From assembly GCA_035279625.1 (NCBI GenBank), contig DATEHK010000173.1, positions 41,144 through 105,143 on the forward strand: DNA of 64,000 bases. The letters are read 5' to 3'. This DNA comes from Gemmatimonadaceae bacterium. Its GTDB lineage: Bacteria; Gemmatimonadota; Gemmatimonadetes; Gemmatimonadales; Gemmatimonadaceae. The translations under genes were made by a program, and so were the position numbers. Positions 1-64,000 of this stretch are shown piece after piece; position 1 is the first letter of the stretch; each line of letters starts with the position of its first letter. Under the pieces are notes generated by a model. That model worked only from the letters and a program-made list of their open reading frames with translations, made no database searches and had not been told where the DNA came from.

Positions 1-353
1 AACAGAATCGTGATGACGAACTGGATGCCTGATCCCGCAAACGCGCCAGGAGACGGCCCGCTGCCGAGCGTCCCTCGCTGCCCGCGCCCAGTAGCAGGCG
101 CTGCCGGTCGCCGCTCTGGATCTCTCATTCGCGCGGTAATGTAGGAGCTTGTGAAATTTTTCGCAAGCTAAGGAAGACCCCGCTCCGATCTACCGGACAT
201 AATAACCGTCTAATCGCCAAGTTTCAGTAGCCTCGCAACTTACGAGTTACCCCACCCTTGACGGCTCGTCCCCGTGTTGATAACTTCGCCTTCAGAATCC
301 GTCTCTTCTCTAGCCTGTCCCGGCCGCCCCAATCCGCGGTCGAGCCCCATCTC

Positions 354-839
354 ATGAGCTCCCGTTTCGTCATCTGGTTACTCTGCGCAGGCGCCGTGTT
401 CGTGGCGTGGAGCCCTCACGCCAAACACAACGAGTCCGCCGCCAGCACGACGAACGACCACCGCGCTGACACGGTCGCGAAAAAAGATGTGCCGTCATCA
501 GCTGCGCTCATCGCCGCCACACAGGTATCCGTCGGCTCCGCCGTACATGTCACCCTGCGCGTCACCAACCGCGCGGATCACGCCGTCGAAATCGATTTCC
601 CCAGCGGAAAAACTCACGACGTCGTGATTCTCGATTCCACCGGTCACGAAGTGTGGCGCTGGAGCGAAGGCCGCATGTTCACCCAGGCGGTTCGCAACAC
701 GCTACTCGGCGCCAACGAAAGCGTCACGTATGAGGAAACGTGGAACCCGCGCGGCCTCACCGGGGATTTCACCGCCGTCGCTCGCCTGGAAAGCAACAAT
801 CATCCCATCCAGCAGCGGTTCGACTTCAAGCTGCCCTAG
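354..839 (+). CDS. Membrane-anchored or secreted protein with a BsuPI-like (intracellular proteinase inhibitor) beta-sandwich domain
   Basis: ORF 258..839. The ATG at 354 gives a hydrophobic N-terminus (FVIWLLCAGAVFVAW). The C-terminal ~110 aa (VHVTLRVTNRADHAVEIDFPSGKTHDVVILDSTGHEVWRWSEG...VTYEETWNP) fit the BsuPI-type pattern. Start is uncertain. Confidence 0.55.
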   Translation: MSSRFVIWLLCAGAVFVAWSPHAKHNESAASTTNDHRADTVAKKDVPSSAALIAATQVSVGSAVHVTLRVTNRADHAVEIDFPSGKTHDVVILDSTGHEVWRWSEGRMFTQAVRNTLLGANESVTYEETWNPRGLTGDFTAVARLESNNHPIQQRFDFKLP

Positions 840-939
840 CCGACGCGCTCGCGCGACCTGATCCCAAGGCCACGCACCCTTAACGCTCCGCGCCCCCGCC
901 GCTACCTTTCGCAAACCCGCGGCCGAATCGGAGGGCGCG

Positions 940-1947
940 TTGGCGACACCGGCTCGATCTTCCGCACACGATGACACGCGCGATGTCCAACTCCTCACCG
1001 AGTTGGCCAACGCGAAGCGTTCACTCGTCGATCAGATCGGACGGCGTATCATCGGCCAGCACGATGTCGTCGAGAACCTCGTCGCGGCGCTCCTTAGCGG
1101 AGGACACGCGCTCCTCGTCGGCGTACCGGGTCTCGCGAAAACCCTGCTCGTCCGAACGCTCGCCGACGCCCTCGACCTCTCGTTCTCCCGCGTGCAATTC
1201 ACGCCGGACCTGATGCCGAGTGACATCACCGGCACGGAGTTGCTCGAGGAAGATCACGCCACCGGTCGCCGCGTGTTCAAGTACGTCAAGGGCCCGATCT
1301 TCGCGAACGCAGTGCTCGCCGACGAGATCAACCGCGCACCTCCGAAAACACAGGCCGCGTTACTACAGGCGATGCAGGAACATGCCGTGACAGCGGCAGG
1401 TCGTACGCATCCGCTGCCGGAACCGTTTTTCGTGCTCGCCACGCAAAACCCGATCGAACAGGAAGGCACCTACCCGCTTCCCGAAGCACAGCTCGACCGC
1501 TTCATGTTCGAGCTGCGCGTCGGCTATCCAACCGCCGATGAAGAGGAGCAGGTCGTGGCCACCACTACCAGCGACACCGAAGCGACGGTCACGCCCGTCC
1601 TCGATGCCCAGCGACTCATTGCGCTCCAGCACCTGGTACGGCGGCTTCCCGCCCCGCCCACGGTCGTTCGCTACGCCGTAGCGCTCGCGCGGTCGACGCG
1701 CCCGGATGCGAAGGAAGCCTCGCCCGAGGTGCGGAAGTACGTGAGCTGGGGCGCCGGTCCGCGGGCCTCACAGTACCTGGTGTTAGGCGCCAAGGCCCGC
1801 GCGGCGATGGACGGCCGCGCCGTGCCCGATCTCGACGACGTCCGGTCCGTCGCCCACGTCGTGCTCAGGCACCGCATCGTGCTCAACTTCCAGGGCGAAG
1901 CCGAGGGCATGACGCCGGAGCGGCTCATCCGGCTCGACGAACGCTAG
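940..1947 (+). CDS. MoxR-family AAA+ ATPase (paralog 1)
   Basis: Walker A GVPGLAKT, Walker [15 protein letters not shown], and [22 protein letters not shown] typical of MoxR. TTG start is preceded by GGAGGG. Confidence 0.9.
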
Positions 1948-1961
1948 GCTGTCCGTCTCTG

Positions 1962-1985
1962 CGTTAGGCCGTTAGCTCGTTAGGC
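1962..1985 (+). repeat. Three tandem 8-mers CGTTAGGC-CGTTAGCT-CGTTAGGC in a convergent intergenic spacer
   Basis: Read directly at 1962-1969, 1970-1977 and 1978-1985. A fourth related copy, CGCTAGGC (1942-1949), spans the MoxR stop codon. These are copies of the window-wide GTTAGGC motif. Confidence 0.85.
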
Positions 1986-2018
1986 GCGACCCGTCGGCCG
2001 CGTTGGGCCCGCCGCGGT

Positions 2019-3875
2019 TCAGTCTTCGTCGCCCTCGGCCGCGCCTTCCTCCCCGCTCCACCACCGCCGCCACCACGGCGGCCGCGACTCCGGCGCCAAG
2101 GTCCGGTCCACCGCCCTCCGCCACGCATCGCGCATCTCCGCCGCGTCGGCGAACCGCTGCTCGGCGACCGGCGCCAGCCCCCGCTCCAACCACTCCGCGA
2201 TCGCCTCGGGATAGCCGGACAAATCCACGTCACCAGACAATTCGCGCCCCAAAATCGCGCGGCCGTCGCCCACGCCAAACGGCGGCTCACCCGACAAGAG
2301 GTAGGTCACGATCGCCGCCAACCCGAAGCAGTCCACTTGCGGCCCCTGGCCTTCGCCTAACAATTGCTCGGGCGCCGCGAACTCCGGCGTACCCGTGGTG
2401 CTGCTCAGTAGCTCTTCGCCCGTGATCTTCGCCACGCCGAAGTCCGCAATCCGCCACCGCCGATGACGGTCGATCAAGATGTTCTCCGGCTTGAGATCGC
2501 GGTGCACAATTCCAATCGCGTGCGCTGCTGCAAGCCCGTCCAACACCTGATCCACGTGCGACGCGATCTGCTCCACCAATCGCGGCCCCGAGCGCTTCAC
2601 CAAGTCGGTCAGCGAGCCGTTCTCCGCCAACTCCATCGTGTACCATGACACGCCGCCGTTGCTGTCCCAGTCGTAGATCGGCACGATCGCCGGATGCGCC
2701 AGTTGCGCCGCGAGCTGCGCTTCACGCCGGAACCGACGCACGGCGATCTCGTCGTTCGCCACTTGCGGGTGCAACATCTTGAGCGCCACTTCGCGCTCGA
2801 GCGTCAGATCGCGCACCCGCCATACCGAGCCGAATGTTCCGGAGCCGAGTCGCGCGATCACCTCGTAATCTTCGCCCGTCGCCCACCGGAGCCGCTCCTC
2901 TTCGGCGTCGCCTAACGGACGGATCGCCGGCATGGAACCGCTGATGTAGAGCGACGACCGTCCGCCGCCTCCTACCGCGCGCTCGAGCTCGCGCAGCATC
3001 GCGGCCACCGAGTGATACCGCTTCTCCGGATCGCGCTCCAACGCTCGATTGAGCACGCGCGCCACTGCCTGCGGGCAGTCCGGCCGTACCAACGGCAGCG
3101 GCGGCACGTCCGCCGGAGGATACTCGCCCGTGAGCGACGCGAACGCCGTCGCCGCCAATTGCCACTGGTCGCTCTCCGGCGTCGGCAGCCACTCGTCGTT
3201 CGGCCACTCCGGCGCACGCGGCAGGCGGCCTGGAAACGGCATCAGCCCGGCGGGAATCAAGTTGCGCGGCAACGCCCACTCCCACGCCAGCAGCCACAGT
3301 TGCCCCGTCGGCGTCAACCAAATCGACTCGCCGCACACGGCGCCGTGCGCCGTCCCTGTGGTATGCAGATACGCGAGCGCCAATCCGGTCGAACGAAGTA
3401 GCTGGAGCGACGTCCCCAAGTCGTCGGGCCCAACGCGGCGAATCCGCCCTGCCACGCTTTCGCCAGAGATCCACCGCCGCACATACGCCGGCCCGCGTCG
3501 ACTCTGCGGCCCACCTGGCCACCAATCGTACGCCGTCGGAATCGACGAATGCGCCCGATGCGCCAGCGCCCGCGCCTCCGCGCCCAGCCACACCGGGTGA
3601 GCCGGGTCCGGTACGGTCACCAGCGAAAGCGACCTGCCGAGTGCGTCGACGACCTCTTGATAGTGGCGGTTTTCCGCCAGCACACCCTCGGCGCCCCACG
3701 ACCAACCCGCTGGCAGTTGCCAGCTTTCGATGTGCGACGGAAGTTTCGCCGTCACGCTGTGCGGCGAAGAGGCGCCCGGGACCAACGGCGAAATTCCCGT
3801 GTCGGGCGCTGCGTCCGGTGGTGCCGGCGTCCCGCCGGGACGCGAGCCGACACCGTTGGGCGGCGTGACGCTCAC
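2019..3875 (-). CDS. Ser/Thr protein kinase with an N-terminal degenerate kinase-like (pseudokinase) domain
   Basis: The C-terminal half has full Hanks motifs (GSGTFGSV, VALK, HRDLKPENIL, DFG, GTPEFAAPE). The N-terminal half is kinase-like but lacks catalytic residues. GTG start. Confidence 0.85.
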   Translation of the reverse strand: MSVTPPNGVGSRPGGTPAPPDAAPDTGISPLVPGASSPHSVTAKLPSHIESWQLPAGWSWGAEGVLAENRHYQEVVDALGRSLSLVTVPDPAHPVWLGAEARALAHRAHSSIPTAYDWWPGGPQSRRGPAYVRRWISGESVAGRIRRVGPDDLGTSLQLLRSTGLALAYLHTTGTAHGAVCGESIWLTPTGQLWLLAWEWALPRNLIPAGLMPFPGRLPRAPEWPNDEWLPTPESDQWQLAATAFASLTGEYPPADVPPLPLVRPDCPQAVARVLNRALERDPEKRYHSVAAMLRELERAVGGGGRSSLYISGSMPAIRPLGDAEEERLRWATGEDYEVIARLGSGTFGSVWRVRDLTLEREVALKMLHPQVANDEIAVRRFRREAQLAAQLAHPAIVPIYDWDSNGGVSWYTMELAENGSLTDLVKRSGPRLVEQIASHVDQVLDGLAAAHAIGIVHRDLKPENILIDRHRRWRIADFGVAKITGEELLSSTTGTPEFAAPEQLLGEGQGPQVDCFGLAAIVTYLLSGEPPFGVGDGRAILGRELSGDVDLSGYPEAIAEWLERGLAPVAEQRFADAAEMRDAWRRAVDRTLAPESRPPWWRRWWSGEEGAAEGDED

Positions 3876-3931
3876 GAGCCAAACCTATAGTCCGTGCGGG
3901 CCACGGCCAAGCACGCAATCAACGGATACAC

Positions 3932-4435
3932 ATGGACACGACTCCGCCATTCATCGTCTTCGAGCCGCTCCACGACGGTGTCTCTGCGCCCACGCGCGCG
4001 ACGACCGGTGCCGCCGGCTACGACGTCCGCGCCCATCTGGTCGGCCGCTCCGTACGAACGTGGCGCCACGGCGTTGAAATCGCGCAGTCCGCGGACACGA
4101 ACGGCGTGATTGTCCTCGAACCGGACGACGTCGCCCTCGTCCCGCTCGGGTTCCGCGCGCGACTACCCGACGGCTACGAGGCCCAAGTGCGCCTCCGCAG
4201 CTCCATCGCCTTTCGTCGTGGACTTATGCTGCCCAATGCGCCGGGCACAATCGATGCCGACTATCCCGATGAATGGCTCGTGATGGTGCGCAACGTGTCC
4301 TCGACGCCCGTGACCATCGAGCACGGTGAGCGCATTGCGCAGATCATCCTCCATCGCTACGCAACGCTCGACTGGTCCACCGGCGTCGTGGGTCGTTCCA
4401 CTGATCGCCAGGGCGGCATCGGCAGCACGGGCTGA
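3932..4435 (+). CDS. dut: dUTP diphosphatase
   Basis: Conserved dUTPase motifs: GAAGYDVRA, GTIDADYPDE, GERIAQII, RQGGIGSTG. Confidence 0.9.
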   Translation: MDTTPPFIVFEPLHDGVSAPTRATTGAAGYDVRAHLVGRSVRTWRHGVEIAQSADTNGVIVLEPDDVALVPLGFRARLPDGYEAQVRLRSSIAFRRGLMLPNAPGTIDADYPDEWLVMVRNVSSTPVTIEHGERIAQIILHRYATLDWSTGVVGRSTDRQGGIGSTG

Positions 4436-4553
4436 CGCGTCGCGCCACACTGCCTAAAAATCGTACGACACTGTAGTACGAAATGACGCTCGCGTGACGA
4501 GCTCGGCGTTAGTACCTTGATCGGGCCGCCAATCACGGTACGGGGCGTCTAGC

Positions 4554-7500
4554 ATGATCCACTTGGTGGGACTCGGACACGCCGTCATAACTGTCGGCGT
4601 CACTCGCCTAACGCAAGCCAGCGAGACGTTATTCGCGTCGGCGTTATTGTTCGTTCGCGAAGCCGGCCGGCCGATCGAACGGCATCGCATCGTCGAGATG
4701 CTGTGGCCGCGCACGTCCGCCCAACGCGCGAATCACCGCCTCCGACAAACGCTCTACCGGCTCAACACCCTCGGCGCCTCGCTGCGCTCCGATCGAGGCC
4801 ACGTCATCTTGCCCGCGCGTTCGGCCCAATCGGATTTCGCTGAGGTCCTCGCCGCCGGACGCGCCGCCGACCCCAAGCGCGTCGCCGAGTTGGTGCAAGG
4901 ACCGTTTCTCCCCGGATACGCGCCGCGCTTCTCCGCGCCGTTCAGCAAGTGGCTCGAGCACGAGCGCGATGTCGTCACATCGAGCTTGCGCCGCGTGCTC
5001 GTTTCCGCCATCGCCGTCCAACGGGACCGGGGCGACTGGGCTGCCGTCGAACGACTCGCGACGCGGTGTCTGCTGCTCGACCCGCTCAACGAGGACGCGA
5101 CCTACGCCCTCGCCCAAGTCGCCGCCGAACACGGCGGCAGAGTGCGCGCACTCGAAATCATCGATGCGTACCTGCGCGAGCTTGGAGACGTCGCCGGCCT
5201 TGTCCGCGTGCCCGTCACGCTGCTCAGACGCCGCATCGGCGAATCCAACTCCTCCGATCCCGACGACGGACGCGACACGTCACAAGTCGGGCGCGAGCAC
5301 GAAATGCACGACATCAAGCGCGTGCTGCAAGGTCTGTTCGCGGCGCGCGGCGAAACCTGTCTGGTGTGCGGCGAAGAAGGTATCGGCAAGTCGCGCTTCG
5401 CAGCGGAAATCGCCCGCGTCGCGCAGCTCGACGGCATCAAGGTCGTGCGCGTCGAAAGCCAAGCGCATGACGCCGACCGTCCGTTAGCCGGCATCATCGA
5501 AGTCGTGCGACGTGTCCGGGCGATGCGAGGCGCCATCGCCGTCGCCGAATCCTCGAAGCGCACCATCGACGCGATCCTGTTGGCCGCGACGGACGCCGTC
5601 GGCGATACCGAGCAGTTCCACACGCGCGTCCGCTCGGCTCTCATCGATCTCGTCGACGCGGTCTCGCACGAACAGCCCGTCGTGCTCATCATCGAAGATG
5701 CGCAATGGCTCGACGGCGCGTCGTGGGCCTGCGTTCGCGCCCTGTCCCGGTGGGCGCTCAAGCATCGTGCACTCACCATCTTGACGTCCAAGCACGCCGA
5801 TATCGCGAGCCAGTTCGACTGCACCGACGCCGTGCGGCCGCGCGTCATGCGACTCCAGCCGCTCGATGAGACCTCGAGTCGCTCGCTCGTGCAACACGTG
5901 ATCGCTGGATCGAGTCGCGACGGGAACGAGTCGTTCACCGAATGGTGCGTCGCCCGCGGCGGCGGCAACCCGTACGTCCTCACCGAGCTGGCGCTTCGCG
6001 CCGAAGGCGACACCGAACCGTTTCGCGCCCCGGCCGCGCTCGAACGCATCGCCTCCGAACGCCTGGGCACACTCCGCGACGTTCCGCTGCGCATCCTCCA
6101 GGCCGTCGCCGTGCTGGAGCGCAGCTCGACCACCTGCCACGTCGAGGAGTTGTTGGGCATCACTCGGTTAGGCCTGCTCGATGGCCTCGATGCGCTTGGC
6201 ATCGCCGGCATGATCGGCATGGAGCGCGACCGCATCGTGCTGCGCCACCGGCTGACGGCCGAAGTGGCGCTCGATCGCCTGTCGCGGCCGGCGCGTCAGC
6301 TCCTGCATCGCCGCGCCGCGGAACTACTCGAGCGCGATCGCTCCACGGACGATTCCGGCGACCTCGCCGGCGCGTGCGCGGAGCACTGGCAGTACGCCGG
6401 CGAACACATTCGGGCCATCGAGCTCCTCACCGGCGCCGCCACACGCCTAACGGGGCGCGGCATGCCCATCGAAGCAGCACGCCTGTACGAGCGCGCCGCG
6501 CAGATCGCAACCTCGCCGCCCGACAAGGTGCACCACCTCACCGCGCGCGCCCACGCCCTGTTCCTCGGCGCCAATTGGGAGCCGTTCGTCCACGTTGCAA
6601 CCGAGCTCGAGTCCCTGCAGCGGCATGCCTCGCCACCCGCCGAGCGTCACGACGACACCGAGCTCGAGCTCTCGCTCGCCAAATGGCGGCTCGGCGTCGA
6701 TCGCCGGGAACTGCTCGCCGACGCGACGCGCTGCGCGGCCGCCGCCGGCGCATCCACCACGCATCGTCTCGCCGCCGCTGCCTGGGCGCTCATGCTCGCG
6801 GACAACCTGTGCGACGATCGCGCCGCTACCGCTGTGATGCGCGCGTCCACATCGGCACTCTCCGCGTCCGACCCGAATGAAGCAGCTGCAGCGTGCCTGC
6901 GCATGGTGTACCACACCGCGTTCGGCAATCCGCAGTCCGGTCTCGAAGCCGCCTATCGTCTCCTGGATTCGCAGCTCGCCGCACCAGATGGGGGCGACAA
7001 GGCGAAATTCCTCTCGCATGCATCGGCAGCGCTTCGTCTCTGTGGCGCGCCTATCGTCGAAGCACGCCAAGCCGCCGCGAGCGCCCTCGAGATCTCCCAA
7101 CGCTTGGGACTCGCCGCGTACGCCGCGCCAGCTGCCAACCAGATCACACTCGCCTACCTCGCCGAGGGCGACACTGCGACCGCTGGTGGATGGTTCGACA
7201 AGGCGCTCTGGCTCATGCAGCACAGCGCTGACACGGTGGGCAGATCCACGATTCTGAGTAACGGCGCCGAGATCGCCCTGCGGGAACGCCGGTTAGGCGA
7301 CGCCGAACGCCTGATCAAGGAGAGCGAACAGGCCGTCGGCAACGCACCCTCGCCCAGATCCGACATTCGCTTGGTCTCGTTCCGGTGGCGGCTGCATCTT
7401 CTGCGCGGCGACGCGGATCCGAACGAGCACGACCTCCGGACGTTCTCCCACTTGCATCGCCGGACGCGGAAGGCGAACGGCCAGGACTTTTCGACGGCCG

Positions 7501-7643
7501 TTCTTCTCGAGCTGCTGCTCCTGCGCGGCCGTCGGCGCGAGGCGGCGCGCCTGCTCGCCGACTACCTGCGGCGATTCAGACGCCCGATGGCGTCGCTCGA
7601 GCCCGACCTCGAACGCCTGCGTTCCGAATTGGGAGTGGACTGA
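4554..7643 (+). CDS. AfsR/SARP-like STAND NTPase regulator (winged-helix/BTAD N-terminus, P-loop ATPase, TPR-like C-terminus)
   Basis: N-terminus IVEMLWP...HRLRQTLYRLN, P-loop GEEGIGKSRF, Walker-B-like VVLIIEDAQWLD, and a long helical repeat tail. 1029 aa. Confidence 0.7.
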   Translation: MIHLVGLGHAVITVGVTRLTQASETLFASALLFVREAGRPIERHRIVEMLWPRTSAQRANHRLRQTLYRLNTLGASLRSDRGHVILPARSAQSDFAEVLAAGRAADPKRVAELVQGPFLPGYAPRFSAPFSKWLEHERDVVTSSLRRVLVSAIAVQRDRGDWAAVERLATRCLLLDPLNEDATYALAQVAAEHGGRVRALEIIDAYLRELGDVAGLVRVPVTLLRRRIGESNSSDPDDGRDTSQVGREHEMHDIKRVLQGLFAARGETCLVCGEEGIGKSRFAAEIARVAQLDGIKVVRVESQAHDADRPLAGIIEVVRRVRAMRGAIAVAESSKRTIDAILLAATDAVGDTEQFHTRVRSALIDLVDAVSHEQPVVLIIEDAQWLDGASWACVRALSRWALKHRALTILTSKHADIASQFDCTDAVRPRVMRLQPLDETSSRSLVQHVIAGSSRDGNESFTEWCVARGGGNPYVLTELALRAEGDTEPFRAPAALERIASERLGTLRDVPLRILQAVAVLERSSTTCHVEELLGITRLGLLDGLDALGIAGMIGMERDRIVLRHRLTAEVALDRLSRPARQLLHRRAAELLERDRSTDDSGDLAGACAEHWQYAGEHIRAIELLTGAATRLTGRGMPIEAARLYERAAQIATSPPDKVHHLTARAHALFLGANWEPFVHVATELESLQRHASPPAERHDDTELELSLAKWRLGVDRRELLADATRCAAAAGASTTHRLAAAAWALMLADNLCDDRAATAVMRASTSALSASDPNEAAAACLRMVYHTAFGNPQSGLEAAYRLLDSQLAAPDGGDKAKFLSHASAALRLCGAPIVEARQAAASALEISQRLGLAAYAAPAANQITLAYLAEGDTATAGGWFDKALWLMQHSADTVGRSTILSNGAEIALRERRLGDAERLIKESEQAVGNAPSPRSDIRLVSFRWRLHLLRGDADPNEHDLRTFSHLHRRTRKANGQDFSTAVLLELLLLRGRRREAARLLADYLRRFRRPMASLEPDLERLRSELGVD

Positions 7644-7660
7644 TTCCGCCCAACGGGCAG

Positions 7661-8995
7661 CTACGCAAGCTGCGCGACCGAGATCTCCTTGGTTCGCGAG
7701 GGCGCGGCGTCGCGTAAGGCAGGCGATGCGAAGAGCAGGCCGAACATCGGACTGGCGAGGAGTTCATCGCAGATCTTGGGGTCGAACTGGCGCCCGCGAA
7801 ACTTGGTGAGCTCCGACCTCACCTGCAGCTCGCCCAACGCCTTGCGATACGGCCGGTCCGTGGTCATCGCGTCGATCGTGTCGGCGATGAGCACGACGCG
7901 TGAGCCTAACGGAATCTGCTCGCCGGCCAGGCCGTCGGGATACCCGCTGCCATCCCAGTTCTCGTGGTGGTGCCGCACGGCGGATACCAGGTCGCGCAGC
8001 TGCGACACCGTCGACACCAGCTCCGCGCTCTTGATCGGATGCGTCTGCATCACCGCCCACTCGTCCGCCGTGAGCTTGTCCGGCTTCCGCAGGATCGGCG
8101 CGTAGATCTCGTGGATCTTGCCCACGTCGTGCAGCAGCGCCGCCGTCGCGATCCGCTCGATCTCACGCGAGTTGAGACCTAACGCACGGGCGATGAGCTT
8201 CGCATAGTGCGACACGCGCCGTGAGTGGCCGGACGTGTACGGGTCGCGTGCCTCGATGGCCTTGACCATGAGCTCGAGCAACTCCTGGTTCACGCGCTCG
8301 AGCTGGCGATTCGTCTTGTACAGCTGTCGCACACCCAACAGGGGCAGCGCGAGCACCAGCGCGCCGAAGGCCCCGAATCGCGCGTAGCACCACGCGAGCA
8401 AAAACGCAACCGGGCTCGCGAGAACATCGTACGCCAAGCTGCCAAGGTGATTCTGGCGCCAGACCTTCAACAGGTTTTTGCTGTCGTTCGTGGCGATGGC
8501 ACCGCTCACCGCCATCGTGTTCACGGCTATGAACACGATCACCATCACCGAGAACGGGACGCCGACCGTCGCCATCGCCTGTGGCGCGCTCAACCCGCTG
8601 TACTGCAGCAAGGGCTTCCCGCCCAACAAGTCGTACGACAATATCGCCAGCGACGTCGCCAGCGACATCTGGACCACGTTGAAGACCTTCTTCACCCCGT
8701 CCCGCGTGCTGATGATCTCGGTGATGATGTTCGTCACCGAGACCGCGAGCACTGCAATCCAGTTAGGCGAGAGGAGCGCCGTGGCCGTGAACGGGATGAA
8801 CCCGATCGACCCTCCGGCGCCGGCCGGCAGTTGGTACACCAAAAGCAGCGCGAACACCGACAACCCGGACATCCACAGCGCTGCGCGTATGGACCCCGCG
8901 TCGACCATCGGCGCAGTCCAATAGACGCAGATGGCCGCCGCCACTGCGCCCAACGCAACCCCCGACACATACAGTCGGACCCGGTTCATTCGCAC
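7661..8995 (-). CDS. Multi-pass membrane HD-GYP domain protein (putative c-di-GMP phosphodiesterase)
   Basis: About 6-7 hydrophobic helices in the first ~200 aa. C-terminal LLHDVGKI ... HHENWDGSGYPDGL. Confidence 0.85.
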   Translation of the reverse strand: MRMNRVRLYVSGVALGAVAAAICVYWTAPMVDAGSIRAALWMSGLSVFALLLVYQLPAGAGGSIGFIPFTATALLSPNWIAVLAVSVTNIITEIISTRDGVKKVFNVVQMSLATSLAILSYDLLGGKPLLQYSGLSAPQAMATVGVPFSVMVIVFIAVNTMAVSGAIATNDSKNLLKVWRQNHLGSLAYDVLASPVAFLLAWCYARFGAFGALVLALPLLGVRQLYKTNRQLERVNQELLELMVKAIEARDPYTSGHSRRVSHYAKLIARALGLNSREIERIATAALLHDVGKIHEIYAPILRKPDKLTADEWAVMQTHPIKSAELVSTVSQLRDLVSAVRHHHENWDGSGYPDGLAGEQIPLGSRVVLIADTIDAMTTDRPYRKALGELQVRSELTKFRGRQFDPKICDELLASPMFGLLFASPALRDAAPSRTKEISVAQLA

Positions 8996-9028
8996 CGCTG
9001 CGGAAAAGAGGAACCCCCGTCCCCGGAC

Positions 9029-9100
9029 CTACCACCAGTGTGCGGTGTCAGTCGCAACGACCGCGTACATCGACGTAACGAGCTGGGTCAAGAATGACAT
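9029..9100 (-). CDS. Candidate 23-codon small ORF / leader peptide upstream of the HD-GYP gene
   Basis: Below the ORF-track size cut-off. ATG at 9100 lies 7 nt downstream of GGGAGGTGA. It encodes MSFLTQLVTSMYAVVATDTAHWW, with the stop at 9029-9031, 33 nt before the HD-GYP start. Only the Shine-Dalgarno strength and the position support it. Confidence 0.25.
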   Translation of the reverse strand: MSFLTQLVTSMYAVVATDTAHWW

Positions 9101-9358
9101 TTCGCGTCACCTCCCTTTCGTGAAGTCACACCAGGCACTCGCCAGATGTGCTAAAGGTCGGCTCCGCTCAACTACATGGCCCTGCCCGCTCAGCTTCGCT
9201 CAGCCGAGGATCGGGGGTTGTTATCTGTGTTGGTCGATCGTGTCGTTAGAACGTGAGAAATCGTACAACAGGGAAGAAGCACCACCGACAGCCGTCCCAC
9301 CACCGACGATGCTGCACCGCAGGCACCTTGGATCGGCCAGGTCTCGCGATTCCGCGCC

Positions 9359-10099
9359 TCACCGCTCCCGCCCGATCCACCGATTCGTCGCGTCGAGCAC
9401 CGCGAGCACACTCGCCGTCTCGGGACTCTCTTTGATCTCGCAGCTCCCGGTCAACAACATGCTCTCGCGCCCAACACGCACCGTGATACCGACAAAAACG
9501 AATTCGCGCTCGAACGCATCGATCAACCGGCATCCGTCCAACGACAACGCATGCGCGTCGCCTTCCGCCTGGCTGATCGCGACGACAGCAGCTCGCGCTG
9601 CCAACTCGGCCCGCGAGCGTTCGGATTCTGATCCCTCAGACTCTCCAATGTAGGACTGCTCTTCCTTCCGCAGCGTCACTCGACACGTCACACCACGACT
9701 CCGCGACCGCCGGACTTCCACGTCCTCGAAGTAGAACCGCCGCCGCACCGCCAACGCCGCCGCCTCGGCAGCCGCGCTCTCCGACAGTGCCTTCCCTTCC
9801 ATCGTTTTCTGCGGATCAACCGTCGTCGCTACCGAAATCTTGCGGTGATCGACGCGCATGCCGAGATGCGCCAGTAACGCACTCTCGACGTTACGCACCG
9901 TTTGCTTTGGATTCACTTCAGCGCTGGTCAGTAAATGCACCTCGCTCACCGCACCGCTCTCGCTCGCAACGATGCGCGCCGCGAGCACGCCAGGCAGCGT
10001 GACCAATAGCTCCTCAGCGCGCCGCAGCGGCAAGACACTGCCGGCGATCGGTGACACGGGCTGCGACGACGGCGTCGGCGCGTTGAGCGGCACAGACAC
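9359..10099 (-). CDS. Hypothetical protein (246 aa), no domain I can name
   Basis: Long GC3-rich ORF co-oriented with its neighbours. GTG start. It lies between the sigma-54 activator and the HD-GYP gene. Confidence 0.5.
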   Translation of the reverse strand: MSVPLNAPTPSSQPVSPIAGSVLPLRRAEELLVTLPGVLAARIVASESGAVSEVHLLTSAEVNPKQTVRNVESALLAHLGMRVDHRKISVATTVDPQKTMEGKALSESAAAEAAALAVRRRFYFEDVEVRRSRSRGVTCRVTLRKEEQSYIGESEGSESERSRAELAARAAVVAISQAEGDAHALSLDGCRLIDAFEREFVFVGITVRVGRESMLLTGSCEIKESPETASVLAVLDATNRWIGRER

Positions 10100-10266
10100 T
10101 AGGAACCTGACTTGGCGAACGCGGGAGACAAGTGCGGCGGGTGCGAACGAAGACCAGCATCCTCGCCGTCACTCCGGCCGAACGGGGAGGATACGGCGCA
10201 TATCACTTGCAAATCGTGGTCAGACAATATTCCAACAACCGTGCCTAAATGCAAGCGACAGTTACG

Positions 10267-11829
10267 TTACGGGTACTCCGGCAGGTTATACTCCTTTAAC
10301 TTTCGATACAACGTTCGCTCGCCAATGCCCAACATAGCTGCGGCTTTTCTTCGGTTGCCGTGTGTCTCCTGTAAGGCAGCTTCGATCGCGGTCCGCTCGA
10401 TCTCCGACATGCTCATCCCGGGTCGAATGCTGATCACGTTAGGCGCGGCCGCCTCATCCTTCGGCTCGATCGCCGCCACCGGTGGCCTGCCCGGTAAAAC
10501 CTCGCCCACCAAAGCGTCGCGTCCCGCCCCGGTCTTCAACGTAGCCGCCCCGACGCGATCGTCGTCCACTCGGCGCTTCAGCTCCTCCATCTGCAGCTTG
10601 AGCTCGACCAAACTTCGAACGATGAACTCGAGCTCCCGGCCACCCACCGGCGTCTCGTCCGGACGCCCCGTGCCCAACCGCCCAACGGGAACCGGGAGAA
10701 ACCGGGCGGCGCCGTCGCGGATGTCGCGCGGGATGTCGTCCGACGTGATCTCGTGTCCCGGCGCCAACACAACCATACTTTCGACCAAATTCCGCAGCTC
10801 GCGAATGTTCCCCGGCCACGAATACTCGACCAGGCGCTGCATTGCCTCGGCCGATATCCCGTGAAACGGACGGTCGTGTTGGGCAGCGAACTCCTGCACG
10901 AACTGACGCACGAGGAGCGGAATGTCCTCTCGCCGCTCCCTGAGCGGCGGGAGGTAGATGTTCAACACATTCAGCCGGTAGTAGAGATCGGCGCGAAATT
11001 CACCGGCTTCGACGTGTTCGCGAAGCGGCCGGTTAGTCGCCGCCAGCACGCGCACGTCGACCCGAAACGGCTGCGTCCCGCCGACTCTCGTCACTTCCCG
11101 CTGCTCGAGGACGCGCAGCAGCTTTACCTGCGTCGACAGCGGCGCCTCGCCCACCTCGTCGAGAAAGAGCGTCCCGCTGTTCGCCAGCTCGAAGCGGCCT
11201 AACCGACGCTCCGCAGCCCCGGTGAACGAGCCCTTCTCGTGGCCGAACAATTCGCTGTCGAGCAATGTCTCCGGCAACGCGCCGATGTTCACCGCGATGA
11301 ACGGCTTGTTGCGACGAGGACTCAGCCGATGCACGGCGCGCGCCACGAGCTCTTTGCCCGTTCCGCTCTCGCCCTCGATGAGCACTGTACTCGACACCGG
11401 CGCCATCTGCTCGATCTTCACCATCACTTCGCGTATCCCTTCACTCTCGCCGATGAGACCCGTATCGAGCGACAGGCCCCGACGGTCGAGAATGCGCCGG
11501 ATCCCGGCGAAGACCTCGTCGAGGTCTACCGGCTTGGCGTACACCTCGACGTACCCGACCGCGCGCAAACGATCGTGCAGCGTCGGCTCGTCCACATCCG
11601 CCAGACCCACGACGGCCGCACCGTCCCACTGCTGGCGTTTGACTAACTGAACGTTGGCCACGTCGGTCAGGGCGCCAGTGAGCACGATCACGTCGGGCTT
11701 CTCCCGGCGTATCGCACTCGGCACATCGTCCATGGGTGAGACGAGCGCAGTCTGGTAGCCCGCACCTTCGAGCAGCGCGTTGAGCCGGACCGCGGGTTCC
11801 ACATCGGCGAGCGTCAGCAGCACCTTCAT
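10267..11829 (-). CDS. Sigma-54-dependent transcriptional activator (NtrC family) with a degenerate receiver domain
   Basis: AAA+ core ([23 protein letters not shown]), C-terminal Fis-type HTH (AAAMLGIGERTLYRKLKEY). The receiver-like N-terminus has VIVLTG where the acceptor Asp should be. Its ATG overlaps the mogA stop (ATGA). Confidence 0.9.
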   Translation of the reverse strand: MKVLLTLADVEPAVRLNALLEGAGYQTALVSPMDDVPSAIRREKPDVIVLTGALTDVANVQLVKRQQWDGAAVVGLADVDEPTLHDRLRAVGYVEVYAKPVDLDEVFAGIRRILDRRGLSLDTGLIGESEGIREVMVKIEQMAPVSSTVLIEGESGTGKELVARAVHRLSPRRNKPFIAVNIGALPETLLDSELFGHEKGSFTGAAERRLGRFELANSGTLFLDEVGEAPLSTQVKLLRVLEQREVTRVGGTQPFRVDVRVLAATNRPLREHVEAGEFRADLYYRLNVLNIYLPPLRERREDIPLLVRQFVQEFAAQHDRPFHGISAEAMQRLVEYSWPGNIRELRNLVESMVVLAPGHEITSDDIPRDIRDGAARFLPVPVGRLGTGRPDETPVGGRELEFIVRSLVELKLQMEELKRRVDDDRVGAATLKTGAGRDALVGEVLPGRPPVAAIEPKDEAAAPNVISIRPGMSMSEIERTAIEAALQETHGNRRKAAAMLGIGERTLYRKLKEYNLPEYP

Positions 11830-12323
11830 GTGGCGCCGCCAGCGCCGTGGTCGGTGACCGCGCCACGGATGATGTCGACTGCGTGATCGATGATCGCCTC
11901 GAGCGCCGCCAACCCATCGCGCACGCCGCCCGGCGACCCCGGAAGATTCACCATCAGCGTGCGTGCACGCACGCCGGCCACGCCGCGCGACAATGCCGCC
12001 CGGGGAAACCGTTCGACTGATAGCGCGCGAATGCGCTCCGATATTCCAGGGGCCTCACGCTCGATCACCGCCAAGGTTGCCTCCGGCGTCACATCTCGCA
12101 TGGCCAACCCGGTTCCACCGGTGGTCAACACGAGGTCGGCTTCGTCCGCGTCGCACCAGTGGACGAGCGAGGCAACGATACGCGACGAGTCGTCGGGAAC
12201 GATCGCGCGCTGCGCGACCACCGCGCCGCGCTGTTCGGCCCACGCGGCGATCGTGTCGCCGGATTCGTCGACACGCTCGCCCTTCGATCCGGCGTCCGAC
12301 ACCGTGAGGATGGCGACCCGCAT
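11826..12323 (-). CDS. mogA: Molybdopterin adenylyltransferase MogA/MoaB family
   Basis: MRVAILTVSD ... TTGGTG ... LPGSPGG pattern. 165 aa. Confidence 0.8.
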   Translation of the reverse strand: MRVAILTVSDAGSKGERVDESGDTIAAWAEQRGAVVAQRAIVPDDSSRIVASLVHWCDADEADLVLTTGGTGLAMRDVTPEATLAVIEREAPGISERIRALSVERFPRAALSRGVAGVRARTLMVNLPGSPGGVRDGLAALEAIIDHAVDIIRGAVTDHGAGGAT

Positions 12324-12352
12324 GTGCGCGCGCTCCCAGCGTTAGGCGCCGA

Positions 12353-13462
12353 TCAGTGATGCGTTCCGCGTGTGTAGAACGGCGTGCGCACCACCTCCGC
12401 CGCCACGCGCTGGCCACGAATCTCGATCTCGAGAGCCGTCCCCGGCTTGGCCGAGGCCGTCGGCACATAGCACGTACCGATCGGGATACCGAGCGACGGA
12501 CTCATGGTGCCGCTACAGACGGTTCCCGACCGCTCGCCGCCGACGAACACCGGATACCCGTGTCTCGGGAAACTGCGCTCGCCGGTCGTGAATCCCACCA
12601 GACGGCGCGGAACGCCGCGTTCCTTCATCGCCACCAGTGCGTCCCGCCCAACGAAGTCACCCTTGCCTAACTTTACCACCCAGGCGAGACCCGCTTCGAG
12701 CGGCGTGGTCGTGTCGTCGATGTCGTTCCCGTAGAGCGCCATCCCCATCTCGAGGCGCAGCGTATCGCGACACCCGAGTCCGGCCGGCATCACGTCGTTC
12801 GTGGCCAAGGCGGCCCACACCTTCTTCGCGTATTTCGGCGAGAAATACAGCTCGAAGCCGTCCTCGCCCGTGTACCCGGTGCGCGAAATCACGGCTGGCG
12901 CCCCCGCGACGTCGTCGACCACAAAGTGGTAGTACCCGATGTCGTCCAGATCGACGGACACATGCGACCGCAAGATGGCCGATGCGTTAGGCCCCTGCAG
13001 TGCGAGCAGTGCGGTGTCGTCGCTCACGTCTTTGAGCGTCACCTTGAACCGCCCAACGTGCTGCCGGATGTGCTCGAAATCCTTGTCCGTGTTCGAGGCG
13101 TTCACGACCATCATCAGCCGGTCTGCGAACCGGTAGACCAGACAATCGTCTTCGATCGTTCCGCGCTCGTTCAGGATAGTGGAGTATTGCACTTGCCCAA
13201 CGGCAAGCGCGCCGACGTCGTTCGAGGTGACGCTCGTCGCGAACGCGACGGCATCGGGTCCCGAGATCTCGAACTCGCCCATGTGGCTGACGTCGAACAG
13301 ACCGCAGTGCTCTCGCACTGCCCGGTGCTCCGACGTGATGCCCGTCGGATACTGCACGGGCATCTCATAGCCAGCGAATGGCACCATCTTGGCGCCGAGG
13401 GACACATGAATGTCGTAAAAAGGCGTCCGCTTGAGCGCCCGCGAGACCGCAGCCTGCGCCAT
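12353..13462 (-). CDS. gcvT: Glycine cleavage system T protein (aminomethyltransferase)
   Basis: TPFYDIHV, GAKMVPFAGYEMPVQY, GLFDVSHMGEF, GYTGEDGFE, GLGCRDTLRLE. I placed the start at ATG 13462 (MAQAAV) rather than the ORF-track start 13573. Confidence 0.9.
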   Translation of the reverse strand: MAQAAVSRALKRTPFYDIHVSLGAKMVPFAGYEMPVQYPTGITSEHRAVREHCGLFDVSHMGEFEISGPDAVAFATSVTSNDVGALAVGQVQYSTILNERGTIEDDCLVYRFADRLMMVVNASNTDKDFEHIRQHVGRFKVTLKDVSDDTALLALQGPNASAILRSHVSVDLDDIGYYHFVVDDVAGAPAVISRTGYTGEDGFELYFSPKYAKKVWAALATNDVMPAGLGCRDTLRLEMGMALYGNDIDDTTTPLEAGLAWVVKLGKGDFVGRDALVAMKERGVPRRLVGFTTGERSFPRHGYPVFVGGERSGTVCSGTMSPSLGIPIGTCYVPTASAKPGTALEIEIRGQRVAAEVVRTPFYTRGTHH

Positions 13463-13608
13463 CGAAGAGCTCCACGAAGGAATCTCCTGCAAAAATGGCT
13501 GAATGGACGTGCATCTGCCAGTGCGGCGTACAAGGGCCAGCGATGCCAAACGAGCCCGCATCCAGTTGGACACGGGCTCGTTCGAGTTGGTGCGGTCTGA
13601 CTTCGGGA

Positions 13609-15621
13609 CTAGTAGCCTGACTGCAACTTGCTGAACAACGTGGCCACGTCGAATCGGGCCGGGTCAATCTCGGAGAAGCGGTTGTTCACGTATCTGCCCG
13701 TTTGCGGGAAGTACGGTGGTGATTGCACGTTCAGGCATTGATCGACGCTTCGGTTTTCACCGAACCCATCGTAGTTGCCGCTGTACGTCGCGCTGATGAA
13801 GTTCTCGATCACGCCGCCGGCTTGCTGAATGCATCCACGACCGGTATGTGCGGTATTGCAGTTGCCGAACGTCGGGGATCCTTCAGGGTGCTTGCTGAAG
13901 TTCTCGACGCCAACTGTCCCCGTGCGACTCATCGTCACCCCGTGGAACACGAAGTTGTTCGCGGTGAGCATGCCATTGTCGTTGCCGTCGGTCCAACGAT
14001 AGACGGCCCCGGCTTTTCCCGAGCGTTGCGGCGAGTTGATCGCGTTGTCGGCGATCATAATGCTCGTGTCCGCGATGACGCCCAACAGGTTCGCGCACAA
14101 CACCGATGCGGGATCCTGTGCGTACACCAAGTCATCGATCAAAAGCACAGTGCCCTGCGCCGATCCGTACGTCTGTGCGTACAGGGTCACCCAACCTCTC
14201 AGCACACCATTGATCGCCACTGGACCGTGAGTGTGGATCACGCCCTTCGAGCTCGGATTGAGCGAGCGATCGAGCGGCCACAATCGAGCGTTGTTCGCCT
14301 GGTGCCGGTAGCCGATGTACGCAGAATCGGTTATGCCGTTGAAAGCCGTAACAACTGCCGCATTGTCTCCGCCCCACTTCTGCCAGTACCCGTAGACAGT
14401 ACTGTCAGTGAAGGTCGTGTCGTCTCCGCCTTTTTGCCACGAGGCCGCGCCTTGCGCCGGCAGCGCGTGACGCCGTTCCGTGGACACGAGATGCGGGTCA
14501 CCGAGAGGATAGCACCGGAATCCTGTGTGCCCCATGATGCGATCACGCTCGGTTGTCGTAACTGCCCCGGCGCTCGCCACGACGTCCGACGGTGAGCTCG
14601 CGATGAGCGTCCCGGCCGCGATCTCGTCCTTGAACCACGTTTCGCCATGGACGAACGTCGGGAAGAACTTGGACACACCATTCTCGACGTGCCAGTCACC
14701 ACACATCGAATCCGGCGGCGTGCCCATCGAGTTGATTGTCGAGTCGTTCACGCGCACACGGCCCGCGTACGCCGCATTCGCTTGATACACACGGAAAAAG
14801 CCTTCGTTAGTACCGTTGATCGTACCGTCGCCGTCCAGGTCGACACCAAGGAACTCGATTCGCGTCCGGACATTGCTGAGGTTCGTTCCCTGGGAGACGA
14901 TGTCGAGGTTCGCGGCCGCTGCGTTAGTCTGCAGAATGGCGAGCTTCGAGACCGGCGGAATCGGGATCACCGCCGCCCCGCTGATCTTTCCTTTCTCGAA
15001 CGTGGGTGAACCACCAGAGATGCTTCCCACCGCCGACACCGTGTCGTAGTAGGTCGGACCAGGCGAGCCGCACGAGTACCACCCCTGGTTGCTGTGCGCG
15101 CGGCCACGGATGAACTCACCCGTCGAGTAGCAAAGTCCCCCGGGGAACGTGTTGGTGAACATCGCGTAACGCGCGAAGTTCTCCGCGGCAAGCTCGAGGC
15201 GACGCACGTAGCGCGTTCCGCTCGAGTCGAACGCCTCCGACACGATGCTGGCGTACTGCCCGAACTCGCCTGTCACGTTGCCGGACACGCCGGCGTAGAC
15301 GTTGACGTGCAGATTCGGGATCAGTTGGCCATCGGCGCCGGTGATCGTTCCGTTAGAAATCAGCGTCACGTAGCCGCTGTCGGGCAAGTGGATAGTCGTG
15401 TCCTTGGCCAGACTCGACTTGCCCATCGCCAACCCGGCTTCGGCCGCGTAGCGATAGTCGCGCTCGCGGTCGAACGAGTGACTCAGAATCGTCGAGCTTC
15501 CGGTGAGCAGAATCGCGGACAACGCGATCGCCGCCAGAGTGACGGTCAATAGGAGGACGAGGATCAGCGCGGAACCGCGCCGAATCGTCCGCCCGCTCCA
15601 CATCAGAGATGCGCGCGGCAT
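13609..15621 (-). CDS. Large PilX-like pseudopilin/pilus-associated protein, last gene of minor-pilin operon 1
   Basis: Start placed at ATG 15621. The N-terminal hydrophobic helix RGSALILVLLLTVTLAAIALSAILL resembles PilX N-termini. The ~650 aa body is Gly/Asn/Thr-rich. Function is inferred from operon context. Confidence 0.55.
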   Translation of the reverse strand: MPRASLMWSGRTIRRGSALILVLLLTVTLAAIALSAILLTGSSTILSHSFDRERDYRYAAEAGLAMGKSSLAKDTTIHLPDSGYVTLISNGTITGADGQLIPNLHVNVYAGVSGNVTGEFGQYASIVSEAFDSSGTRYVRRLELAAENFARYAMFTNTFPGGLCYSTGEFIRGRAHSNQGWYSCGSPGPTYYDTVSAVGSISGGSPTFEKGKISGAAVIPIPPVSKLAILQTNAAAANLDIVSQGTNLSNVRTRIEFLGVDLDGDGTINGTNEGFFRVYQANAAYAGRVRVNDSTINSMGTPPDSMCGDWHVENGVSKFFPTFVHGETWFKDEIAAGTLIASSPSDVVASAGAVTTTERDRIMGHTGFRCYPLGDPHLVSTERRHALPAQGAASWQKGGDDTTFTDSTVYGYWQKWGGDNAAVVTAFNGITDSAYIGYRHQANNARLWPLDRSLNPSSKGVIHTHGPVAINGVLRGWVTLYAQTYGSAQGTVLLIDDLVYAQDPASVLCANLLGVIADTSIMIADNAINSPQRSGKAGAVYRWTDGNDNGMLTANNFVFHGVTMSRTGTVGVENFSKHPEGSPTFGNCNTAHTGRGCIQQAGGVIENFISATYSGNYDGFGENRSVDQCLNVQSPPYFPQTGRYVNNRFSEIDPARFDVATLFSKLQSGY

Positions 15622-15641
15622 GGGTTGTCTCCTCGAGGTGC

Positions 15642-16796
15642 TCACGGAACGGTGACGGCACCGGCCGTCACGATTGTCGAGTTCGATGGCGAGCAATCCT
15701 GCGCCACGACTCCGTATTGCCAACTTCCAGACGGCGGATTGATATCGTCGTACGTGTATGTTGGTGACGACGCGGCGACACTCGTCACGACGTCTGTCCA
15801 GGTCGGATCTCCGGCCGCGCGACGATAGATGAGATACCTCTCGATGTCCTTCTCGCCGGCATCCTGGTCCAGAGATTCAGGCCAACTGAGGATCACCTTC
15901 GCCGGGGTCGTTGTGTCGTACACGGCCGTGAAGGAGGTCGGCGCGATCGGCGGCGTACCGCAGACGGTGCTGTGCAGCATGCCGGCGTTCAGGAGCTGCG
16001 TCGACGTTTGCACCACGCGCGTCACGATGCCCTTCTGAGGATCATCGTACGTGCCGGCGACGCGAATGGTCACCATGCGAATACTGTCCACCCAGGCGAA
16101 CTTGCCCGTGTCCGCCACCGAGCCGTGCGCTGCCGCGTTGTGATAGAGCGGCAGGCTCGCCGCGGGAATGGCGACGAGATTGCCTACCGAATCCGGCTTG
16201 TAGTACGTGAAGATCGGCAGATCACCAGCGTTCCAGATAATTCCGCTGGCCACGACTTTAGGCGTGCCATCGTTCACACGCCGGAAGAGCACATATTCGT
16301 TGCCCGCCGCCACGGTGCTGTCCAGCGAGGTCCAGTACGAGATCGTCTCGGCAGCTCCGGGCAGGCCGTTCTGCACGTAGTTCATCTGCGGATACGTGAC
16401 CGCGCTATGCGGCAGCGTGATTTGCTGGGTCGTGATCATGCTGGCGGTCGACATCGAGTCGACGTCCGGATCGTAGTACGCCGCGTTGAGGTCGTTCGCG
16501 TCGCGCGTCACAATGTCCGCATTGAACGTCAACGCGAACTTGTCCGCCTGCACGATCATGGGCTGGTTGGACAAGACGCCCGTACCGGCTAACCGAAGGT
16601 CGCGGTCGACTGTGTTCTGCGAGAAGCGCGCGTTCTGTTGGGCATCGAGCCGACCGGCGCTCGCGCTTAGAGACCGTGCTTGCATCTTGAAGAACGGAAC
16701 GGCGAGACCGAATACGGCGACGAAGAGCGTCAACGCAATCATCATTTCGATGAGCGTGACACCGCGACGCGCGCGAGGAAGCATTGGTGTCGTCAT
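15642..16796 (-). CDS. PilW-like minor pilin (prepilin-type N-terminal methylation domain)
   Basis: N-terminus RRG|VTLIEMMIALTLFVAVF with Glu at +5. 384 aa. Confidence 0.7.
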   Translation of the reverse strand: MTTPMLPRARRGVTLIEMMIALTLFVAVFGLAVPFFKMQARSLSASAGRLDAQQNARFSQNTVDRDLRLAGTGVLSNQPMIVQADKFALTFNADIVTRDANDLNAAYYDPDVDSMSTASMITTQQITLPHSAVTYPQMNYVQNGLPGAAETISYWTSLDSTVAAGNEYVLFRRVNDGTPKVVASGIIWNAGDLPIFTYYKPDSVGNLVAIPAASLPLYHNAAAHGSVADTGKFAWVDSIRMVTIRVAGTYDDPQKGIVTRVVQTSTQLLNAGMLHSTVCGTPPIAPTSFTAVYDTTTPAKVILSWPESLDQDAGEKDIERYLIYRRAAGDPTWTDVVTSVAASSPTYTYDDINPPSGSWQYGVVAQDCSPSNSTIVTAGAVTVP

Positions 16797-16809
16797 GGCT
16801 CGGGCGTCC

Positions 16810-17196
16810 TCAGAACGCGGCGATGATGGAAGTCTTCTTCATCGGGGTCGACAACGCCGTGGCCGTCACGACCACGGTCACGACCTTGTAGTCCTTGGTC
16901 GAGGTCGTCGTGTGCGTGATGTATGTCTGGCGTTTGAACCCCGGATAACCCGCAATTCCGGTTTCTGTCGCGACGAACTTCGCTTCGAGCGATGCGTAAA
17001 CGGGATACGCTTTGATTTGCTCCACCCGCGCGACGGCGAGGTCGCCGGCCATCGACATCTCGTAGCCGGTCCCCGACGTGTGCGACAAGCGCGAGACGAA
17101 CATTCCCATGCCGAGCATCGCACCCGTCAGGATCACGAGCGCGATCATCGTCTCGATCAGAGTTAGGCCTTTGCGGGCACGCATCGAGATGGTCAT
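16810..17196 (-). CDS. PilV-like minor pilin
   Basis: KG|LTLIETMIALVILTG prepilin motif. ATG 17196 overlaps the upstream stop (ATGA). Confidence 0.7.
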   Translation of the reverse strand: MTISMRARKGLTLIETMIALVILTGAMLGMGMFVSRLSHTSGTGYEMSMAGDLAVARVEQIKAYPVYASLEAKFVATETGIAGYPGFKRQTYITHTTTSTKDYKVVTVVVTATALSTPMKKTSIIAAF

Positions 17197-17798
17197 AGAC
17201 TCGCCTGCTCCCAGGTCCCGTTGAGGTAGCGCCACCAAAGCGTCCGCCCGGTGGACTGAATCACGCGAATGCAGCGATAGTCATCGTTGCTTGCACGTCT
17301 GGACGTGATGTAGATGTCCGCGTCGCTGCTCGCGGCACCGTCGCGGTGGAAGATCAGCGTCGGCATGCCGTCCACGGTCTTGATGGTGCCGCCATTGATC
17401 GGACTGCCCACCGAACCAGAAATGCCGGTCGGCGGAACCGCGAAATGCACCGAGTCTTCGAGCGGCGCGTAGATCACGTGCTCGCCCGCGTCGACGGCAG
17501 CGTTGTTGTTATTGTCTTCGAGAATGCGGATTGTGCTCTTCACCGTATCGAAGCTCACGACAACGTCGTACTGACGTGTGACCGCCAATCGCTCCGCATT
17601 CTGAAGCGCCACACGCACTGTCCGCGCGGCAGCGTCGACGCGGAACTGCGTGAAATTCACTTTGGGGTAGGCGAAGGCCGCGACGATACCGATGATCGCA
17701 ATCACGATCATGAGCTCGATCACGGTGAACGCCCGGTTATGCCTGTGTCTCGATTGGAGCGCCCGCAATGGCGAGCCGTGGCGTCTGGTGGTGCGCAT
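17193..17798 (-). CDS. FimT/FimU/GspH-like minor pilin
   Basis: NRA|FTVIELMIVIAIIGIVAAFAYPK N-terminal motif. First gene of the operon. Confidence 0.7.
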   Translation of the reverse strand: MRTTRRHGSPLRALQSRHRHNRAFTVIELMIVIAIIGIVAAFAYPKVNFTQFRVDAAARTVRVALQNAERLAVTRQYDVVVSFDTVKSTIRILEDNNNNAAVDAGEHVIYAPLEDSVHFAVPPTGISGSVGSPINGGTIKTVDGMPTLIFHRDGAASSDADIYITSRRASNDDYRCIRVIQSTGRTLWWRYLNGTWEQASL

Positions 17799-17909
17799 GG
17801 CGTCTCACACTGGCTGTTGGCCTGTTGTCGCCGGGCCGGTGCGACCGGCCATTCAAGTTCGGCGGCGCAGGCAACCCGTACGGGCGCGCCAAGCGCAGCC
17901 CGGGTCGAG

Positions 17910-17925
17910 TGCGCGACCCGTGCCC
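17910..17925 (-). promoter_or_regulatory. Candidate sigma-54 (-24/-12) promoter upstream of minor-pilin operon 1
   Basis: The minus strand reads GGGCACGGGTCGCGCA. This gives a perfect GGCACG -24 element and a GC dinucleotide at the correct GG-N10-GC spacing, but a weak -12 (gcGCA versus TTGCW). It lies ~110 nt upstream of the start codon and overlaps a 7-bp inverted repeat (17901-17920). Confidence 0.3.
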
Positions 17926-18069
17926 ACTTTTAACTTGTTGCGATATCAGGAGTTCCGACTGAAGAAATGACGCCGCGGTACGCAAAGACTCGCGGGTCCG
18001 CTAAAATCTTGCAAGTGTTTGTGCGTCTTACACACGCCGCTCCGAGCAGCCGAAAGTCCCGGCGCCCAG

Positions 18070-18981
18070 TCAGTCCCGCTTCTCTCCGGCCATTAGTATG
18101 GCCATTACGGCCTTTTGAACGTGCAGTCGGTTTTCGGCCTCGTCCCAGACCCGGCTCCGTGGGCCGTCGATCACGTCCGCAGCAACCTCCTCGCCGCGGT
18201 GCGCAGGCAGGCAGTGAAGAAAGATCGCGTTGCGATTCGCCTTGGCCATGAGCTTGGACGTAACCGTGAACGCCGCAAATGCACGCATGCGGCGCTCCTG
18301 CTCCTCTTCCTGTCCCATCGACGCCCACACATCGGTGTTCACCACATCCGCACCGTCCGCCGCTTCCGCCGGATCGCGAACGACCTTCACCACAGACGTC
18401 GTTTGCGCGCGCGCAAGGATCGTGGGATCAGGGTCGTAGCCTTCAGGACACGCAAGTCTCAGCTCGAATCCCAAACGATACGCGGCGTTGATCCACGAAT
18501 TCGCCATGTTGTTGCCGTCGCCGATCCACGCCACGCGCTTTCCGTCCCATCCGCCGAGATGTTGCCTAACGGTGAGCAAGTCTGCCAGCACCTGGCACGG
18601 GTGCAGCAGATCGGTGAGCCCATTGATCACCGGCACATCGGCGTACTTGGCCAGCTCCTCGACCTCGGCGTGCGCGAACGTGCGAATCATGATGCCGTCC
18701 ACGTAGCGAGACAGTACGCGGGCCGTGTCCGCGATGGGTTCGCCGCGCCCGATCTGAATGTCGCGCGGCGATAGAAACAGGGCGTGTCCGCCAAGCTGCC
18801 AGGTGCCCACCTCGAACGACACACGCGTCCGCGTCGACGACTTCATGAAGATCATCGCCAGAGATTTGCCGGCCAGAGGGTGCTCGGTGTACTGGCCACG
18901 GCGCATGATGTCGGCCAGGCGAAACAGCTCACCGAGCTCCTGTGCAGAGAAGTCCGGTATGGCAAGAAAGTCGCGGTGCAT
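18070..18981 (-). CDS. argF: Ornithine carbamoyltransferase
   Basis: STRTRVSFE, HPCQVLAD, HCLPAHRGEEV motifs. Confidence 0.9.
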   Translation of the reverse strand: MHRDFLAIPDFSAQELGELFRLADIMRRGQYTEHPLAGKSLAMIFMKSSTRTRVSFEVGTWQLGGHALFLSPRDIQIGRGEPIADTARVLSRYVDGIMIRTFAHAEVEELAKYADVPVINGLTDLLHPCQVLADLLTVRQHLGGWDGKRVAWIGDGNNMANSWINAAYRLGFELRLACPEGYDPDPTILARAQTTSVVKVVRDPAEAADGADVVNTDVWASMGQEEEQERRMRAFAAFTVTSKLMAKANRNAIFLHCLPAHRGEEVAADVIDGPRSRVWDEAENRLHVQKAVMAILMAGEKRD

Positions 18982-19016
18982 GCGGATCGGTGTAGGAGTG
19001 ATTCGTTAGGCAGGTA

Positions 19017-20492
19017 CTATAGGATGTACCGGCGCAAGTCTTCATCTTCGACGATCGCCTTGAGGCGGTCGCGAACCGTCTCGCCATCGATCACGATGGC
19101 TTTGGTGCCACGATCCGGCAGATCGTAGAGCACATCCTCGAGCAGCGACGACATCACGGTGTGGAGGCGACGCGCACCGATGTTCTCCATGCGTTCGTTG
19201 ACGGCGGTCGCAATGCGCGCGAGCTCGGCGATGGCGTCATCCGTGAACGTGAGCGGTGCGCCCTCGGCCGCCACAAGCGCCGCGTACTGTTTGGTCAGGG
19301 CGTTCTCCGGCTCGGTCATGATGCGGACGAAGTCCTGCTCAGTGAGCGGTTTCAGCTCGACGCGAATCGGGAAGCGTCCCTGCAGCTCCGGAATCAGATC
19401 GCTCGGCTTCGAGACGTGGAATGCGCCGGCCGCAATGAACAGGACGTGATCCGTCTTCACCATTCCGTACTTCGTCTGCACGTTCGAGCCTTCGACGATG
19501 GGCAGCAAGTCGCGCTGGACGCCTTCGCGAGAAACGTCGGGGCCACCCATTTGCGAGCGCTCACCGGCGATCTTGTCGATCTCGTCGAGGAAAATGATGC
19601 CCATTTTCTCGACGCGCTCCAGTGCATCCGAGGTGACATCTTCCATGTCCACCAGTTTCTCGAGCTCTTGATCGAGAAGAATGCGACGCGCCTCCGAAAC
19701 TTTCACCGTGCGCCTCTTGCGCCGCTTGGGCATCATGTCCTGCAGCATCTCGGTGAAATTCTCGACGCCTTCCGGCGCCCCCTGCGGCACGAGCATGTCG
19801 AACATCGGCGCGCCCTGATGCGTAACCTCGACCTCGACCTCGCGCTCCTCCAGTTGTCCATCGCGCAACAGTTGACGCAGCTTGTCGCGCGTGCGGTTGT
19901 AGCGGTCTTTGGAAGCATCCGGACTGGCGCCTTCGCGGGCGACTTCGCCGCCGGATGACACCACGAACAACGACGGTCCGCTACCGGTGCCCGCGGCCGC
20001 CGGCGCGGCACCCTGCTGTGCCTCAGCGGCGGCTTCCGTCGGGCGCGGGAGCAATAGATCCAGCAGCCGTTCATCGACGCGTTCGTAGGCTAGGTCTTCG
20101 ACTTCGTTCTCGCGTTCGGTGCGGACCATGTCGATCGCGCTCTCGACGAGATCGCGCACCATGGATTCGACGTCGCGGCCGACGTAGCCGACCTCGGTGA
20201 ACTTCGACGCCTCGACTTTGCTGAACGGCGCACCCGCGAGCCGAGCGAGGCGGCGGGCAATTTCCGTTTTGCCAACGCCGGTCGGTCCGATGAGGATGAT
20301 GTTGTTAGGCGAGATTTCGTCCCGGATGCCTTCGGGCGCTTGCTGGCGGCGCCACCGATTGCGCAGCGCTATGGCAACGGCCTTTTTCGCTTCATCCTGA
20401 CCGACGATGTAGCGATCGAGCTCGGCCACAATCTGGCGCGGCGTGAGATCGGCGAGCTTTGCGATTGCTTGCTGGGTGTGCTTGGAAGGCAT
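19017..20492 (-). CDS. hslU: ATP-dependent protease ATPase subunit HslU
   Basis: [68 protein letters not shown]. Confidence 0.95.
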
Positions 20493-20525
20493 GTATCGCG
20501 TCGATTCCGGTGAACGTCCGCCGGA

Positions 20526-21068
20526 TCACAACTCCAAAACGGTAATGTTCTTGTTGGTATAGATGCAGATGTCGGCCGCGATCTCGAGACTTTGGCGAAC
20601 GATGTCGGCTGGAGCGAGCGACGACTCCGCGATGAGCGCGCGCGCCGACGCGAGCGCGTACGAGCCGCCGGAACCGATAGCAAGTATGCCATCTTCCGGT
20701 TCGATGATCTCGCCGGTACCCGACACGACGAACCCGTGCTGGCGATCCGTAACGGCGAGCAGTGCCTCGAGGCGTCGCAGCACACGATCGCTGCGCCAAT
20801 CCTTGGCTAGCTCCACCGCCGCGCGCGGAAGGTTCTCCGGAAAGCGGTCCAGTTTCTCCTCGAACTTCTCGAAGAGCGTGAATGCGTCTGCCGCGGCGCC
20901 GGCAAACCCGGCGAGCACTTTACCACCTTTCAGTGTGCGAACCTTCTGAGCGTTCGCTTTCATCACGGTTTCGCCAACCGTGACCTGACCGTCGCCGCCG
21001 AGCGCAACTTTTCCATCGCGCCGGACGCCGAGAATCGTGGTGGCGTAAATACGAGGCATGCCCATCAT
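20526..21068 (-). CDS. hslV: ATP-dependent protease subunit HslV
   Basis: [22 protein letters not shown]-terminal Thr protease signature. Adjacent to hslU. Confidence 0.9.
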
Positions 21069-21163
21069 GGTCGGAAAGATAGTCCGAAGCCATGTCGGGT
21101 GCTCGCCGGGCGGCCGTTCCTAGTGGACTGAGGCTCACCCGTGCGCCGGACGCCCCCGAGATG

Positions 21164-21577
21164 CTACTCGTCGCTGGTTACCGGCCAGCCATAGGCGGGG
21201 GCGCGGGTGCCATCGAAATCATCAGTCCCGCGCGAGTCGTCGCCCATGGATGCGGGCTGGAGCCGGCTGGGTGGACCACTGATGAGATTCATCAAGTAAC
21301 GCCAGTTCAGCACGACGCCCGCGATGACCAGGGCGATGCCCATGAACGTGGTGGCAACAGAGAACGGGGAACCGCCGCCGCTCAACAGCACGAGTGCTGT
21401 GCATACGAAACTCCCACCCAAGCATCCCTGTCCAACTTTGTTTCGCTCTGGGCGAGCGACTCGACGGCGCTCGATGCCGAACGGTTCGTCGCGTAGGGCG
21501 GCGTCTGCGATCAATGCGCCGCCAACGACAGCTGCGACCAGGCCGCCTAGAAATGGGAGTACTTCCATCCAACTCAT
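21164..21577 (-). CDS. Small hypothetical membrane protein (about 3 TM helices)
   Basis: Hydrophobic segments LPFLGGLVAAVVGGALI, CLGGSFVCTALVLL and FMGIALVIAGVVL. Sits between xerC and hslV. Start is uncertain. Confidence 0.45.
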   Translation of the reverse strand: MSWMEVLPFLGGLVAAVVGGALIADAALRDEPFGIERRRVARPERNKVGQGCLGGSFVCTALVLLSGGGSPFSVATTFMGIALVIAGVVLNWRYLMNLISGPPSRLQPASMGDDSRGTDDFDGTRAPAYGWPVTSDE

Positions 21578-21628
21578 GACACAGTCCGGGTGCAAGAAAG
21601 GCGCCGTCCCCGGCGACCCAGATCAGTC

Positions 21629-22609
21629 CTATGCACGTGGGTGCGCTTTCGTGTATACCGCTTTGAGGCGCTCGACGCTGGTATGCGTGTAGATCTGCGT
21701 CGTGGAAATCGACGCGTGACCGAGGAGCTCCTGGACCGCGCGCAGGTCGGCACCGGCGTCGAGCAGGTGCGTAGCGAACGTGTGGCGAAGCGAGTGCACC
21801 GAGAGTCCGGCATCTTCGTCGATTTGCCGCAGTAGGTCGCCAACGATTCGTTGGACCATGCGCACACCGATGCGCTTGCCGGTCTTGGCCAGGAAGAGCG
21901 CGGACCGGTCGATCGCAACACCGACGTCCCGGCGGAGCGTTTCACGTTTGAGGTCGTAGTTGCGTAAGGCACGCACCGCGTGGTCGCCCAACGGAACGAT
22001 GCGCTCTTTCCTGCCTTTGCCGCGCACCTTCACTTGCTGCGATATGAGATCCAGATCGCGCAGATCGATTCCCGCAAGCTCGGAGAGGCGCATGCCGGTC
22101 GAGTAGAACAACTCGAGAATGGCCAAATTGCGGACGTCGGCGAATCGTCCGCTCCATGCGCGCGTTTCGGCTTGCTGGAAAAGCAGGTCGATCTGCGCGC
22201 GGTCCAGGTATCCTGGTAGGCGCTTGTCGAGCTTGGGTGTGCTTACGCCGCGTGCTGGATTGGCCGTCACGTGCTCGTTGCGGTGCATGTAGCGATAGAG
22301 ACTTCGCACCGCCGACAGCGCGCGCGCCACCGAGCGCTTCGAGAGACCTCGCCGCGCGAGATGGCCCATGAAGCCGCGGATGGCAAGACGGTCCACGCCC
22401 TCCCATGTCCACGCGTCCGTGCCATAGTACGTCGACAAGAACGTAACAAAGCCCTGCAGGTCGCGGCCGTATGCGATCACTGTGTTAGGCGAATCGTTGC
22501 GCTCCTTCTCCAGGTGCACGAGAAACTCCTCCACCTCGCTCGGAGCGGCGTGTTCCGAAGCTTGATCGGTCACGGCAACACGGCGATGGGATTCGTCTCT
22601 GCTCGCCAT
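21629..22609 (-). CDS. xerC: Tyrosine recombinase XerC/XerD family
   Basis: FLVHLEKERNDSPNTVIAYGRDL, ...HSLRHTFATHLL..GADLRAVQELLGHASISTTQIYTH. Start is either ATG 22609 or GTG 22573 (the GTG would overlap the trmFO stop as GTGA). The ORF-track N-terminal extension to 23077 overlaps trmFO and I rejected it. Confidence 0.85.
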   Translation of the reverse strand: MASRDESHRRVAVTDQASEHAAPSEVEEFLVHLEKERNDSPNTVIAYGRDLQGFVTFLSTYYGTDAWTWEGVDRLAIRGFMGHLARRGLSKRSVARALSAVRSLYRYMHRNEHVTANPARGVSTPKLDKRLPGYLDRAQIDLLFQQAETRAWSGRFADVRNLAILELFYSTGMRLSELAGIDLRDLDLISQQVKVRGKGRKERIVPLGDHAVRALRNYDLKRETLRRDVGVAIDRSALFLAKTGKRIGVRMVQRIVGDLLRQIDEDAGLSVHSLRHTFATHLLDAGADLRAVQELLGHASISTTQIYTHTSVERLKAVYTKAHPRA

Positions 22610-23910
22610 GCGTCGATGGCGCCGAGGGCGCGCTCCGCGAGGAGCTCGCGCCTGCGACGTTTGTCTTGCACCGGGGTCGCGAGATCGTCCAGCAACGCGA
22701 AGTTTGCATTCATCGGCTGGAAATGCTCCGGCCTCGCTTCGCGAAGATAGCGAAACAGTGCTCCGATCATGGTGGTGGGCGGCGGAACGACCGGTTCGAG
22801 TCCATCCGTTAGGCGGGAGAGGTTGAATCCCGCGATCAATCCGGTTGCCGTGCTCTCGGTGTAGCCCTCGACTCCCGTGAGCTGGCCGGCGAACAGGACA
22901 CGCGGCTCGTCTCGAAGGGCCAGGTGCGGCGAGAGGGCCGCCGGCGTATTGAGGTACGAGTTTCTGTGTATCGACCCGAACCGCACGAACTCGGCGTTCG
23001 CGAGGCCGGGGATCATGCGGAAGACGCGCTGTTGGTCCGGAATACGAAGGCGCGTTTGAAAGCCGACCATGTTCCACATGCGCGCGGCGCGGTCTTCTTG
23101 CCGCAATTGGACGACGGCAAAGGACTCCCGCGAGCCGCGCGGATCGTGAAGTCCGACGGGTTTGAGCGGACCAAACCGCAGCGTGTCGCGTCCACGGCGC
23201 GCCATTTCTTCGATCGGCATGCAGCCCTCGAAGTACGGCACTTCATCGAATCCGTGACCTGTATACGGATCGGCGGCGACGAGTGCGTCTATGAAATCGC
23301 TGTACTGCTGGCGGTCGAGCGGGCAATTCAGGTACGCACCATCTGGATCTACATCGTGCATCGTCTCTTTGCCGTAGCGCGAGGCGCGAAACACAATGCC
23401 GTGGTCGATTGAATCGCGGTCGATCACGGGAGCGATGGCATCATAGAAGGCAAGCGCGTCGACACCGACGCGGGAGCGAATGCTCCGTGCAAGCGCGTCC
23501 GACGTGAGCGGACCGGTTGCGATGATGCACGGCGCGGCGATGTCGGCGAGTTCGCGACGCTCGACAGAAACGTGGGGATGTGATTTGATGCGATCGGTCA
23601 CCAAAGACGCGAAGACGTCTCGATCGACCGCGAGCGCCGAGCCTCCCGGTACGCGCGCTTGGTCAGCCGCCCATAGGATGAGCGAGCCAAGGGTCCGCAT
23701 CTCGCTCTTGAGAAGGCCGTGCGCGTTCGTTTCCTCCGTGCTCTTGAACGTATTCGAGCACACGAGCTCAGCGAGCCGGTCAGTCTTGTGGGCGGGCGTT
23801 GTCACGAGCGGACGCATTTCGACTAGCACAACGTCGTGTCCGCGCTCGGCGAGTTGCCAAGCTGCTTCCGAACCAGCAAGACCGCCGCCCACGACTGTGA
23901 TCATGGCCAA
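22570..23910 (-). CDS. trmFO: Methylenetetrahydrofolate--tRNA-(uracil-5)-methyltransferase TrmFO
   Basis: ITVVGGGLAGSEAAWQLA FAD-binding N-terminus with family-typical sequence throughout. Position between topA and xerC matches Bacillus. Confidence 0.9.
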   Translation of the reverse strand: MAMITVVGGGLAGSEAAWQLAERGHDVVLVEMRPLVTTPAHKTDRLAELVCSNTFKSTEETNAHGLLKSEMRTLGSLILWAADQARVPGGSALAVDRDVFASLVTDRIKSHPHVSVERRELADIAAPCIIATGPLTSDALARSIRSRVGVDALAFYDAIAPVIDRDSIDHGIVFRASRYGKETMHDVDPDGAYLNCPLDRQQYSDFIDALVAADPYTGHGFDEVPYFEGCMPIEEMARRGRDTLRFGPLKPVGLHDPRGSRESFAVVQLRQEDRAARMWNMVGFQTRLRIPDQQRVFRMIPGLANAEFVRFGSIHRNSYLNTPAALSPHLALRDEPRVLFAGQLTGVEGYTESTATGLIAGFNLSRLTDGLEPVVPPPTTMIGALFRYLREARPEHFQPMNANFALLDDLATPVQDKRRRRELLAERALGAIDAWRAETNPIAVLP

Positions 23911-23951
23911 AAACTAACGCTGGCCGTCGGGGGCGGCGAGGTGCGGCGCTA

Positions 23952-26432
23952 CTATCCTGCCGCGGCTGCAGGCTCTTGCACGGGAGCCACGTCCCACTCG
24001 TTGCCGCACTTGAGACACTTCCGGTAATCGCCGCGCGCTTTGGTCGATTTCATTTCCGCGCCGACGAATCCGCAGTCTGGACACTGCTCGAGAGTGGGCT
24101 TGTTCCAGGCTACGAAGTCGCAATTCGGATGGTTGACGCATCCATAGAAGGCGCGGCCGCCACGTTTGGAGCGCAGCTGGATAATGTCCCCACCATCTTT
24201 CGGGCATTTCACGCCGGTTGGCAGCGCGCGCGTCCCGCGACATTTCGGGAACTTGCTGCAACCCAGGAACTCTCCCGACCGACCGTGGCGAATGACCATG
24301 CGTGCTCCACACTCATGGCATATCTCATCGGTGAGTACCGCCGGCTTGCGATCACGACCGAGTGGCTTGGTGTAATCACAGTCGGGCCGATTCTCGCAGG
24401 CGAGATACGGGCCGAAGATTCCGCCCTTCGGAACCAAGCGCCCTCCGTCTTTCGGACAGCGCTCTTTCTCGATTGCCGACAGGTCGTGAGCACGCGCGAT
24501 GAGGTCTTCGATGTTCGCCTTGTCCAGCGACTGGGCGAACGGACCGTAGAACTCCTCCAGCACACGCCGCCAGCCCAACTCGCCCTCTTCGATCTTGTCC
24601 AGCTCTCCTTCCATGTTGGACGTGAAGGCGACGTTGAAGATGTCGGGGAACTGATGCACCATGATCTTGGCCACGGTCTCGCCTAACGGAGTAGGCGTGA
24701 ACCGCCGCTGCTCGAGCGTGACGTAGTGACGGTCGGCAAGCACCGAGATGATGGATGCGTACGTGGACGGGCGTCCGATGCCGAGTCGCTCGAGCTCTTT
24801 CACGAGACTCGCTTCGCTGAATCGCGGTGGGGGCTCGGTGAAATGCTGGTGCGGAGTGATCTCGCGAACGGGCACGTTCTCATGCAATTCGAGAACCGGC
24901 AGCGCTTGCTCATCTTCGAGCGCGCGGCCTTCACCCTCCTCGTGCGCCTCGCGGTACAACGCGAGGAATCCGTCGAACTTGATCACACTACCGGTCGAAC
25001 GGAACAGACAGCGCCCCAGATCGAAATCGATGGTGGTGGTATCGAAGACGGCCGGCGCCATTTGCGACGCCATAAAACGTTTCCACACCAACTCGTAGAG
25101 TTTGAATTGATCGCCGCTGAGGAACTTGCGAACCTGATCTGGACGACGCGACGGATCTGTGGGCCGAACCGCTTCGTGCGCGTCCTGGGCGTTTGCCTGC
25201 TGCGCCTTGCCGTAGAGCTGCGGCGCGGCGGCAAGGTGGTCCTTTCCGAACAGTCCGGTTAGGACATCGCGAGCCTGGAGCGCAGCGCTCTCCGCCACGC
25301 GCGTTGAGTCGGTGCGCATATACGTGATGAGTCCGACCGCTCCTTCAGGACCGAGCTCGATGCCCTCGTACAGATCCTGCGCGACGCGCATGGTCCTCTT
25401 GGAACCGAAGCCGAGTTTTTTCGCGGCCTCCTGTTGCATCGTGCTGGTCGTGAACGGGGCAGACGAGTTCTTTCGGCGCTCGCGGCGACGAACGTCCGTG
25501 ACCGTGAATGTCTTTCGGTTCTCGAGATCGGCGAGAATGGCGCGCGCCGCCTTCTCGCTGGTAATTTCCGGCTTCTTGCCATCGAGCTGATGCAACTTGG
25601 CTGTGAAGCGCTGCCCATCTTTTTCGAGGAGCGCTTCGATGGACCAGTACTCGACCGGCTTGAACGCTCGGATCTCGCGCTCACGTTCGACAATGAGTCT
25701 GAGTGCGACCGTCTGCACGCGACCGGCGGACAATCCCTTCTTGACCGTCTTCCACAAGAGCGGGCTGGCTTTGTATCCGACCAGGCGGTCGAGCACCCGG
25801 CGGGCTTGTTGGGCTTCGACTTTGCGCTCGTCGATCGACGTCGCGTTGCGAATAGCGTTCTGGACCGCGTCGCGTGTGATTTCGTGAAACATCACGCGCC
25901 GGACAGGCGCCGAACCTTTGTGCTTGATGGTTTCCGCGACGTGCCAGGCGATGGCTTCGCCTTCGCGATCGGGGTCGGTGGCGAGATACACGCGATCCGC
26001 GATTTTCGCGGCGCTCTTGAGTTCAGCGAGCGTTTTCTCTTTGCCGGGCACGGTGACGTACGTGGGCTTGAATCCGTGCTCGACATCGATGCCTAACCCT
26101 TTCTCGGGCAAGTCGCGCACGTGCCCGACCGTGGCGCGAACCCGGTACGAGGGGCCGAGGTACTTGCCGATGGTGCGGGCCTTCGCCGGCGATTCAACGA
26201 TGACCAGCGACTTTCCCGCAATCGAGGCCAAGTCAAGCGGCTCCTCGACGTGGGCACGTCGCGACGTGCGCCTTCCTGCGCGTTGGCCGCGCAGGGGACG
26301 CTCGTCGGGCGCGAGAACGACGACGGCGCCATTCGAACGGCGACGGGCCACCGTTTTCGCGTCGGCGGTTCCTTTCGTGGGTTCTTTTTTCGCGCCTTGG
26401 CGCGGCTTCTTCGAAGTCTTCTTGGCAGCCAT
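23952..26432 (-). CDS. topA: DNA topoisomerase I with C-terminal Zn-ribbon repeats
   Basis: TOPRIM SLVIVESPAKARTIGKYLG, DPDREGEAI, active-site region ITYMRTDS, and several CxxC...CxxC fingers at the C-terminus. Confidence 0.95.
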   Translation of the reverse strand: MAAKKTSKKPRQGAKKEPTKGTADAKTVARRRSNGAVVVLAPDERPLRGQRAGRRTSRRAHVEEPLDLASIAGKSLVIVESPAKARTIGKYLGPSYRVRATVGHVRDLPEKGLGIDVEHGFKPTYVTVPGKEKTLAELKSAAKIADRVYLATDPDREGEAIAWHVAETIKHKGSAPVRRVMFHEITRDAVQNAIRNATSIDERKVEAQQARRVLDRLVGYKASPLLWKTVKKGLSAGRVQTVALRLIVEREREIRAFKPVEYWSIEALLEKDGQRFTAKLHQLDGKKPEITSEKAARAILADLENRKTFTVTDVRRRERRKNSSAPFTTSTMQQEAAKKLGFGSKRTMRVAQDLYEGIELGPEGAVGLITYMRTDSTRVAESAALQARDVLTGLFGKDHLAAAPQLYGKAQQANAQDAHEAVRPTDPSRRPDQVRKFLSGDQFKLYELVWKRFMASQMAPAVFDTTTIDFDLGRCLFRSTGSVIKFDGFLALYREAHEEGEGRALEDEQALPVLELHENVPVREITPHQHFTEPPPRFSEASLVKELERLGIGRPSTYASIISVLADRHYVTLEQRRFTPTPLGETVAKIMVHQFPDIFNVAFTSNMEGELDKIEEGELGWRRVLEEFYGPFAQSLDKANIEDLIARAHDLSAIEKERCPKDGGRLVPKGGIFGPYLACENRPDCDYTKPLGRDRKPAVLTDEICHECGARMVIRHGRSGEFLGCSKFPKCRGTRALPTGVKCPKDGGDIIQLRSKRGGRAFYGCVNHPNCDFVAWNKPTLEQCPDCGFVGAEMKSTKARGDYRKCLKCGNEWDVAPVQEPAAAAG

Positions 26433-26436
26433 GGAA

Positions 26437-26673
26437 TCAGTGTATAGTCACGTTGTCGCCGCCCAGCCCGTCGTCCATGTACCCCGCGCCCTCCATCAGG
26501 ACGCGCAAGTCGTCCAGGGCGATTCGACCATCGATCTGGCTGAGCGCACGCTCGATGACGTGCTCGAGCTCGACCGCGTTCAGCATTCCGGCGCCACTCA
26601 TTGAAATGAGATGCCCCCAAGCGTCGGGGGAAAAGCGGCCCCGTTCGTGTGGTCCGAGCACTCGAAATGTCAT
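26437..26673 (-). CDS. Small hypothetical protein (78 aa) immediately upstream of topA
   Basis: Stop lies 4 nt before the topA start. There is a weak resemblance (ELEHVIERAL...LDDLRVLM) to the C-terminal part of Smg/DUF494, which neighbours topA in some bacteria. This assignment is low confidence. Confidence 0.35.
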   Translation of the reverse strand: MTFRVLGPHERGRFSPDAWGHLISMSGAGMLNAVELEHVIERALSQIDGRIALDDLRVLMEGAGYMDDGLGGDNVTIH

Positions 26674-26812
26674 GTTTCGATTACCGGACGGCGGTTGTGG
26701 TCGCTATGTACATCGAAAATCCCGGCATCCATATACAAGTGCAGCGTCGAATTCTTCGGAGCTGGATCGATTTATCGCGAGGCGCCGACCTGCCACCGGA
26801 CGCGACTGAGCG

Positions 26813-27388
26813 TTAAACGTATGACTCTCCAATTTGGGCAAAAAAACGAGCGATCTGTGCTGCAACTTCTTCAATGCCAACGTGATCTGTATCAATCACA
26901 TAGTCAGCCTGCAGATAAGCTGGCTCCCTTTCCGCGTTGAGCCGCCGAAGCACGGTAGCCAGGCCGGGCCCCTGCAGCAGTGGTCGCCTGCTGCGCCCCT
27001 CTCCAATCCTTAGTATTGCGACTTCGGGTGTGACCCGCAGGTAAATCATACGCCCTGGGGGGCGCAATAGTGCCATCGCCCCCGGTACGACGATCCAACC
27101 GCCCCCAGGTGCCAGAACGGCACCTTCTGACTCCGCGACTCGCTGAGTCAATTCGAACTCGAGACGGCGAAAGTGAGACTCGCCGTGAAGGCGAAATATC
27201 TCGCTGACTGTCATCCCGGCGCGTCGCTCGAGTTCGACATCGAAATCGAGAAACGGGCGGCTCAGTAAGCGCGCGAGACTTCGGCCGACCGTGGTTTTGC
27301 CAGCGCCCGGCAAGCCAACCAGGATAACGTGTGCAGCCTGTGCCACGCTCGGTTTTGACGTTGGCGAGACGCTGTGCGCGACGGTCAC
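26813..27388 (-). CDS. aroK: Shikimate kinase
   Basis: ILVGLPGAGKTTVGRSLA P-loop, then FLDFDVELERRAGMTVSEIF. Start placed at GTG 27388, which overlaps the aroC stop (GTGA). Confidence 0.85.
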   Translation of the reverse strand: MTVAHSVSPTSKPSVAQAAHVILVGLPGAGKTTVGRSLARLLSRPFLDFDVELERRAGMTVSEIFRLHGESHFRRLEFELTQRVAESEGAVLAPGGGWIVVPGAMALLRPPGRMIYLRVTPEVAILRIGEGRSRRPLLQGPGLATVLRRLNAEREPAYLQADYVIDTDHVGIEEVAAQIARFFAQIGESYV

Positions 27389-28629
27389 GCCATAGACGGC
27401 CGCGGGATGGTCGAGGCCGTCGCGGCGATATATCCGTCGAAATTTCGTCGGGTCTCCTCCATCGAGTCGCCGCCGAACTTTTCGAGCCACGCCTGTGCGA
27501 GGACGAAAGCCGCCATCCCTTCCGCGATCACACCCATTGCCGGGACCGCCGTGACGTCGGAACGCTCGGCGACGGCCTGGGCGCGCTCTCCGTTAGCAAC
27601 GTCGACGGTTTGCAGCGGCCGCATGAGCGTGCTGATCGGCTTCATGCCGACGCGGATGACCAACGGCTCGCCCGTCGTGATGCCCCCTTCCAACCCGCCG
27701 GCGCGATTCGTTAGGCGACGCACGTGTCCGGTGCGGGCGACGCCGGGCGGCGGAGCCATTGCGATCTCATCGTGCGCGTCCGCGCCCATCCGGCGCGACG
27801 TTTCGAATCCCAAGCCGATTTCGACGGCCTTGACGGCCGGGATCGACATCATCGCGCCCGCCAGGCGGCCGTCCAGTTTCCGGTCCCACGAAATGTGCGA
27901 GCCGAGTCCAACCGGCAGGCCGTCGCACACCACCTCGCAGATCCCGCCTAACGTATTGCCGTCTCGCTTTGCAGCGTCGATGCGTTCAATCATACGATCC
28001 GTGGCGGATGCATCGAGTGTTCGGAGCGGCGACTGATCCGCGACGGCGTTGATGTCATCAGGACACGGGTCGGGACGCACGGCATCGATCCCGCCGAGAT
28101 GCACGACGTGGCTTGCGATGCGAACGCCGAACTCTCGCAAAAAGACGCGACAGATCGCTGCGGCGGCAACGCGCGCGGTGGTTTCGCGCGCCGAAGCCCG
28201 CTCGAGAATGTCGCGCGCATCGGAGCGCGCGTACTTGAGCATGCCGGACAGATCGGCGTGGCCCGGCCTCGGTCGTGTCACGACGCGCTTGCGCGGAGCC
28301 GGATCGCCGTCGCGCATCGAGGGATCCATGATCTCCTGCCAGTTCTTCCAGTCGCGATTGGCGATGAGCATCGCGATTGGCGAGCCGATTGTCTCGCCCG
28401 CGCGCACGCCCGACAACAACTCGGCACCATCCTTCTCGATTTGCATCCGGCGACCGCGACCATAGCCGAGCTGGCGGCGCGCGAGGTCGCGATCGATGTC
28501 CGACGCGGCCAGCGTTAGGCCAGCGGGCATCCCCTCGAGGATGCAGACGAGCGCTGGGCCGTGCGACTCGCCGGCGGTTGTGAAGCGAAGGAGGGTCACG
28601 TGTTGATGGCGTGCCGGTGCAGCAACCGT
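27385..28629 (-). CDS. aroC: Chorismate synthase
   Basis: LRFTTAGESHGPALV, QLGYGRGRRM, RPGHAD, SARETTARVAA signatures. Start at ATG 28629 or 28659. Confidence 0.9.
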   Translation of the reverse strand, partial: TVAAPARHQHVTLLRFTTAGESHGPALVCILEGMPAGLTLAASDIDRDLARRQLGYGRGRRMQIEKDGAELLSGVRAGETIGSPIAMLIANRDWKNWQEIMDPSMRDGDPAPRKRVVTRPRPGHADLSGMLKYARSDARDILERASARETTARVAAAAICRVFLREFGVRIASHVVHLGGIDAVRPDPCPDDINAVADQSPLRTLDASATDRMIERIDAAKRDGNTLGGICEVVCDGLPVGLGSHISWDRKLDGRLAGAMMSIPAVKAVEIGLGFETSRRMGADAHDEIAMAPPPGVARTGHVRRLTNRAGGLEGGITTGEPLVIRVGMKPISTLMRPLQTVDVANGERAQAVAERSDVTAVPAMGVIAEGMAAFVLAQAWLEKFGGDSMEETRRNFDGYIAATASTIPRPSMA

Positions 28630-28771
28630 CATCGCCTGGTGCGGCCAGCTGTGCAGCAAAACAGAGCGAGGACGGTGCTGCCACGAAAAAGAAGGCGTGG
28701 TAGCACCGGAATGCTACCACGCCTTGGGGTGTAAGTGCAATCAGGGCTGCACGAGCCCTGCTGTGTTCAGG

Positions 28772-31261
28772 TTACGACGACGGACAGCTGGTTGCGAGCT
28801 GCGCTTGCGTAAGGCTGACGATCACGACGCCGAACTGTGTCGCGCCGACGAGCACCACGTTGCCAGCCGCATCCTTCGCGGCCTTGATCGGACCAACGAT
28901 CGGATCGCGAGTCGGCACGATGAGGCAGCGGTTGTAGTTGAACGTGTCATACACTTCGATCTGCGGCGACGACGATGCCGCGAAACTGAGACGCGTTCCA
29001 GGAGGCGACGTGGCCGGTCCGATACCCGCGTTGTCCGGGTGGAAGTCGAAGCCGGGGTTGCCACCAGAGGTCTGGAGCAAACCTTGGAGGCGGAGGGTGC
29101 GATCGATGATGTAGGTGGAGTCGCCACGGATGGCGGCAAGCTCACCGTCGAAATTGATTGCGACGCCGTTGACTCGAGCGAATGCGTTCGAGATGAAGTC
29201 CGACACATCCAGAGGACGCGACACGCCGTTGTCGATCTCCGGGGCGGGCGCCGTGAACGTGCCTTGAGCGTTCGTGAACTGCGTCTGGAATCCGGTGGTG
29301 ACGTCATACATGATCGCGCGGCTGCCCAGGACCGATCCGCCCTCGCCCAAGATCGCACGGCGAAAGTTGCCCGAATTGCGAACGAAGGTCGTGTCGCGGA
29401 ACGCAAGTTGGTCGATGCGAACTACGATCGAGAAGCCCGTGGTGTCGATGCCCCCGCTGCCCAACTCCTTGAACTGCACGAGCAGCGAGTCCGCCGAACC
29501 TATTCCCTGCGCGCCGAACCGTTCGACCTCGAGCGTATCGGACCGTCCGGCGGTCTGGCCCATCGCCTGCTCGAAGAAGAAGTGTGACGTGTGATTCGTG
29601 AGGTCCTCCCAGCGAACCGTGCCCTGGTTGGTGAAGGGCAGACTCTGGCCGCCGGTCGGCGTCGTGGAGTAGACGAGAATGACGTCGCCGCACGCGGCGG
29701 GACCAGCGGTCGGACCCTTGCACGTCGCCGCGATGTACTGCGGGCGATCGCTGAAGTCGTACGGCGTGCGCTGTTCGATGATCTGACCGGGTGCCGTGGT
29801 CGACTGAACCGACGTAACGGTGTACGGAATGATGTTAGGCAGAGCATACCGCGGGAACACTTCGACATCGGCGTTGGCGTGTACGTTGACGTAGCTGATC
29901 AGCGTACCGCCCGAATTCGCGACGAGGATCGTGTCGCCCATCGTGCCGTCGCGGTTGGCGGGCCACGCCGTGATACCCCACGGGCGCGAGCCGACGATGA
30001 TCGGCGACTGGAACGCCGAGTCGGTCAGGTCGAAGACTTCGAGCTCGTTCTTCTCGATGTTGCTGAGATAGAGGCGATTGGTCGGTTTGTGGTACAGCGC
30101 ATCGGCGATTACGCCACCGTTAGGCAATGTGCGCGTGAGGCCGGCGACGACATCGACGGTGTCTCCGCGCTGTGTCACGCCATCGCTGAGCAATGCGTAC
30201 GCCCGGGTGCCATTCGTGTTGCGCGCGAAACCGGACACTTGCACTTCTTTTGGGAAGGCCGTGATGTTGAGTCCGAGCTTGAACGTGTGCAACGCCGAGC
30301 TCACGCTGCCGGTGACTTGGAACGAGTCCGCAGCGAAGAACGTGTTCGGATCGCTTGGCAGGTTCCTGACTTCGTAGCCGAGCCAGCGAACGCCGGCGCG
30401 ATCGTGCGCGCTCACGTGCATCGTGTCGGTGACTTCGATGCGCGACGTGATGCCGAAGTCTACAACCGGGACACTATTGCCGGCCGCCGAGTTGGCGACG
30501 ACGACATTCACCGGGAGGCCGAGGATGCGCCGCTTGAGCGAATCCATCACGAACGGCGTGAGTGTGAGCGTCCCAGTCGTCGCGCCGACCAAGCTAACGG
30601 ACGTGTCGACGCCAACCGAGTCCTTGAGCGGCGAATTGTAGAGCACTGAATCGGTGACCGGAGTGGCGAAAACGCCGCTGGCAATGAAGCCAAGGGCCTT
30701 CACCATGTTCGGGCTCTTACCACTGAGCGAGACCGCCATCGTGAAACCAACCACGGCGGTGTCGTTTGCTTTCGGGTTAGTGATGATTGCGACCGACGGC
30801 GATTGATTGCCGGTGCCGATGAAGGCGGTGTCAGCTTTGGAAACGTTGTGTGCTCCGTCGACCGCGGATGCGATCACCGTAACTGTCGTGCCGGGAGGCA
30901 CTGTTGATGGAACCGGCACCGTATACGGCAGCGTCACCGAGGTGACGGCGGTGTTGAACGTGGTATCGAATGCACCGCTGATGCCCGGGCCGGATACGCT
31001 GACGCGCACGGCCAGGAGGCCGAGGTTGTCGGTAGCCAGGACATTGAACGCGACGACGGAGTCGGACGACGGCGCCGCCGCAGTGACCGAGACGACGGGT
31101 GGCGTTGAGTCGGCGAGGACGCCTCCACCCGCGCCGTCGCCCTGGACGCAGGCGGCTACGAGTACAGCAGCTGCAAGGCCGGCGTAGCGGCCTGCGCGGC
31201 CCGGCGTGATGGCGCGCGCGTGGTCAGTAATGCGCGCCAGGCGCGCCAGAGTCCGCGTCAT
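28772..31261 (-). CDS. Large lipoprotein with an Ig-like N-terminal region and a YVTN-type beta-propeller-like C-terminal region, co-oriented directly downstream of pilQ
   Basis: ATG 31261 lies 13 nt after the pilQ stop. Lipobox AAAVLVAAC. Repeated segments such as NRLYLSNIEKNELEVFDL...VGSRPWGITAW. The ORF-track start 31336 would overlap pilQ. Confidence 0.65.
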   Translation of the reverse strand: MTRTLARLARITDHARAITPGRAGRYAGLAAAVLVAACVQGDGAGGGVLADSTPPVVSVTAAAPSSDSVVAFNVLATDNLGLLAVRVSVSGPGISGAFDTTFNTAVTSVTLPYTVPVPSTVPPGTTVTVIASAVDGAHNVSKADTAFIGTGNQSPSVAIITNPKANDTAVVGFTMAVSLSGKSPNMVKALGFIASGVFATPVTDSVLYNSPLKDSVGVDTSVSLVGATTGTLTLTPFVMDSLKRRILGLPVNVVVANSAAGNSVPVVDFGITSRIEVTDTMHVSAHDRAGVRWLGYEVRNLPSDPNTFFAADSFQVTGSVSSALHTFKLGLNITAFPKEVQVSGFARNTNGTRAYALLSDGVTQRGDTVDVVAGLTRTLPNGGVIADALYHKPTNRLYLSNIEKNELEVFDLTDSAFQSPIIVGSRPWGITAWPANRDGTMGDTILVANSGGTLISYVNVHANADVEVFPRYALPNIIPYTVTSVQSTTAPGQIIEQRTPYDFSDRPQYIAATCKGPTAGPAACGDVILVYSTTPTGGQSLPFTNQGTVRWEDLTNHTSHFFFEQAMGQTAGRSDTLEVERFGAQGIGSADSLLVQFKELGSGGIDTTGFSIVVRIDQLAFRDTTFVRNSGNFRRAILGEGGSVLGSRAIMYDVTTGFQTQFTNAQGTFTAPAPEIDNGVSRPLDVSDFISNAFARVNGVAINFDGELAAIRGDSTYIIDRTLRLQGLLQTSGGNPGFDFHPDNAGIGPATSPPGTRLSFAASSSPQIEVYDTFNYNRCLIVPTRDPIVGPIKAAKDAAGNVVLVGATQFGVVIVSLTQAQLATSCPSS

Positions 31262-31274
31262 AGGTCGCTCTCGG

Positions 31275-33215
31275 TCAGCGGTCGCCGCCGGGCGCGCCGA
31301 TGGCGTCACCGTCGTCGACAATGTGTGGTGTGACAAGGATCAGAAGATCGGTCTTGTCTTCCTGGGTGCGCGTCTCGCCGAACAGCTTGCCGATGAACGG
31401 GAGATCGACCAGGAGCGGAATACCGGACTTGGACTGCTGGACCTGCGTAGTGGTTAGGCCGCCAATGACCGCGGTCTCGCCGTCGCCCACGAGCAGCTCG
31501 TTGTCGGCGCTCTGCTCGAGGAAGGTGTAGCCGAGGTCCGACGCGGCAGGCTGGAGCTGCGAGCGCTCCGCGTGCAGCGTCATGAGGATCTTGCGGTTGT
31601 TGGTAATGTGCGGCGTCACCTTGAGGATGATACCGGTCTTCTTGAACTGCACCGTGGCGCGCGGAGCGGTGGCGCCGGTTCCACCCTGGCTCAGCGACCC
31701 GAGGTCGACGATACGAATCGGGGTCTCTTCACCGGAGAGAATCTGTGCCTCGCGGTTGTCCAGCGTGACAATGCTTGGCTCCGCCTCGACGTCGGACAGC
31801 CGGACTTCTTGTAGTCCGTCGAGGAACGCCGTCAGGTTGAACTTGCCTAACGCAGTAGAGAAGATCAGGGACAACGCCGGGTCGACCACTCGCTGCGTGG
31901 CATTCGAGATGGCCGCGAGCGAATTGCCGCCGATGTTGATGACTTGTGTATTTGAGGGGAACGGTGTTCCAACGACTGCGTCCGGCACTCCATCACCGTT
32001 CGTATCGACGGGCTTGAACGTGCTCGGATCCGTGCGCTGGACTAACTTGTTGAAGAACGTGCCGTTGTCGCCCAGGTCATAGCTCACGCCGATGTCCTGG
32101 ATGTTCGTGCGATCGACGAGAATGATCTTGGTCTTGATCGAGACCTGCGGCGTGCGAACGTCGAGGTCCTTGACGTAGTTGGCGATCTCCTCGAGACGCG
32201 ACGGCACGTCGGTGACGAGCAACCGGTTGGTACCGGAGTCGGCGCTGACATCACCCCGCGACTTGCATTCGGCGCTATTGCCCGATGAACCGGACGCACC
32301 GGCCGGGCAATCCTTGGAGAGGAGGCTCTTGACCGTCGAGACTAACGAACTAGCGCGGGCGTAGTTGACCGAGATGATACGCGTCTGCACGGGCTCGGTG
32401 GCCTGCTGCTTGGCGATGTTCTCGTAGCTATCGACCGAAATGATGCCGTCTTGGTCTTCCTTGGCGGCGTAGCCTTGGGACGACAGAATCGCGCGCAGCG
32501 CGACGTCCCACGGCTGATCGCGGACTTCAGCCGACACCGTGCCGGTTACACCCTTGCCGGCGACGATCGTGCGGCCGGAGAATACGGCGAATCCGGCGAT
32601 GACCTCGCGGATGTCGGTGTCCGTGTACGTCACGGTGATCTTGGGCTGCGACGAGGCTGTCATCGCGTGATCGTGCGACGTGAGGTGCACCGTGGAGTGC
32701 GTCGCGCCGGCAGATGATTGGTCGGATGCGGGCACGTCTTCGGCCGCATCGAACGAGTCGGCGTTTTCCGACGACGCATGCCACGCGGTGAAGGACGTCT
32801 TTTTCGTGCCGTCGGGGTCGAGGACGACGTGCACTTCGTTGAGCGTGCGATTCACCGTGTAGCTGTGTTGCCCGTCGAGGTCGATGACCAGGCGGACGAT
32901 GTTATCGCGATACTGAGCGACACGCACGTTGGTGATACCACCTCGCGCGATGCGGTCATAGAGACGACCGGCCGAGGTGAGCTTGGCGCCACGCAAGTCG
33001 AGGACGATGCGGGGCGGACTCGCCAGGGAGAAGTCATCGACGTCAACCGAGCCGTCGACGGCGACGACGACTTCGGCGCGCCCAGCAGAGGGCACGACGC
33101 TGAGGGACTTCACCTCACCGCCGCCTAACTCGCCGGACGTCGCGGCGCGGGCGACGGGCGCCTGCGCTGCGAGCGCGGCGAGCGTCAATCCGATCAGCGC
33201 ACAGACCCGCCTCAT
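31275..33215 (-). CDS. pilQ: Type IV pilus secretin PilQ
   Basis: N-terminal AMIN-like domain (VKSLSVVPSAGRAEVVVAVDG...RIVLDLRGAKL). C-terminal secretin domain (GIPLLVDLPFIGKLFG). Confidence 0.9.
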   Translation of the reverse strand: MRRVCALIGLTLAALAAQAPVARAATSGELGGGEVKSLSVVPSAGRAEVVVAVDGSVDVDDFSLASPPRIVLDLRGAKLTSAGRLYDRIARGGITNVRVAQYRDNIVRLVIDLDGQHSYTVNRTLNEVHVVLDPDGTKKTSFTAWHASSENADSFDAAEDVPASDQSSAGATHSTVHLTSHDHAMTASSQPKITVTYTDTDIREVIAGFAVFSGRTIVAGKGVTGTVSAEVRDQPWDVALRAILSSQGYAAKEDQDGIISVDSYENIAKQQATEPVQTRIISVNYARASSLVSTVKSLLSKDCPAGASGSSGNSAECKSRGDVSADSGTNRLLVTDVPSRLEEIANYVKDLDVRTPQVSIKTKIILVDRTNIQDIGVSYDLGDNGTFFNKLVQRTDPSTFKPVDTNGDGVPDAVVGTPFPSNTQVINIGGNSLAAISNATQRVVDPALSLIFSTALGKFNLTAFLDGLQEVRLSDVEAEPSIVTLDNREAQILSGEETPIRIVDLGSLSQGGTGATAPRATVQFKKTGIILKVTPHITNNRKILMTLHAERSQLQPAASDLGYTFLEQSADNELLVGDGETAVIGGLTTTQVQQSKSGIPLLVDLPFIGKLFGETRTQEDKTDLLILVTPHIVDDGDAIGAPGGDR

Positions 33216-34009
33216 TGCGACCTCGCTCTCGTGGAATCGTTGAGCGCCAGCGTTTCTTGCCGGCTATATCCGTATTCTTCCAGGGTGAACGTGACGGACT
33301 TGAGGTCGATGCGGGAAACCCGCATGCGGCCCAGCGTCTGTCCCGTTTTGACGCGGTACTGGTCCTTCGTCGACACGTCGCGCAGGATGGCGACGGATCG
33401 ACCAGCTGGATCGTAGATCACGAGGTCCAGCTTGAGGTCGGAGATCATCGGCCGCAGCTCACCAGAAGTAATGAGTGAGACAAACGGATCGCGTCTCCCA
33501 TCGGGGTTGTATGTGAACGTCTCGCGCGTGAGGGCGATCTCGTTCTTCCCTCCCCGTTCGGAAATCGAGGTCGTGCCTTCGCCCTGCGCGCCCTGCGGCC
33601 CGGTGATGCTCACGGTATCGCGGCCCTTCGCGTTAGGCGCATGCGCCGCGTGCCCGATCGCCGCGCCCTTCACCGGTGCGTGGACAATCGCGGCTGATGT
33701 CGCGGCACCCGCGGCCGGCTTGGACGCCGGCGTGGCGGCAGGCGTGGATGGCGGCGTCGCCTCGGGCGCCGCTTGGTGCGTGGTTCGCGGCAGCTCGGCG
33801 ACGTGCGTGGGCGTCGTTGGGCGAGCCGGCTTTGCCGTCGGACCGTCCGTGTTCTGCATCGCCTCGATGTGCGCGTTAGTCGCGGCTGCAACGCGGCGCG
33901 CCGCGTTCTTCGCGGCCGTGCCGGGAATCTGCTGTGCCGCGAGCGCCGGAGCGCAGAGCGCACAGTACGCAGCGACGAGCGACGCTAGTCCGAGTGAACG
34001 AATGGTCAT
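33212..34009 (-). CDS. pilP: PilP-like pilus assembly lipoprotein
   Basis: Signal-like N-terminus, Pro/Ala-rich linker, C-terminal domain with RRDPFVSL. 4-nt overlaps with both pilO and pilQ. Confidence 0.7.
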   Translation of the reverse strand: MTIRSLGLASLVAAYCALCAPALAAQQIPGTAAKNAARRVAAATNAHIEAMQNTDGPTAKPARPTTPTHVAELPRTTHQAAPEATPPSTPAATPASKPAAGAATSAAIVHAPVKGAAIGHAAHAPNAKGRDTVSITGPQGAQGEGTTSISERGGKNEIALTRETFTYNPDGRRDPFVSLITSGELRPMISDLKLDLVIYDPAGRSVAILRDVSTKDQYRVKTGQTLGRMRVSRIDLKSVTFTLEEYGYSRQETLALNDSTRARSQ

Positions 34010-34641
34010 GACTTCGCTCCCTTCTGCGTGGGAGGCTGATTCTCCGCGTCTTCAGCGGGGTTGTGCGTCACGAATGTCTGCAGTTGGAACCGCGCTTCGA
34101 TCTGCGCGTCGCCGGCCTGCGGGTGCGCCTGCTTGTTCGCGTTGGCATTCGCCAACGACAGCTGGACGTTCACCGGGAGCACAATGCGCGTGAGCGAACC
34201 GACGTTGGCGAAGAACTCGGCGAGTTCGTGATAGCCGCCCGTGATCGCCATGCCGTAGCGGTACGTGTCGTAGTTGCTGCCTTGCTGCACGGGTGCGGGA
34301 TCGACCGACGACAGGTCGAGACCGGCGCGGCGCGCCGCGGTCGACACCTGCTCGAGAAGCGCGGGCACCTCGTTGCCGGCCGGCACGAGGGTGCGAATAA
34401 GCGAGAGATTCTGCTGATACTGCGCGAGCTGCGTGCGCAACTCACCGAGGTTCCCTTTGCTCATTTCCGACTTCGCGCGCTGATTCATCGTTACGAGCGC
34501 TTCGATGCGATCCTGCTGCTTGTCCAACGATGTCGAGCGCGGCGTGTATACCATGTACCAGTAGAGCCCGATCGCGGCGATGGCGAGCACGCACACGAGT
34601 ATGAGCGATTGCTCGCGCTGTCCTTTAGGCAGACCAGGCAT
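34006..34641 (-). CDS. pilO: PilO pilus assembly protein
   Basis: Single TM (LILVCVLAIAAIGLYWYMVY), coiled-coil, then a ferredoxin-like C-terminus. Position in the pilMNOPQ order. Confidence 0.75.
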   Translation of the reverse strand: MPGLPKGQREQSLILVCVLAIAAIGLYWYMVYTPRSTSLDKQQDRIEALVTMNQRAKSEMSKGNLGELRTQLAQYQQNLSLIRTLVPAGNEVPALLEQVSTAARRAGLDLSSVDPAPVQQGSNYDTYRYGMAITGGYHELAEFFANVGSLTRIVLPVNVQLSLANANANKQAHPQAGDAQIEARFQLQTFVTHNPAEDAENQPPTQKGAKS

Positions 34642-34643
34642 CG

Positions 34644-35381
34644 CTACCTCACCGAGAGCGAAACGGGGACGGTCTTGATTATCGACGGATCGGGCGCCTG
34701 ATACGCGGCATCGAGTTGGAACTCCGTGACCTCTTTGCCGTCGGCGACCACGATCGATGACCGGACGAGCGTCACGTTCTCAATGAACGGCGACGCTTCG
34801 AGCAGCTTCATGAACCGCGTGAGCGCCTGAATGTCGACCGTTTGTCCAACGATGTGCAATTTGACGACGGGAATGCTCGCGGTATCGACGGGCGGCGGAC
34901 CATTGGGGGCCTTCTTCTTCGATGCGTTAGGCGGCGGCTGATCCTGCTGGGCCGCCGTGGAGCTGTTGGTCTGCGTGACGGATGTGAGCCACGTGTACGG
35001 CGGCAGGGCCCGGCTGATCTCATCCATGAGATGCGGCCACACGTAGCGCTTGTTGTCGAACGACTTGATCAGATCGACCTGTTGAACGACCGAGTCGCGT
35101 TGGGCTTCGGCTTTCCGCTTCTGCACGATGATGGCGGTAAAGCGGATGGAGTCCTGTTGGGCGGCCTGGAGCTGAGCGTCGAGGTTCGTTGCCCGGGCAT
35201 TCTGGTGCCAGTACATGAGGCCGACGATCAGCACGGCGATGATGGCTGATGCCGCCGCTGCGAGGAGATAGGGATCCTTGACCCGCGCCACTGCTCCGGC
35301 GGCAACGCCGGCGAAGTTTACGCCCGCGCCGCGGTTGCGCGACTTTTTCGCGCTACCCGGATTCAGATTGATTTCGATCAT
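34644..35381 (-). CDS. pilN: PilN pilus assembly protein
   Basis: MIEINLNP N-terminus typical of PilN, single TM, coiled-coil. Position after pilM. Confidence 0.75.
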   Translation of the reverse strand: MIEINLNPGSAKKSRNRGAGVNFAGVAAGAVARVKDPYLLAAAASAIIAVLIVGLMYWHQNARATNLDAQLQAAQQDSIRFTAIIVQKRKAEAQRDSVVQQVDLIKSFDNKRYVWPHLMDEISRALPPYTWLTSVTQTNSSTAAQQDQPPPNASKKKAPNGPPPVDTASIPVVKLHIVGQTVDIQALTRFMKLLEASPFIENVTLVRSSIVVADGKEVTEFQLDAAYQAPDPSIIKTVPVSLSVR

Positions 35382-35402
35382 TACGCGGCCTTCGCGAGAG
35401 GG

Positions 35403-36446
35403 TCAGGCGACCTGGCGAAGCGCCAGCCCGATGGGAAGCATGAGGAGCGGAGCAACATCGTCGATGACGAGCGAATCGAAAGCACCGTCACGTACTCGCA
35501 AGCGCTGCAGCGGGTTGGCTTGCTCGACCGGAATGCGCAAGCGAGTGGCGAGCGCTTCCGTTAGGCCTGGAACGCGCGAGCCGCCGCCACTCGTATAGGC
35601 GGCGCGCAGTTTGTTGGTCACGCGCGACGAGCTGGCGAGGAATGCGGCGGCGCGCTCGATGCCGGTGGCGATCTCTTCACCGCGCGTATCGGTGACTGTC
35701 TGGAGGTGCGGCGACCGATCGTAACCTTGCAGGAGGCCGTCGGCTTCCTCGGCGCTCAAGCCGCGCTCACGCTGCAAGTCTTCGCGGAACCGGCGCGTGC
35801 CGACCGCGATGTCGCGCGTGAGGAGCGGGACACCGTCTTCCATGATGTTGATGTTCGTGACCTCGTGTCCGATGTTCACGAGGCAGACGACGCCGTTCAT
35901 CGCTTCGGGATAGTTGACCTCGAAGGCGTTGTGGAGGGCGAATGCGTCGACATCCACGGCGCTCGGCGTCACTTCAGCGTCGGTTAGGAGACGCAGCTTG
36001 TTCTCGATGAGGTCGCGCTTGGCGGCGACGAGCAGCACGTTCATCTCGAGGCCGTCGGCATCCGGGTCGAGGATTTGAAAATCCAGCTCGACCGACTCCA
36101 TGTCGAACGGCACGTGCTGCTCGGCTTCCCAGCGAATGAGCTCGCGCGCCTGTTGTTCTTTCACCCGATCGATTTGGATCTTCTTGATGATCACATCGCG
36201 GCCACCGACGGCAGTGATCACGGGTCGTCCTTTGATGCCCGCGGCGGCGAGCGCATTGCGCGCTGCTTCGGCGACAATGCCGGGGTCCATGACTTCACCC
36301 TCGACGATGGCATCCGCGAGCAGCGGTGCGATTGCGACCTTCGTCAACTCAGGCTCGCCCTTCGCGTGATCGATGACGGCGACTTTGACGAGACCCGAGC
36401 CGATGTCGAGCCCGATCGAAGTCTTTTTGCGACCGAAGAGACCCAT
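35403..36446 (-). CDS. pilM: PilM actin-like pilus assembly ATPase
   Basis: IGLDIGSGLVKVAVI, VDVDAFAL, NIGHEVTNINI, SGGGSRVPGL. Start placed at ATG 36446 (MGLFGRKK). Confidence 0.9.
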   Translation of the reverse strand: MGLFGRKKTSIGLDIGSGLVKVAVIDHAKGEPELTKVAIAPLLADAIVEGEVMDPGIVAEAARNALAAAGIKGRPVITAVGGRDVIIKKIQIDRVKEQQARELIRWEAEQHVPFDMESVELDFQILDPDADGLEMNVLLVAAKRDLIENKLRLLTDAEVTPSAVDVDAFALHNAFEVNYPEAMNGVVCLVNIGHEVTNINIMEDGVPLLTRDIAVGTRRFREDLQRERGLSAEEADGLLQGYDRSPHLQTVTDTRGEEIATGIERAAAFLASSSRVTNKLRAAYTSGGGSRVPGLTEALATRLRIPVEQANPLQRLRVRDGAFDSLVIDDVAPLLMLPIGLALRQVA

Positions 36447-36639
36447 GGGGAAACCGTGCGGTAGTCGGGTGAGCGAAGCGTGAGTGCTGCGAGAAGCGCG
36501 ACCAGCATCGCGATACACGTGGTGCGTGCGCCGCAGTGCGTACGACTACCAGTCACACGACCCGATTGGGCGGAGGTAACTTCTGATCGGGTGCTGGAAC
36601 GTCGCGTGACCAATGTGCTTGGACGACCAACAAAGAGCT

Positions 36640-37773
36640 TCAAAACATCTCGGTCCACGACTGGCCAGGCTGTGGCACCGGTCGCGCACCCGTGACGAGT
36701 GCGCGATCGACAGCGCACGACGAGTATTGGACGATCGAGCCACCTTCGAGCGAGACGTTGTCGGCGAGCACGATGCCCATCAACCGTGCTCCGCTCTCGA
36801 GACGAACCGAACCCCGCGCGATGACAACACCCTCGAATCGCGCACCCGTTTTCAGAGTCAAATCGCCGTCGACGAGCAGCATTCCCTGACCGGCTCCGCC
36901 GACCAAACGGAGGTCGCCATCGACGTAGCCCAACGTGAAGAAAGACTTGCACGGCGAGTCCGCGCCGAGGACGCGCAGTGGATCACCGAAGTTTCCCGGA
37001 TCGAGCGCGTCGCACTCGCCGCGAACGTCGACTCGCGGCGCCGGAGACAACACGCTGCCCTGCGCGATCGGCGTCGCGAGTTTGGAAAGAAATGAGCGGT
37101 CCACTTGACCGAACTCTTCGTACGTCTCGACCGATCTGGCCTGCGGAGAGACTTGAACGGATGGTCGCCCGACCGCGCAGAGGGCGGAGGTGCACGCAGC
37201 GGTATCGATCGCTCCGCTATCCGGAACTCCTAACGCGGCGATAGTGGACTCGGGCGGCGGACAGTCCGCGCCTGGGGAATCGTGGCCCGACACGAGCGAC
37301 GAATCCGCGATCGCGATTCCGTGCTTCACCATCGCTGCGGACACGCGTGGTATGACCGGGAGGCGCAGCGCGACGAGAAGTCCGATGCGACGCTGCGCGC
37401 GACGAGGGGGTTGGCCCGCAGTGCCCAACGAGGTGACGAGCGCGGTACCAGTGGTGAGCTTCCACACGCTCAGGTCGACGACGAGATCTTCAGTCGCGTC
37501 GAGCGTTTCACGGGTGTCAGCCGTGTGCTGCACCGGCGGCAACCCGCTCCACGACCTTTGCCAACGCGTCGGCGACAACAGTGAGTAGGCGCCATACTCT
37601 GCGGCGGCGAGTGCGCGCGTTCGTTGCATGGCGTTCGCGCCGAGCTGCGCTTCACGCCACGAGGCGAAAAACCCTCCCGCGACCAGAGCGCCTAGAATGG
37701 CAAGCGCCACGATGACGATGAGCAGCGTGCTTCCAACTCGCACGGGACACCTGGAAGACGGCGTTGACCTCAT
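36640..37773 (-). CDS. PilX-like pseudopilin, last gene of minor-pilin operon 2
   Basis: Start at ATG 37773, directly after the upstream stop. N-terminal helix GSTLLIVIVALAILGALVAGGFF followed by AMQRTRALAAAEYG, as in PilX N-termini. Confidence 0.55.
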   Translation of the reverse strand: MRSTPSSRCPVRVGSTLLIVIVALAILGALVAGGFFASWREAQLGANAMQRTRALAAAEYGAYSLLSPTRWQRSWSGLPPVQHTADTRETLDATEDLVVDLSVWKLTTGTALVTSLGTAGQPPRRAQRRIGLLVALRLPVIPRVSAAMVKHGIAIADSSLVSGHDSPGADCPPPESTIAALGVPDSGAIDTAACTSALCAVGRPSVQVSPQARSVETYEEFGQVDRSFLSKLATPIAQGSVLSPAPRVDVRGECDALDPGNFGDPLRVLGADSPCKSFFTLGYVDGDLRLVGGAGQGMLLVDGDLTLKTGARFEGVVIARGSVRLESGARLMGIVLADNVSLEGGSIVQYSSCAVDRALVTGARPVPQPGQSWTEMF

Positions 37774-37775
37774 GG

Positions 37776-38657
37776 TTAGTCGCGCGGTGTGATAGTGAGG
37801 AGCACCGAGTCGCCGAATACAGCCGGCAGTCCCGGAATACGCGGCCCAAGGGCGGCGGTCGAGCGGACGACGATATCGATCCGAGTAACGCGAGACGACA
37901 GGGCCGTCGGTGCGGCCGCACTGTCGAGGAACCGGAACTGAATGCCGCGGGCCGGATAGGGACCGGCGACGGGCTGAATGATCGCGCATGGTGTAGCGCG
38001 CGTCGCCAGGCAATCCTGAAAGCCGAGGTACCATGCGCCGTCACTCGCCCGATACAGCTCGTAACGGGCCCTACGAAAGAGCCGCATTGCGGCGCCGACG
38101 CCAGCGCCGGTGGCCAACGGCGCCGTTAGGCGTAAGACCAGCGACGTAGCGGGGTCACCCGCATCGGCGAATTCTGGAGGACACGCGCGCCCGCGTGACG
38201 GGGCGCTGTTGAGTTGCGCGGTGGACCACGTCGCCGAGTCGGGGTTTGCAGCCGGCAACAGCACCATGGCGGTGTCTCCCGCCTCGGGCGCGACGATCCA
38301 CGAGGTGAGCGAAGGACCCGATGAGCTGCGCGCCGGAATGGAAACGACCGTGCGCGAGGAGTCTATGGCGCAGACCACTGCAAAACCGGCGGACAGGCGA
38401 AACTCGACGAACGCTTCACCAATCGCGTAGATATCCTGGCGTCGCGGTGCGAGTGCGCGCAGATCATAGCGGAGCGCATCCGACGCTTCGCGCGTTGCGC
38501 GCCGCGTGATCAGAATGCGGTCGAGAGCACGACCGAGGCGTTCGTGATGGACCGTCAGCGCAAGGGTCGCGGCACCGACGATAGATGAGACCACCACCCC
38601 GATGAGCATCTCGACGAGCGTGAAACCGGCGCGCCGAACGACTTTCTTGGTTAGCAT
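37776..38657 (-). CDS. PilW-like minor pilin
   Basis: RAG|FTLVEMLIGVVVSSIVGAATLAL prepilin motif. Confidence 0.65.
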   Translation of the reverse strand: MLTKKVVRRAGFTLVEMLIGVVVSSIVGAATLALTVHHERLGRALDRILITRRATREASDALRYDLRALAPRRQDIYAIGEAFVEFRLSAGFAVVCAIDSSRTVVSIPARSSSGPSLTSWIVAPEAGDTAMVLLPAANPDSATWSTAQLNSAPSRGRACPPEFADAGDPATSLVLRLTAPLATGAGVGAAMRLFRRARYELYRASDGAWYLGFQDCLATRATPCAIIQPVAGPYPARGIQFRFLDSAAAPTALSSRVTRIDIVVRSTAALGPRIPGLPAVFGDSVLLTITPRD

Positions 38658-39007
38658 GGCGACGCGGACCACAGCGATTCAGTGTGCGGCGCGCGACCCG
38701 GAGACTCGACGAGCAATACGCTATCGATGAGCGTAAGCACGCCATCGGACGCCGATGCGCGCCATGCGATCGCGATGCCGGGGAGCGAGTCAGTGCCGGC
38801 GGCCGATGCACAGTGGGAGCGCAGTTGCTCGAGGCGTGTGGCCGCCAGTGCGGCCGCACCGTTGCGGCGTGCAGCACTCAGCTCGAGGCGCAAGTTGGCG
38901 ACGCCGGTAGCGGCAAGGGCCAAAGCGCCGACCGTGAGAAGCACGACCGCAAGCAGCGCCTCGACAAGGGCAAAACCACGCGGATGGCATTGGGCGCGAT
39001 TGAACAC
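38651..39007 (-). CDS. PilV-like minor pilin
   Basis: PRG|FALVEALLAVVLLTVGALALA prepilin motif. GTG start is preceded by GAGGTGA. Confidence 0.65.
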   Translation of the reverse strand: MFNRAQCHPRGFALVEALLAVVLLTVGALALAATGVANLRLELSAARRNGAAALAATRLEQLRSHCASAAGTDSLPGIAIAWRASASDGVLTLIDSVLLVESPGRAPHTESLWSASPC

Positions 39008-39039
39008 GCATCACCTCGATGAATCGACGCGCGCACGTA

Positions 39040-39055
39040 AGCATGCGGCGGTCCA
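39040..39055 (-). promoter_or_regulatory. Candidate sigma-54 (-24/-12) promoter for minor-pilin operon 2
   Basis: The minus strand reads TGGACCGCCGCATGCT, which has the exact GG-N10-GC spacing of TGGCAC-N5-TTGCW. It lies ~33 nt upstream of GTG 39007, with an SD in between, and immediately downstream of a sigma-54 activator gene. Confidence 0.4.
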
Positions 39056-39104
39056 TCGAGCGTTAGCGATCGCGTGCGAACGACATCAAATCATCGCCGC
39101 CCTG

Positions 39105-40463
39105 TCAGTCGCCTAACCCGTAATCCCTGATCTTGTAGAGGAGAGCGCGGTGGGAGAGCTCGAGCAACTGCGCGGCGCGGGTGCGATTGCCGCGCGTTTG
39201 TTCGAGTGCGCGCTGAATGAGAGTGCGTTCGAGCGTCTCGGTACGACGTTTGACCGACAGGTCGACGTCTTCGGCGCCGTTGCTCGCGGCCGGCGGCGGC
39301 GCACTGGTCAGATCGACCAGATGACCGGCTTCGATCGACGGGCCGGATGCCATGACGAGGGCGCGCTCGATCACGTTTTCCAGCTCGCGCACATTGCCGG
39401 GCCATGCATGCCCGGCGAGCAGGCGCATGGCTTCGGGCGAGATGCGCCCAACCTCCAGACCGAGTCGCGCGTTGTGCCGCCGCAGGAAATGTATTGCGAG
39501 ATCGGGCACGTCTTCGCGGCGCTCTCGCAACGGCGGCAATCGAATCGACACGACGTTTACACGGTAGTACAAATCGCCGCGGAAGCGTCCAGCATTCACA
39601 TCGGACGCGAGGTCGCGGTTGGTTGCGGCAACTACGCGGACGTCGACGCGCTTGGATGTGTTGGCACCGACGCGTCGCACCTCACCTTCCTGAAGCGCGC
39701 GGAGCAACTTGACCTGCAACGACGCCGGGAGCTCGCCGATCTCGTCGAGGAAAAGGGTCCCGCCATCTGCTTCCTCGAAGAGGCCGGGTTTGTCGGCGGT
39801 TGCGCCGGTGAATGAACCGCGCACGTGGCCGAACAGCTCAGACTCGAGCAGTGCTTCGGGAATTGCGCCGCAATTGACGGCAACGAACGACTCTTCAGCC
39901 CGTGGACTGCCGTCGTGAATCAGGCGAGCGATGAGCTCTTTGCCCGTGCCGCTCTCGCCGGCGATAAGCACCGTGGACGGATGCCGCGCGACTTTACGTG
40001 CGAGGTCGACGGCGCCGAGGAGCGCGGCGCTTCGCCCAACGATCGAACCCCCACCGCGAATGGTCGACAGCTCTTGCTCCAAACGCTCGATCTTCGCGCG
40101 CAGCTTCTCGCGCTCGGCCGCCTTCCTAACGCAAAGGATGAGCTCCTCGGCGCGGAAGGGCTTCTGAATGTAGTCGTACGCGCCGCGCTGCATGGCGGCG
40201 ATCGCGGTGTCGGCGTCGCCGTACGCGCTCATGGCGATGACGAGGCCGCGCCCGCGCTGGGCCTCGTACCGCTCGAGGAATTCGAGACCGCCCATGGTCG
40301 GCATGCGCAAGTCACAGAGCACGAGATCGGCGTCGCTCCGCGCGAGCGCGTCGAGCGCCTCGGCGGCGTGGCTGGCCGTGGCCGTCTCGTGTCCTTCTGC
40401 GCCGAGGATGCGGTCGAGAGTCTGACGGAGACCGGGCTCGTCGTCGACGATGAGGATCTTCAC
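39105..40463 (-). CDS. Sigma-54-dependent response regulator, PilR-like
   Basis: Canonical receiver ([16 protein letters not shown]), AAA+ core GESGTGKE / GSFTGA, C-terminal HTH ([21 protein letters not shown]). GTG start overlaps the kinase stop. Confidence 0.9.
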
Positions 40464-41713
40464 GGGATCGGGTCGAGCGGCGGAGCGACCTGCGGGACGT
40501 CGGCGGGCGGCGCTTGCACGGGCACGGGGAAATACATAACGAATGCGGCGCCACCCTCACGCGCCTCGCGCACCCAGACGGTGCCGCCGAGTCCTTCGAC
40601 GATGCGGGCAACGATGGCGAGGCCGAGGCCGGTTCCCTTCCCCGGTTCCTTCGTCGTGAAGAAGGGATCGAACACGCGCTCGGTTTCACTCCACGGAATG
40701 CCGGGGCCGTTGTCGGCGACGACGAGCGTGACCACTTCGCGCAATTCGCCGACAGAGCGCAGCCAGGCGCGTACGCGGGCATTGGGTTGCCGCTCGACCG
40801 CGATGCTGGCGGGGTCGCCGCGGCGGCGATCGCCTAACTCCGTGATCTCGGCGAACGGGACGCACTCGGTGACCACGGAGACCATCCCGGTTCCGTCCAT
40901 CGCGTCGACGGCGTTGAGCAGCAGGTTGACCATCACCTGCTCCAGCTCGTGCGCGTCGCCTGTGAGAAACGGGACGTCATCGTTGAGTCCGAGCGAGACG
41001 CCGGTTTGTTTGAGCGCGCCCTGATCGGTGAGCATCTCGGTGACGCGTCGGACGACGTCGTTGAGCGACGTCGGCTCGAGCGTGCGGTGGCGGGGCCGGG
41101 CATAGTCGAGCATGCCGCGCATGATGCGATCGATGCGCGCGCTTTCGCGCTCGATGCCGACGATCGCGTCGGCAGCGTCGGCGTTGCCGTTCATGCTGCG
41201 ACGCAGTAGATGCGCGTAGCCGCCGATTGCGCCTAACGGATTGCCGATCTCGTGCGCCACGCCGGCGGCGAGCCGCCCAACGGACGCCACCTTCTCCAGG
41301 TGGCCGCGTTGGGCCTGCTCCTCGATGAGGCGGCTGGTCATGCGGTTGATGCTCCGCGCCAGACGCGCGAACTCGAGGGTGGCGCCTTGCGGCACGCGCC
41401 GGGAGAGGTCGCCGTTGGCAATGGCCTCGGTGGTTTCGACGACGCGGTCGAGCGGGTCGAGCACCAGGCCCTGCACCTTGTACGCGCCGAACGCGACGAA
41501 CACGACCACGTCGGCGATGATGAGCAGCGCGAGATAGAGCGCGCCGTGGCGGCTCATGACCAGGTCGCGGAGGACGATCACGTTGAGCGCGGCGAGCGAG
41601 AGCGCCGCCGTGCTGAGCACGGCGAGGCTCAAGATCATCTCGGCCTTGAGGGACGTGAACACGCTGAAGCGGCTGCCGCGGCGTGCCGTCGTTCCCTCCG
41701 CGCGCGACGTCAC
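40460..41713 (-). CDS. Sensor histidine kinase (2 TM, HAMP, HisKA, HATPase), PilS-like by context
   Basis: H-box AHEIGNPLGAI, N-box LLLNAVDAM, G-boxes DNGPGI and GTGLGLAI. Start placed at GTG 41713, which overlaps the upstream stop. The ORF-track start 42004 lies inside the upstream gene. Confidence 0.85.
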   Translation of the reverse strand: MTSRAEGTTARRGSRFSVFTSLKAEMILSLAVLSTAALSLAALNVIVLRDLVMSRHGALYLALLIIADVVVFVAFGAYKVQGLVLDPLDRVVETTEAIANGDLSRRVPQGATLEFARLARSINRMTSRLIEEQAQRGHLEKVASVGRLAAGVAHEIGNPLGAIGGYAHLLRRSMNGNADAADAIVGIERESARIDRIMRGMLDYARPRHRTLEPTSLNDVVRRVTEMLTDQGALKQTGVSLGLNDDVPFLTGDAHELEQVMVNLLLNAVDAMDGTGMVSVVTECVPFAEITELGDRRRGDPASIAVERQPNARVRAWLRSVGELREVVTLVVADNGPGIPWSETERVFDPFFTTKEPGKGTGLGLAIVARIVEGLGGTVWVREAREGGAAFVMYFPVPVQAPPADVPQVAPPLDPIP

Positions 41714-43089
41714 TCGGCGACCCCGTACCGCGAGAGTTTGCGATACAACGTGGACGGATCGATGCCTAACACTTCGGCGGCGCGCGTCTTGTTGCCGCCT
41801 TCGCTCTGCAAGACCCACGTGATGTACGCGCGCTCGATCACGTCGAGGGTCGGATTGGCGGCGGCGACTTGCGATGTAACGAGCGGCTCGGCACGGCGCT
41901 CCGTGATGCGCTCGGGCAGTGCGCCGACATCGATCGTGTCGCCCTCGCTCAAGATGACCGCGCGTTCGAGCGCATTCTCGAGCTCGCGGACGTTGCCGGG
42001 CCAACCGTACGTCTGCATCGCATCGACCGCCGCTTCCGTTAGGCGTTTGGGCTCCGTCTGTCGCTGCTGCGCCGCGCGATGCAGGAACGCGTCGATCAGC
42101 AGCGGGATGTCATCGCGCCGGGCGCGCAGCGGCGGCAGATGTAGCGCAAATACGTTCAAGCGATAGAACAGGTCGCCGCGGAATGCCGCCCGCTTCATCT
42201 CTTCTTCGAGGTCGCGGTTGGTGGCGGCGAGCAAGCGCGTGTCGATGGGCACCGCCTCCGTGCCACCGACCGGAATCACTTCGCGCTGCTGCAGGACGCG
42301 CAGCAGCTTCACCTGCGTCGATGGTGTGGTCTCGCCGATTTCGTCGAGGAAGAAGGTACCGCCGCCGGCCGCGGTAAAGAGGCCCGACTTGTCCTTCATC
42401 GCTCCGGTGAAGGAGCCCTTAACGTGGCCGAACAACTCGCTCTCCAAGAGGCTTTCGGGGAGCGCTCCGCAGTTGATCGACAGGAACGCACCGGACGCGC
42501 GCGCCGACAGTTGATGGATGTAGCGGGCGATGACTTCCTTACCCGTGCCCGACTCGCCTTGGATGAGGACCGTCGACTCGGTAGGCGCGACCGTTTCGGC
42601 GAGGCGCAGCACCGACAACCACGCCTTACTGCGCCCAACGGGCTGGTTGGCGCTGTTGCGATCGCGGCGGCTAATTTCCTGCTTCAACGAGCGGTTCTCG
42701 ACACGCAGCTGCCGATGCTCGGCGGCCCGTCGCAGGATGGCGACGATGTCGCCGTTGACGAAGGGCTTCTGGATATAGTAGTAGGCGCCTTCGTTGACGG
42801 CCTGGATTGCCGAACGAAGATCGGCTTGGGCGGTCATGAGAATGACAGGCAGGTCCGGATCCTTCGCGCGGGCAGCGGACAGGATCTCGAGGCCCGTGAC
42901 GCTCGGCATGCGTACGTCGGTGATCACGATGTCGGGCGCCAGCGCGGCGATCTGATCGAGGCCCTGCTTACCGCCTAACGCAACGTGGGGCGTGAAGCCT
43001 TCGTTCTTGAGTAAAATGCGGAGCGTCTCGAGGATCCCCGTCTCGTCGTCGACGACGAGGACGCTCGGCTTGACGGCTGGTGCGGTCAT
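41710..43089 (-). CDS. Sigma-54-dependent response regulator (second copy)
   Basis: Start at ATG 43089 (MTAPAVKPSVLVVDDE) overlaps the upstream kinase stop (ATGA). Receiver has [42 protein letters not shown]. Confidence 0.9.
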   Translation of the reverse strand: MTAPAVKPSVLVVDDETGILETLRILLKNEGFTPHVALGGKQGLDQIAALAPDIVITDVRMPSVTGLEILSAARAKDPDLPVILMTAQADLRSAIQAVNEGAYYYIQKPFVNGDIVAILRRAAEHRQLRVENRSLKQEISRRDRNSANQPVGRSKAWLSVLRLAETVAPTESTVLIQGESGTGKEVIARYIHQLSARASGAFLSINCGALPESLLESELFGHVKGSFTGAMKDKSGLFTAAGGGTFFLDEIGETTPSTQVKLLRVLQQREVIPVGGTEAVPIDTRLLAATNRDLEEEMKRAAFRGDLFYRLNVFALHLPPLRARRDDIPLLIDAFLHRAAQQRQTEPKRLTEAAVDAMQTYGWPGNVRELENALERAVILSEGDTIDVGALPERITERRAEPLVTSQVAAANPTLDVIERAYITWVLQSEGGNKTRAAEVLGIDPSTLYRKLSRYGVAE

Positions 43090-44783
43090 GCGGCCTCCGC
43101 GCCGGCCGGCTGCGGGATCGGGAGCAACACGGTGAATCGCGTGCCGCGCTTGCCGGTATCGAGGAGCACGCAGCCGCGGTGGGCTTCGATCGCGCGGTGC
43201 ACGATCGGAAGTCCGAGGCCGGTGCCGCCGGGCTTCGTCGTGAAAAAGGGATCGAACACGCGGTCCTTGATCGATGCGGGGATGCCGGGGCCGAAGTCGG
43301 TAACGCGCAACGCGACGGCGCCGTCGCGGAACACGACGCCGGCCGGTACCTGCTCGCGCGTTAGGCGCGTGACCTCGACGGCAACGCGTCCGTTGTCGGG
43401 CGATGCTTGCACGGCGTTGAGCGTGATGTTGAAGATCGCACGATGGAGCAGATCCTCGTCGCCCTCGACGAGCACCGGCTCGCCGGGCGCCCGGCACGCC
43501 ACGGCGATGCCGCGGCCGCAGTCGGGGTGCGAGGCAGCAAGTCCGGTCGCGGCGCGCGCCACTTCGGCGAGGTCGACGAGATCGCCCCGTGTCTTGCGGA
43601 CGCGCGCGAAATCGAGGAACTCGGTGAGGAGCCGCGCCAGGCGGTCCGATTCGCGTACAATGAGCTTGCCTAACGTACGTTCGTCATCGGTGGCGCGCGG
43701 CGCTCGCGCGAGCTGCTCGACGGCGCTGCGGATGGACGCCAGCGGATTTTTGATCTCGTGCGCGAGCGATGCGCTCAATTCGGCGATGCCTTCGAGCCGT
43801 TCGGCGCGGAGGCGGAGCTCCTCGAGGCGTTTGTTGTCGGTGATGTCCTGGAAGATCGCGGTGGCGGACAAGTTCGAATCGTCGCCATCGGCGTCGAGAA
43901 TCGTGGTCGTGAATCCGATTGGGAACGAGCGATTCATGTGCGTGATGACGGCTTCACCACGCGTCACGCGCTCACCCTCGCTCATCGCGTGCTCGAGGGC
44001 ATCCGCAAGAGCGGGGCACGCGCCGGCAATCACCTCGCTCACCGGGCGACCTCTCGCCGTGTCCTGATCGAAGCCGAGCAGCGTACCGGCGGCCGGATTG
44101 GCAAACAACAACCGGCGTTGGGGGCCAACGGTGACGATGCCACTCCGAATGTTGCGCAGAATGTCTTCGGCCTGGAGTCGAGCGAGAGCGAGCTGGGCTT
44201 CCAAATCCTCGCGATCGACGCCCGCTTCCTTGAGTCGCGCGCTCAGGTAGGCGACGCCCAACGCTGCGCCGGCGAAGACGGCGAGTTGGAGCATCATGCC
44301 CAAGTCCAACGCTCCGCCGCGTGAGATAATGACGTCGGCGATGTAGCAGGAGATGCCGAGTGCCGCGACGAGCAGTCCGCCGCCGGCTGGGAGCAGCAAC
44401 GATGCGCCGGCCGTGACGAGGATGTAGAGCGCAGCGAACTGCGAGAGCTCGCCGCCCGTGACGTGCACGACGGCCGTCACGAGGGCGACGTCGAAAACCG
44501 CCTGGAGGTAGAAGAACGCACGACCGGCGCGGCGCGTGGCTTGCGAGCCGTACCACACCGAGAGCACCGTGACCACGATCGCGGCGATGACGGCGAGCGA
44601 TGCGATGAGCGTGACGCGCGCTTCGGCGGACTTCCAGGCCAGGACCGCCGCGACGAAAATAGCGGAGGCCAGCGAAAGACGGCCGATGTAAATCCACCGG
44701 AGGACGCGGCGCTGGTCGAGCATCGTTATGGTCGAGTGAGTCGGCGGTCCGGGCGCCATGTCCGTCGCGAGGACGGGTACCAA
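43086..44783 (-). CDS. Multi-pass membrane sensor histidine kinase with PAS-like domain
   Basis: About 6 TM helices, PAS-like segment (IRSGIVTVGPQRRLLFANPAAGTLLG), H-box AHEIKNPLASI, DFGPGI, GTGLGLPI. Confidence 0.85.
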   Translation of the reverse strand: MVPVLATDMAPGPPTHSTITMLDQRRVLRWIYIGRLSLASAIFVAAVLAWKSAEARVTLIASLAVIAAIVVTVLSVWYGSQATRRAGRAFFYLQAVFDVALVTAVVHVTGGELSQFAALYILVTAGASLLLPAGGGLLVAALGISCYIADVIISRGGALDLGMMLQLAVFAGAALGVAYLSARLKEAGVDREDLEAQLALARLQAEDILRNIRSGIVTVGPQRRLLFANPAAGTLLGFDQDTARGRPVSEVIAGACPALADALEHAMSEGERVTRGEAVITHMNRSFPIGFTTTILDADGDDSNLSATAIFQDITDNKRLEELRLRAERLEGIAELSASLAHEIKNPLASIRSAVEQLARAPRATDDERTLGKLIVRESDRLARLLTEFLDFARVRKTRGDLVDLAEVARAATGLAASHPDCGRGIAVACRAPGEPVLVEGDEDLLHRAIFNITLNAVQASPDNGRVAVEVTRLTREQVPAGVVFRDGAVALRVTDFGPGIPASIKDRVFDPFFTTKPGGTGLGLPIVHRAIEAHRGCVLLDTGKRGTRFTVLLPIPQPAGAEAA

Positions 44784-44834
44784 GCCGGCGTCTCTCGCGG
44801 AATGAGAGGCTGACGTACCGCGACGCCTGGCGTT

Positions 44835-46217
44835 TTGCTATATCTTCGACGACTGCCTCTGCCAAGGAGTTACGTGGCTGGTCCACCTGATGACCTCACC
44901 GCCGGCGCGATCGTGCTCCGGTTGCTGGCGGTCCTGCTGCTCGTGCTCGCGAACGCTTTTTTCGTGGCGGCGGAATTCGGACTCGTGGGTGCGCGGCGCA
45001 GCCGGATCGACGCCATGGCGAGTCGAGGCGACCGGCGCGCGAAGATCGTTCAAGAGACGCTCAAGCATCTCGATCTGTACATTTCGGCGACGCAGCTGGG
45101 CATCACACTGTCGTCGTTGGCGCTGGGGTGGATCGGCGAGGCAACCATGGCGACGGTGCTCGACCGTCTGCTAAGGACGTTCGGATACGTGCCGTCGCCG
45201 ACCTTGACACACAGCGCGGCCGCGGTCACGAGCGCGTTCGTCATCATCACGTTTCTCCATATCGTGTTAGGCGAGCTCGCGCCCAAGTCGATGGCGCTGC
45301 TCAACCCGGAGGGTGTCAGCCGCTGGGTCGCGTTGCCGTTGCGGCTGTTCTCGACGGTGATGCGGCCGTTCATCGCCGTCCTCAATGGCGCGGCAAACGC
45401 GTTTCTGCGATTGCTCGGGCTACACACGGTAGAAGAGACCGCGCGCGTGCATTCGCCCGAAGAGTTGCGGCTGCTCGTGATGCAGGCACGCGCGCACGGA
45501 ATTCTGGACGAGAGCGACTCGCAGATGCTGGCCGGCGTGTTCGACTTCCACAACAAGAAGGCGCGCGACGTGATGCGTCCGCGGACTGAGGTCGCCGCGC
45601 TACAGGTGGACGCGACGGAAGATGAGGTACTCGAGGTGCTGCGACGCGAGCGCTATTCGCGGTATCCGGTGTACGGCGAGACGTTAGACGACATCGTGGG
45701 CGTGCTCCTGGCGAAGGACTTGTGGCTGCGCGACGGGCGCGCGCCGTTCTCGCTCAAGCGATATGTCCGGGAGGCGATGTACGTGCCCGACACCCGCGCG
45801 GCGGAGCGCGTGTTGGATGATTTGCGGCGGACGCGGGCGCACATGGCAGTGGTGTTGGACGAATTCGGCGGCACGTCGGGCATCGTCACGATGGAAGATC
45901 TGATCGAGGAGGTCATCGGAGACATTTCCGATGAGTACGACGTGGCCGCGCGCGACGCACTGATGCAGAACGGCGTGTTGGAGCTGGCCGGGTCGATGTC
46001 ACTGATCGACGTGCGCTCGGATCACGGTGTGCGGATTCCCGACGGGAGCTGGTCGACGTTAGGCGGATACGTGTTCTCGCAGTTGGGCCGGTTGCCGAAG
46101 GTTGGCGATCGCGTCGCGTTTCCGGGCGGAGAGCTCGAAGTGGTGGCCATGGACGGGAAGCGCGTGGCGGCGGTGCGCGTGCACCGCGCGGCGGCGGAAG
46201 GTCCGGTGCCGGCGTGA
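44835..46217 (+). CDS. CNNM/HlyC-CorC family transporter (DUF21, CBS pair, CorC_HlyC)
   Basis: LLLVLANAFFVAAEFGLV DUF21 start, CBS region (ARDVMRPRTEV...), C-terminal transporter-associated domain. The exact start is uncertain. Confidence 0.85.
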   Translation: MLYLRRLPLPRSYVAGPPDDLTAGAIVLRLLAVLLLVLANAFFVAAEFGLVGARRSRIDAMASRGDRRAKIVQETLKHLDLYISATQLGITLSSLALGWIGEATMATVLDRLLRTFGYVPSPTLTHSAAAVTSAFVIITFLHIVLGELAPKSMALLNPEGVSRWVALPLRLFSTVMRPFIAVLNGAANAFLRLLGLHTVEETARVHSPEELRLLVMQARAHGILDESDSQMLAGVFDFHNKKARDVMRPRTEVAALQVDATEDEVLEVLRRERYSRYPVYGETLDDIVGVLLAKDLWLRDGRAPFSLKRYVREAMYVPDTRAAERVLDDLRRTRAHMAVVLDEFGGTSGIVTMEDLIEEVIGDISDEYDVAARDALMQNGVLELAGSMSLIDVRSDHGVRIPDGSWSTLGGYVFSQLGRLPKVGDRVAFPGGELEVVAMDGKRVAAVRVHRAAAEGPVPA

Positions 46218-46642
46218 GCGAGGGACTGCGCGTGAACGACAGCGTGACCATCGCGCGCGACGAATTGGTGGTGCGTGCGACGCGATCGGGCGGCCCGGGC
46301 GGTCAGCACGTCAACACATCGGCAACGCGGATCGAGGTGCTGTGGAACCCCTCGGCGTCGCGTTCGTTAGGCGAAGCGCACCGGCAGCGCGTGGCGTCCC
46401 GCCTCGCCGCCCGGCTCGACGGGTCGGGCTTCGTGCGCGTGGTGGCGAGCGAGCATCGCAGCCAGCGGCAGAACCGGGAGGCCGCAGAATCGCGGCTCGC
46501 GGACCTGGTGCGGCGCGCGTTGGTCGTGCCCAAGCGGCGCGTCAAGACGCGCACGCCGCGCGCGGCGGTCGAGCGCCGCTTGTCGCAGAAGAAGCGCCGC
46601 TCGGAGCAGAAGCGCGACCGGCGCTCGTCGAGCGACGAATGA
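46214..46642 (+). CDS. arfB: Alternative ribosome-rescue factor ArfB (peptidyl-tRNA hydrolase, GGQ domain with basic tail)
   Basis: SGGPGGQHVNTSATRIEV GGQ motif and a Lys/Arg-rich C-terminal tail. GTG start overlaps the upstream stop. Confidence 0.85.
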   Translation: MSEGLRVNDSVTIARDELVVRATRSGGPGGQHVNTSATRIEVLWNPSASRSLGEAHRQRVASRLAARLDGSGFVRVVASEHRSQRQNREAAESRLADLVRRALVVPKRRVKTRTPRAAVERRLSQKKRRSEQKRDRRSSSDE

Positions 46643-46645
46643 GAT

Positions 46646-47288
46646 CTACGGCAGGAGCTCGACCTTCGACGTCACGACTTGCGTCACGGGAATGGAGTTT
46701 CCGCTGGCCTTGTCGGTGACGTTCATCGTCATCGTCTCGTTCGACGTCGCGCCGAGGTAGACGCCGTCGCGGCTGATGAAGTAGACCCCCTCGGCGCTAC
46801 CGTGTCCATCGACCGAGAGATTCTGCTCTAAGGTCGATTGCGTCGCGGCGATCGTCAGGCCGGCCGCGCGATGGACACGCCACGCACGGTGCCCTTGATA
46901 CGTGGTGTCGCCGAGGATGGTCGACGTGGTGATCGTCCTGGAGTCCAATGCCAGAAGGCGACATGACGCCATGCACATGCATGCCCTTCAGTCCCGACAT
47001 GTCGGGGAGCGTAACGGGCGGATCCGCAGCCATGCTCGTGGAATCCATGGTGTACGAGAACTCGAGCGTGTCCTTGGTGTGGGCTGAGAGCGTCACCGAA
47101 ACGATCTGTTCGTTGGTGATCGTGAACTTGCTGTGTTGGCCGTCCTGCTCCTGGTCGCGTGAGATCACGGACATGAGGTGATAGCGACGCGATCCCGGGG
47201 CGTACGTCGCGACGGTTTGCGCCGGGAGCACGCCGATGGCGATCACCGACAGCATTGAGGACAGCGAGAGTGTACGGCCGAGTGGCAT
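46646..47288 (-). pseudogene. Secreted hypothetical protein gene split by a 1-nt frameshift near 46945-46960
   Basis: ATG 47288 opens MPLGRTLSLSSMLSVIAIGVLPAQT... (frame of ORF 46797..47663) and stays protein-like up to ...HVHGVMSPSG. After that this frame turns Arg/His-rich. Protein-like sequence resumes in ORF 46646..46978 (LALDSRTITTSTILGDTTYQG...VTSKVELLP). Confidence 0.45.
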
Positions 47289-47588
47289 ACGTGCTCCTCG
47301 CGCGGGCGACGCCCGTCGCGACAGGGTGTAGGTCGAGCGGCGGCGAGCGCGGGGTCGAAGGAAGGGCCGTGACCGACGTCCGCCACATTGCACGCATCCC
47401 AAGCGCATGCAGCCGTTGAATACCCGGTGCGGATGGCGGAGGTTTCCGCATAGGGCATCGCGGAAAATACATCGCGTCGGGTCCAACGTCTGCGTGTGCG
47501 TCCACCGCAGAGCCCGCCGCGCGCGACGACGCAAGGCGCAATGACGAAACGACGCTCTCGGGCTCGCGGTGCGACGCATCGCGGCGAC

Positions 47589-48266
47589 ATGGCACTCGAG
47601 CGCGCGCTGGCCGTCCGACTGCAATTCGGACGCGTGCTGCGCGCCTGGTACCGAGCACACCATCGGGATCTGCCGTGGCGTAAGACGCGCGATCCGTATC
47701 GCATTCTCGTTTCGGAATTGATGCTACAGCAGACGCAGGTGTCGCGGGTCCTGCTCAAGTACGGCGAGTTCCTCGATCGTTTTCCGACGCTGGACGCGCT
47801 GGCGCGTGCACGGCCGGCGCGTGTGATGGAAGCGTGGGCGGGTTTGGGCTACTACGCTCGCGCGAAGAATCTGCATCGGTTGGCACGAGCGGTTGCGGTG
47901 TCGGGAGCGCCGGCGACATTGCCGGCGGACGCGTCATCACTGCGGTCGCTGCCGGGGGTCGGCGCGTATACGGCGGGCGCGGTGGCGTCGTTTGCGTTCG
48001 AGCAGCGCGAGGCGCTGGTGGACACGAACGTGGCGCGCGTGGTGCGTCGGGTGTTCGCGCCGGCGCTCGACCCCACGCGCGGCGCCGACCGCCGACGCAT
48101 CTGGGACCTGGCTCGAGCGTTGCTGCCCCGAACGGGGAAAGCGACCTACGTACACAATCAAGCGTTGATGGAGTTAGGCGCGCGCATTTGCACGGCGCGC
48201 GTGCGGCATTGCGGGCGGTGCCCCGTACGGAGCGTCTGCGCCACGTACGCGGCGGACCGCTCGTGA
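47589..48266 (+). CDS. mutY: MutY-family adenine DNA glycosylase, catalytic HhH-GPD/FeS domain only
   Basis: LRAWYRAHHRDLPWRKTRDPYRILVSELMLQQTQV, GLGYYARAKNL, LPGVGAYTAGAV, FeS cluster C-x6-C-x2-C-x5-C at the extreme C-terminus. No Nudix-like C-terminal domain. Start is ATG 47589 or earlier. Confidence 0.8.
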   Translation: MALERALAVRLQFGRVLRAWYRAHHRDLPWRKTRDPYRILVSELMLQQTQVSRVLLKYGEFLDRFPTLDALARARPARVMEAWAGLGYYARAKNLHRLARAVAVSGAPATLPADASSLRSLPGVGAYTAGAVASFAFEQREALVDTNVARVVRRVFAPALDPTRGADRRRIWDLARALLPRTGKATYVHNQALMELGARICTARVRHCGRCPVRSVCATYAADRS

Positions 48267-50026
48267 ATCCGTGGCAGGATACGACGGCGCTCCGTCAGTT
48301 AGGCGCATACGTGCCGGCCAACACGGTGCACTACCTGCTGCCGAGCATCGCGGTCGCGGTGGCATTCGGCGCCCTGTTCGTGCTGCGGCACAAGCGTCCG
48401 TTGCAGCGTGTGCTGCGCGTGACGGGAACGGTGGCACCGGTCGTCGTGCCGCGCTTGTTGGCGGCGACGACGTTCCTGGCAGGGTCGATTCTGATCTTTT
48501 CGGGCGCCACGCCGGCGGCGGCGGAGCGGTTGGGCTGGTTGGTGCAGGTGCTGCCGCTGCCGGTGATCGAGGTCTCGCACTTTTTCGGCAGTCTCGCGGG
48601 TGCAGGGCTGCTGATTCTGGCGCGCGGATTGTGGCGCCGCCTCGATGCGGCGTATTCCTTGACCGTCGTTCTGTTAGGCGCGGGAGCGTTGTTCTGCCTG
48701 CTCAAGGAACTGGACGTCGAGGAAGCGGTCCTGCTCGCGGCCATGCTTGGCGCGCTGGTCGCCAGCCGTCGGTTTTTCTACCGGAAAGCGAGCTTGTTCG
48801 AGGAGCGATTCACCGCCCCGTGGATCGCGGCGATTGGGTTCGTCGTGGTTGGATCCGTCGTGTTGGGCGTCATCTCGTACGGCTGGCCGGACATCAGCGC
48901 CGGGACGTTCTGGCGCTTTTCACCAGGCGCCGAGGCGCCGCGTTTCCTGCGGGCGACGACCGGCGTGGTGGTGGTCCTCGTGCTCGTGGCCGGGACGCGT
49001 CTCATCACGCCGGCGCGCGCGCGGCCCGGGTTGCCGACGCTCGCGGAGCTCGATGCCGTCGCCCCGATCGTCGCGGCGTCGCCGGAGGCGGCGGCCCATC
49101 TCGCCTTTCTGGGCGACAAGGCGCTGCTGTTCAACGCGGCGCGCACAGGCTTCGTGATGTACGCCGTCGCGCGACGGAGCTGGGTTGCGTTAGGCGATCC
49201 GGTGGCCCCGCCGGATGAGGTAGCCGACCTGGCGCTCCGCTTCATCACGGCGTGCGACCGGCACGGGGCGTGGCCGGTGTTCTACAAGGTGGGAACGGCG
49301 CACCTGCACCGCTATCTTGACATCGGGTTCAGCGTTGCCAAGTTAGGCGAGGAAGCGCGTGTTCAGTTAGGCGAGTTCTCGCTCGACGGCGCGGAGCGGC
49401 GCAACCTCCGCCGGGTGTGGCGGACGGCGGTGAACGATGGGTGCTCGTTCGAGATGCTGCCCGCCCGCGCAGTCGAGCAACAGGTGGGCGCATTGCGGGT
49501 CGTCTCGGACGCGTGGCTCGAGGCGAAACACGCGCGTGAAAAGCGGTTCTCGTTGGGCTTCTTCGACGACGACTACGTCCGTCGGTTTCCGACGGGAATC
49601 GTGCGCCGCGACGGACGCATCATTGCGTTCGCCAACGCCTGGCCGTCCGGATGTCACGAAGAGATCGAAGTCGACCTGATGCGATTCACGCCCGGCGCAC
49701 CGCCCGGTATCATGCGCTACGCGCTGTCCGAGATGATGCTGTGGGGAAAGGCACAGGGGTATCGCTGGTTCAATCTGGGGATGGCGCCCTTATCAGGCCT
49801 CACGGCCAGTACCATTGCCCCGATCTGGCACCGGTTGGGCACCGCGGCGTTTGGCCACGGCGAACGCTTTTACAATTTCCAGGGCGTGCGCGAGTTCAAG
49901 GAGTGGTTTCACCCGGTGTGGGTGCCGAAGTATCTCGTGTCGCCCGGCGCCGCGTTGCGTCCGGTGATCATGGCGAACATCGCGTCGCTCGTGGCAGGAG
50001 GACTGGAAGGGGTCGTCCGCCGTTAG
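48263..50026 (+). CDS. MprF-like membrane protein with C-terminal aminoacyl-phosphatidylglycerol synthase domain (DUF2156)
   Basis: GTG 48263 overlaps the mutY stop. About 6-7 TM helices, then FLGDKALLFNAARTGFVMYAVARRSWVALGDPV...WFNLGMAPLSG. The first 143 codons of ORF 47834..50026 overlap mutY and I rejected them. Confidence 0.75.
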   Translation: MNPWQDTTALRQLGAYVPANTVHYLLPSIAVAVAFGALFVLRHKRPLQRVLRVTGTVAPVVVPRLLAATTFLAGSILIFSGATPAAAERLGWLVQVLPLPVIEVSHFFGSLAGAGLLILARGLWRRLDAAYSLTVVLLGAGALFCLLKELDVEEAVLLAAMLGALVASRRFFYRKASLFEERFTAPWIAAIGFVVVGSVVLGVISYGWPDISAGTFWRFSPGAEAPRFLRATTGVVVVLVLVAGTRLITPARARPGLPTLAELDAVAPIVAASPEAAAHLAFLGDKALLFNAARTGFVMYAVARRSWVALGDPVAPPDEVADLALRFITACDRHGAWPVFYKVGTAHLHRYLDIGFSVAKLGEEARVQLGEFSLDGAERRNLRRVWRTAVNDGCSFEMLPARAVEQQVGALRVVSDAWLEAKHAREKRFSLGFFDDDYVRRFPTGIVRRDGRIIAFANAWPSGCHEEIEVDLMRFTPGAPPGIMRYALSEMMLWGKAQGYRWFNLGMAPLSGLTASTIAPIWHRLGTAAFGHGERFYNFQGVREFKEWFHPVWVPKYLVSPGAALRPVIMANIASLVAGGLEGVVRR

Positions 50027-50075
50027 CGCACCCTGTGGCGCGTTGCGCGTCCCCGGCCTATTATCTCGGCACCGC

Positions 50076-50702
50076 ATGATCTTCCCTCTCGCCCAACAGA
50101 TACCGGATCACCGTGTTGCCGCCGCGGTGGACACGGTGTTCCACGATCCGGAATATCGGCGCCTGACGCTGGGGCAAACGCTGTGGCATTGGTTCCTGGT
50201 GCTGCTGACCCGGGCGTTCGACTATGTGGCGTCGTGGTACGAGCGTCTCCGCGCGTCGCCGGGAACGTTCTGGTTCTTGGTGACGATCGTCGCCGCGTTA
50301 GTCCTGGCGGTCGTCACGCGCTCGGTGATGTTGTGGCGCATGCGCCGTACCGACGTGGCCCGCGGAATGATCTGGGGAGCGATGGGCGGCGCGCGCGGCG
50401 AAGATCCGTGGGCGGCGGCACAGGCGCTGGCGGCATCTGGCGACTACACGAGCGCGGCGCATGCGCTCTATGCGGCGATGTTGGAGAGCGCCGCGCGACA
50501 AAACCAGATTCGACTGCATCCGTCGAAGACCGTGGGCGACTACGTACGCGAGCTGCGCACGCGGTCGTCCTCGCTATTCGGCCGCTTTCGAGAATTTGGC
50601 CGATCGTACGAGGTCGTGATCTACGGCATCGGGGCGTGCGACGCCGAGCGCTACCAGCATCTGCATACGCTCGCCATGCCGGTGGTGCACCCGCATGCCT
50701 AA
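50076..50702 (+). CDS. DUF4129-like membrane protein
   Basis: Two TM helices, then GDYTSAAHALYAAMLESAARQNQIRLHPSKTVGDYVREL, the pattern of DUF4129 proteins that accompany MoxR/DUF58. Confidence 0.55.
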   Translation: MIFPLAQQIPDHRVAAAVDTVFHDPEYRRLTLGQTLWHWFLVLLTRAFDYVASWYERLRASPGTFWFLVTIVAALVLAVVTRSVMLWRMRRTDVARGMIWGAMGGARGEDPWAAAQALAASGDYTSAAHALYAAMLESAARQNQIRLHPSKTVGDYVRELRTRSSSLFGRFREFGRSYEVVIYGIGACDAERYQHLHTLAMPVVHPHA

Positions 50703-51903
50703 TCGCTCGTTGCTGCGGCCGAGTGTCGTGCTCCCGATTCTCGGCGTGCTGCTGGTTGCGGCAGTGATCGCGTCGCCGGGAGGGAGCGCGGGCGGCGACC
50801 TCGACCAGCGTCTCACCACGTACGGTACGAATCCGTTCGGTGCCAAGGCACAGTACGATGTGCTCAGGCGGCTCGGTTGGACGGTCACGCGGCGCCGCTC
50901 GGTTTTTCGTGCGCCGTTAGACTCATCGGTCACGTACCTGCTGCTGGATCCGCCGATCGACCCCAGCGCAACGGAAGTCGCGGCGCTGCTGGACGCGGTG
51001 CGTCGTGGTGCGACGCTCGTCGTGTCTCCCGAGGCAGGCTCCGCACTGGCGGACTCGCTGCGCATCCGGCGGTCGCGCTACCCGGGGCACTATGACGTGG
51101 CGCGACCTGGTAGCGATGCGAGCACGAGCGTGACGACGTCGCTCAACGCGGCAGCGATCGACGCCCGGGAGTTTTCGCGCGTGCTGGTGCCGGTGCGGAC
51201 CTCGGAACAGGACACGGCACCCGTTTTCCCGCCGTCGACCACGACGTTGGTCAGCGTGAGCACCGACAGCGGCCGAACCGCGCCGGCCATCATGGTGCGC
51301 CGGTTAGGCAATGGCGTGGCGCTGGTCGTGGCGGATTTCGAATTCCTGCGGAATGCAAACGTACGCGACACGACCGGGATGATTCTCGCCGTGCGCCTGT
51401 TGGAAGAAGCGGGGTCCGGTCCCTCGCGGCGGCTCGACTTCGACGAATATCACCAAGGATTCGGCGAGTCGACGACGCTCCTGGGTGTGATCGGGCACGC
51501 ACTCTTCGGAACGGCGCCCGGCCGAGTGGGCGTGCAAGTGTCGATCGCGTGTCTCGTGCTGCTGCTGGTGATCGGCATGCGGCCGATTCTGCCGCGAGAG
51601 CGCCAGAGCATCGAGCGGCGCTCGCCGCTGGAGCACGTTGGCGCGCTGACTTTGGCCTACGAGCAGATTCATGCGACGCGGTTGGCCACCAGCCGATTGC
51701 TCCGCGGGCTCCGCCGGCGCCATCCGTTAGGCGCCGGCTCGCTGCCCGACGACGGATACCTGACAATGCTCACGCGACGCGTGCCGGTGAGCGGCCCCGA
51801 CGTTGCCGTGTTGCAGCGCGCGCTCACACAGCAGCTGTCCGCCGCCGACTGGATCGCGGTCGGCGACGCCATTGACCACATCGAGAGGGCGATAACCCCG
51901 TGA
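50695..51903 (+). CDS. Membrane-anchored protein, DUF4350-like by context
   Basis: N-terminal TM (VVLPILGVLLVAAVIA) and a second TM near residue 280. 8-nt overlap with the upstream gene and a GTGA overlap with the downstream MoxR gene. Confidence 0.45.
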   Translation: MPNRSLLRPSVVLPILGVLLVAAVIASPGGSAGGDLDQRLTTYGTNPFGAKAQYDVLRRLGWTVTRRRSVFRAPLDSSVTYLLLDPPIDPSATEVAALLDAVRRGATLVVSPEAGSALADSLRIRRSRYPGHYDVARPGSDASTSVTTSLNAAAIDAREFSRVLVPVRTSEQDTAPVFPPSTTTLVSVSTDSGRTAPAIMVRRLGNGVALVVADFEFLRNANVRDTTGMILAVRLLEEAGSGPSRRLDFDEYHQGFGESTTLLGVIGHALFGTAPGRVGVQVSIACLVLLLVIGMRPILPRERQSIERRSPLEHVGALTLAYEQIHATRLATSRLLRGLRRRHPLGAGSLPDDGYLTMLTRRVPVSGPDVAVLQRALTQQLSAADWIAVGDAIDHIERAITP

Positions 51904-52859
51904 TGACCGCCGAGCAAGTTGCCGAACGCATGGGCGCAGTGCGCGCAGCCGTCGCGTCCCGCGTCGTTGGGCAGGACGCCGTGATCGACGAGGTGCTCGT
52001 GGCGTTCCTCGCCCGCGGACACGCACTGTTGGAGGGCGTTCCCGGCACGGCGAAGACGCTCCTGGTCCGCCTTCTCGCGAGTGCGCTCAATGCGAAGTTC
52101 GGCCGCATTCAGTTCACGCCCGACCTCATGCCCTCGGACATCACGGGCACGACCGTGCTGCAGGATGGCGGCCGGACGAGCGAATTCCGGCCCGGCCCGG
52201 TGTTCACCGACCTCTTGCTGGCGGACGAGATCAATCGCGCGCCGGCCAAGACGCAGGCGGCGCTGCTCGAGGCGATGCAGGAGCGGCAGGTGACCGTCGA
52301 TGGCACCGCCCGTCCGTTAGGCACGCTGTTCTCGGTATTCGCGACGCAGAACCCGGTGGAGTACGAGGGCACGTACCCGCTGCCCGAGGCGCAGCTCGAC
52401 CGATTCCTCCTCAAGGTCAGGGTTCCGTATCCGGCCAAAGAGGCCGAGCTCGCGATGTTGGCCAACTACGCATCGGGATTCGATGCCGAGCGGGCCTCGG
52501 ACATTCGGTTGGAGCCGGTGCTCAACGCGGAGTCGTGCGCGGAGGTGCGCCAGACCGTGGACCGGATCACGGTAGCGCCCGAAGTGCGCGAGTACATCGC
52601 ATCGATCGTGCGCGCAACCCGCGAGGAGACCGCCCTCACGTTAGGCGGATCGCCGCGCGCCACGGTGGCGTTGTTTCGCGTGTCGCGCGCGGCGGCGGTG
52701 ATCGCCGGCCGCGATTTCGTGACGCCCGACGACGTGAAAGACTACGCGTTGCCGGTGCTTCGCCACCGCGTGGTGGTGTCGCCCGAGGTCGAAGTGGAGG
52801 GCCGCACCAGCGACGACGTGATGCAAGCGGTGCTGATGCGCGTGGTGGCACCGAAATGA
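51900..52859 (+). CDS. MoxR-family AAA+ ATPase (paralog 2)
   Basis: [44 protein letters not shown]. Confidence 0.9.
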   Translation: MMTAEQVAERMGAVRAAVASRVVGQDAVIDEVLVAFLARGHALLEGVPGTAKTLLVRLLASALNAKFGRIQFTPDLMPSDITGTTVLQDGGRTSEFRPGPVFTDLLLADEINRAPAKTQAALLEAMQERQVTVDGTARPLGTLFSVFATQNPVEYEGTYPLPEAQLDRFLLKVRVPYPAKEAELAMLANYASGFDAERASDIRLEPVLNAESCAEVRQTVDRITVAPEVREYIASIVRATREETALTLGGSPRATVALFRVSRAAAVIAGRDFVTPDDVKDYALPVLRHRVVVSPEVEVEGRTSDDVMQAVLMRVVAPK

Positions 52860-54277
52860 CCAACGCGATGGCGCCGGTGCCGGCGAGCGCGTCGGACGCA
52901 GACGAAGCCGCGCGCGCCTCGAGTCATCCGAGGATCAGACGCTCGCGCATCGGACGACTGCCGGTCCCAACGCGTCGCCTCGCGATCCTGGTCGCGGCGC
53001 TGGCGCCGATTTGGATGGTGTCGGACAGCGACACGGGCTCCCGCATCGCACTCATCGTCACCGCGCTGATCGTCGCGGCGGTCATGCTGGACGCGCTCAC
53101 CACGCCCGCGCGCTGGCAGGTCGAGATCGAACGCACGGTGCCCGACCGCATTGGGTTAGGCGACACCGTCGACGCTGCGTACGTGGTGACGCTGGCCGCC
53201 GGGCGGCCCCTCCGGTTCTCTCTCTACGACGATTTGCCGCGGGGCGTGCGCGCGACCTCGGAATCCGGCGAACGACGTCACGCCGTGCGGGGGGGCGCGC
53301 CCTGCTCCATTCCGCTGCAGCTCACCGGCGCCGAACGCGGCGTGTGGCCCCTTGGCGGCATCGTCGTGCGCGCCGACGGCTGGTTAGGCCTGGTCCGCCG
53401 GACCCTTCGCTGGCAATTGAGCGACACGGTGACAGTCGTGCCGTCGATGGCCGGCGTGAGCCGGTATCGCCTGCTCGCCGTGCACCATCGCTTGCGTGAT
53501 CTCGGGATGCGCGCCATTCGGCGCCGCGGCGACGGAACCGCATTCGCGAGTCTGCGCGAATACGTGGTGGGCGACGAACCGCGGCGCGTCGACTGGAAGG
53601 CGACGGCTCGGCGCGGCGTGCTCATCTCGCGCGAGTACACGATCGAGCAGGGTCAAACCGTGATGCTCGCGATCGACGCCGGACGCATGATGACGCAGCT
53701 GGAAGGCGATGTGCCGCGCTTCGAGTACGCGCTGTCGTCGGCCATGCTCCTCGCCGACGTGGCGACGCAATCGAAGGATCAGGTGGGCGCGCTAGTATTC
53801 GACGACGAAATCCGCGCATGGGCGCCGCCGATGCGCGGAAAGCAGGCGTTAGAGCGCGTGCACCGCGCGATCATGCCGACCATGGCCAGCATGGCCGAGC
53901 CCGACTATGCCGCGGCGTTTCGTGTGTTAGGCGAACGGCAGCGGAAGCGGTCGCTCATCGTATTGTTCACCGACGTGATCGACGCGCGGTCGTCGCAAGC
54001 ACTCATCGCGCATACCTCGCGCGGCGCGGCGCGCCACCTCCTCGTGGTTGTCGCGCTGCGCAATGACCGCTTGATCGCGACGGCGCGACCGGAGACTGGT
54101 GCCTCCTCCACCGAACTGTACGAAGCGGCCGCCGCCGAGGAGCTCGTCACGGCGCGCGAGACCGCACTGGCCCGCATGCGCCACGCCGGCGTGTCGGTGC
54201 TCGATGTGTCGCCGCGCGCAATGACGGCGGCCGTGATCAATCGCTACCTCGAGCTCAAAGCCCGCGCTTCGCTATAG
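52856..54277 (+). CDS. DUF58 family protein (MoxR partner)
   Basis: ATG 52856 overlaps the MoxR stop (ATGA). Two N-terminal TM helices. FASLREYVVGDEPRRVDWKATARRG signature of DUF58. Confidence 0.8.
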   Translation: MTNAMAPVPASASDADEAARASSHPRIRRSRIGRLPVPTRRLAILVAALAPIWMVSDSDTGSRIALIVTALIVAAVMLDALTTPARWQVEIERTVPDRIGLGDTVDAAYVVTLAAGRPLRFSLYDDLPRGVRATSESGERRHAVRGGAPCSIPLQLTGAERGVWPLGGIVVRADGWLGLVRRTLRWQLSDTVTVVPSMAGVSRYRLLAVHHRLRDLGMRAIRRRGDGTAFASLREYVVGDEPRRVDWKATARRGVLISREYTIEQGQTVMLAIDAGRMMTQLEGDVPRFEYALSSAMLLADVATQSKDQVGALVFDDEIRAWAPPMRGKQALERVHRAIMPTMASMAEPDYAAAFRVLGERQRKRSLIVLFTDVIDARSSQALIAHTSRGAARHLLVVVALRNDRLIATARPETGASSTELYEAAAAEELVTARETALARMRHAGVSVLDVSPRAMTAAVINRYLELKARASL

Positions 54278-56118
54278 GCGAACTGCTCCTCGTCGGTGGC
54301 GTGCATTCCGCGACCGCCGAGCACCACGTACGCGAGCAGCACAACCGCACAGGCGATCGCCACGCCGATCTTCACGCCGATCGAGATGTCGGTGCGCGGA
54401 GAAATGAGTCCTTCGATTGTCCCGGCTATGACCAACAACAGCGTGGACGCGGCAATCAAGCGTATCGCGCGCCGTCCGTACACGACCAGCGCTTCACGCC
54501 GTGTGTACAGGCCGGGCAGGAGCAACGCGCGTGCGAGGAGTAGTCCGCCACCACCGGCGATGCAGATGGCGCTCAGCTCGAACACGCTGTGGGACAACAC
54601 GAATTCGCCGATCTGACCGAAGATGCCCTTCGATGCGTAGAGGCCTGCGGCAGCCCCGATCGAGATACCATTGTACACGAGCATCAATATCGTGCCCACG
54701 CCAAATGAGATGCCGGCACCAAAGACGGCGTAGGTGACCTGGATGTTGTTGCTGATGATCGTCGACGCCGCGACCGGACGCATGAAGGACTTGATCTCGA
54801 CATAGGTGCGGTCGCCGTGCTTCGCACGAGCAACGCCCTCGTTCACGCGGTCGATCATGGTGGGCGGCAATAGCGATTCCGCTAACCGCGGATTGTCGAC
54901 GACGGCTCGAAACGTGATCGCCATCGGACCGAACATGAACAACGCCGCCAGCCCGATGTACGCCCATGAGCGACGAATCTCCTGCGGCACGTTCACCGCG
55001 AGGAATCGAAGCGCCGCGCCGCTGGTGAGCGATCGCTGTCGGTAGAGCAGGTTGTGTCCGCCCGCGACCAAGCGGCTGAGATAGAACACCGCGTCCGACT
55101 GGCTGTCTTTGGACGCCGTCTTGAGTCTCGCGAGGTCGGTGGCGAGCTCGCGGTATTGCGCCACGAACTCGCTCACTTCGCTCTCCGACAGGTTGCGCAG
55201 ACCGCGGCGTTGGACATCCCGCAGCGTCGTCGCGAATCCGCTCCACTTGGTCGACGAGCGGGCCACCATGGCGTGTCGCTCGCGCGCCGCGCCGGTGGCT
55301 CCGCGTGCCGCGATGCCGCGCGATCGCGCCGCGCGCTCGCGCGCATAGAGCAGGCGCAGGCGGTCGAGCATCGGCAGCGGCTCGTTAGGCATGTGCGCGG
55401 CAAGCTTGACGGACAACTGATCGGCCAGTGTGGCCAATCGGAGCGGTGCCAATGCGGAAGCCCGCGACAGGAACCGCTCGAGCAGGTCGTACTCCGCCGT
55501 GCTGAGCGACGCCGTCACCGGAACCGCGTCCGATGTCTGCGCGTCGATCGCGATCATGGGCGCCTGATCGATCCGCTCCTGGACGACGAACGTGCCGGCC
55601 ATCATGTCGCCGAGTCGCTTGCCGGATTTCGCGAGCGACGCGCTCACGACGCCGACACCGTAGGTGAAGGCCGGTTGCATGTCGACGATACGCGCAATGT
55701 TGCGAACGGCCGACGCGCCGAACGACACCGAGTAGCCGCCGTCCTGTACGACACGAATGTGGAGCAGCTTCTTGCCCGGCGTTTGTCCGTCCCACAGCGC
55801 TTCGAACAGGACGTAGTAGCCCCACTGCAGCGCGAACACGAACAGAATGACGATGGCGACGGCCCAGCCACCGGTGGCATCGGGCGTCGCCTGCCCTTTC
55901 GGCGCCATCTTGGCGAGCATGCCCATGAGGAAGAAAAACCCGATGATGATCGCCGAGATCGCGAAAAAGTCCACGATCGCGGCAGCGGCGCGCGCTCCGA
56001 CACCAGCGAGGGTGTACGACAGCACCACCTGCTCCGGCGTCTCGACGTCGACGCGCTGATCGAACGAGTCAGCGGCGTGCGGCAACGGCCGCGCGGATGG
56101 TGGTTGCGTACCAGTCAT
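54244..56118 (-). CDS. RDD-domain / SpoIIM-like (DUF95) fusion membrane protein
   Basis: N-terminal RDD-type region (AGVGARAAAAIVDFFAI...GQTPGKKLLHIRVV). C-terminal multi-TM SpoIIM-like region. Its 3' end overlaps the convergent DUF58 gene by 34 nt. Confidence 0.7.
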   Translation of the reverse strand: MTGTQPPSARPLPHAADSFDQRVDVETPEQVVLSYTLAGVGARAAAAIVDFFAISAIIIGFFFLMGMLAKMAPKGQATPDATGGWAVAIVILFVFALQWGYYVLFEALWDGQTPGKKLLHIRVVQDGGYSVSFGASAVRNIARIVDMQPAFTYGVGVVSASLAKSGKRLGDMMAGTFVVQERIDQAPMIAIDAQTSDAVPVTASLSTAEYDLLERFLSRASALAPLRLATLADQLSVKLAAHMPNEPLPMLDRLRLLYARERAARSRGIAARGATGAARERHAMVARSSTKWSGFATTLRDVQRRGLRNLSESEVSEFVAQYRELATDLARLKTASKDSQSDAVFYLSRLVAGGHNLLYRQRSLTSGAALRFLAVNVPQEIRRSWAYIGLAALFMFGPMAITFRAVVDNPRLAESLLPPTMIDRVNEGVARAKHGDRTYVEIKSFMRPVAASTIISNNIQVTYAVFGAGISFGVGTILMLVYNGISIGAAAGLYASKGIFGQIGEFVLSHSVFELSAICIAGGGGLLLARALLLPGLYTRREALVVYGRRAIRLIAASTLLLVIAGTIEGLISPRTDISIGVKIGVAIACAVVLLAYVVLGGRGMHATDEEQFAYSEARALSSR

Positions 56119-56151
56119 TTGGAAGGCGAGGAGAGGACCCTGCGGAACGAG

Positions 56152-58443
56152 CTAGCGGACGCCCTCGGACGAATCGATCGCGCAGGTCAGCACGCCCGGA
56201 GCAGGCTCGCTGTCGCGCATGAGAAGATCGATCTGCAACCCTCGATCCGCAAGCGCGCTCTCGATGGATCCGCCTAACATGGAGCCAGCGACCTCGGCGT
56301 GCGCCGCTCCGTAGGGCGCGAGCATTGCCCAACGCCATGCGTCCTCGGCGGCCAATGCCGTGCCGCGCTCGCGCATGATACCAGATGCGCGGGCGCGCGC
56401 AGCGAGCTCGACCAGACGGCGGCGCGCGGCCGTCAGTTGCTGCTCGCGATCGCCGGCGGCGTTACCGCATCGGCCGCCATCGACGATCGCAATCACCGAA
56501 TCGCGAACGCCGCGGACCGGCGCCACGAGTGCGGCGAGGGACGCGGAGCTGTCGATACCGGTCGTGTCCAACGGCACCTGGAGGACACGCCGCACCAGGT
56601 CATACGGCGTCAGCACCCGACCGGGGCCGTACCGAGTCAGGTACCAATCGCGCGTCGAGCGCGGCGGCGGCGCGACATCATCGAGCACGCTCACCAGCGC
56701 GGACCCCGCCTCGCCGGTGACGTCGGGCGGCGTCACTGTGACGTAGCCGGTGAAGAGGTCATCCTGCACCGACGAGAGATAGCCGTTCATCCGCCCTTCG
56801 CGCGCCAACGACACAGCCACGAACCAGTCGACGCTGCGCGCGAACACTTCCGTTGGGCGCATGCTCAAGACGTCGCGATCATCCGGATCGACGGCCGTCA
56901 GCGACGCCGCGGTCAGGCCGCGAAGCGAGGCGGCCAACTGGCCGCCGCGCGCGTCGCGGACGGCGCGATCCGTGGCGTAGTCGCCGCGCACGGCGTAGCG
57001 ACGCTCGGCCGCCTGCCAGTCGAGATCGTGCGCGACCTCGTGCGCGATGGTCCCGGCACTCGTGGCGGACGGCAGATAGATGACCCGGTGCACCGGATCG
57101 TGCAGGGCGAGCGCCACACCGCGGAGCGGATTCTCGCCGAAGTGGATGCGCAGCCCCGTGAGATCGAGCGACGGCAGCACGCGATCGAGATCGGCGAGCG
57201 CCGAGCCGAGCATCGCGCGATAGTACGGACGCCAGGCCGCCGGCACGCTGGCATCGAAGGTCACCGCCGTTAGGCCGTAGCGGTCGGTGAGCTGCGCGTC
57301 GGTCGGAGCCGGATCGCCGGGATACCACGGCGTTTCCTGCGCGTATGCACGGAGCGCGACCGCGGCAGCGAGCGTCGTCCGGGCGACCGGGATGCCGGGC
57401 GCTTCCTGTGCGACTAACGCACGCTCGGCGGCAAAGCCCTCTTCGCCGCGCGAGCGATACAGGAAGCGCATGCGTGCCGCGTGCGCGCCCGTCTCGTCCG
57501 CCGACGTCCGCAGCAGGTCATCGCGGTGCGTCCACATCGCGACGACCACCGGCGTCTCGGGAGGTCGCGCATGGCCCAACGCGAGGCGCTCCAATTGGAC
57601 TGCCGCGAGTCCGAGCAGCGATGCGCTCGAATCGGATTCGCGTTCCTTGGGCGCCTGACCGGATGCGCTGCGGAGCTCATCCTGAAGCTCGGCCGTCAGG
57701 CGCATGGCCTCGAGCTCGACGTCCGGAGGCAGGCGCTCCATGAGCGGCTGTTCGACTCTGAAGCGTCGCTCGCGACGCCACGTCTGTAACAGCGTCAACG
57801 GATCCGCGTCGTCGCGCCATGCGGCGCGCAACAGGTCGTTGACGTCGCGCTTGGCGAGCTCGCGATCGCGTACGAGCGCCGCAGCCTGCGCCGCGATGTG
57901 CGGTGCGTCGCCGCGCAAGCGATGCTCCGCGGCCGCAAGTGTGTACGCGAGACGCACCGCCAACTCCCCGGCGCGGGGATCATGTGCGTCGCGGATAGTG
58001 TGGTCGATGAGCGCGTACTGTTCGTCGCCGTCGGGCGCGCTCACGAGGGACACACTGTCAGTGAGCGAGTCGAGCGCAATCGGGTTCACGTGATCGGCAT
58101 TGCCGTCGACCGTGCGCGCGAGCAGCGCCCACGCAAGCGAATCGCGAGAGGCGACGGTGAGACGCGGGTCGCCCAACGCATAGTCGATCAATCGAAATGG
58201 ACCGCCGAGGCCGAGTCGCTGCCGCTCGAGGTACCCGAGCGCCACGACATGCTCGGAGTCGCCTTCGGACTGCATCTGCGATGGCGGATGCGCAATCAGC
58301 CGCTCGGCGTACGCGCGGCCCGAGCGCAGTTGCCCCGCGATCTGCGGACCAACGGCGATGCGCTCGCACGCGCCGGCGACGAGCACCAGCGCGCCAAGCA
58401 CGACGAGAGCGCGAACGCGACGAAAATGGAGCGGCGGGATCAT
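56152..58443 (-). CDS. Large lipoprotein with an HExxH metalloprotease-like motif
   Basis: Signal plus lipobox LVLVAGAC. A single HEVAH motif (GTIAHEVAHDLDW). Otherwise no recognisable family. Confidence 0.55.
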   Translation of the reverse strand: MIPPLHFRRVRALVVLGALVLVAGACERIAVGPQIAGQLRSGRAYAERLIAHPPSQMQSEGDSEHVVALGYLERQRLGLGGPFRLIDYALGDPRLTVASRDSLAWALLARTVDGNADHVNPIALDSLTDSVSLVSAPDGDEQYALIDHTIRDAHDPRAGELAVRLAYTLAAAEHRLRGDAPHIAAQAAALVRDRELAKRDVNDLLRAAWRDDADPLTLLQTWRRERRFRVEQPLMERLPPDVELEAMRLTAELQDELRSASGQAPKERESDSSASLLGLAAVQLERLALGHARPPETPVVVAMWTHRDDLLRTSADETGAHAARMRFLYRSRGEEGFAAERALVAQEAPGIPVARTTLAAAVALRAYAQETPWYPGDPAPTDAQLTDRYGLTAVTFDASVPAAWRPYYRAMLGSALADLDRVLPSLDLTGLRIHFGENPLRGVALALHDPVHRVIYLPSATSAGTIAHEVAHDLDWQAAERRYAVRGDYATDRAVRDARGGQLAASLRGLTAASLTAVDPDDRDVLSMRPTEVFARSVDWFVAVSLAREGRMNGYLSSVQDDLFTGYVTVTPPDVTGEAGSALVSVLDDVAPPPRSTRDWYLTRYGPGRVLTPYDLVRRVLQVPLDTTGIDSSASLAALVAPVRGVRDSVIAIVDGGRCGNAAGDREQQLTAARRRLVELAARARASGIMRERGTALAAEDAWRWAMLAPYGAAHAEVAGSMLGGSIESALADRGLQIDLLMRDSEPAPGVLTCAIDSSEGVR

Positions 58444-58586
58444 CGTACCTGCGAGTACCCACGAAGAAACGTGGAGTTGCCGCGCGCCGAGGCTCGAGGC
58501 TGAGGAGCCGTTATTTAGGGGAGACGAGCAACGCGGGCGGGCGTCATGCGACGGCAGGAATGCGACCTGTCTTACATTAGTACTGC

Positions 58587-59618
58587 GTGACTAATGAACA
58601 AGTGCGCTACCTCACGGTTGACCCCGAGCGACCGGACGCCAATATCGTTCGGCGCGCGGCCGATGTGTTGCGACGCGGCGGCCTTGTCGCATTCCCCACC
58701 GAGACAGTGTACGGCCTTGGCGCCAACGCGCTCGATGCGACCGCGGTCGCCAAAATTTTTTCGGCGAAAGGCCGGCCGAGCTACGACCCGCTGATCGTAC
58801 ATGTGTTGAACGCGGCAGGTGCACGTTCGGTTGCGCGTGCATGGCCCGAAGCCGCGGACCGTCTCGCGGCGGCGTTCTGGCCGGGGCCGCTTACGTTGGT
58901 CGTGCCCAAAGAAGCCGTCGTGCCGGATATCGTGACGGCCGGCTTGGACACGGTTGCCGTGCGAGTACCGTCGCACCCCGTTGCCCGTGCAATTCTGGAG
59001 GCAGCGAGCGTGCCGGTTGCCGCGCCAAGCGCCAACCGATTCACCGAAGTCTCGCCGACCCGCGCCGAGCACGTGGCACGCACGTTGGGCGATCGCGTGG
59101 ACCTGATCATCGATGGCGGCCCAACGACGGTCGGCATCGAGTCGACCGTGGTGGACGTGTCCGGTGAGCGGCCGACGGTCTTGCGGCCGGGGACGATTCC
59201 GATTCCGGATCTGGCCGCCGCGCTCGGCGCGTTAGACATCGCGGTCGCGACGGCGGACAGCGGAGCCGCAACGCCGCGCCGGTCGCCCGGGATGTTGGAC
59301 CGGCACTACGCGCCACGGGCACGGCTGCAGCTGTTCGATGATCGGTCGCGGGGCGGCGCGGCGCACACGGCCGCGGAGCACGAGGCAGCCGGCGACACGG
59401 TGGGCGCCATGCTCCTGACCAGCCTCGACGCGCCGGTGCGCCACGCGCTCGCGATGCCTAACGACCCAGCCGGCTATGCGCGCGCCCTCTACCACGCGTT
59501 GCACACGCTCGACGCCGCGGGCTGCGACCTGATATTCGTGGAAGCGGTGCCGGACACGCCGGCGTGGGCAGGCGTGCGCGACCGGCTGGTCCGCGCCGCC
59601 CACCCGAAACACGCCTAA
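58587..59618 (+). CDS. tsaC: L-threonylcarbamoyladenylate synthase (YrdC domain plus Sua5 C-terminal domain)
   Basis: GGLVAFPTETVYGLGANA, RPSYDPLIVHV, GPLTLV, SANRF. GTG start. Confidence 0.9.
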   Translation: MTNEQVRYLTVDPERPDANIVRRAADVLRRGGLVAFPTETVYGLGANALDATAVAKIFSAKGRPSYDPLIVHVLNAAGARSVARAWPEAADRLAAAFWPGPLTLVVPKEAVVPDIVTAGLDTVAVRVPSHPVARAILEAASVPVAAPSANRFTEVSPTRAEHVARTLGDRVDLIIDGGPTTVGIESTVVDVSGERPTVLRPGTIPIPDLAAALGALDIAVATADSGAATPRRSPGMLDRHYAPRARLQLFDDRSRGGAAHTAAEHEAAGDTVGAMLLTSLDAPVRHALAMPNDPAGYARALYHALHTLDAAGCDLIFVEAVPDTPAWAGVRDRLVRAAHPKHA

Positions 59619-59627
59619 CGGTAAGTC

Positions 59628-60593
59628 TTACGCCGAGCGGGCGCCGCCCACCAGTCGGCGGAATGCGCGGCCGAAACGGGACGATCCCGCACCGCGGTCC
59701 AGCGCTTCGGCCAATTGGCGGCCGTACTGCCAGCGCTTGTCCAACTGCTTCTCCAAACAGCGCTCGACCGCCGCGATCAGATCACGCGGCGCACCCGGCG
59801 CGAGCGAGGCGAGCGGCGGCACCGGCGAGAACATGTGCTTGGCCGAGATTTCGGCGAACGATTCGCCGGTGAAGGGCAGGCGGCCGGCGAGCATCAGGTA
59901 GCCGAGCACGCCCAACCCATAGAGATCGCTGCGGCCATCGAGGTCAGCCTCACCCACGGCCTGCTCCGGCGACATGAAGTGCGGCGTGCCGAACGCACAG
60001 CGCAGTTCCGACGGACGCGGATCCCACGACCGGCGGCGCGCGACGCTGAAGTCGGCAAGCAGCGCGCGTCCGGTTTCGCGATCGACGAGCACGTTCTCCG
60101 GCTTGAGATCGCGGTGCACGACGCCCTGCGCGTGCGCATAGTCCAACGCGCGGGCGATCTGAATGAGCACCAGCCGGGCCTCTCCTGGCGCGAGCCGGCC
60201 CTGCGCGCGAATGCGGTCGCCTAACGAATCGCCCGGCACGTAGCGCATCGCCATGTACATCACGCGCGCCGTCTCGCCGAACGCATAGAGCGGCACGATG
60301 CCCGGGTGCTCGAGCTGCGCGGAAAGGCGGGCTTCGGCGCGGAAGCGTTCGCGCGCATCCTCGCGCGTACGCAGATCGTTGCGCAACACCTTGAGCGCAA
60401 CGTGGCGATGCAAGGCAACATCGCGCGCGAGATACACGGCTCCCATCCCACCGCGACCCAACGGACGAACCACCTGGTACTGGCGCGTGAGTTCGCGCGC
60501 CACGAGATCGCGTTCGATGTCCGGGGTGCCGCGCTCGAGCGTCGGCGTTAGACGGGGACCGCGGACGACAGAATCGAGGACGAGCGCTTCCAT
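59628..60593 (-). CDS. Ser/Thr protein kinase (kinase domain with short tail)
   Basis: GRGGMGAVY, VALK, HRDLKPENVL, DFS, GTPHFMSPEQ. Confidence 0.9.
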   Translation of the reverse strand: MEALVLDSVVRGPRLTPTLERGTPDIERDLVARELTRQYQVVRPLGRGGMGAVYLARDVALHRHVALKVLRNDLRTREDARERFRAEARLSAQLEHPGIVPLYAFGETARVMYMAMRYVPGDSLGDRIRAQGRLAPGEARLVLIQIARALDYAHAQGVVHRDLKPENVLVDRETGRALLADFSVARRRSWDPRPSELRCAFGTPHFMSPEQAVGEADLDGRSDLYGLGVLGYLMLAGRLPFTGESFAEISAKHMFSPVPPLASLAPGAPRDLIAAVERCLEKQLDKRWQYGRQLAEALDRGAGSSRFGRAFRRLVGGARSA

Positions 60594-60887
60594 GCGATGC
60601 TCTTAGTCGAAGTGGACGGATGTGCCAACTATAGGTGGCCCATATGAAAGTACCGGGCCAATGCGATCCGTCGTATAAGATGTTGTATTACTTAGCGTTA
60701 CAGACTAACTCACCGGCTGATTCGGGGCATCGCTGTCCGGAAATGGGACTGATCGTGCCGAGAATGGAACAGGGTGCGTACAAATGTCCCGCGTACTTGG
60801 AATTGGATGGTGGAATCGCGCATTTGGTTGCTTCGAGCGCACGCGACGGCACCCCAGCGTGACGCGATCGTGACCGCGGCGGCCAAG

Positions 60888-62846
60888 TCAGCCGCGCAAA
60901 ACTTCTCGCGCTTTCGTTAGGAGTTCCTGCGGCGTGAACGGCTTCTGCAGGAACGGGCGGCCCTTGTCGAGAATGCCCTGGCGAATCACGACGTCGTCGG
61001 TGTAGCCGGACACGAACAGGATCCTGGACGATGGCCGCGCCGATGCGAGTCGCTCGGCGAGTTCGCGGCCCCCCATCTCGGGCATCACGACGTCGGTGAT
61101 GACGAGGTCGACGTCGCCACCGTGGCCGGCGGCCACGCGCATCGCATCCTTGCCGTGACGCGCTTCGAGCACCGCGTAGCCGTGGGTCTCGAGCACGCGG
61201 CGCATGAGCGGGCGGAGCGATTCGTCGTCCTCCACCAGGAGCACCGTCTCGTTGCCGTTAGGCGTGGAGACGGTGTCGTCGCTTCCCGGCCCGGCGGCCG
61301 CGTCGCCCACCGCCAAGCGCGGAAGGCAGATGTCCACCGTCGTCCCGCGCCCCGGCGTGCTGCGCACGACGACGTCGCCGTCGCTCTGTTTGACGATGCC
61401 GTAGACGGTCGCGAGACCCAGGCCGGTGCCCTGCCCCAATCCTTTAGTGGTGAAGAACGGCTCGAAGACGTGCGCCAACGTTTCCGCGCTCATGCCGACA
61501 CCGGTGTCGCGTACGGAGAGCGACACGTAGCTGCCGGGTGGCAAGTCGACTCCGTCGTCGAGCTCGTGACCGGTGCGCAGCACGTTGTCGGTCTCGATGA
61601 GCAGCACACCGCCATCGGGCATCGCGTCGCGGGCATTCACGGCGAGGTTCATGAGCACCTGCTCCACCTGACCGGGATCGGCGCGCACCCAGCACGATTC
61701 GGGCGCCAGATGGATCACGAGCTCGACGTCTTCACCGATCAGCCTAACGAGCATGCGCTCCATCTCGGCGACGGTGTCGTTGAGATCGAGCACGCGGGGT
61801 TGGAGCAGCTGCTTGCGGCTGAAGGCGAGCAGTTGTCGCGTGAGCGCGGTGGCGCGATCGGCCGACTTCTGAATCTCTCGCGCATCGATGGCGCGCGGAT
61901 CGTCCGGCGGCAAGCCGTCGCGCAACAGTTGGCTGTAGGTCTTGATCGCAGTGAGAATGTTGTTGAAGTCATGCGCGATGCCGCCGGCGAGTCGTCCCAC
62001 GGCTTCCATTTTCATCGCGTGACTCAACTGACCCTCGAGCTGCTTGCGCTCGCTGATGTCGACCACCGCAATGCCGGTGCCGAGGAGCTGTTGGTCCGGC
62101 GTCCTAACGGGATAGGCGCTCACCAACCACGAGCTGGCGCGACCGAATCCCGAGGGCCGCACATCATCGAGCTCGAACGCGACCATGGGGTGTCCCGTCT
62201 CGCTCACGTTCTGCAGCGTGGACTCGAGGCGGCTCGCGAGCACCGGCAGCGCGTCGTGCAACGGACGGCCTGCGTGACCGTCCTCGCCGACACCGTTCAT
62301 TTCGGCGAGGACGCGATTGACCAGCACGCAATTGAAGTCGCGATCGACGTACGCGAAGCCCACGGGAGACGAGGCGAGCAGCGTATCGAGCACGGCCAGC
62401 GCCTCCTGCCGTCGACGCGCGAGCAGCACGGCGCTCTCGCGATCGATCGCGGCTTCGGTGGCGATGCGAGCCAACTCCGCTTCGCGCACCTTGGCCGCAT
62501 CGCGCGAGCGACGGATCATCGCCACGCCTTCCGACAGGAGACCGAACATCACGAGGCGAGAGACGAACCCCCATATACTCGCGGTCTCGCGGAAGCCCGG
62601 AACGTGTACCAGCCAGGTGAGGCCGGCTGCACCGAGTATCGCGCCGAAGAGACCGGCGATGCGACCGCGGCGCCACGTGCAGAGAGTGACCGCGGCGCCG
62701 AACACGAAGAACGCCGTGGGATGCGCCACGAGCTCGGACGCGCGACCAACGAAGATCGCAGCGGCGACCCACACGAGCGTTTCTGCGTACGGCACAATTG
62801 CGCGCACGGGCGTGAACGTCGGTCTGCTCATCCGCTCGCCTTCCAT
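60888..62846 (-). CDS. Hybrid sensor histidine kinase (TM, PAS, HisKA, HATPase, C-terminal receiver)
   Basis: H-box GIAHDFNNIL, NLAVNARDAM, DTGVGM, GTGLGLATV. Receiver has VLLVEDDE ... LVITDVVMP ... KP. Confidence 0.85.
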   Translation of the reverse strand: MEGERMSRPTFTPVRAIVPYAETLVWVAAAIFVGRASELVAHPTAFFVFGAAVTLCTWRRGRIAGLFGAILGAAGLTWLVHVPGFRETASIWGFVSRLVMFGLLSEGVAMIRRSRDAAKVREAELARIATEAAIDRESAVLLARRRQEALAVLDTLLASSPVGFAYVDRDFNCVLVNRVLAEMNGVGEDGHAGRPLHDALPVLASRLESTLQNVSETGHPMVAFELDDVRPSGFGRASSWLVSAYPVRTPDQQLLGTGIAVVDISERKQLEGQLSHAMKMEAVGRLAGGIAHDFNNILTAIKTYSQLLRDGLPPDDPRAIDAREIQKSADRATALTRQLLAFSRKQLLQPRVLDLNDTVAEMERMLVRLIGEDVELVIHLAPESCWVRADPGQVEQVLMNLAVNARDAMPDGGVLLIETDNVLRTGHELDDGVDLPPGSYVSLSVRDTGVGMSAETLAHVFEPFFTTKGLGQGTGLGLATVYGIVKQSDGDVVVRSTPGRGTTVDICLPRLAVGDAAAGPGSDDTVSTPNGNETVLLVEDDESLRPLMRRVLETHGYAVLEARHGKDAMRVAAGHGGDVDLVITDVVMPEMGGRELAERLASARPSSRILFVSGYTDDVVIRQGILDKGRPFLQKPFTPQELLTKAREVLRG

Positions 62847-63048
62847 GGTAGATGCGTCAGGCCCGGGGAGGTCTTCGAATCAATGTCGGACGAGTAAGCG
62901 CCCGCGCACGGAAGTCGCGCAGCACGGAGGCTGGATGAGCGGGAATATAGGGCGTGCATTCGTCATGCGCTCCTCGGTGCCGGCGACGGACACTAGGTTT
63001 CGCAAGAGCGGCGCACAGTGGGCCGCGTATTTCACCGCGGAGATCGGC

Positions 63049-64000
63049 ATGTCTTCAGGTGTTTGTAGATTCGTTGTCGCGCTCGGTGTGGTAACGTGCA
63101 CCATGGGCGCTGCGGGCGCATTGGCGCAGGAGTCGTCGGCGCACGCGCCGTCGCTCTCGGCGGCCATTCCCGCCGATCCAAACGTGACCGCAGGCGTTCT
63201 GCCTAACGGGCTGCACTACTACATTCGCGTGAACCACAAGCCCGAGCATCGCGCCGAGCTGCGGCTGGTGGTGAACGCCGGCTCGGTGCTCGAGGACAGC
63301 GCGCAGCGCGGCATCGCGCACCTCGTGGAGCACATGGCCTTCGGCGGCACCACGCACTTCAAGCGCGAAGCGCTGGTGAACTATTTGGAGTCGACCGGTG
63401 TGCGATTCGGCGCCGACCTCAACGCCGGAACGAGCTTCGACGAAACGGTCTATCAGCTCACCGTTCCGACCGACAGCGCGAAGCTCTTGCAACGCGGCAT
63501 TCAGATTCTAAGCGACTGGGCCGGCGGCGTCACGTTCGACACCGCAGCGCTCAGGCGTGAGCGGCGCGTCGTGACGGAAGAGTGGCGCCTGGGCCGCGGC
63601 GCCAGCCAGCGCATCCAAGACAAGCAATTCCCCATCTTGTTTGCGAACTCGCGGTACGCGCGCCGCCTTCCGATCGGCGACCCGCACATCATCGCGACGG
63701 CACCGCGCTCCGAGCTCCTTCGCTTTTACCACGAATGGTATCGGCCCGATCTCATGGCGGTGGTCGTCGTCGGCGACTTCGACAAGGCGCAAGTCGAACA
63801 ATGGGTGAAGCACGATCTGGGATCCGTGCCCGAGCCCGCGTTGCGCCCAGAGCGCGTGATATATCCGGTTCCGGACCACGACAGCACGCTCGTGTCAGTG
63901 GTGACCGATCCGGAAGCGACGACATCTCGAGTGACGATGTACTTCCTGCAGCCGGTGCGTCGCGACAGCACGGTGGGCGACTATCGCGAGGCGTTGGTGC
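63049..64000 (+). CDS. M16 (pitrilysin) family zinc peptidase, 5' part, running off the window
   Basis: Absent from the ORF track because no stop is reached. ATG 63049 is followed by a signal peptide (VVALGVVTCTMGAAGALAQE), then the inverted zinc motif HLVEHMAF and family-typical RRERRVVTEEWR. Confidence 0.85.
   Translation, partial: MSSGVCRFVVALGVVTCTMGAAGALAQESSAHAPSLSAAIPADPNVTAGVLPNGLHYYIRVNHKPEHRAELRLVVNAGSVLEDSAQRGIAHLVEHMAFGGTTHFKREALVNYLESTGVRFGADLNAGTSFDETVYQLTVPTDSAKLLQRGIQILSDWAGGVTFDTAALRRERRVVTEEWRLGRGASQRIQDKQFPILFANSRYARRLPIGDPHIIATAPRSELLRFYHEWYRPDLMAVVVVGDFDKAQVEQWVKHDLGSVPEPALRPERVIYPVPDHDSTLVSVVTDPEATTSRVTMYFLQPVRRDSTVGDYREALV

Follow-up and report, generated by a model that had tools for sequence, protein, structure and literature searches.

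The locus and its copies of GTTAGGC

The window (the whole stretch of DNA that was analysed, 64,000 nt) comes from a soil bacterium of Gemmatimonadota, a little-studied phylum. It encodes type IV pilus proteins, PilS/PilR-type regulators and two minor-pilin operons, the latter already recognised in the initial annotation. In sequence, its minor pilins match neither ComP nor another DNA-receptor pilin of the PDB, and comEA, comEC and dprA are not found within it. The window also contains 69 exact copies of GTTAGGC/GCCTAAC, 44 on the forward and 25 on the reverse strand (Table 1); this recount agrees with the approximate figures given earlier and with the example coordinates listed there.

Table 1. 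Copies of GTTAGGC and pilus gene clusters in the window. Each row is a single copy unless described otherwise; pilus clusters are given for context only.
Position	Strand	Frame	Gene or setting
1782..1788	+	sense Leu-Gly	MoxR-type ATPase gene 940-1947; intact in 6/6 aligned relatives
1963..1985	+		copies at 1963 and 1979 plus one degenerate: three 8-bp units, convergent genes either side; inverted motif pair at matching site in clade B relatives
2355..2361	-	sense Leu-Gly	Ser/Thr kinase gene 2019-3875
2910..2916	-	sense Leu-Gly	Ser/Thr kinase gene 2019-3875
4606..4612	-	antisense Leu-Thr	AAA_16 gene 4554-7643
6167..6173	+	sense Leu-Gly	AAA_16 gene 4554-7643
6445..6451	-	antisense Leu-Thr	AAA_16 gene 4554-7643
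7292..7298	+	sense Leu-Gly	AAA_16 gene 4554-7643
7904..7910	-	sense Leu-Gly	HD-domain gene 7661-8995; GTTGGGC in clade B
8762..8768	+	antisense Pro-Asn	HD-domain gene 7661-8995
10438..10444	+	antisense Pro-Asn	sigma-54 activator gene 10267-11829; Pro-Ala in motif-free L007
11197..11203	-	sense Leu-Gly	sigma-54 activator gene 10267-11829; Ile-Gly in motif-free L007
12341..12347	+		29-bp spacer, gcvT / MoCF gene
12665..12671	-	sense Leu-Gly	gcvT 12353-13492
12986..12992	+	antisense Pro-Asn	gcvT 12353-13492
13609..17768	-		minor-pilin operon: PilX_N protein, two N_methyl pilins, GspH/FimT-like pilin; nearly motif-free
17162..17168	+	antisense Leu-Thr	minor pilin gene 16810-17238
18564..18570	-	sense Val-Arg	carbamoyltransferase gene 18070-18981
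19005..19011	+		35-bp spacer downstream of hslU
20304..20310	+	antisense Pro-Asn	hslU 19017-20492
22484..22490	+	antisense Pro-Asn	xerC/D-type recombinase gene 21629-22609
22808..22814	+	antisense Leu-Thr	GIDA-family gene 22570-23910
24681..24687	-	sense Leu-Gly	topA 23952-26432
26091..26097	-	sense Leu-Gly	topA 23952-26432
27710..27716	+	antisense Leu-Thr	chorismate synthase gene 27385-28659
27946..27952	-	sense Leu-Gly	chorismate synthase gene 27385-28659
28514..28520	+	antisense Leu-Thr	chorismate synthase gene 27385-28659
29834..29840	+	antisense Pro-Asn	gene 28772-31336
30119..30125	+	antisense Pro-Asn	gene 28772-31336
31275..36446	-		pilM, pilN, pilO, putative pilP (without Pfam match), pilQ; type IV pilus genes, Pfam matches
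31453..31459	+	antisense Leu-Thr	pilQ secretin gene 31275-33215
31845..31851	-	sense Leu-Gly	pilQ 31275-33215
33123..33129	-	sense Leu-Gly	pilQ 31275-33215
33632..33638	+	antisense Pro-Asn	gene 33212-34009
34926..34932	+	antisense Pro-Asn	pilN 34644-35381
35560..35566	+	antisense Leu-Thr	pilM 35403-36446
36640..39007	-		second minor-pilin cluster: PilX_N protein, two N_methyl pilins; one motif copy
38125..38131	+	antisense Leu-Thr	pilin-like gene 37776-38672
39111..39117	-	sense Leu-Gly	response-regulator gene 39105-40463, close to 3' end
40832..40838	-	sense Leu-Gly	histidine kinase gene 40460-41713
41231..41237	-	sense Leu-Gly (GNPLGAI)	histidine kinase gene 40460-41713
41764..41770	-	sense Leu-Gly	response-regulator gene 41710-43089
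42038..42044	+	antisense Leu-Thr	response-regulator gene 41710-43089
42973..42979	-	sense Leu-Gly	response-regulator gene 41710-43089
43360..43366	+	antisense Leu-Thr	PilS-like kinase gene 43086-44783
43668..43674	-	sense Leu-Gly	PilS-like kinase gene 43086-44783
45266..45272	+	sense Leu-Gly	CNNM/CorC gene 44874-46217
46058..46064	+	sense Leu-Gly	CNNM/CorC gene 44874-46217
46366..46372	+	sense Leu-Gly	RF-1-domain gene 46214-46642
48173..48179	+		shortly 5' of called start, LPG-synthase-like gene 48188-50026; within longer ORF 47834-50026
48298..48304	+	sense Leu-Gly	LPG-synthase-like gene 48188-50026
48673..48679	+	sense Leu-Gly	LPG-synthase-like gene 48188-50026
49189..49195	+	sense Leu-Gly	LPG-synthase-like gene 48188-50026
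49342..49372	+	both sense Leu-Gly	two copies (49342, 49366), 17 bp apart, LPG-synthase-like gene 48188-50026
51303..51309	+	sense Leu-Gly	DUF4350 gene 50695-51903
51726..51732	+	sense Leu-Gly	DUF4350 gene 50695-51903
52316..52322	+	sense Leu-Gly	MoxR gene 51900-52859
52640..52646	+	sense Leu-Gly	MoxR gene 51900-52859
53155..53161	+	sense Leu-Gly	DUF58 gene 52856-54277
53383..53389	+	sense Leu-Gly	DUF58 gene 52856-54277
53926..53932	+	sense Leu-Gly	DUF58 gene 52856-54277
55384..55390	+	antisense Pro-Asn	RDD/SpoIIM gene 54244-56085
56272..56278	-	sense Leu-Gly	gene 56152-58443
57269..57275	+	antisense Leu-Thr	gene 56152-58443
59456..59462	-	antisense Pro-Asn	tsaC/Sua5 gene 58587-59618
59613..59619	-		overlaps tsaC stop codon (GCC-TAA, 59613-59618)
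60219..60225	-	sense Leu-Gly	Ser/Thr kinase gene 59628-60593
61257..61263	+	antisense Pro-Asn	hybrid histidine kinase gene 60888-62846
61742..61748	-	sense Val-Arg	hybrid histidine kinase gene 60888-62846
63201..63207	-	antisense	peptidase M16 gene from 62935 (+), continuing beyond window end

Abundance, shape and placement of the word

An exact count confirms that GTTAGGC is over-abundant in the window. A zero-order model predicts 7.6 copies; dinucleotide-preserving shuffles give 2.5 (maximum 7), synonymous-codon shuffles give about 2, and the word has the highest z-score among all 7-mers of the window. The ten-fold enrichment proposed at the outset becomes about 25-fold once dinucleotides or codons are controlled. 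In shuffles of the coding sequences that preserve protein and codon usage, 1.25 sense and 1.0 antisense copies are expected, as against 38 and 24 observed. A 79.7-kb composite of the window's contig has 83 copies where 3.6 are expected, and the density across 89 kb of this contig is 1.22/kb.

The motif is a sharply defined stand-alone 7-mer, or an 8-mer with C at position -1, and it does not belong to a longer repeat. Both the flanking G and the flanking C are present in 69 of the 82 TTAGG occurrences of the window, position -1 is C in 41/69 copies, and position +1 is G in 43/69. Enrichment of the exact word is 23-27x, whereas almost no word one mismatch away exceeds expectation. The one-mismatch copies described earlier are thus not enriched as a class: the excess is limited to GTTAGTC (4.4x), GTTGGGC (3.2x) and GTTAGGA (3.7x).

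Every stop-free frame is used by GTTAGGC, the two remaining frames holding stop codons, so that the claim of several reading frames stands: 36 copies are read as xxG-TTA-GGC (sense, Leu-Gly), 2 as GTT-AGG (sense, Val-Arg), 12 as xxG-CCT-AAC (antisense, Pro-Asn) and 12 as xGC-CTA-ACx (antisense, Leu-Thr), and 7 lie outside CDS by our gene calls. The spacer copies placed earlier near 12341 and 19006, as well as the copy said to include the tsaC stop codon, are all found. The motif accommodates 36 of the 68 TTA codons of the window and 12 of its 24 Pro-Asn dipeptides; since it takes about half of each, and since its enrichment survives synonymous shuffling, what is acted upon is the DNA word itself, and neither codons nor peptides.

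Density is equal in coding and non-coding DNA (10/109 copies are non-coding, and the non-coding fraction is 8.9%); spacers are not enriched in the motif, and the copies show no association with terminators or inverted repeats. Among genes of at least 1 kb, 33/37 carry a copy. The copies are more evenly spaced than random, with 6 spacings of <125 bp where 15.3 are expected (P=0.003). The window's contig has slightly more copies on its G-rich strand than on the other (67/109, p=0.02), and in one block all 17/17 copies are on a single strand.

The word in other Gemmatimonadota

Enrichment is not confined to this region. Syntenic loci of relatives have 1.2-1.6, 0.67, 0.37, 0.05 and 0 copies/kb, and other Gemmatimonadota with 73-78% GC have GTTAGGC at 0.8-1.6/kb, unrelated loci included; the distribution across the phylum is patchy, lineage-specific and graded. 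At orthologous sites in relatives with 81-89% nucleotide identity, copies are maintained: they are intact in 67-93% of comparisons, whereas generic coding 7-mers are so in 25-46% and other 7-mers encoding Leu-Gly in 18-35%. In motif-free relatives, the orthologous codons are mostly CTC/CTG-GGC or specify other amino acids, for example, Ile/Val for Leu, or Pro-Ala for Pro-Asn. Judged against these relatives, the motif has often arisen via amino-acid changes, and the word reshapes proteins; in altering protein sequence it resembles USS/DUS, which are known to do so (PMC2817400).

In the cultured Gemmatirosa kalamazoonensis, enrichment extends across two megaplasmids, and the 1.1-Mb plasmid has 892 copies. 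TTA codons are inside G-TTA-GGC in 288/314 cases, and C precedes 82-97% of copies in every frame class (background, 54%). Spacing on the plasmid has CV 0.85 vs 1.00 +/- 0.03 under random placement. The SMRT methylome of this species has only RGATCY, ATGCAC and CCAGN7TCA as m6A motifs; GTTAGGC is absent from these three and is rejected as an m6A site (PMC3974934). Because a cultured relative also carries the word, the uptake idea is testable.

A proposed uptake signal and competing explanations

Neisseria and Haemophilus recognise their own DNA through "uptake sequences", which the pattern of GTTAGGC resembles. We consider a DUS/USS-like uptake signal, accumulated by biased uptake plus recombination, to be the best explanation of GTTAGGC, with about an even chance of being correct; on this reading the word, C-preceded by preference, would mark DNA as self within a particular lineage, as DUS and USS do. 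Uptake, receptor and drive are only what we infer. Competent Gemmatimonadota cells would bind and import double-stranded DNA by a type IV pilus-dependent route, for which the pilM-pilQ genes would provide the machinery, and a surface receptor would favour the 7-8-bp word in either orientation. Imported fragments would recombine into the chromosome, so that mutations creating or improving the word would be over-transmitted, and those destroying it under-transmitted (molecular drive). With time, the word would fill all protein-tolerated positions, chiefly Leu-Gly, Pro-Asn and x-Leu-Thr sites and spacers, and the end state would be ~1 copy/kb with fairly even spacing.

The uptake reading, offered already in the initial annotation, is partly supported: it survives all of the computational tests that had been proposed there to refute it, while a ComP-like receptor match and an association with terminators are both missing. 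In its favour, density and spacing resemble DUES; against it, the word is 7-8 bp long vs 9-12 for known DUES. DUS/USS copies lie in terminators about half of the time and frequently form inverted pairs there (10.1101/2025.10.24.684340), unlike GTTAGGC, whose close pairs in Gemmatirosa are mostly direct (23, vs 3 inverted). The lack of comEA, comEC and dprA in the window and the strand excess in its contig also speak against this reading. No report of natural transformability for any member of Gemmatimonadota was found in the literature searched.

A strong replichore skew, which would have pointed to a Chi- or KOPS-type function, is not seen: on the Gemmatirosa plasmid, the G-rich strand holds 464/892 copies (52.0%), a share equal to that of composition-matched control words, and normalising for opportunity gives an odds ratio of 0.99 (p=0.92), whereas the KOPS-like control word GGGCAGGG is 74.5% skewed. 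This absence of replication polarity argues against such a function, and in it GTTAGGC is like the known uptake sequences, which are not generally biased in orientation (PMC2346458). A serious rival to the uptake signal is a HIP1-like chromosomal role that is neutral to orientation: cyanobacterial HIP1 is a precedent for a word that can be hyper-abundant and conserved without having to serve uptake (PMC5861425), and all of the genomic signatures listed here would equally arise if purifying selection maintained some DNA-binding function, of whatever kind, that is indifferent to orientation. The derivation of GTTAGGC by mutation from GTTGGGC, raised in the initial annotation as an alternative, is not sufficient, as GTTGGGC shows an enrichment of its own and no depletion, and the codons that motif-free relatives have at the same sites are mostly not of this form.

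Abundance and placement of the word

The window contains exactly 69 copies of the 7-mer GTTAGGC, 44 on the plus strand and 25 on the minus strand; zero-order base composition predicts 7.6 copies, and dinucleotide-preserving shuffles give an expectation of 2.5 with a largest value of 7. No other 7-mer in the window deviates as strongly. The initial annotation had the same count at the same positions, and its observation is confirmed, in stronger form than it was stated. The word is sharply delimited: 69 of the 82 TTAGG pentamers of the window are flanked by G at the 5' end and by C at the 3' end, C precedes the word in 41 of its 69 copies, and G follows it in 43. A search for dispersed repeats revealed no longer repeat carrying the word, which rules out an origin from such a repeat or from a mobile element and leaves a free-standing short word. 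A tRNA search of the window found none.

Enrichment persists beyond any effect of codons and dipeptides, as had been supposed initially. In our gene calls, the window copies divide into 38 sense, 24 antisense and 7 non-coding, and when synonymous codons are shuffled among all window genes, a procedure that leaves protein sequences and overall codon usage unchanged, the expectation is 1.25 sense and 1.0 antisense copies. In the coding sequence of a 79.7-kb composite of the window contig, 83 copies stand against 3.6 expected from the synonymous shuffle. Relative to this null, the exact word is in excess 23-fold in the window contig and 27-fold in plasmid 1, the 1.1-Mb replicon of the cultured, motif-rich relative Gemmatirosa kalamazoonensis KBS708. 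The neighbour word GTTGGGC is 3.2-fold and 1.8-fold enriched, respectively; GTTAGTC is 4.4-fold enriched in the window contig, with none observed and 7.6 expected in plasmid 1; GTTAGGA stands at 3.7-fold and 0.3-fold; and the remaining one-mismatch words of the window contig are at or under expectation, the apparent depletion of TTA-containing variants being partly an artefact, since TTA codons that owe their existence to the motif alone are reassigned to other sites by the null.

Of six possible reading frames, two would put a stop codon within the word, and the four stop-free ones are all used: xxG-TTA-GGC, read as Leu-Gly (36 copies, 26% of synonymous opportunities used); xxG-CCT-AAC, an antisense copy read as Pro-Asn (12 copies, 63%); xGC-CTA-ACx, an antisense copy read as Leu-Thr (12 copies, 34%); and GTT-AGG-C, read as Val-Arg (2 copies, 4%). 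More than half of the TTA codons in the window (36 of 68) lie within G-TTA-GGC, as do 288 of 314 TTA codons in Gemmatirosa, and 12 of the 24 Pro-Asn dipeptides in the window bear the word. The force behind the word works on DNA, not on codons. The C at position -1 is likewise a DNA-level component of the signal: its frequency is 82-97% in each frame class of Gemmatirosa, where the background is 54%, and in the window, outside the Leu-Gly frame, 79-90%, against 49%. Over all copies it is present in 59% in the window and in 87% in Gemmatirosa, so that the strength of the flank varies between lineages.

Extended to 89.4 kb, the window contig has 109 copies (1.22 per kb), and there is no enrichment of these in spacers or terminators: the non-coding share of copies, 10 of 109 (9.2%), is close to the non-coding fraction of the sequence (8.9%). 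At least one copy is found in 33 of the 37 genes of 1 kb or longer, and three of the four motif-free genes of that size code for minor pilins or PilX. Copies keep apart from one another and are spaced more evenly than random. In the window contig, six spacings are shorter than 125 bp against 15.3 in random placement (P=0.003); in Gemmatirosa plasmid 1, 77 are shorter than 200 bp against 132 +/- 10, and the coefficient of variation of spacing is 0.85 against 1.00 +/- 0.03. Adjacent copies within 60 bp of each other form 23 direct and 3 inverted pairs in Gemmatirosa, and in the comparison of the window locus there is only one inverted pair, in relatives from the sister clade (clade B).

Distribution, conservation and orientation

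Enrichment extends beyond the window, in agreement with what the initial annotation expected of a genomic signal. Besides the extended contig, it is seen in six syntenic loci from metagenome-assembled genomes (81-89% nucleotide identity; 1.0-1.4 copies per kb), in other Gemmatimonadota and on the Gemmatirosa plasmids. Plasmid 1 (NZ_CP007129.1; 1,106,233 bp; 72.7% GC) has 892 copies, 456 on the plus and 436 on the minus strand, which occur in every 50-kb bin; 488 of them are found in called genes, where 18 are expected. On plasmid 2, 25 copies lie within the first 50 kb, with 1.3 expected. When loci are ranked by amino acid identity of the neighbouring DUF885 gene to its orthologue in the window, density is 1.2-1.6 copies per kb at 100-75% identity, 0.67 at 58%, 0.37 in one lineage at 48%, and 0-0.05 in three lineages at 51%, 48% and 46%. 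The sites in the lineage with 0.37 copies per kb differ from those of the window clade, which indicates either independent gain there or turnover of the word. Other members of the phylum with 73-78% GC have the same word in the same frames, at loci unrelated to the window, at a density of 0.8-1.6 per kb; the 60%-identical neighbour of one such locus has zero copies. The trait is patchy within the phylum.

Copies of the word are retained to an unusual degree. In an alignment of seven genomes over 17.6 kb, the window copies are fully preserved in 67-93% of comparisons with relatives, as compared to 25-46% for generic coding 7-mers and 18-35% for other Leu-Gly 7-mers in the same alignment. Where an orthologous site lacks the word, it most often has GTTGGGC, a synonymous transition. 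Distant motif-free relatives have ordinary high-GC CTC/CTG-GGC at orthologous codons and, at many sites, other residues: Ile or Val for Leu, Pro-Ala for Pro-Asn, Leu-Leu-Leu for Arg-Leu-Thr. Thus, silent as well as amino acid-changing substitutions at tolerant positions gave rise to the word, as has been described for USS and DUS, the uptake words of Pasteurellaceae and Neisseriaceae (PMC2817400). A purely mutational origin from GTTGGGC, an alternative raised initially, is rejected: GTTGGGC is itself enriched, and motif-free relatives differ from the word at several positions and in the encoded amino acids.

Orientation relative to replication was examined in plasmid 1, with replichores set by the extremes of cumulative GC skew and validated by a KOPS-like control word, GGGCAGGG, which is co-oriented in 74.5% of cases. 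Of the GTTAGGC copies, 52.0% lie on the G-rich strand, a share equal to that of pooled words of the same composition. The use of opportunities on leading and lagging strands is nearly equal for Leu-Gly (13.6 and 13.8%), Pro-Asn (39.0 and 38.9%) and Leu-Thr (4.9 and 5.3%), giving an odds ratio, normalised for opportunity, of 0.99 (p=0.92). These figures exclude a strong polarity of the KOPS or Chi type, and the strong replichore skew that would have spoken against an uptake signal is not seen. In the window contig, 67 of 109 copies (61%) are on the G-rich strand (p=0.02; opportunity-normalised odds ratio of about 1.9). This excess is driven by one gene block, and usage is not reversed in the left arm (Leu-Gly, 27% vs 31%); we treat it as local heterogeneity. 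Compositional skew as the cause of the orientation bias is rejected for the main, Leu-Gly class, where its effect cancels because the synonymous positions add one G and one C. The GC skew of the window itself has an origin-like pattern (see table); a search for DnaA boxes around the switch found nothing above chance and no cluster. The largest motif-free stretch of plasmid 1 may be the replication origin region.

Likeness to known systems and possible explanations

The closest parallels are DUS (GCCGTCTGAA and dialects) and USS, each of which, like GTTAGGC, is a lineage-specific short word found about once per kb on both strands, with no replication polarity or general orientation bias (PMC2346458). 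Also alike are the location within genes in tolerated frames, shifting peptide and codon usage (PMC2817400), conservation of orthologous sites, spacing more even than random, flank strength varying between lineages, and the presence, here in the window, of type IV pilus genes. The differences are several: GTTAGGC has a shorter core (7-8 bp, against 9-12 bp), draws on the rarest codons of high-GC genomes, is not enriched in terminators or inverted repeats, is patchy and wholly absent in some close relatives where DUS and USS are family-wide, and belongs to another phylum, with no reported competence and no ComP homologue among the tested window pilins. Location in inverted pairs at terminators is typical of the DUS and USS family, although not strictly defining; about half of these elements lie within predicted terminators (10.1101/2025.10.24.684340).

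HIP1 (GCGATCGC), the abundant word of cyanobacteria, is similar in being a hyper-abundant word of 7-8 bp with copies in all frames, conservation from one genome to another, a patchy spread over lineages and a function that is not settled. It is, however, a palindrome with methylated GATC and CGATCG sites, whereas GTTAGGC is asymmetric. A preprint reports that HIP1 boosts natural transformation (10.1101/2024.09.10.611283). Chi (GCTGGTGG and analogues) and KOPS/AIMS are also short over-represented words found throughout core genes, but they are strongly co-oriented with replication and few-fold enriched, while GTTAGGC is unpolarised and about 25-fold enriched.

A protein encoded in the window, which lies on a 114.8-kb ENA metagenome contig, has 78-88% identical orthologues in six Gemmatimonadaceae MAGs, and Pfam annotation indicates ordinary housekeeping genes (topA, hslUV, gcvT, aroC, a gene for a XerC/D-type recombinase, two-component systems). 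Pilus genes comprise pilM, pilN, pilO, pilQ and a putative pilP with no Pfam match, and there are also two minor-pilin clusters and PilS/PilR-type regulators. None of dprA, comEC and comEA is found within the 64-kb window. In Neisseriaceae the cognate uptake receptor is the minor pilin ComP, and in Pasteurellaceae the minor pilin ComN/PpdA is predicted as receptor. A comparison of three pilin-like proteins of the window with PDB sequences (E<=1) yielded no match to a ComP-like receptor pilin; only one of the three had a PDB match, in the N-terminal helix common to generic pilins. We found no report of natural competence in Gemmatimonadota and no description of the GTTAGGC motif in the searchable literature, and full-text searches for the word itself returned primers and unrelated matches only.

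GTTAGGC may be a DUS-like uptake tag accumulated by molecular drive, a proposal on which we are evenly balanced. The uptake reading, put forward in the initial annotation, holds in every computational test proposed there, and the argument for it is one of analogy. With slightly less than balanced confidence, we suggest that Gemmatimonadota may have a third, independently evolved uptake-sequence system, (C)GTTAGGC, the patchiness of which would reflect a putative receptor being gained, lost or horizontally transferred, and that species-selective transformation may operate in the phylum. An explanation in which the word is a binding site for an abundant, orientation-neutral chromosomal protein of a nucleoid-structuring or segregation type, as proposed for HIP1, with very large populations in which weak purifying selection retains each copy, and with no DNA uptake, appears unlikely, if worth keeping in mind. 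It would suit the conservation, even spacing and lack of polarity of the copies and their presence on all replicons examined, and the short arrays of period 7-17 bp in spacers and metagenome contigs would suit cooperative binding; HIP1, over-represented 15- to 300-fold and conserved, has been read in this way (PMC5861425). But no candidate protein was found, selection at each site would have to force rare codons and amino acid replacements at thousands of positions, and some close relatives with syntenic genomes are entirely without the word, and the loss or gain of a nucleoid organiser accounts for this less readily than that of an uptake specificity the cell can do without.

It is quite improbable that the word was made and kept by methylation-linked repair bias, in which an m5C methyltransferase would mark it and a Vsr-like mismatch endonuclease would turn near-cognates into it. 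Mobile methyltransferase genes have a similarly patchy spread across lineages, and orthologous sites without the word most often differ by a transition; yet VSP-type repair would drive that transition away from the abundant word, towards GTTGGGC, which is enriched and not depleted. Repair of T:G to C:G acts at a single position and should drain one neighbour word at most, so that it could hardly yield enrichment of 23- to 27-fold and a sharp definition of all seven positions; in motif-free relatives the differences involve several positions and the amino acids too, and the word is asymmetric, unlike HIPs. SMRT sequencing is weak at detecting m5C, so the Gemmatirosa methylome is no bar to that modification. 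GTTAGGC is absent from the three m6A motifs published for this motif-rich strain (RGATCY, ATGCAC and CCAGN7TCA; PMC3974934), which counts against the repair model. HIP abundance, for its part, tracks cognate methyltransferases (PMC4390886). As for a polar signal read by RecBCD/AddAB or FtsK in repair or segregation, we consider it very improbable. The word is G/T-rich, as are known Chi sites, and the strand excess of the window contig, including a block at 44.8-54.3 kb in which all copies are co-oriented, would fit; against this, the 892 copies in plasmid 1 match composition-matched controls, and the left arm of the window contig has no reversal. Known Chi sites are few-fold enriched and ride on common codons, far from the enrichment of GTTAGGC on rare ones. 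The orientation test largely refutes the Chi/KOPS-type reading. The remainder of our confidence goes to explanations outside those considered here.

To our knowledge, DNA uptake with sequence specificity has been documented in no more than two families, both proteobacterial and made up of animal-associated bacteria. If GTTAGGC is a DUS-like tag, self-selective transformation would have evolved repeatedly and would operate in soil, and an abundant, barely cultured soil phylum would have species-selective natural transformation. The word might, when added to constructs, ease genetic manipulation of these bacteria, should the uptake reading hold, and its abundance in the cultured type strain KBS708 makes the hypothesis directly testable. 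It could also serve as a lineage marker for binning metagenomic contigs, and to flag recently acquired DNA in motif-bearing genomes. If it is not an uptake tag, it would be a second unexplained hyper-abundant motif beside HIP1, asymmetric and with no detected m6A, and would constrain models for both.

Arrays, spacers and other words

Coordinates of local features in the window, in Gemmatirosa plasmid 1 and in compared loci (L-numbers)
Sequence	Position	Feature	Observation
Window	1963-1985	Spacer between convergent genes	Three tandem 8-bp units, GTTAGGCC, GTTAGCTC and GTTAGGCG, in window clade
L002 (sister clade)	7437-7459	Same spacer	Inverted pair GTTAGGC-N9-GCCTAAC, could form hairpin
Window	13609-16796	Minor-pilin/PilX-like genes	Motif-free; lower GC (~0.62)
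Window	36640-37743	Minor-pilin/PilX-like genes	Motif-free
Window	around 13000-20000	GC-skew switch	Sign flips independent of gene strand; ~-0.1 up to ~13 kb, +0.05 to +0.1 over 28-52 kb
Window	near 20.2 kb	Cumulative G-C minimum	Origin-like pattern
A relative	6-28 kb from end of 4.03-Mb contig	Orthologous region	
Window	44800-54300	Plus-strand genes	17/17 copies on plus strand; Leu-Gly sites converted 54% vs 19% elsewhere; 0/5 antisense opportunities used
Plasmid 1	1021206-1032069	Largest motif-free stretch, 10.9 kb	GC 0.74; contains cumulative GC-skew minimum at 1,026,862
L007 (motif-free Gemmatimonadetes MAG)	22834-22990; 20085	REP-like repeat	GCGGGCGGCATGAATGCCGCC every 45 bp
L203 (motif-free, 67% GC genome)	5981-6045; 17507-17570	AT-rich inverted/tandem repeats in two spacers	CAGAATACAGA, ATTCTGAAA
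L161	8646-8687	Head-to-tail word array	
L144	2776-2881	Head-to-tail word array	
L118	82-123	Head-to-tail word array	
L129	58-78	Head-to-tail word array	
L142	2328-2348	Head-to-tail word array	
L190	4472-4492	Head-to-tail word array	
L149, L182, L083, L086, L114, L160, L168		Further word-array contigs	

One convergent-gene spacer gathered copies in arrangements that differ between the window clade and its sister clade. The absence of the motif from three minor-pilin or PilX-like genes, together with the lower GC of the first cluster, would fit rapid turnover of such genes or their horizontal exchange. Candidates for alternative "dialect" words in the motif-free relatives L007 and L203 were rejected as local REP-like or tandem repeats.

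Searches of viral and metagenome sequences for random loci with the pattern CGTTAGGCG-N0-30-CGTTAGGCG returned mostly chance matches and tandem arrays on short contigs, and also exposed motif-rich contigs with 73-78% GC. Some of the head-to-tail arrays on high-GC metagenome contigs have a period of 7, and they are often found at contig ends; other metagenome contigs have short arrays with periods of 9-17 bp beside dispersed copies. In contigs predicted as viral in IMG/VR (L037, L016/L070, L047, L014; about 66% GC), the word occurs at 0.4-1.2 per kb, under the host level and over chance, and they may represent prophages or phages that infect motif-rich hosts.

The words CGATCGC and CGCGATC occur at 6-12 times their zero-order expectation in all Gemmatimonadota loci, the whole window and L199, L202, L203 and L007 among them, motif-free loci included (for example, 57 copies of CGATCGC in 21.6 kb of L199). 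They include the core of cyanobacterial HIP1, and RGATCY is m6A-methylated in Gemmatirosa. Maximal-order Markov expectation accounts for their counts in the window, and their excess may be a codon or dinucleotide effect.
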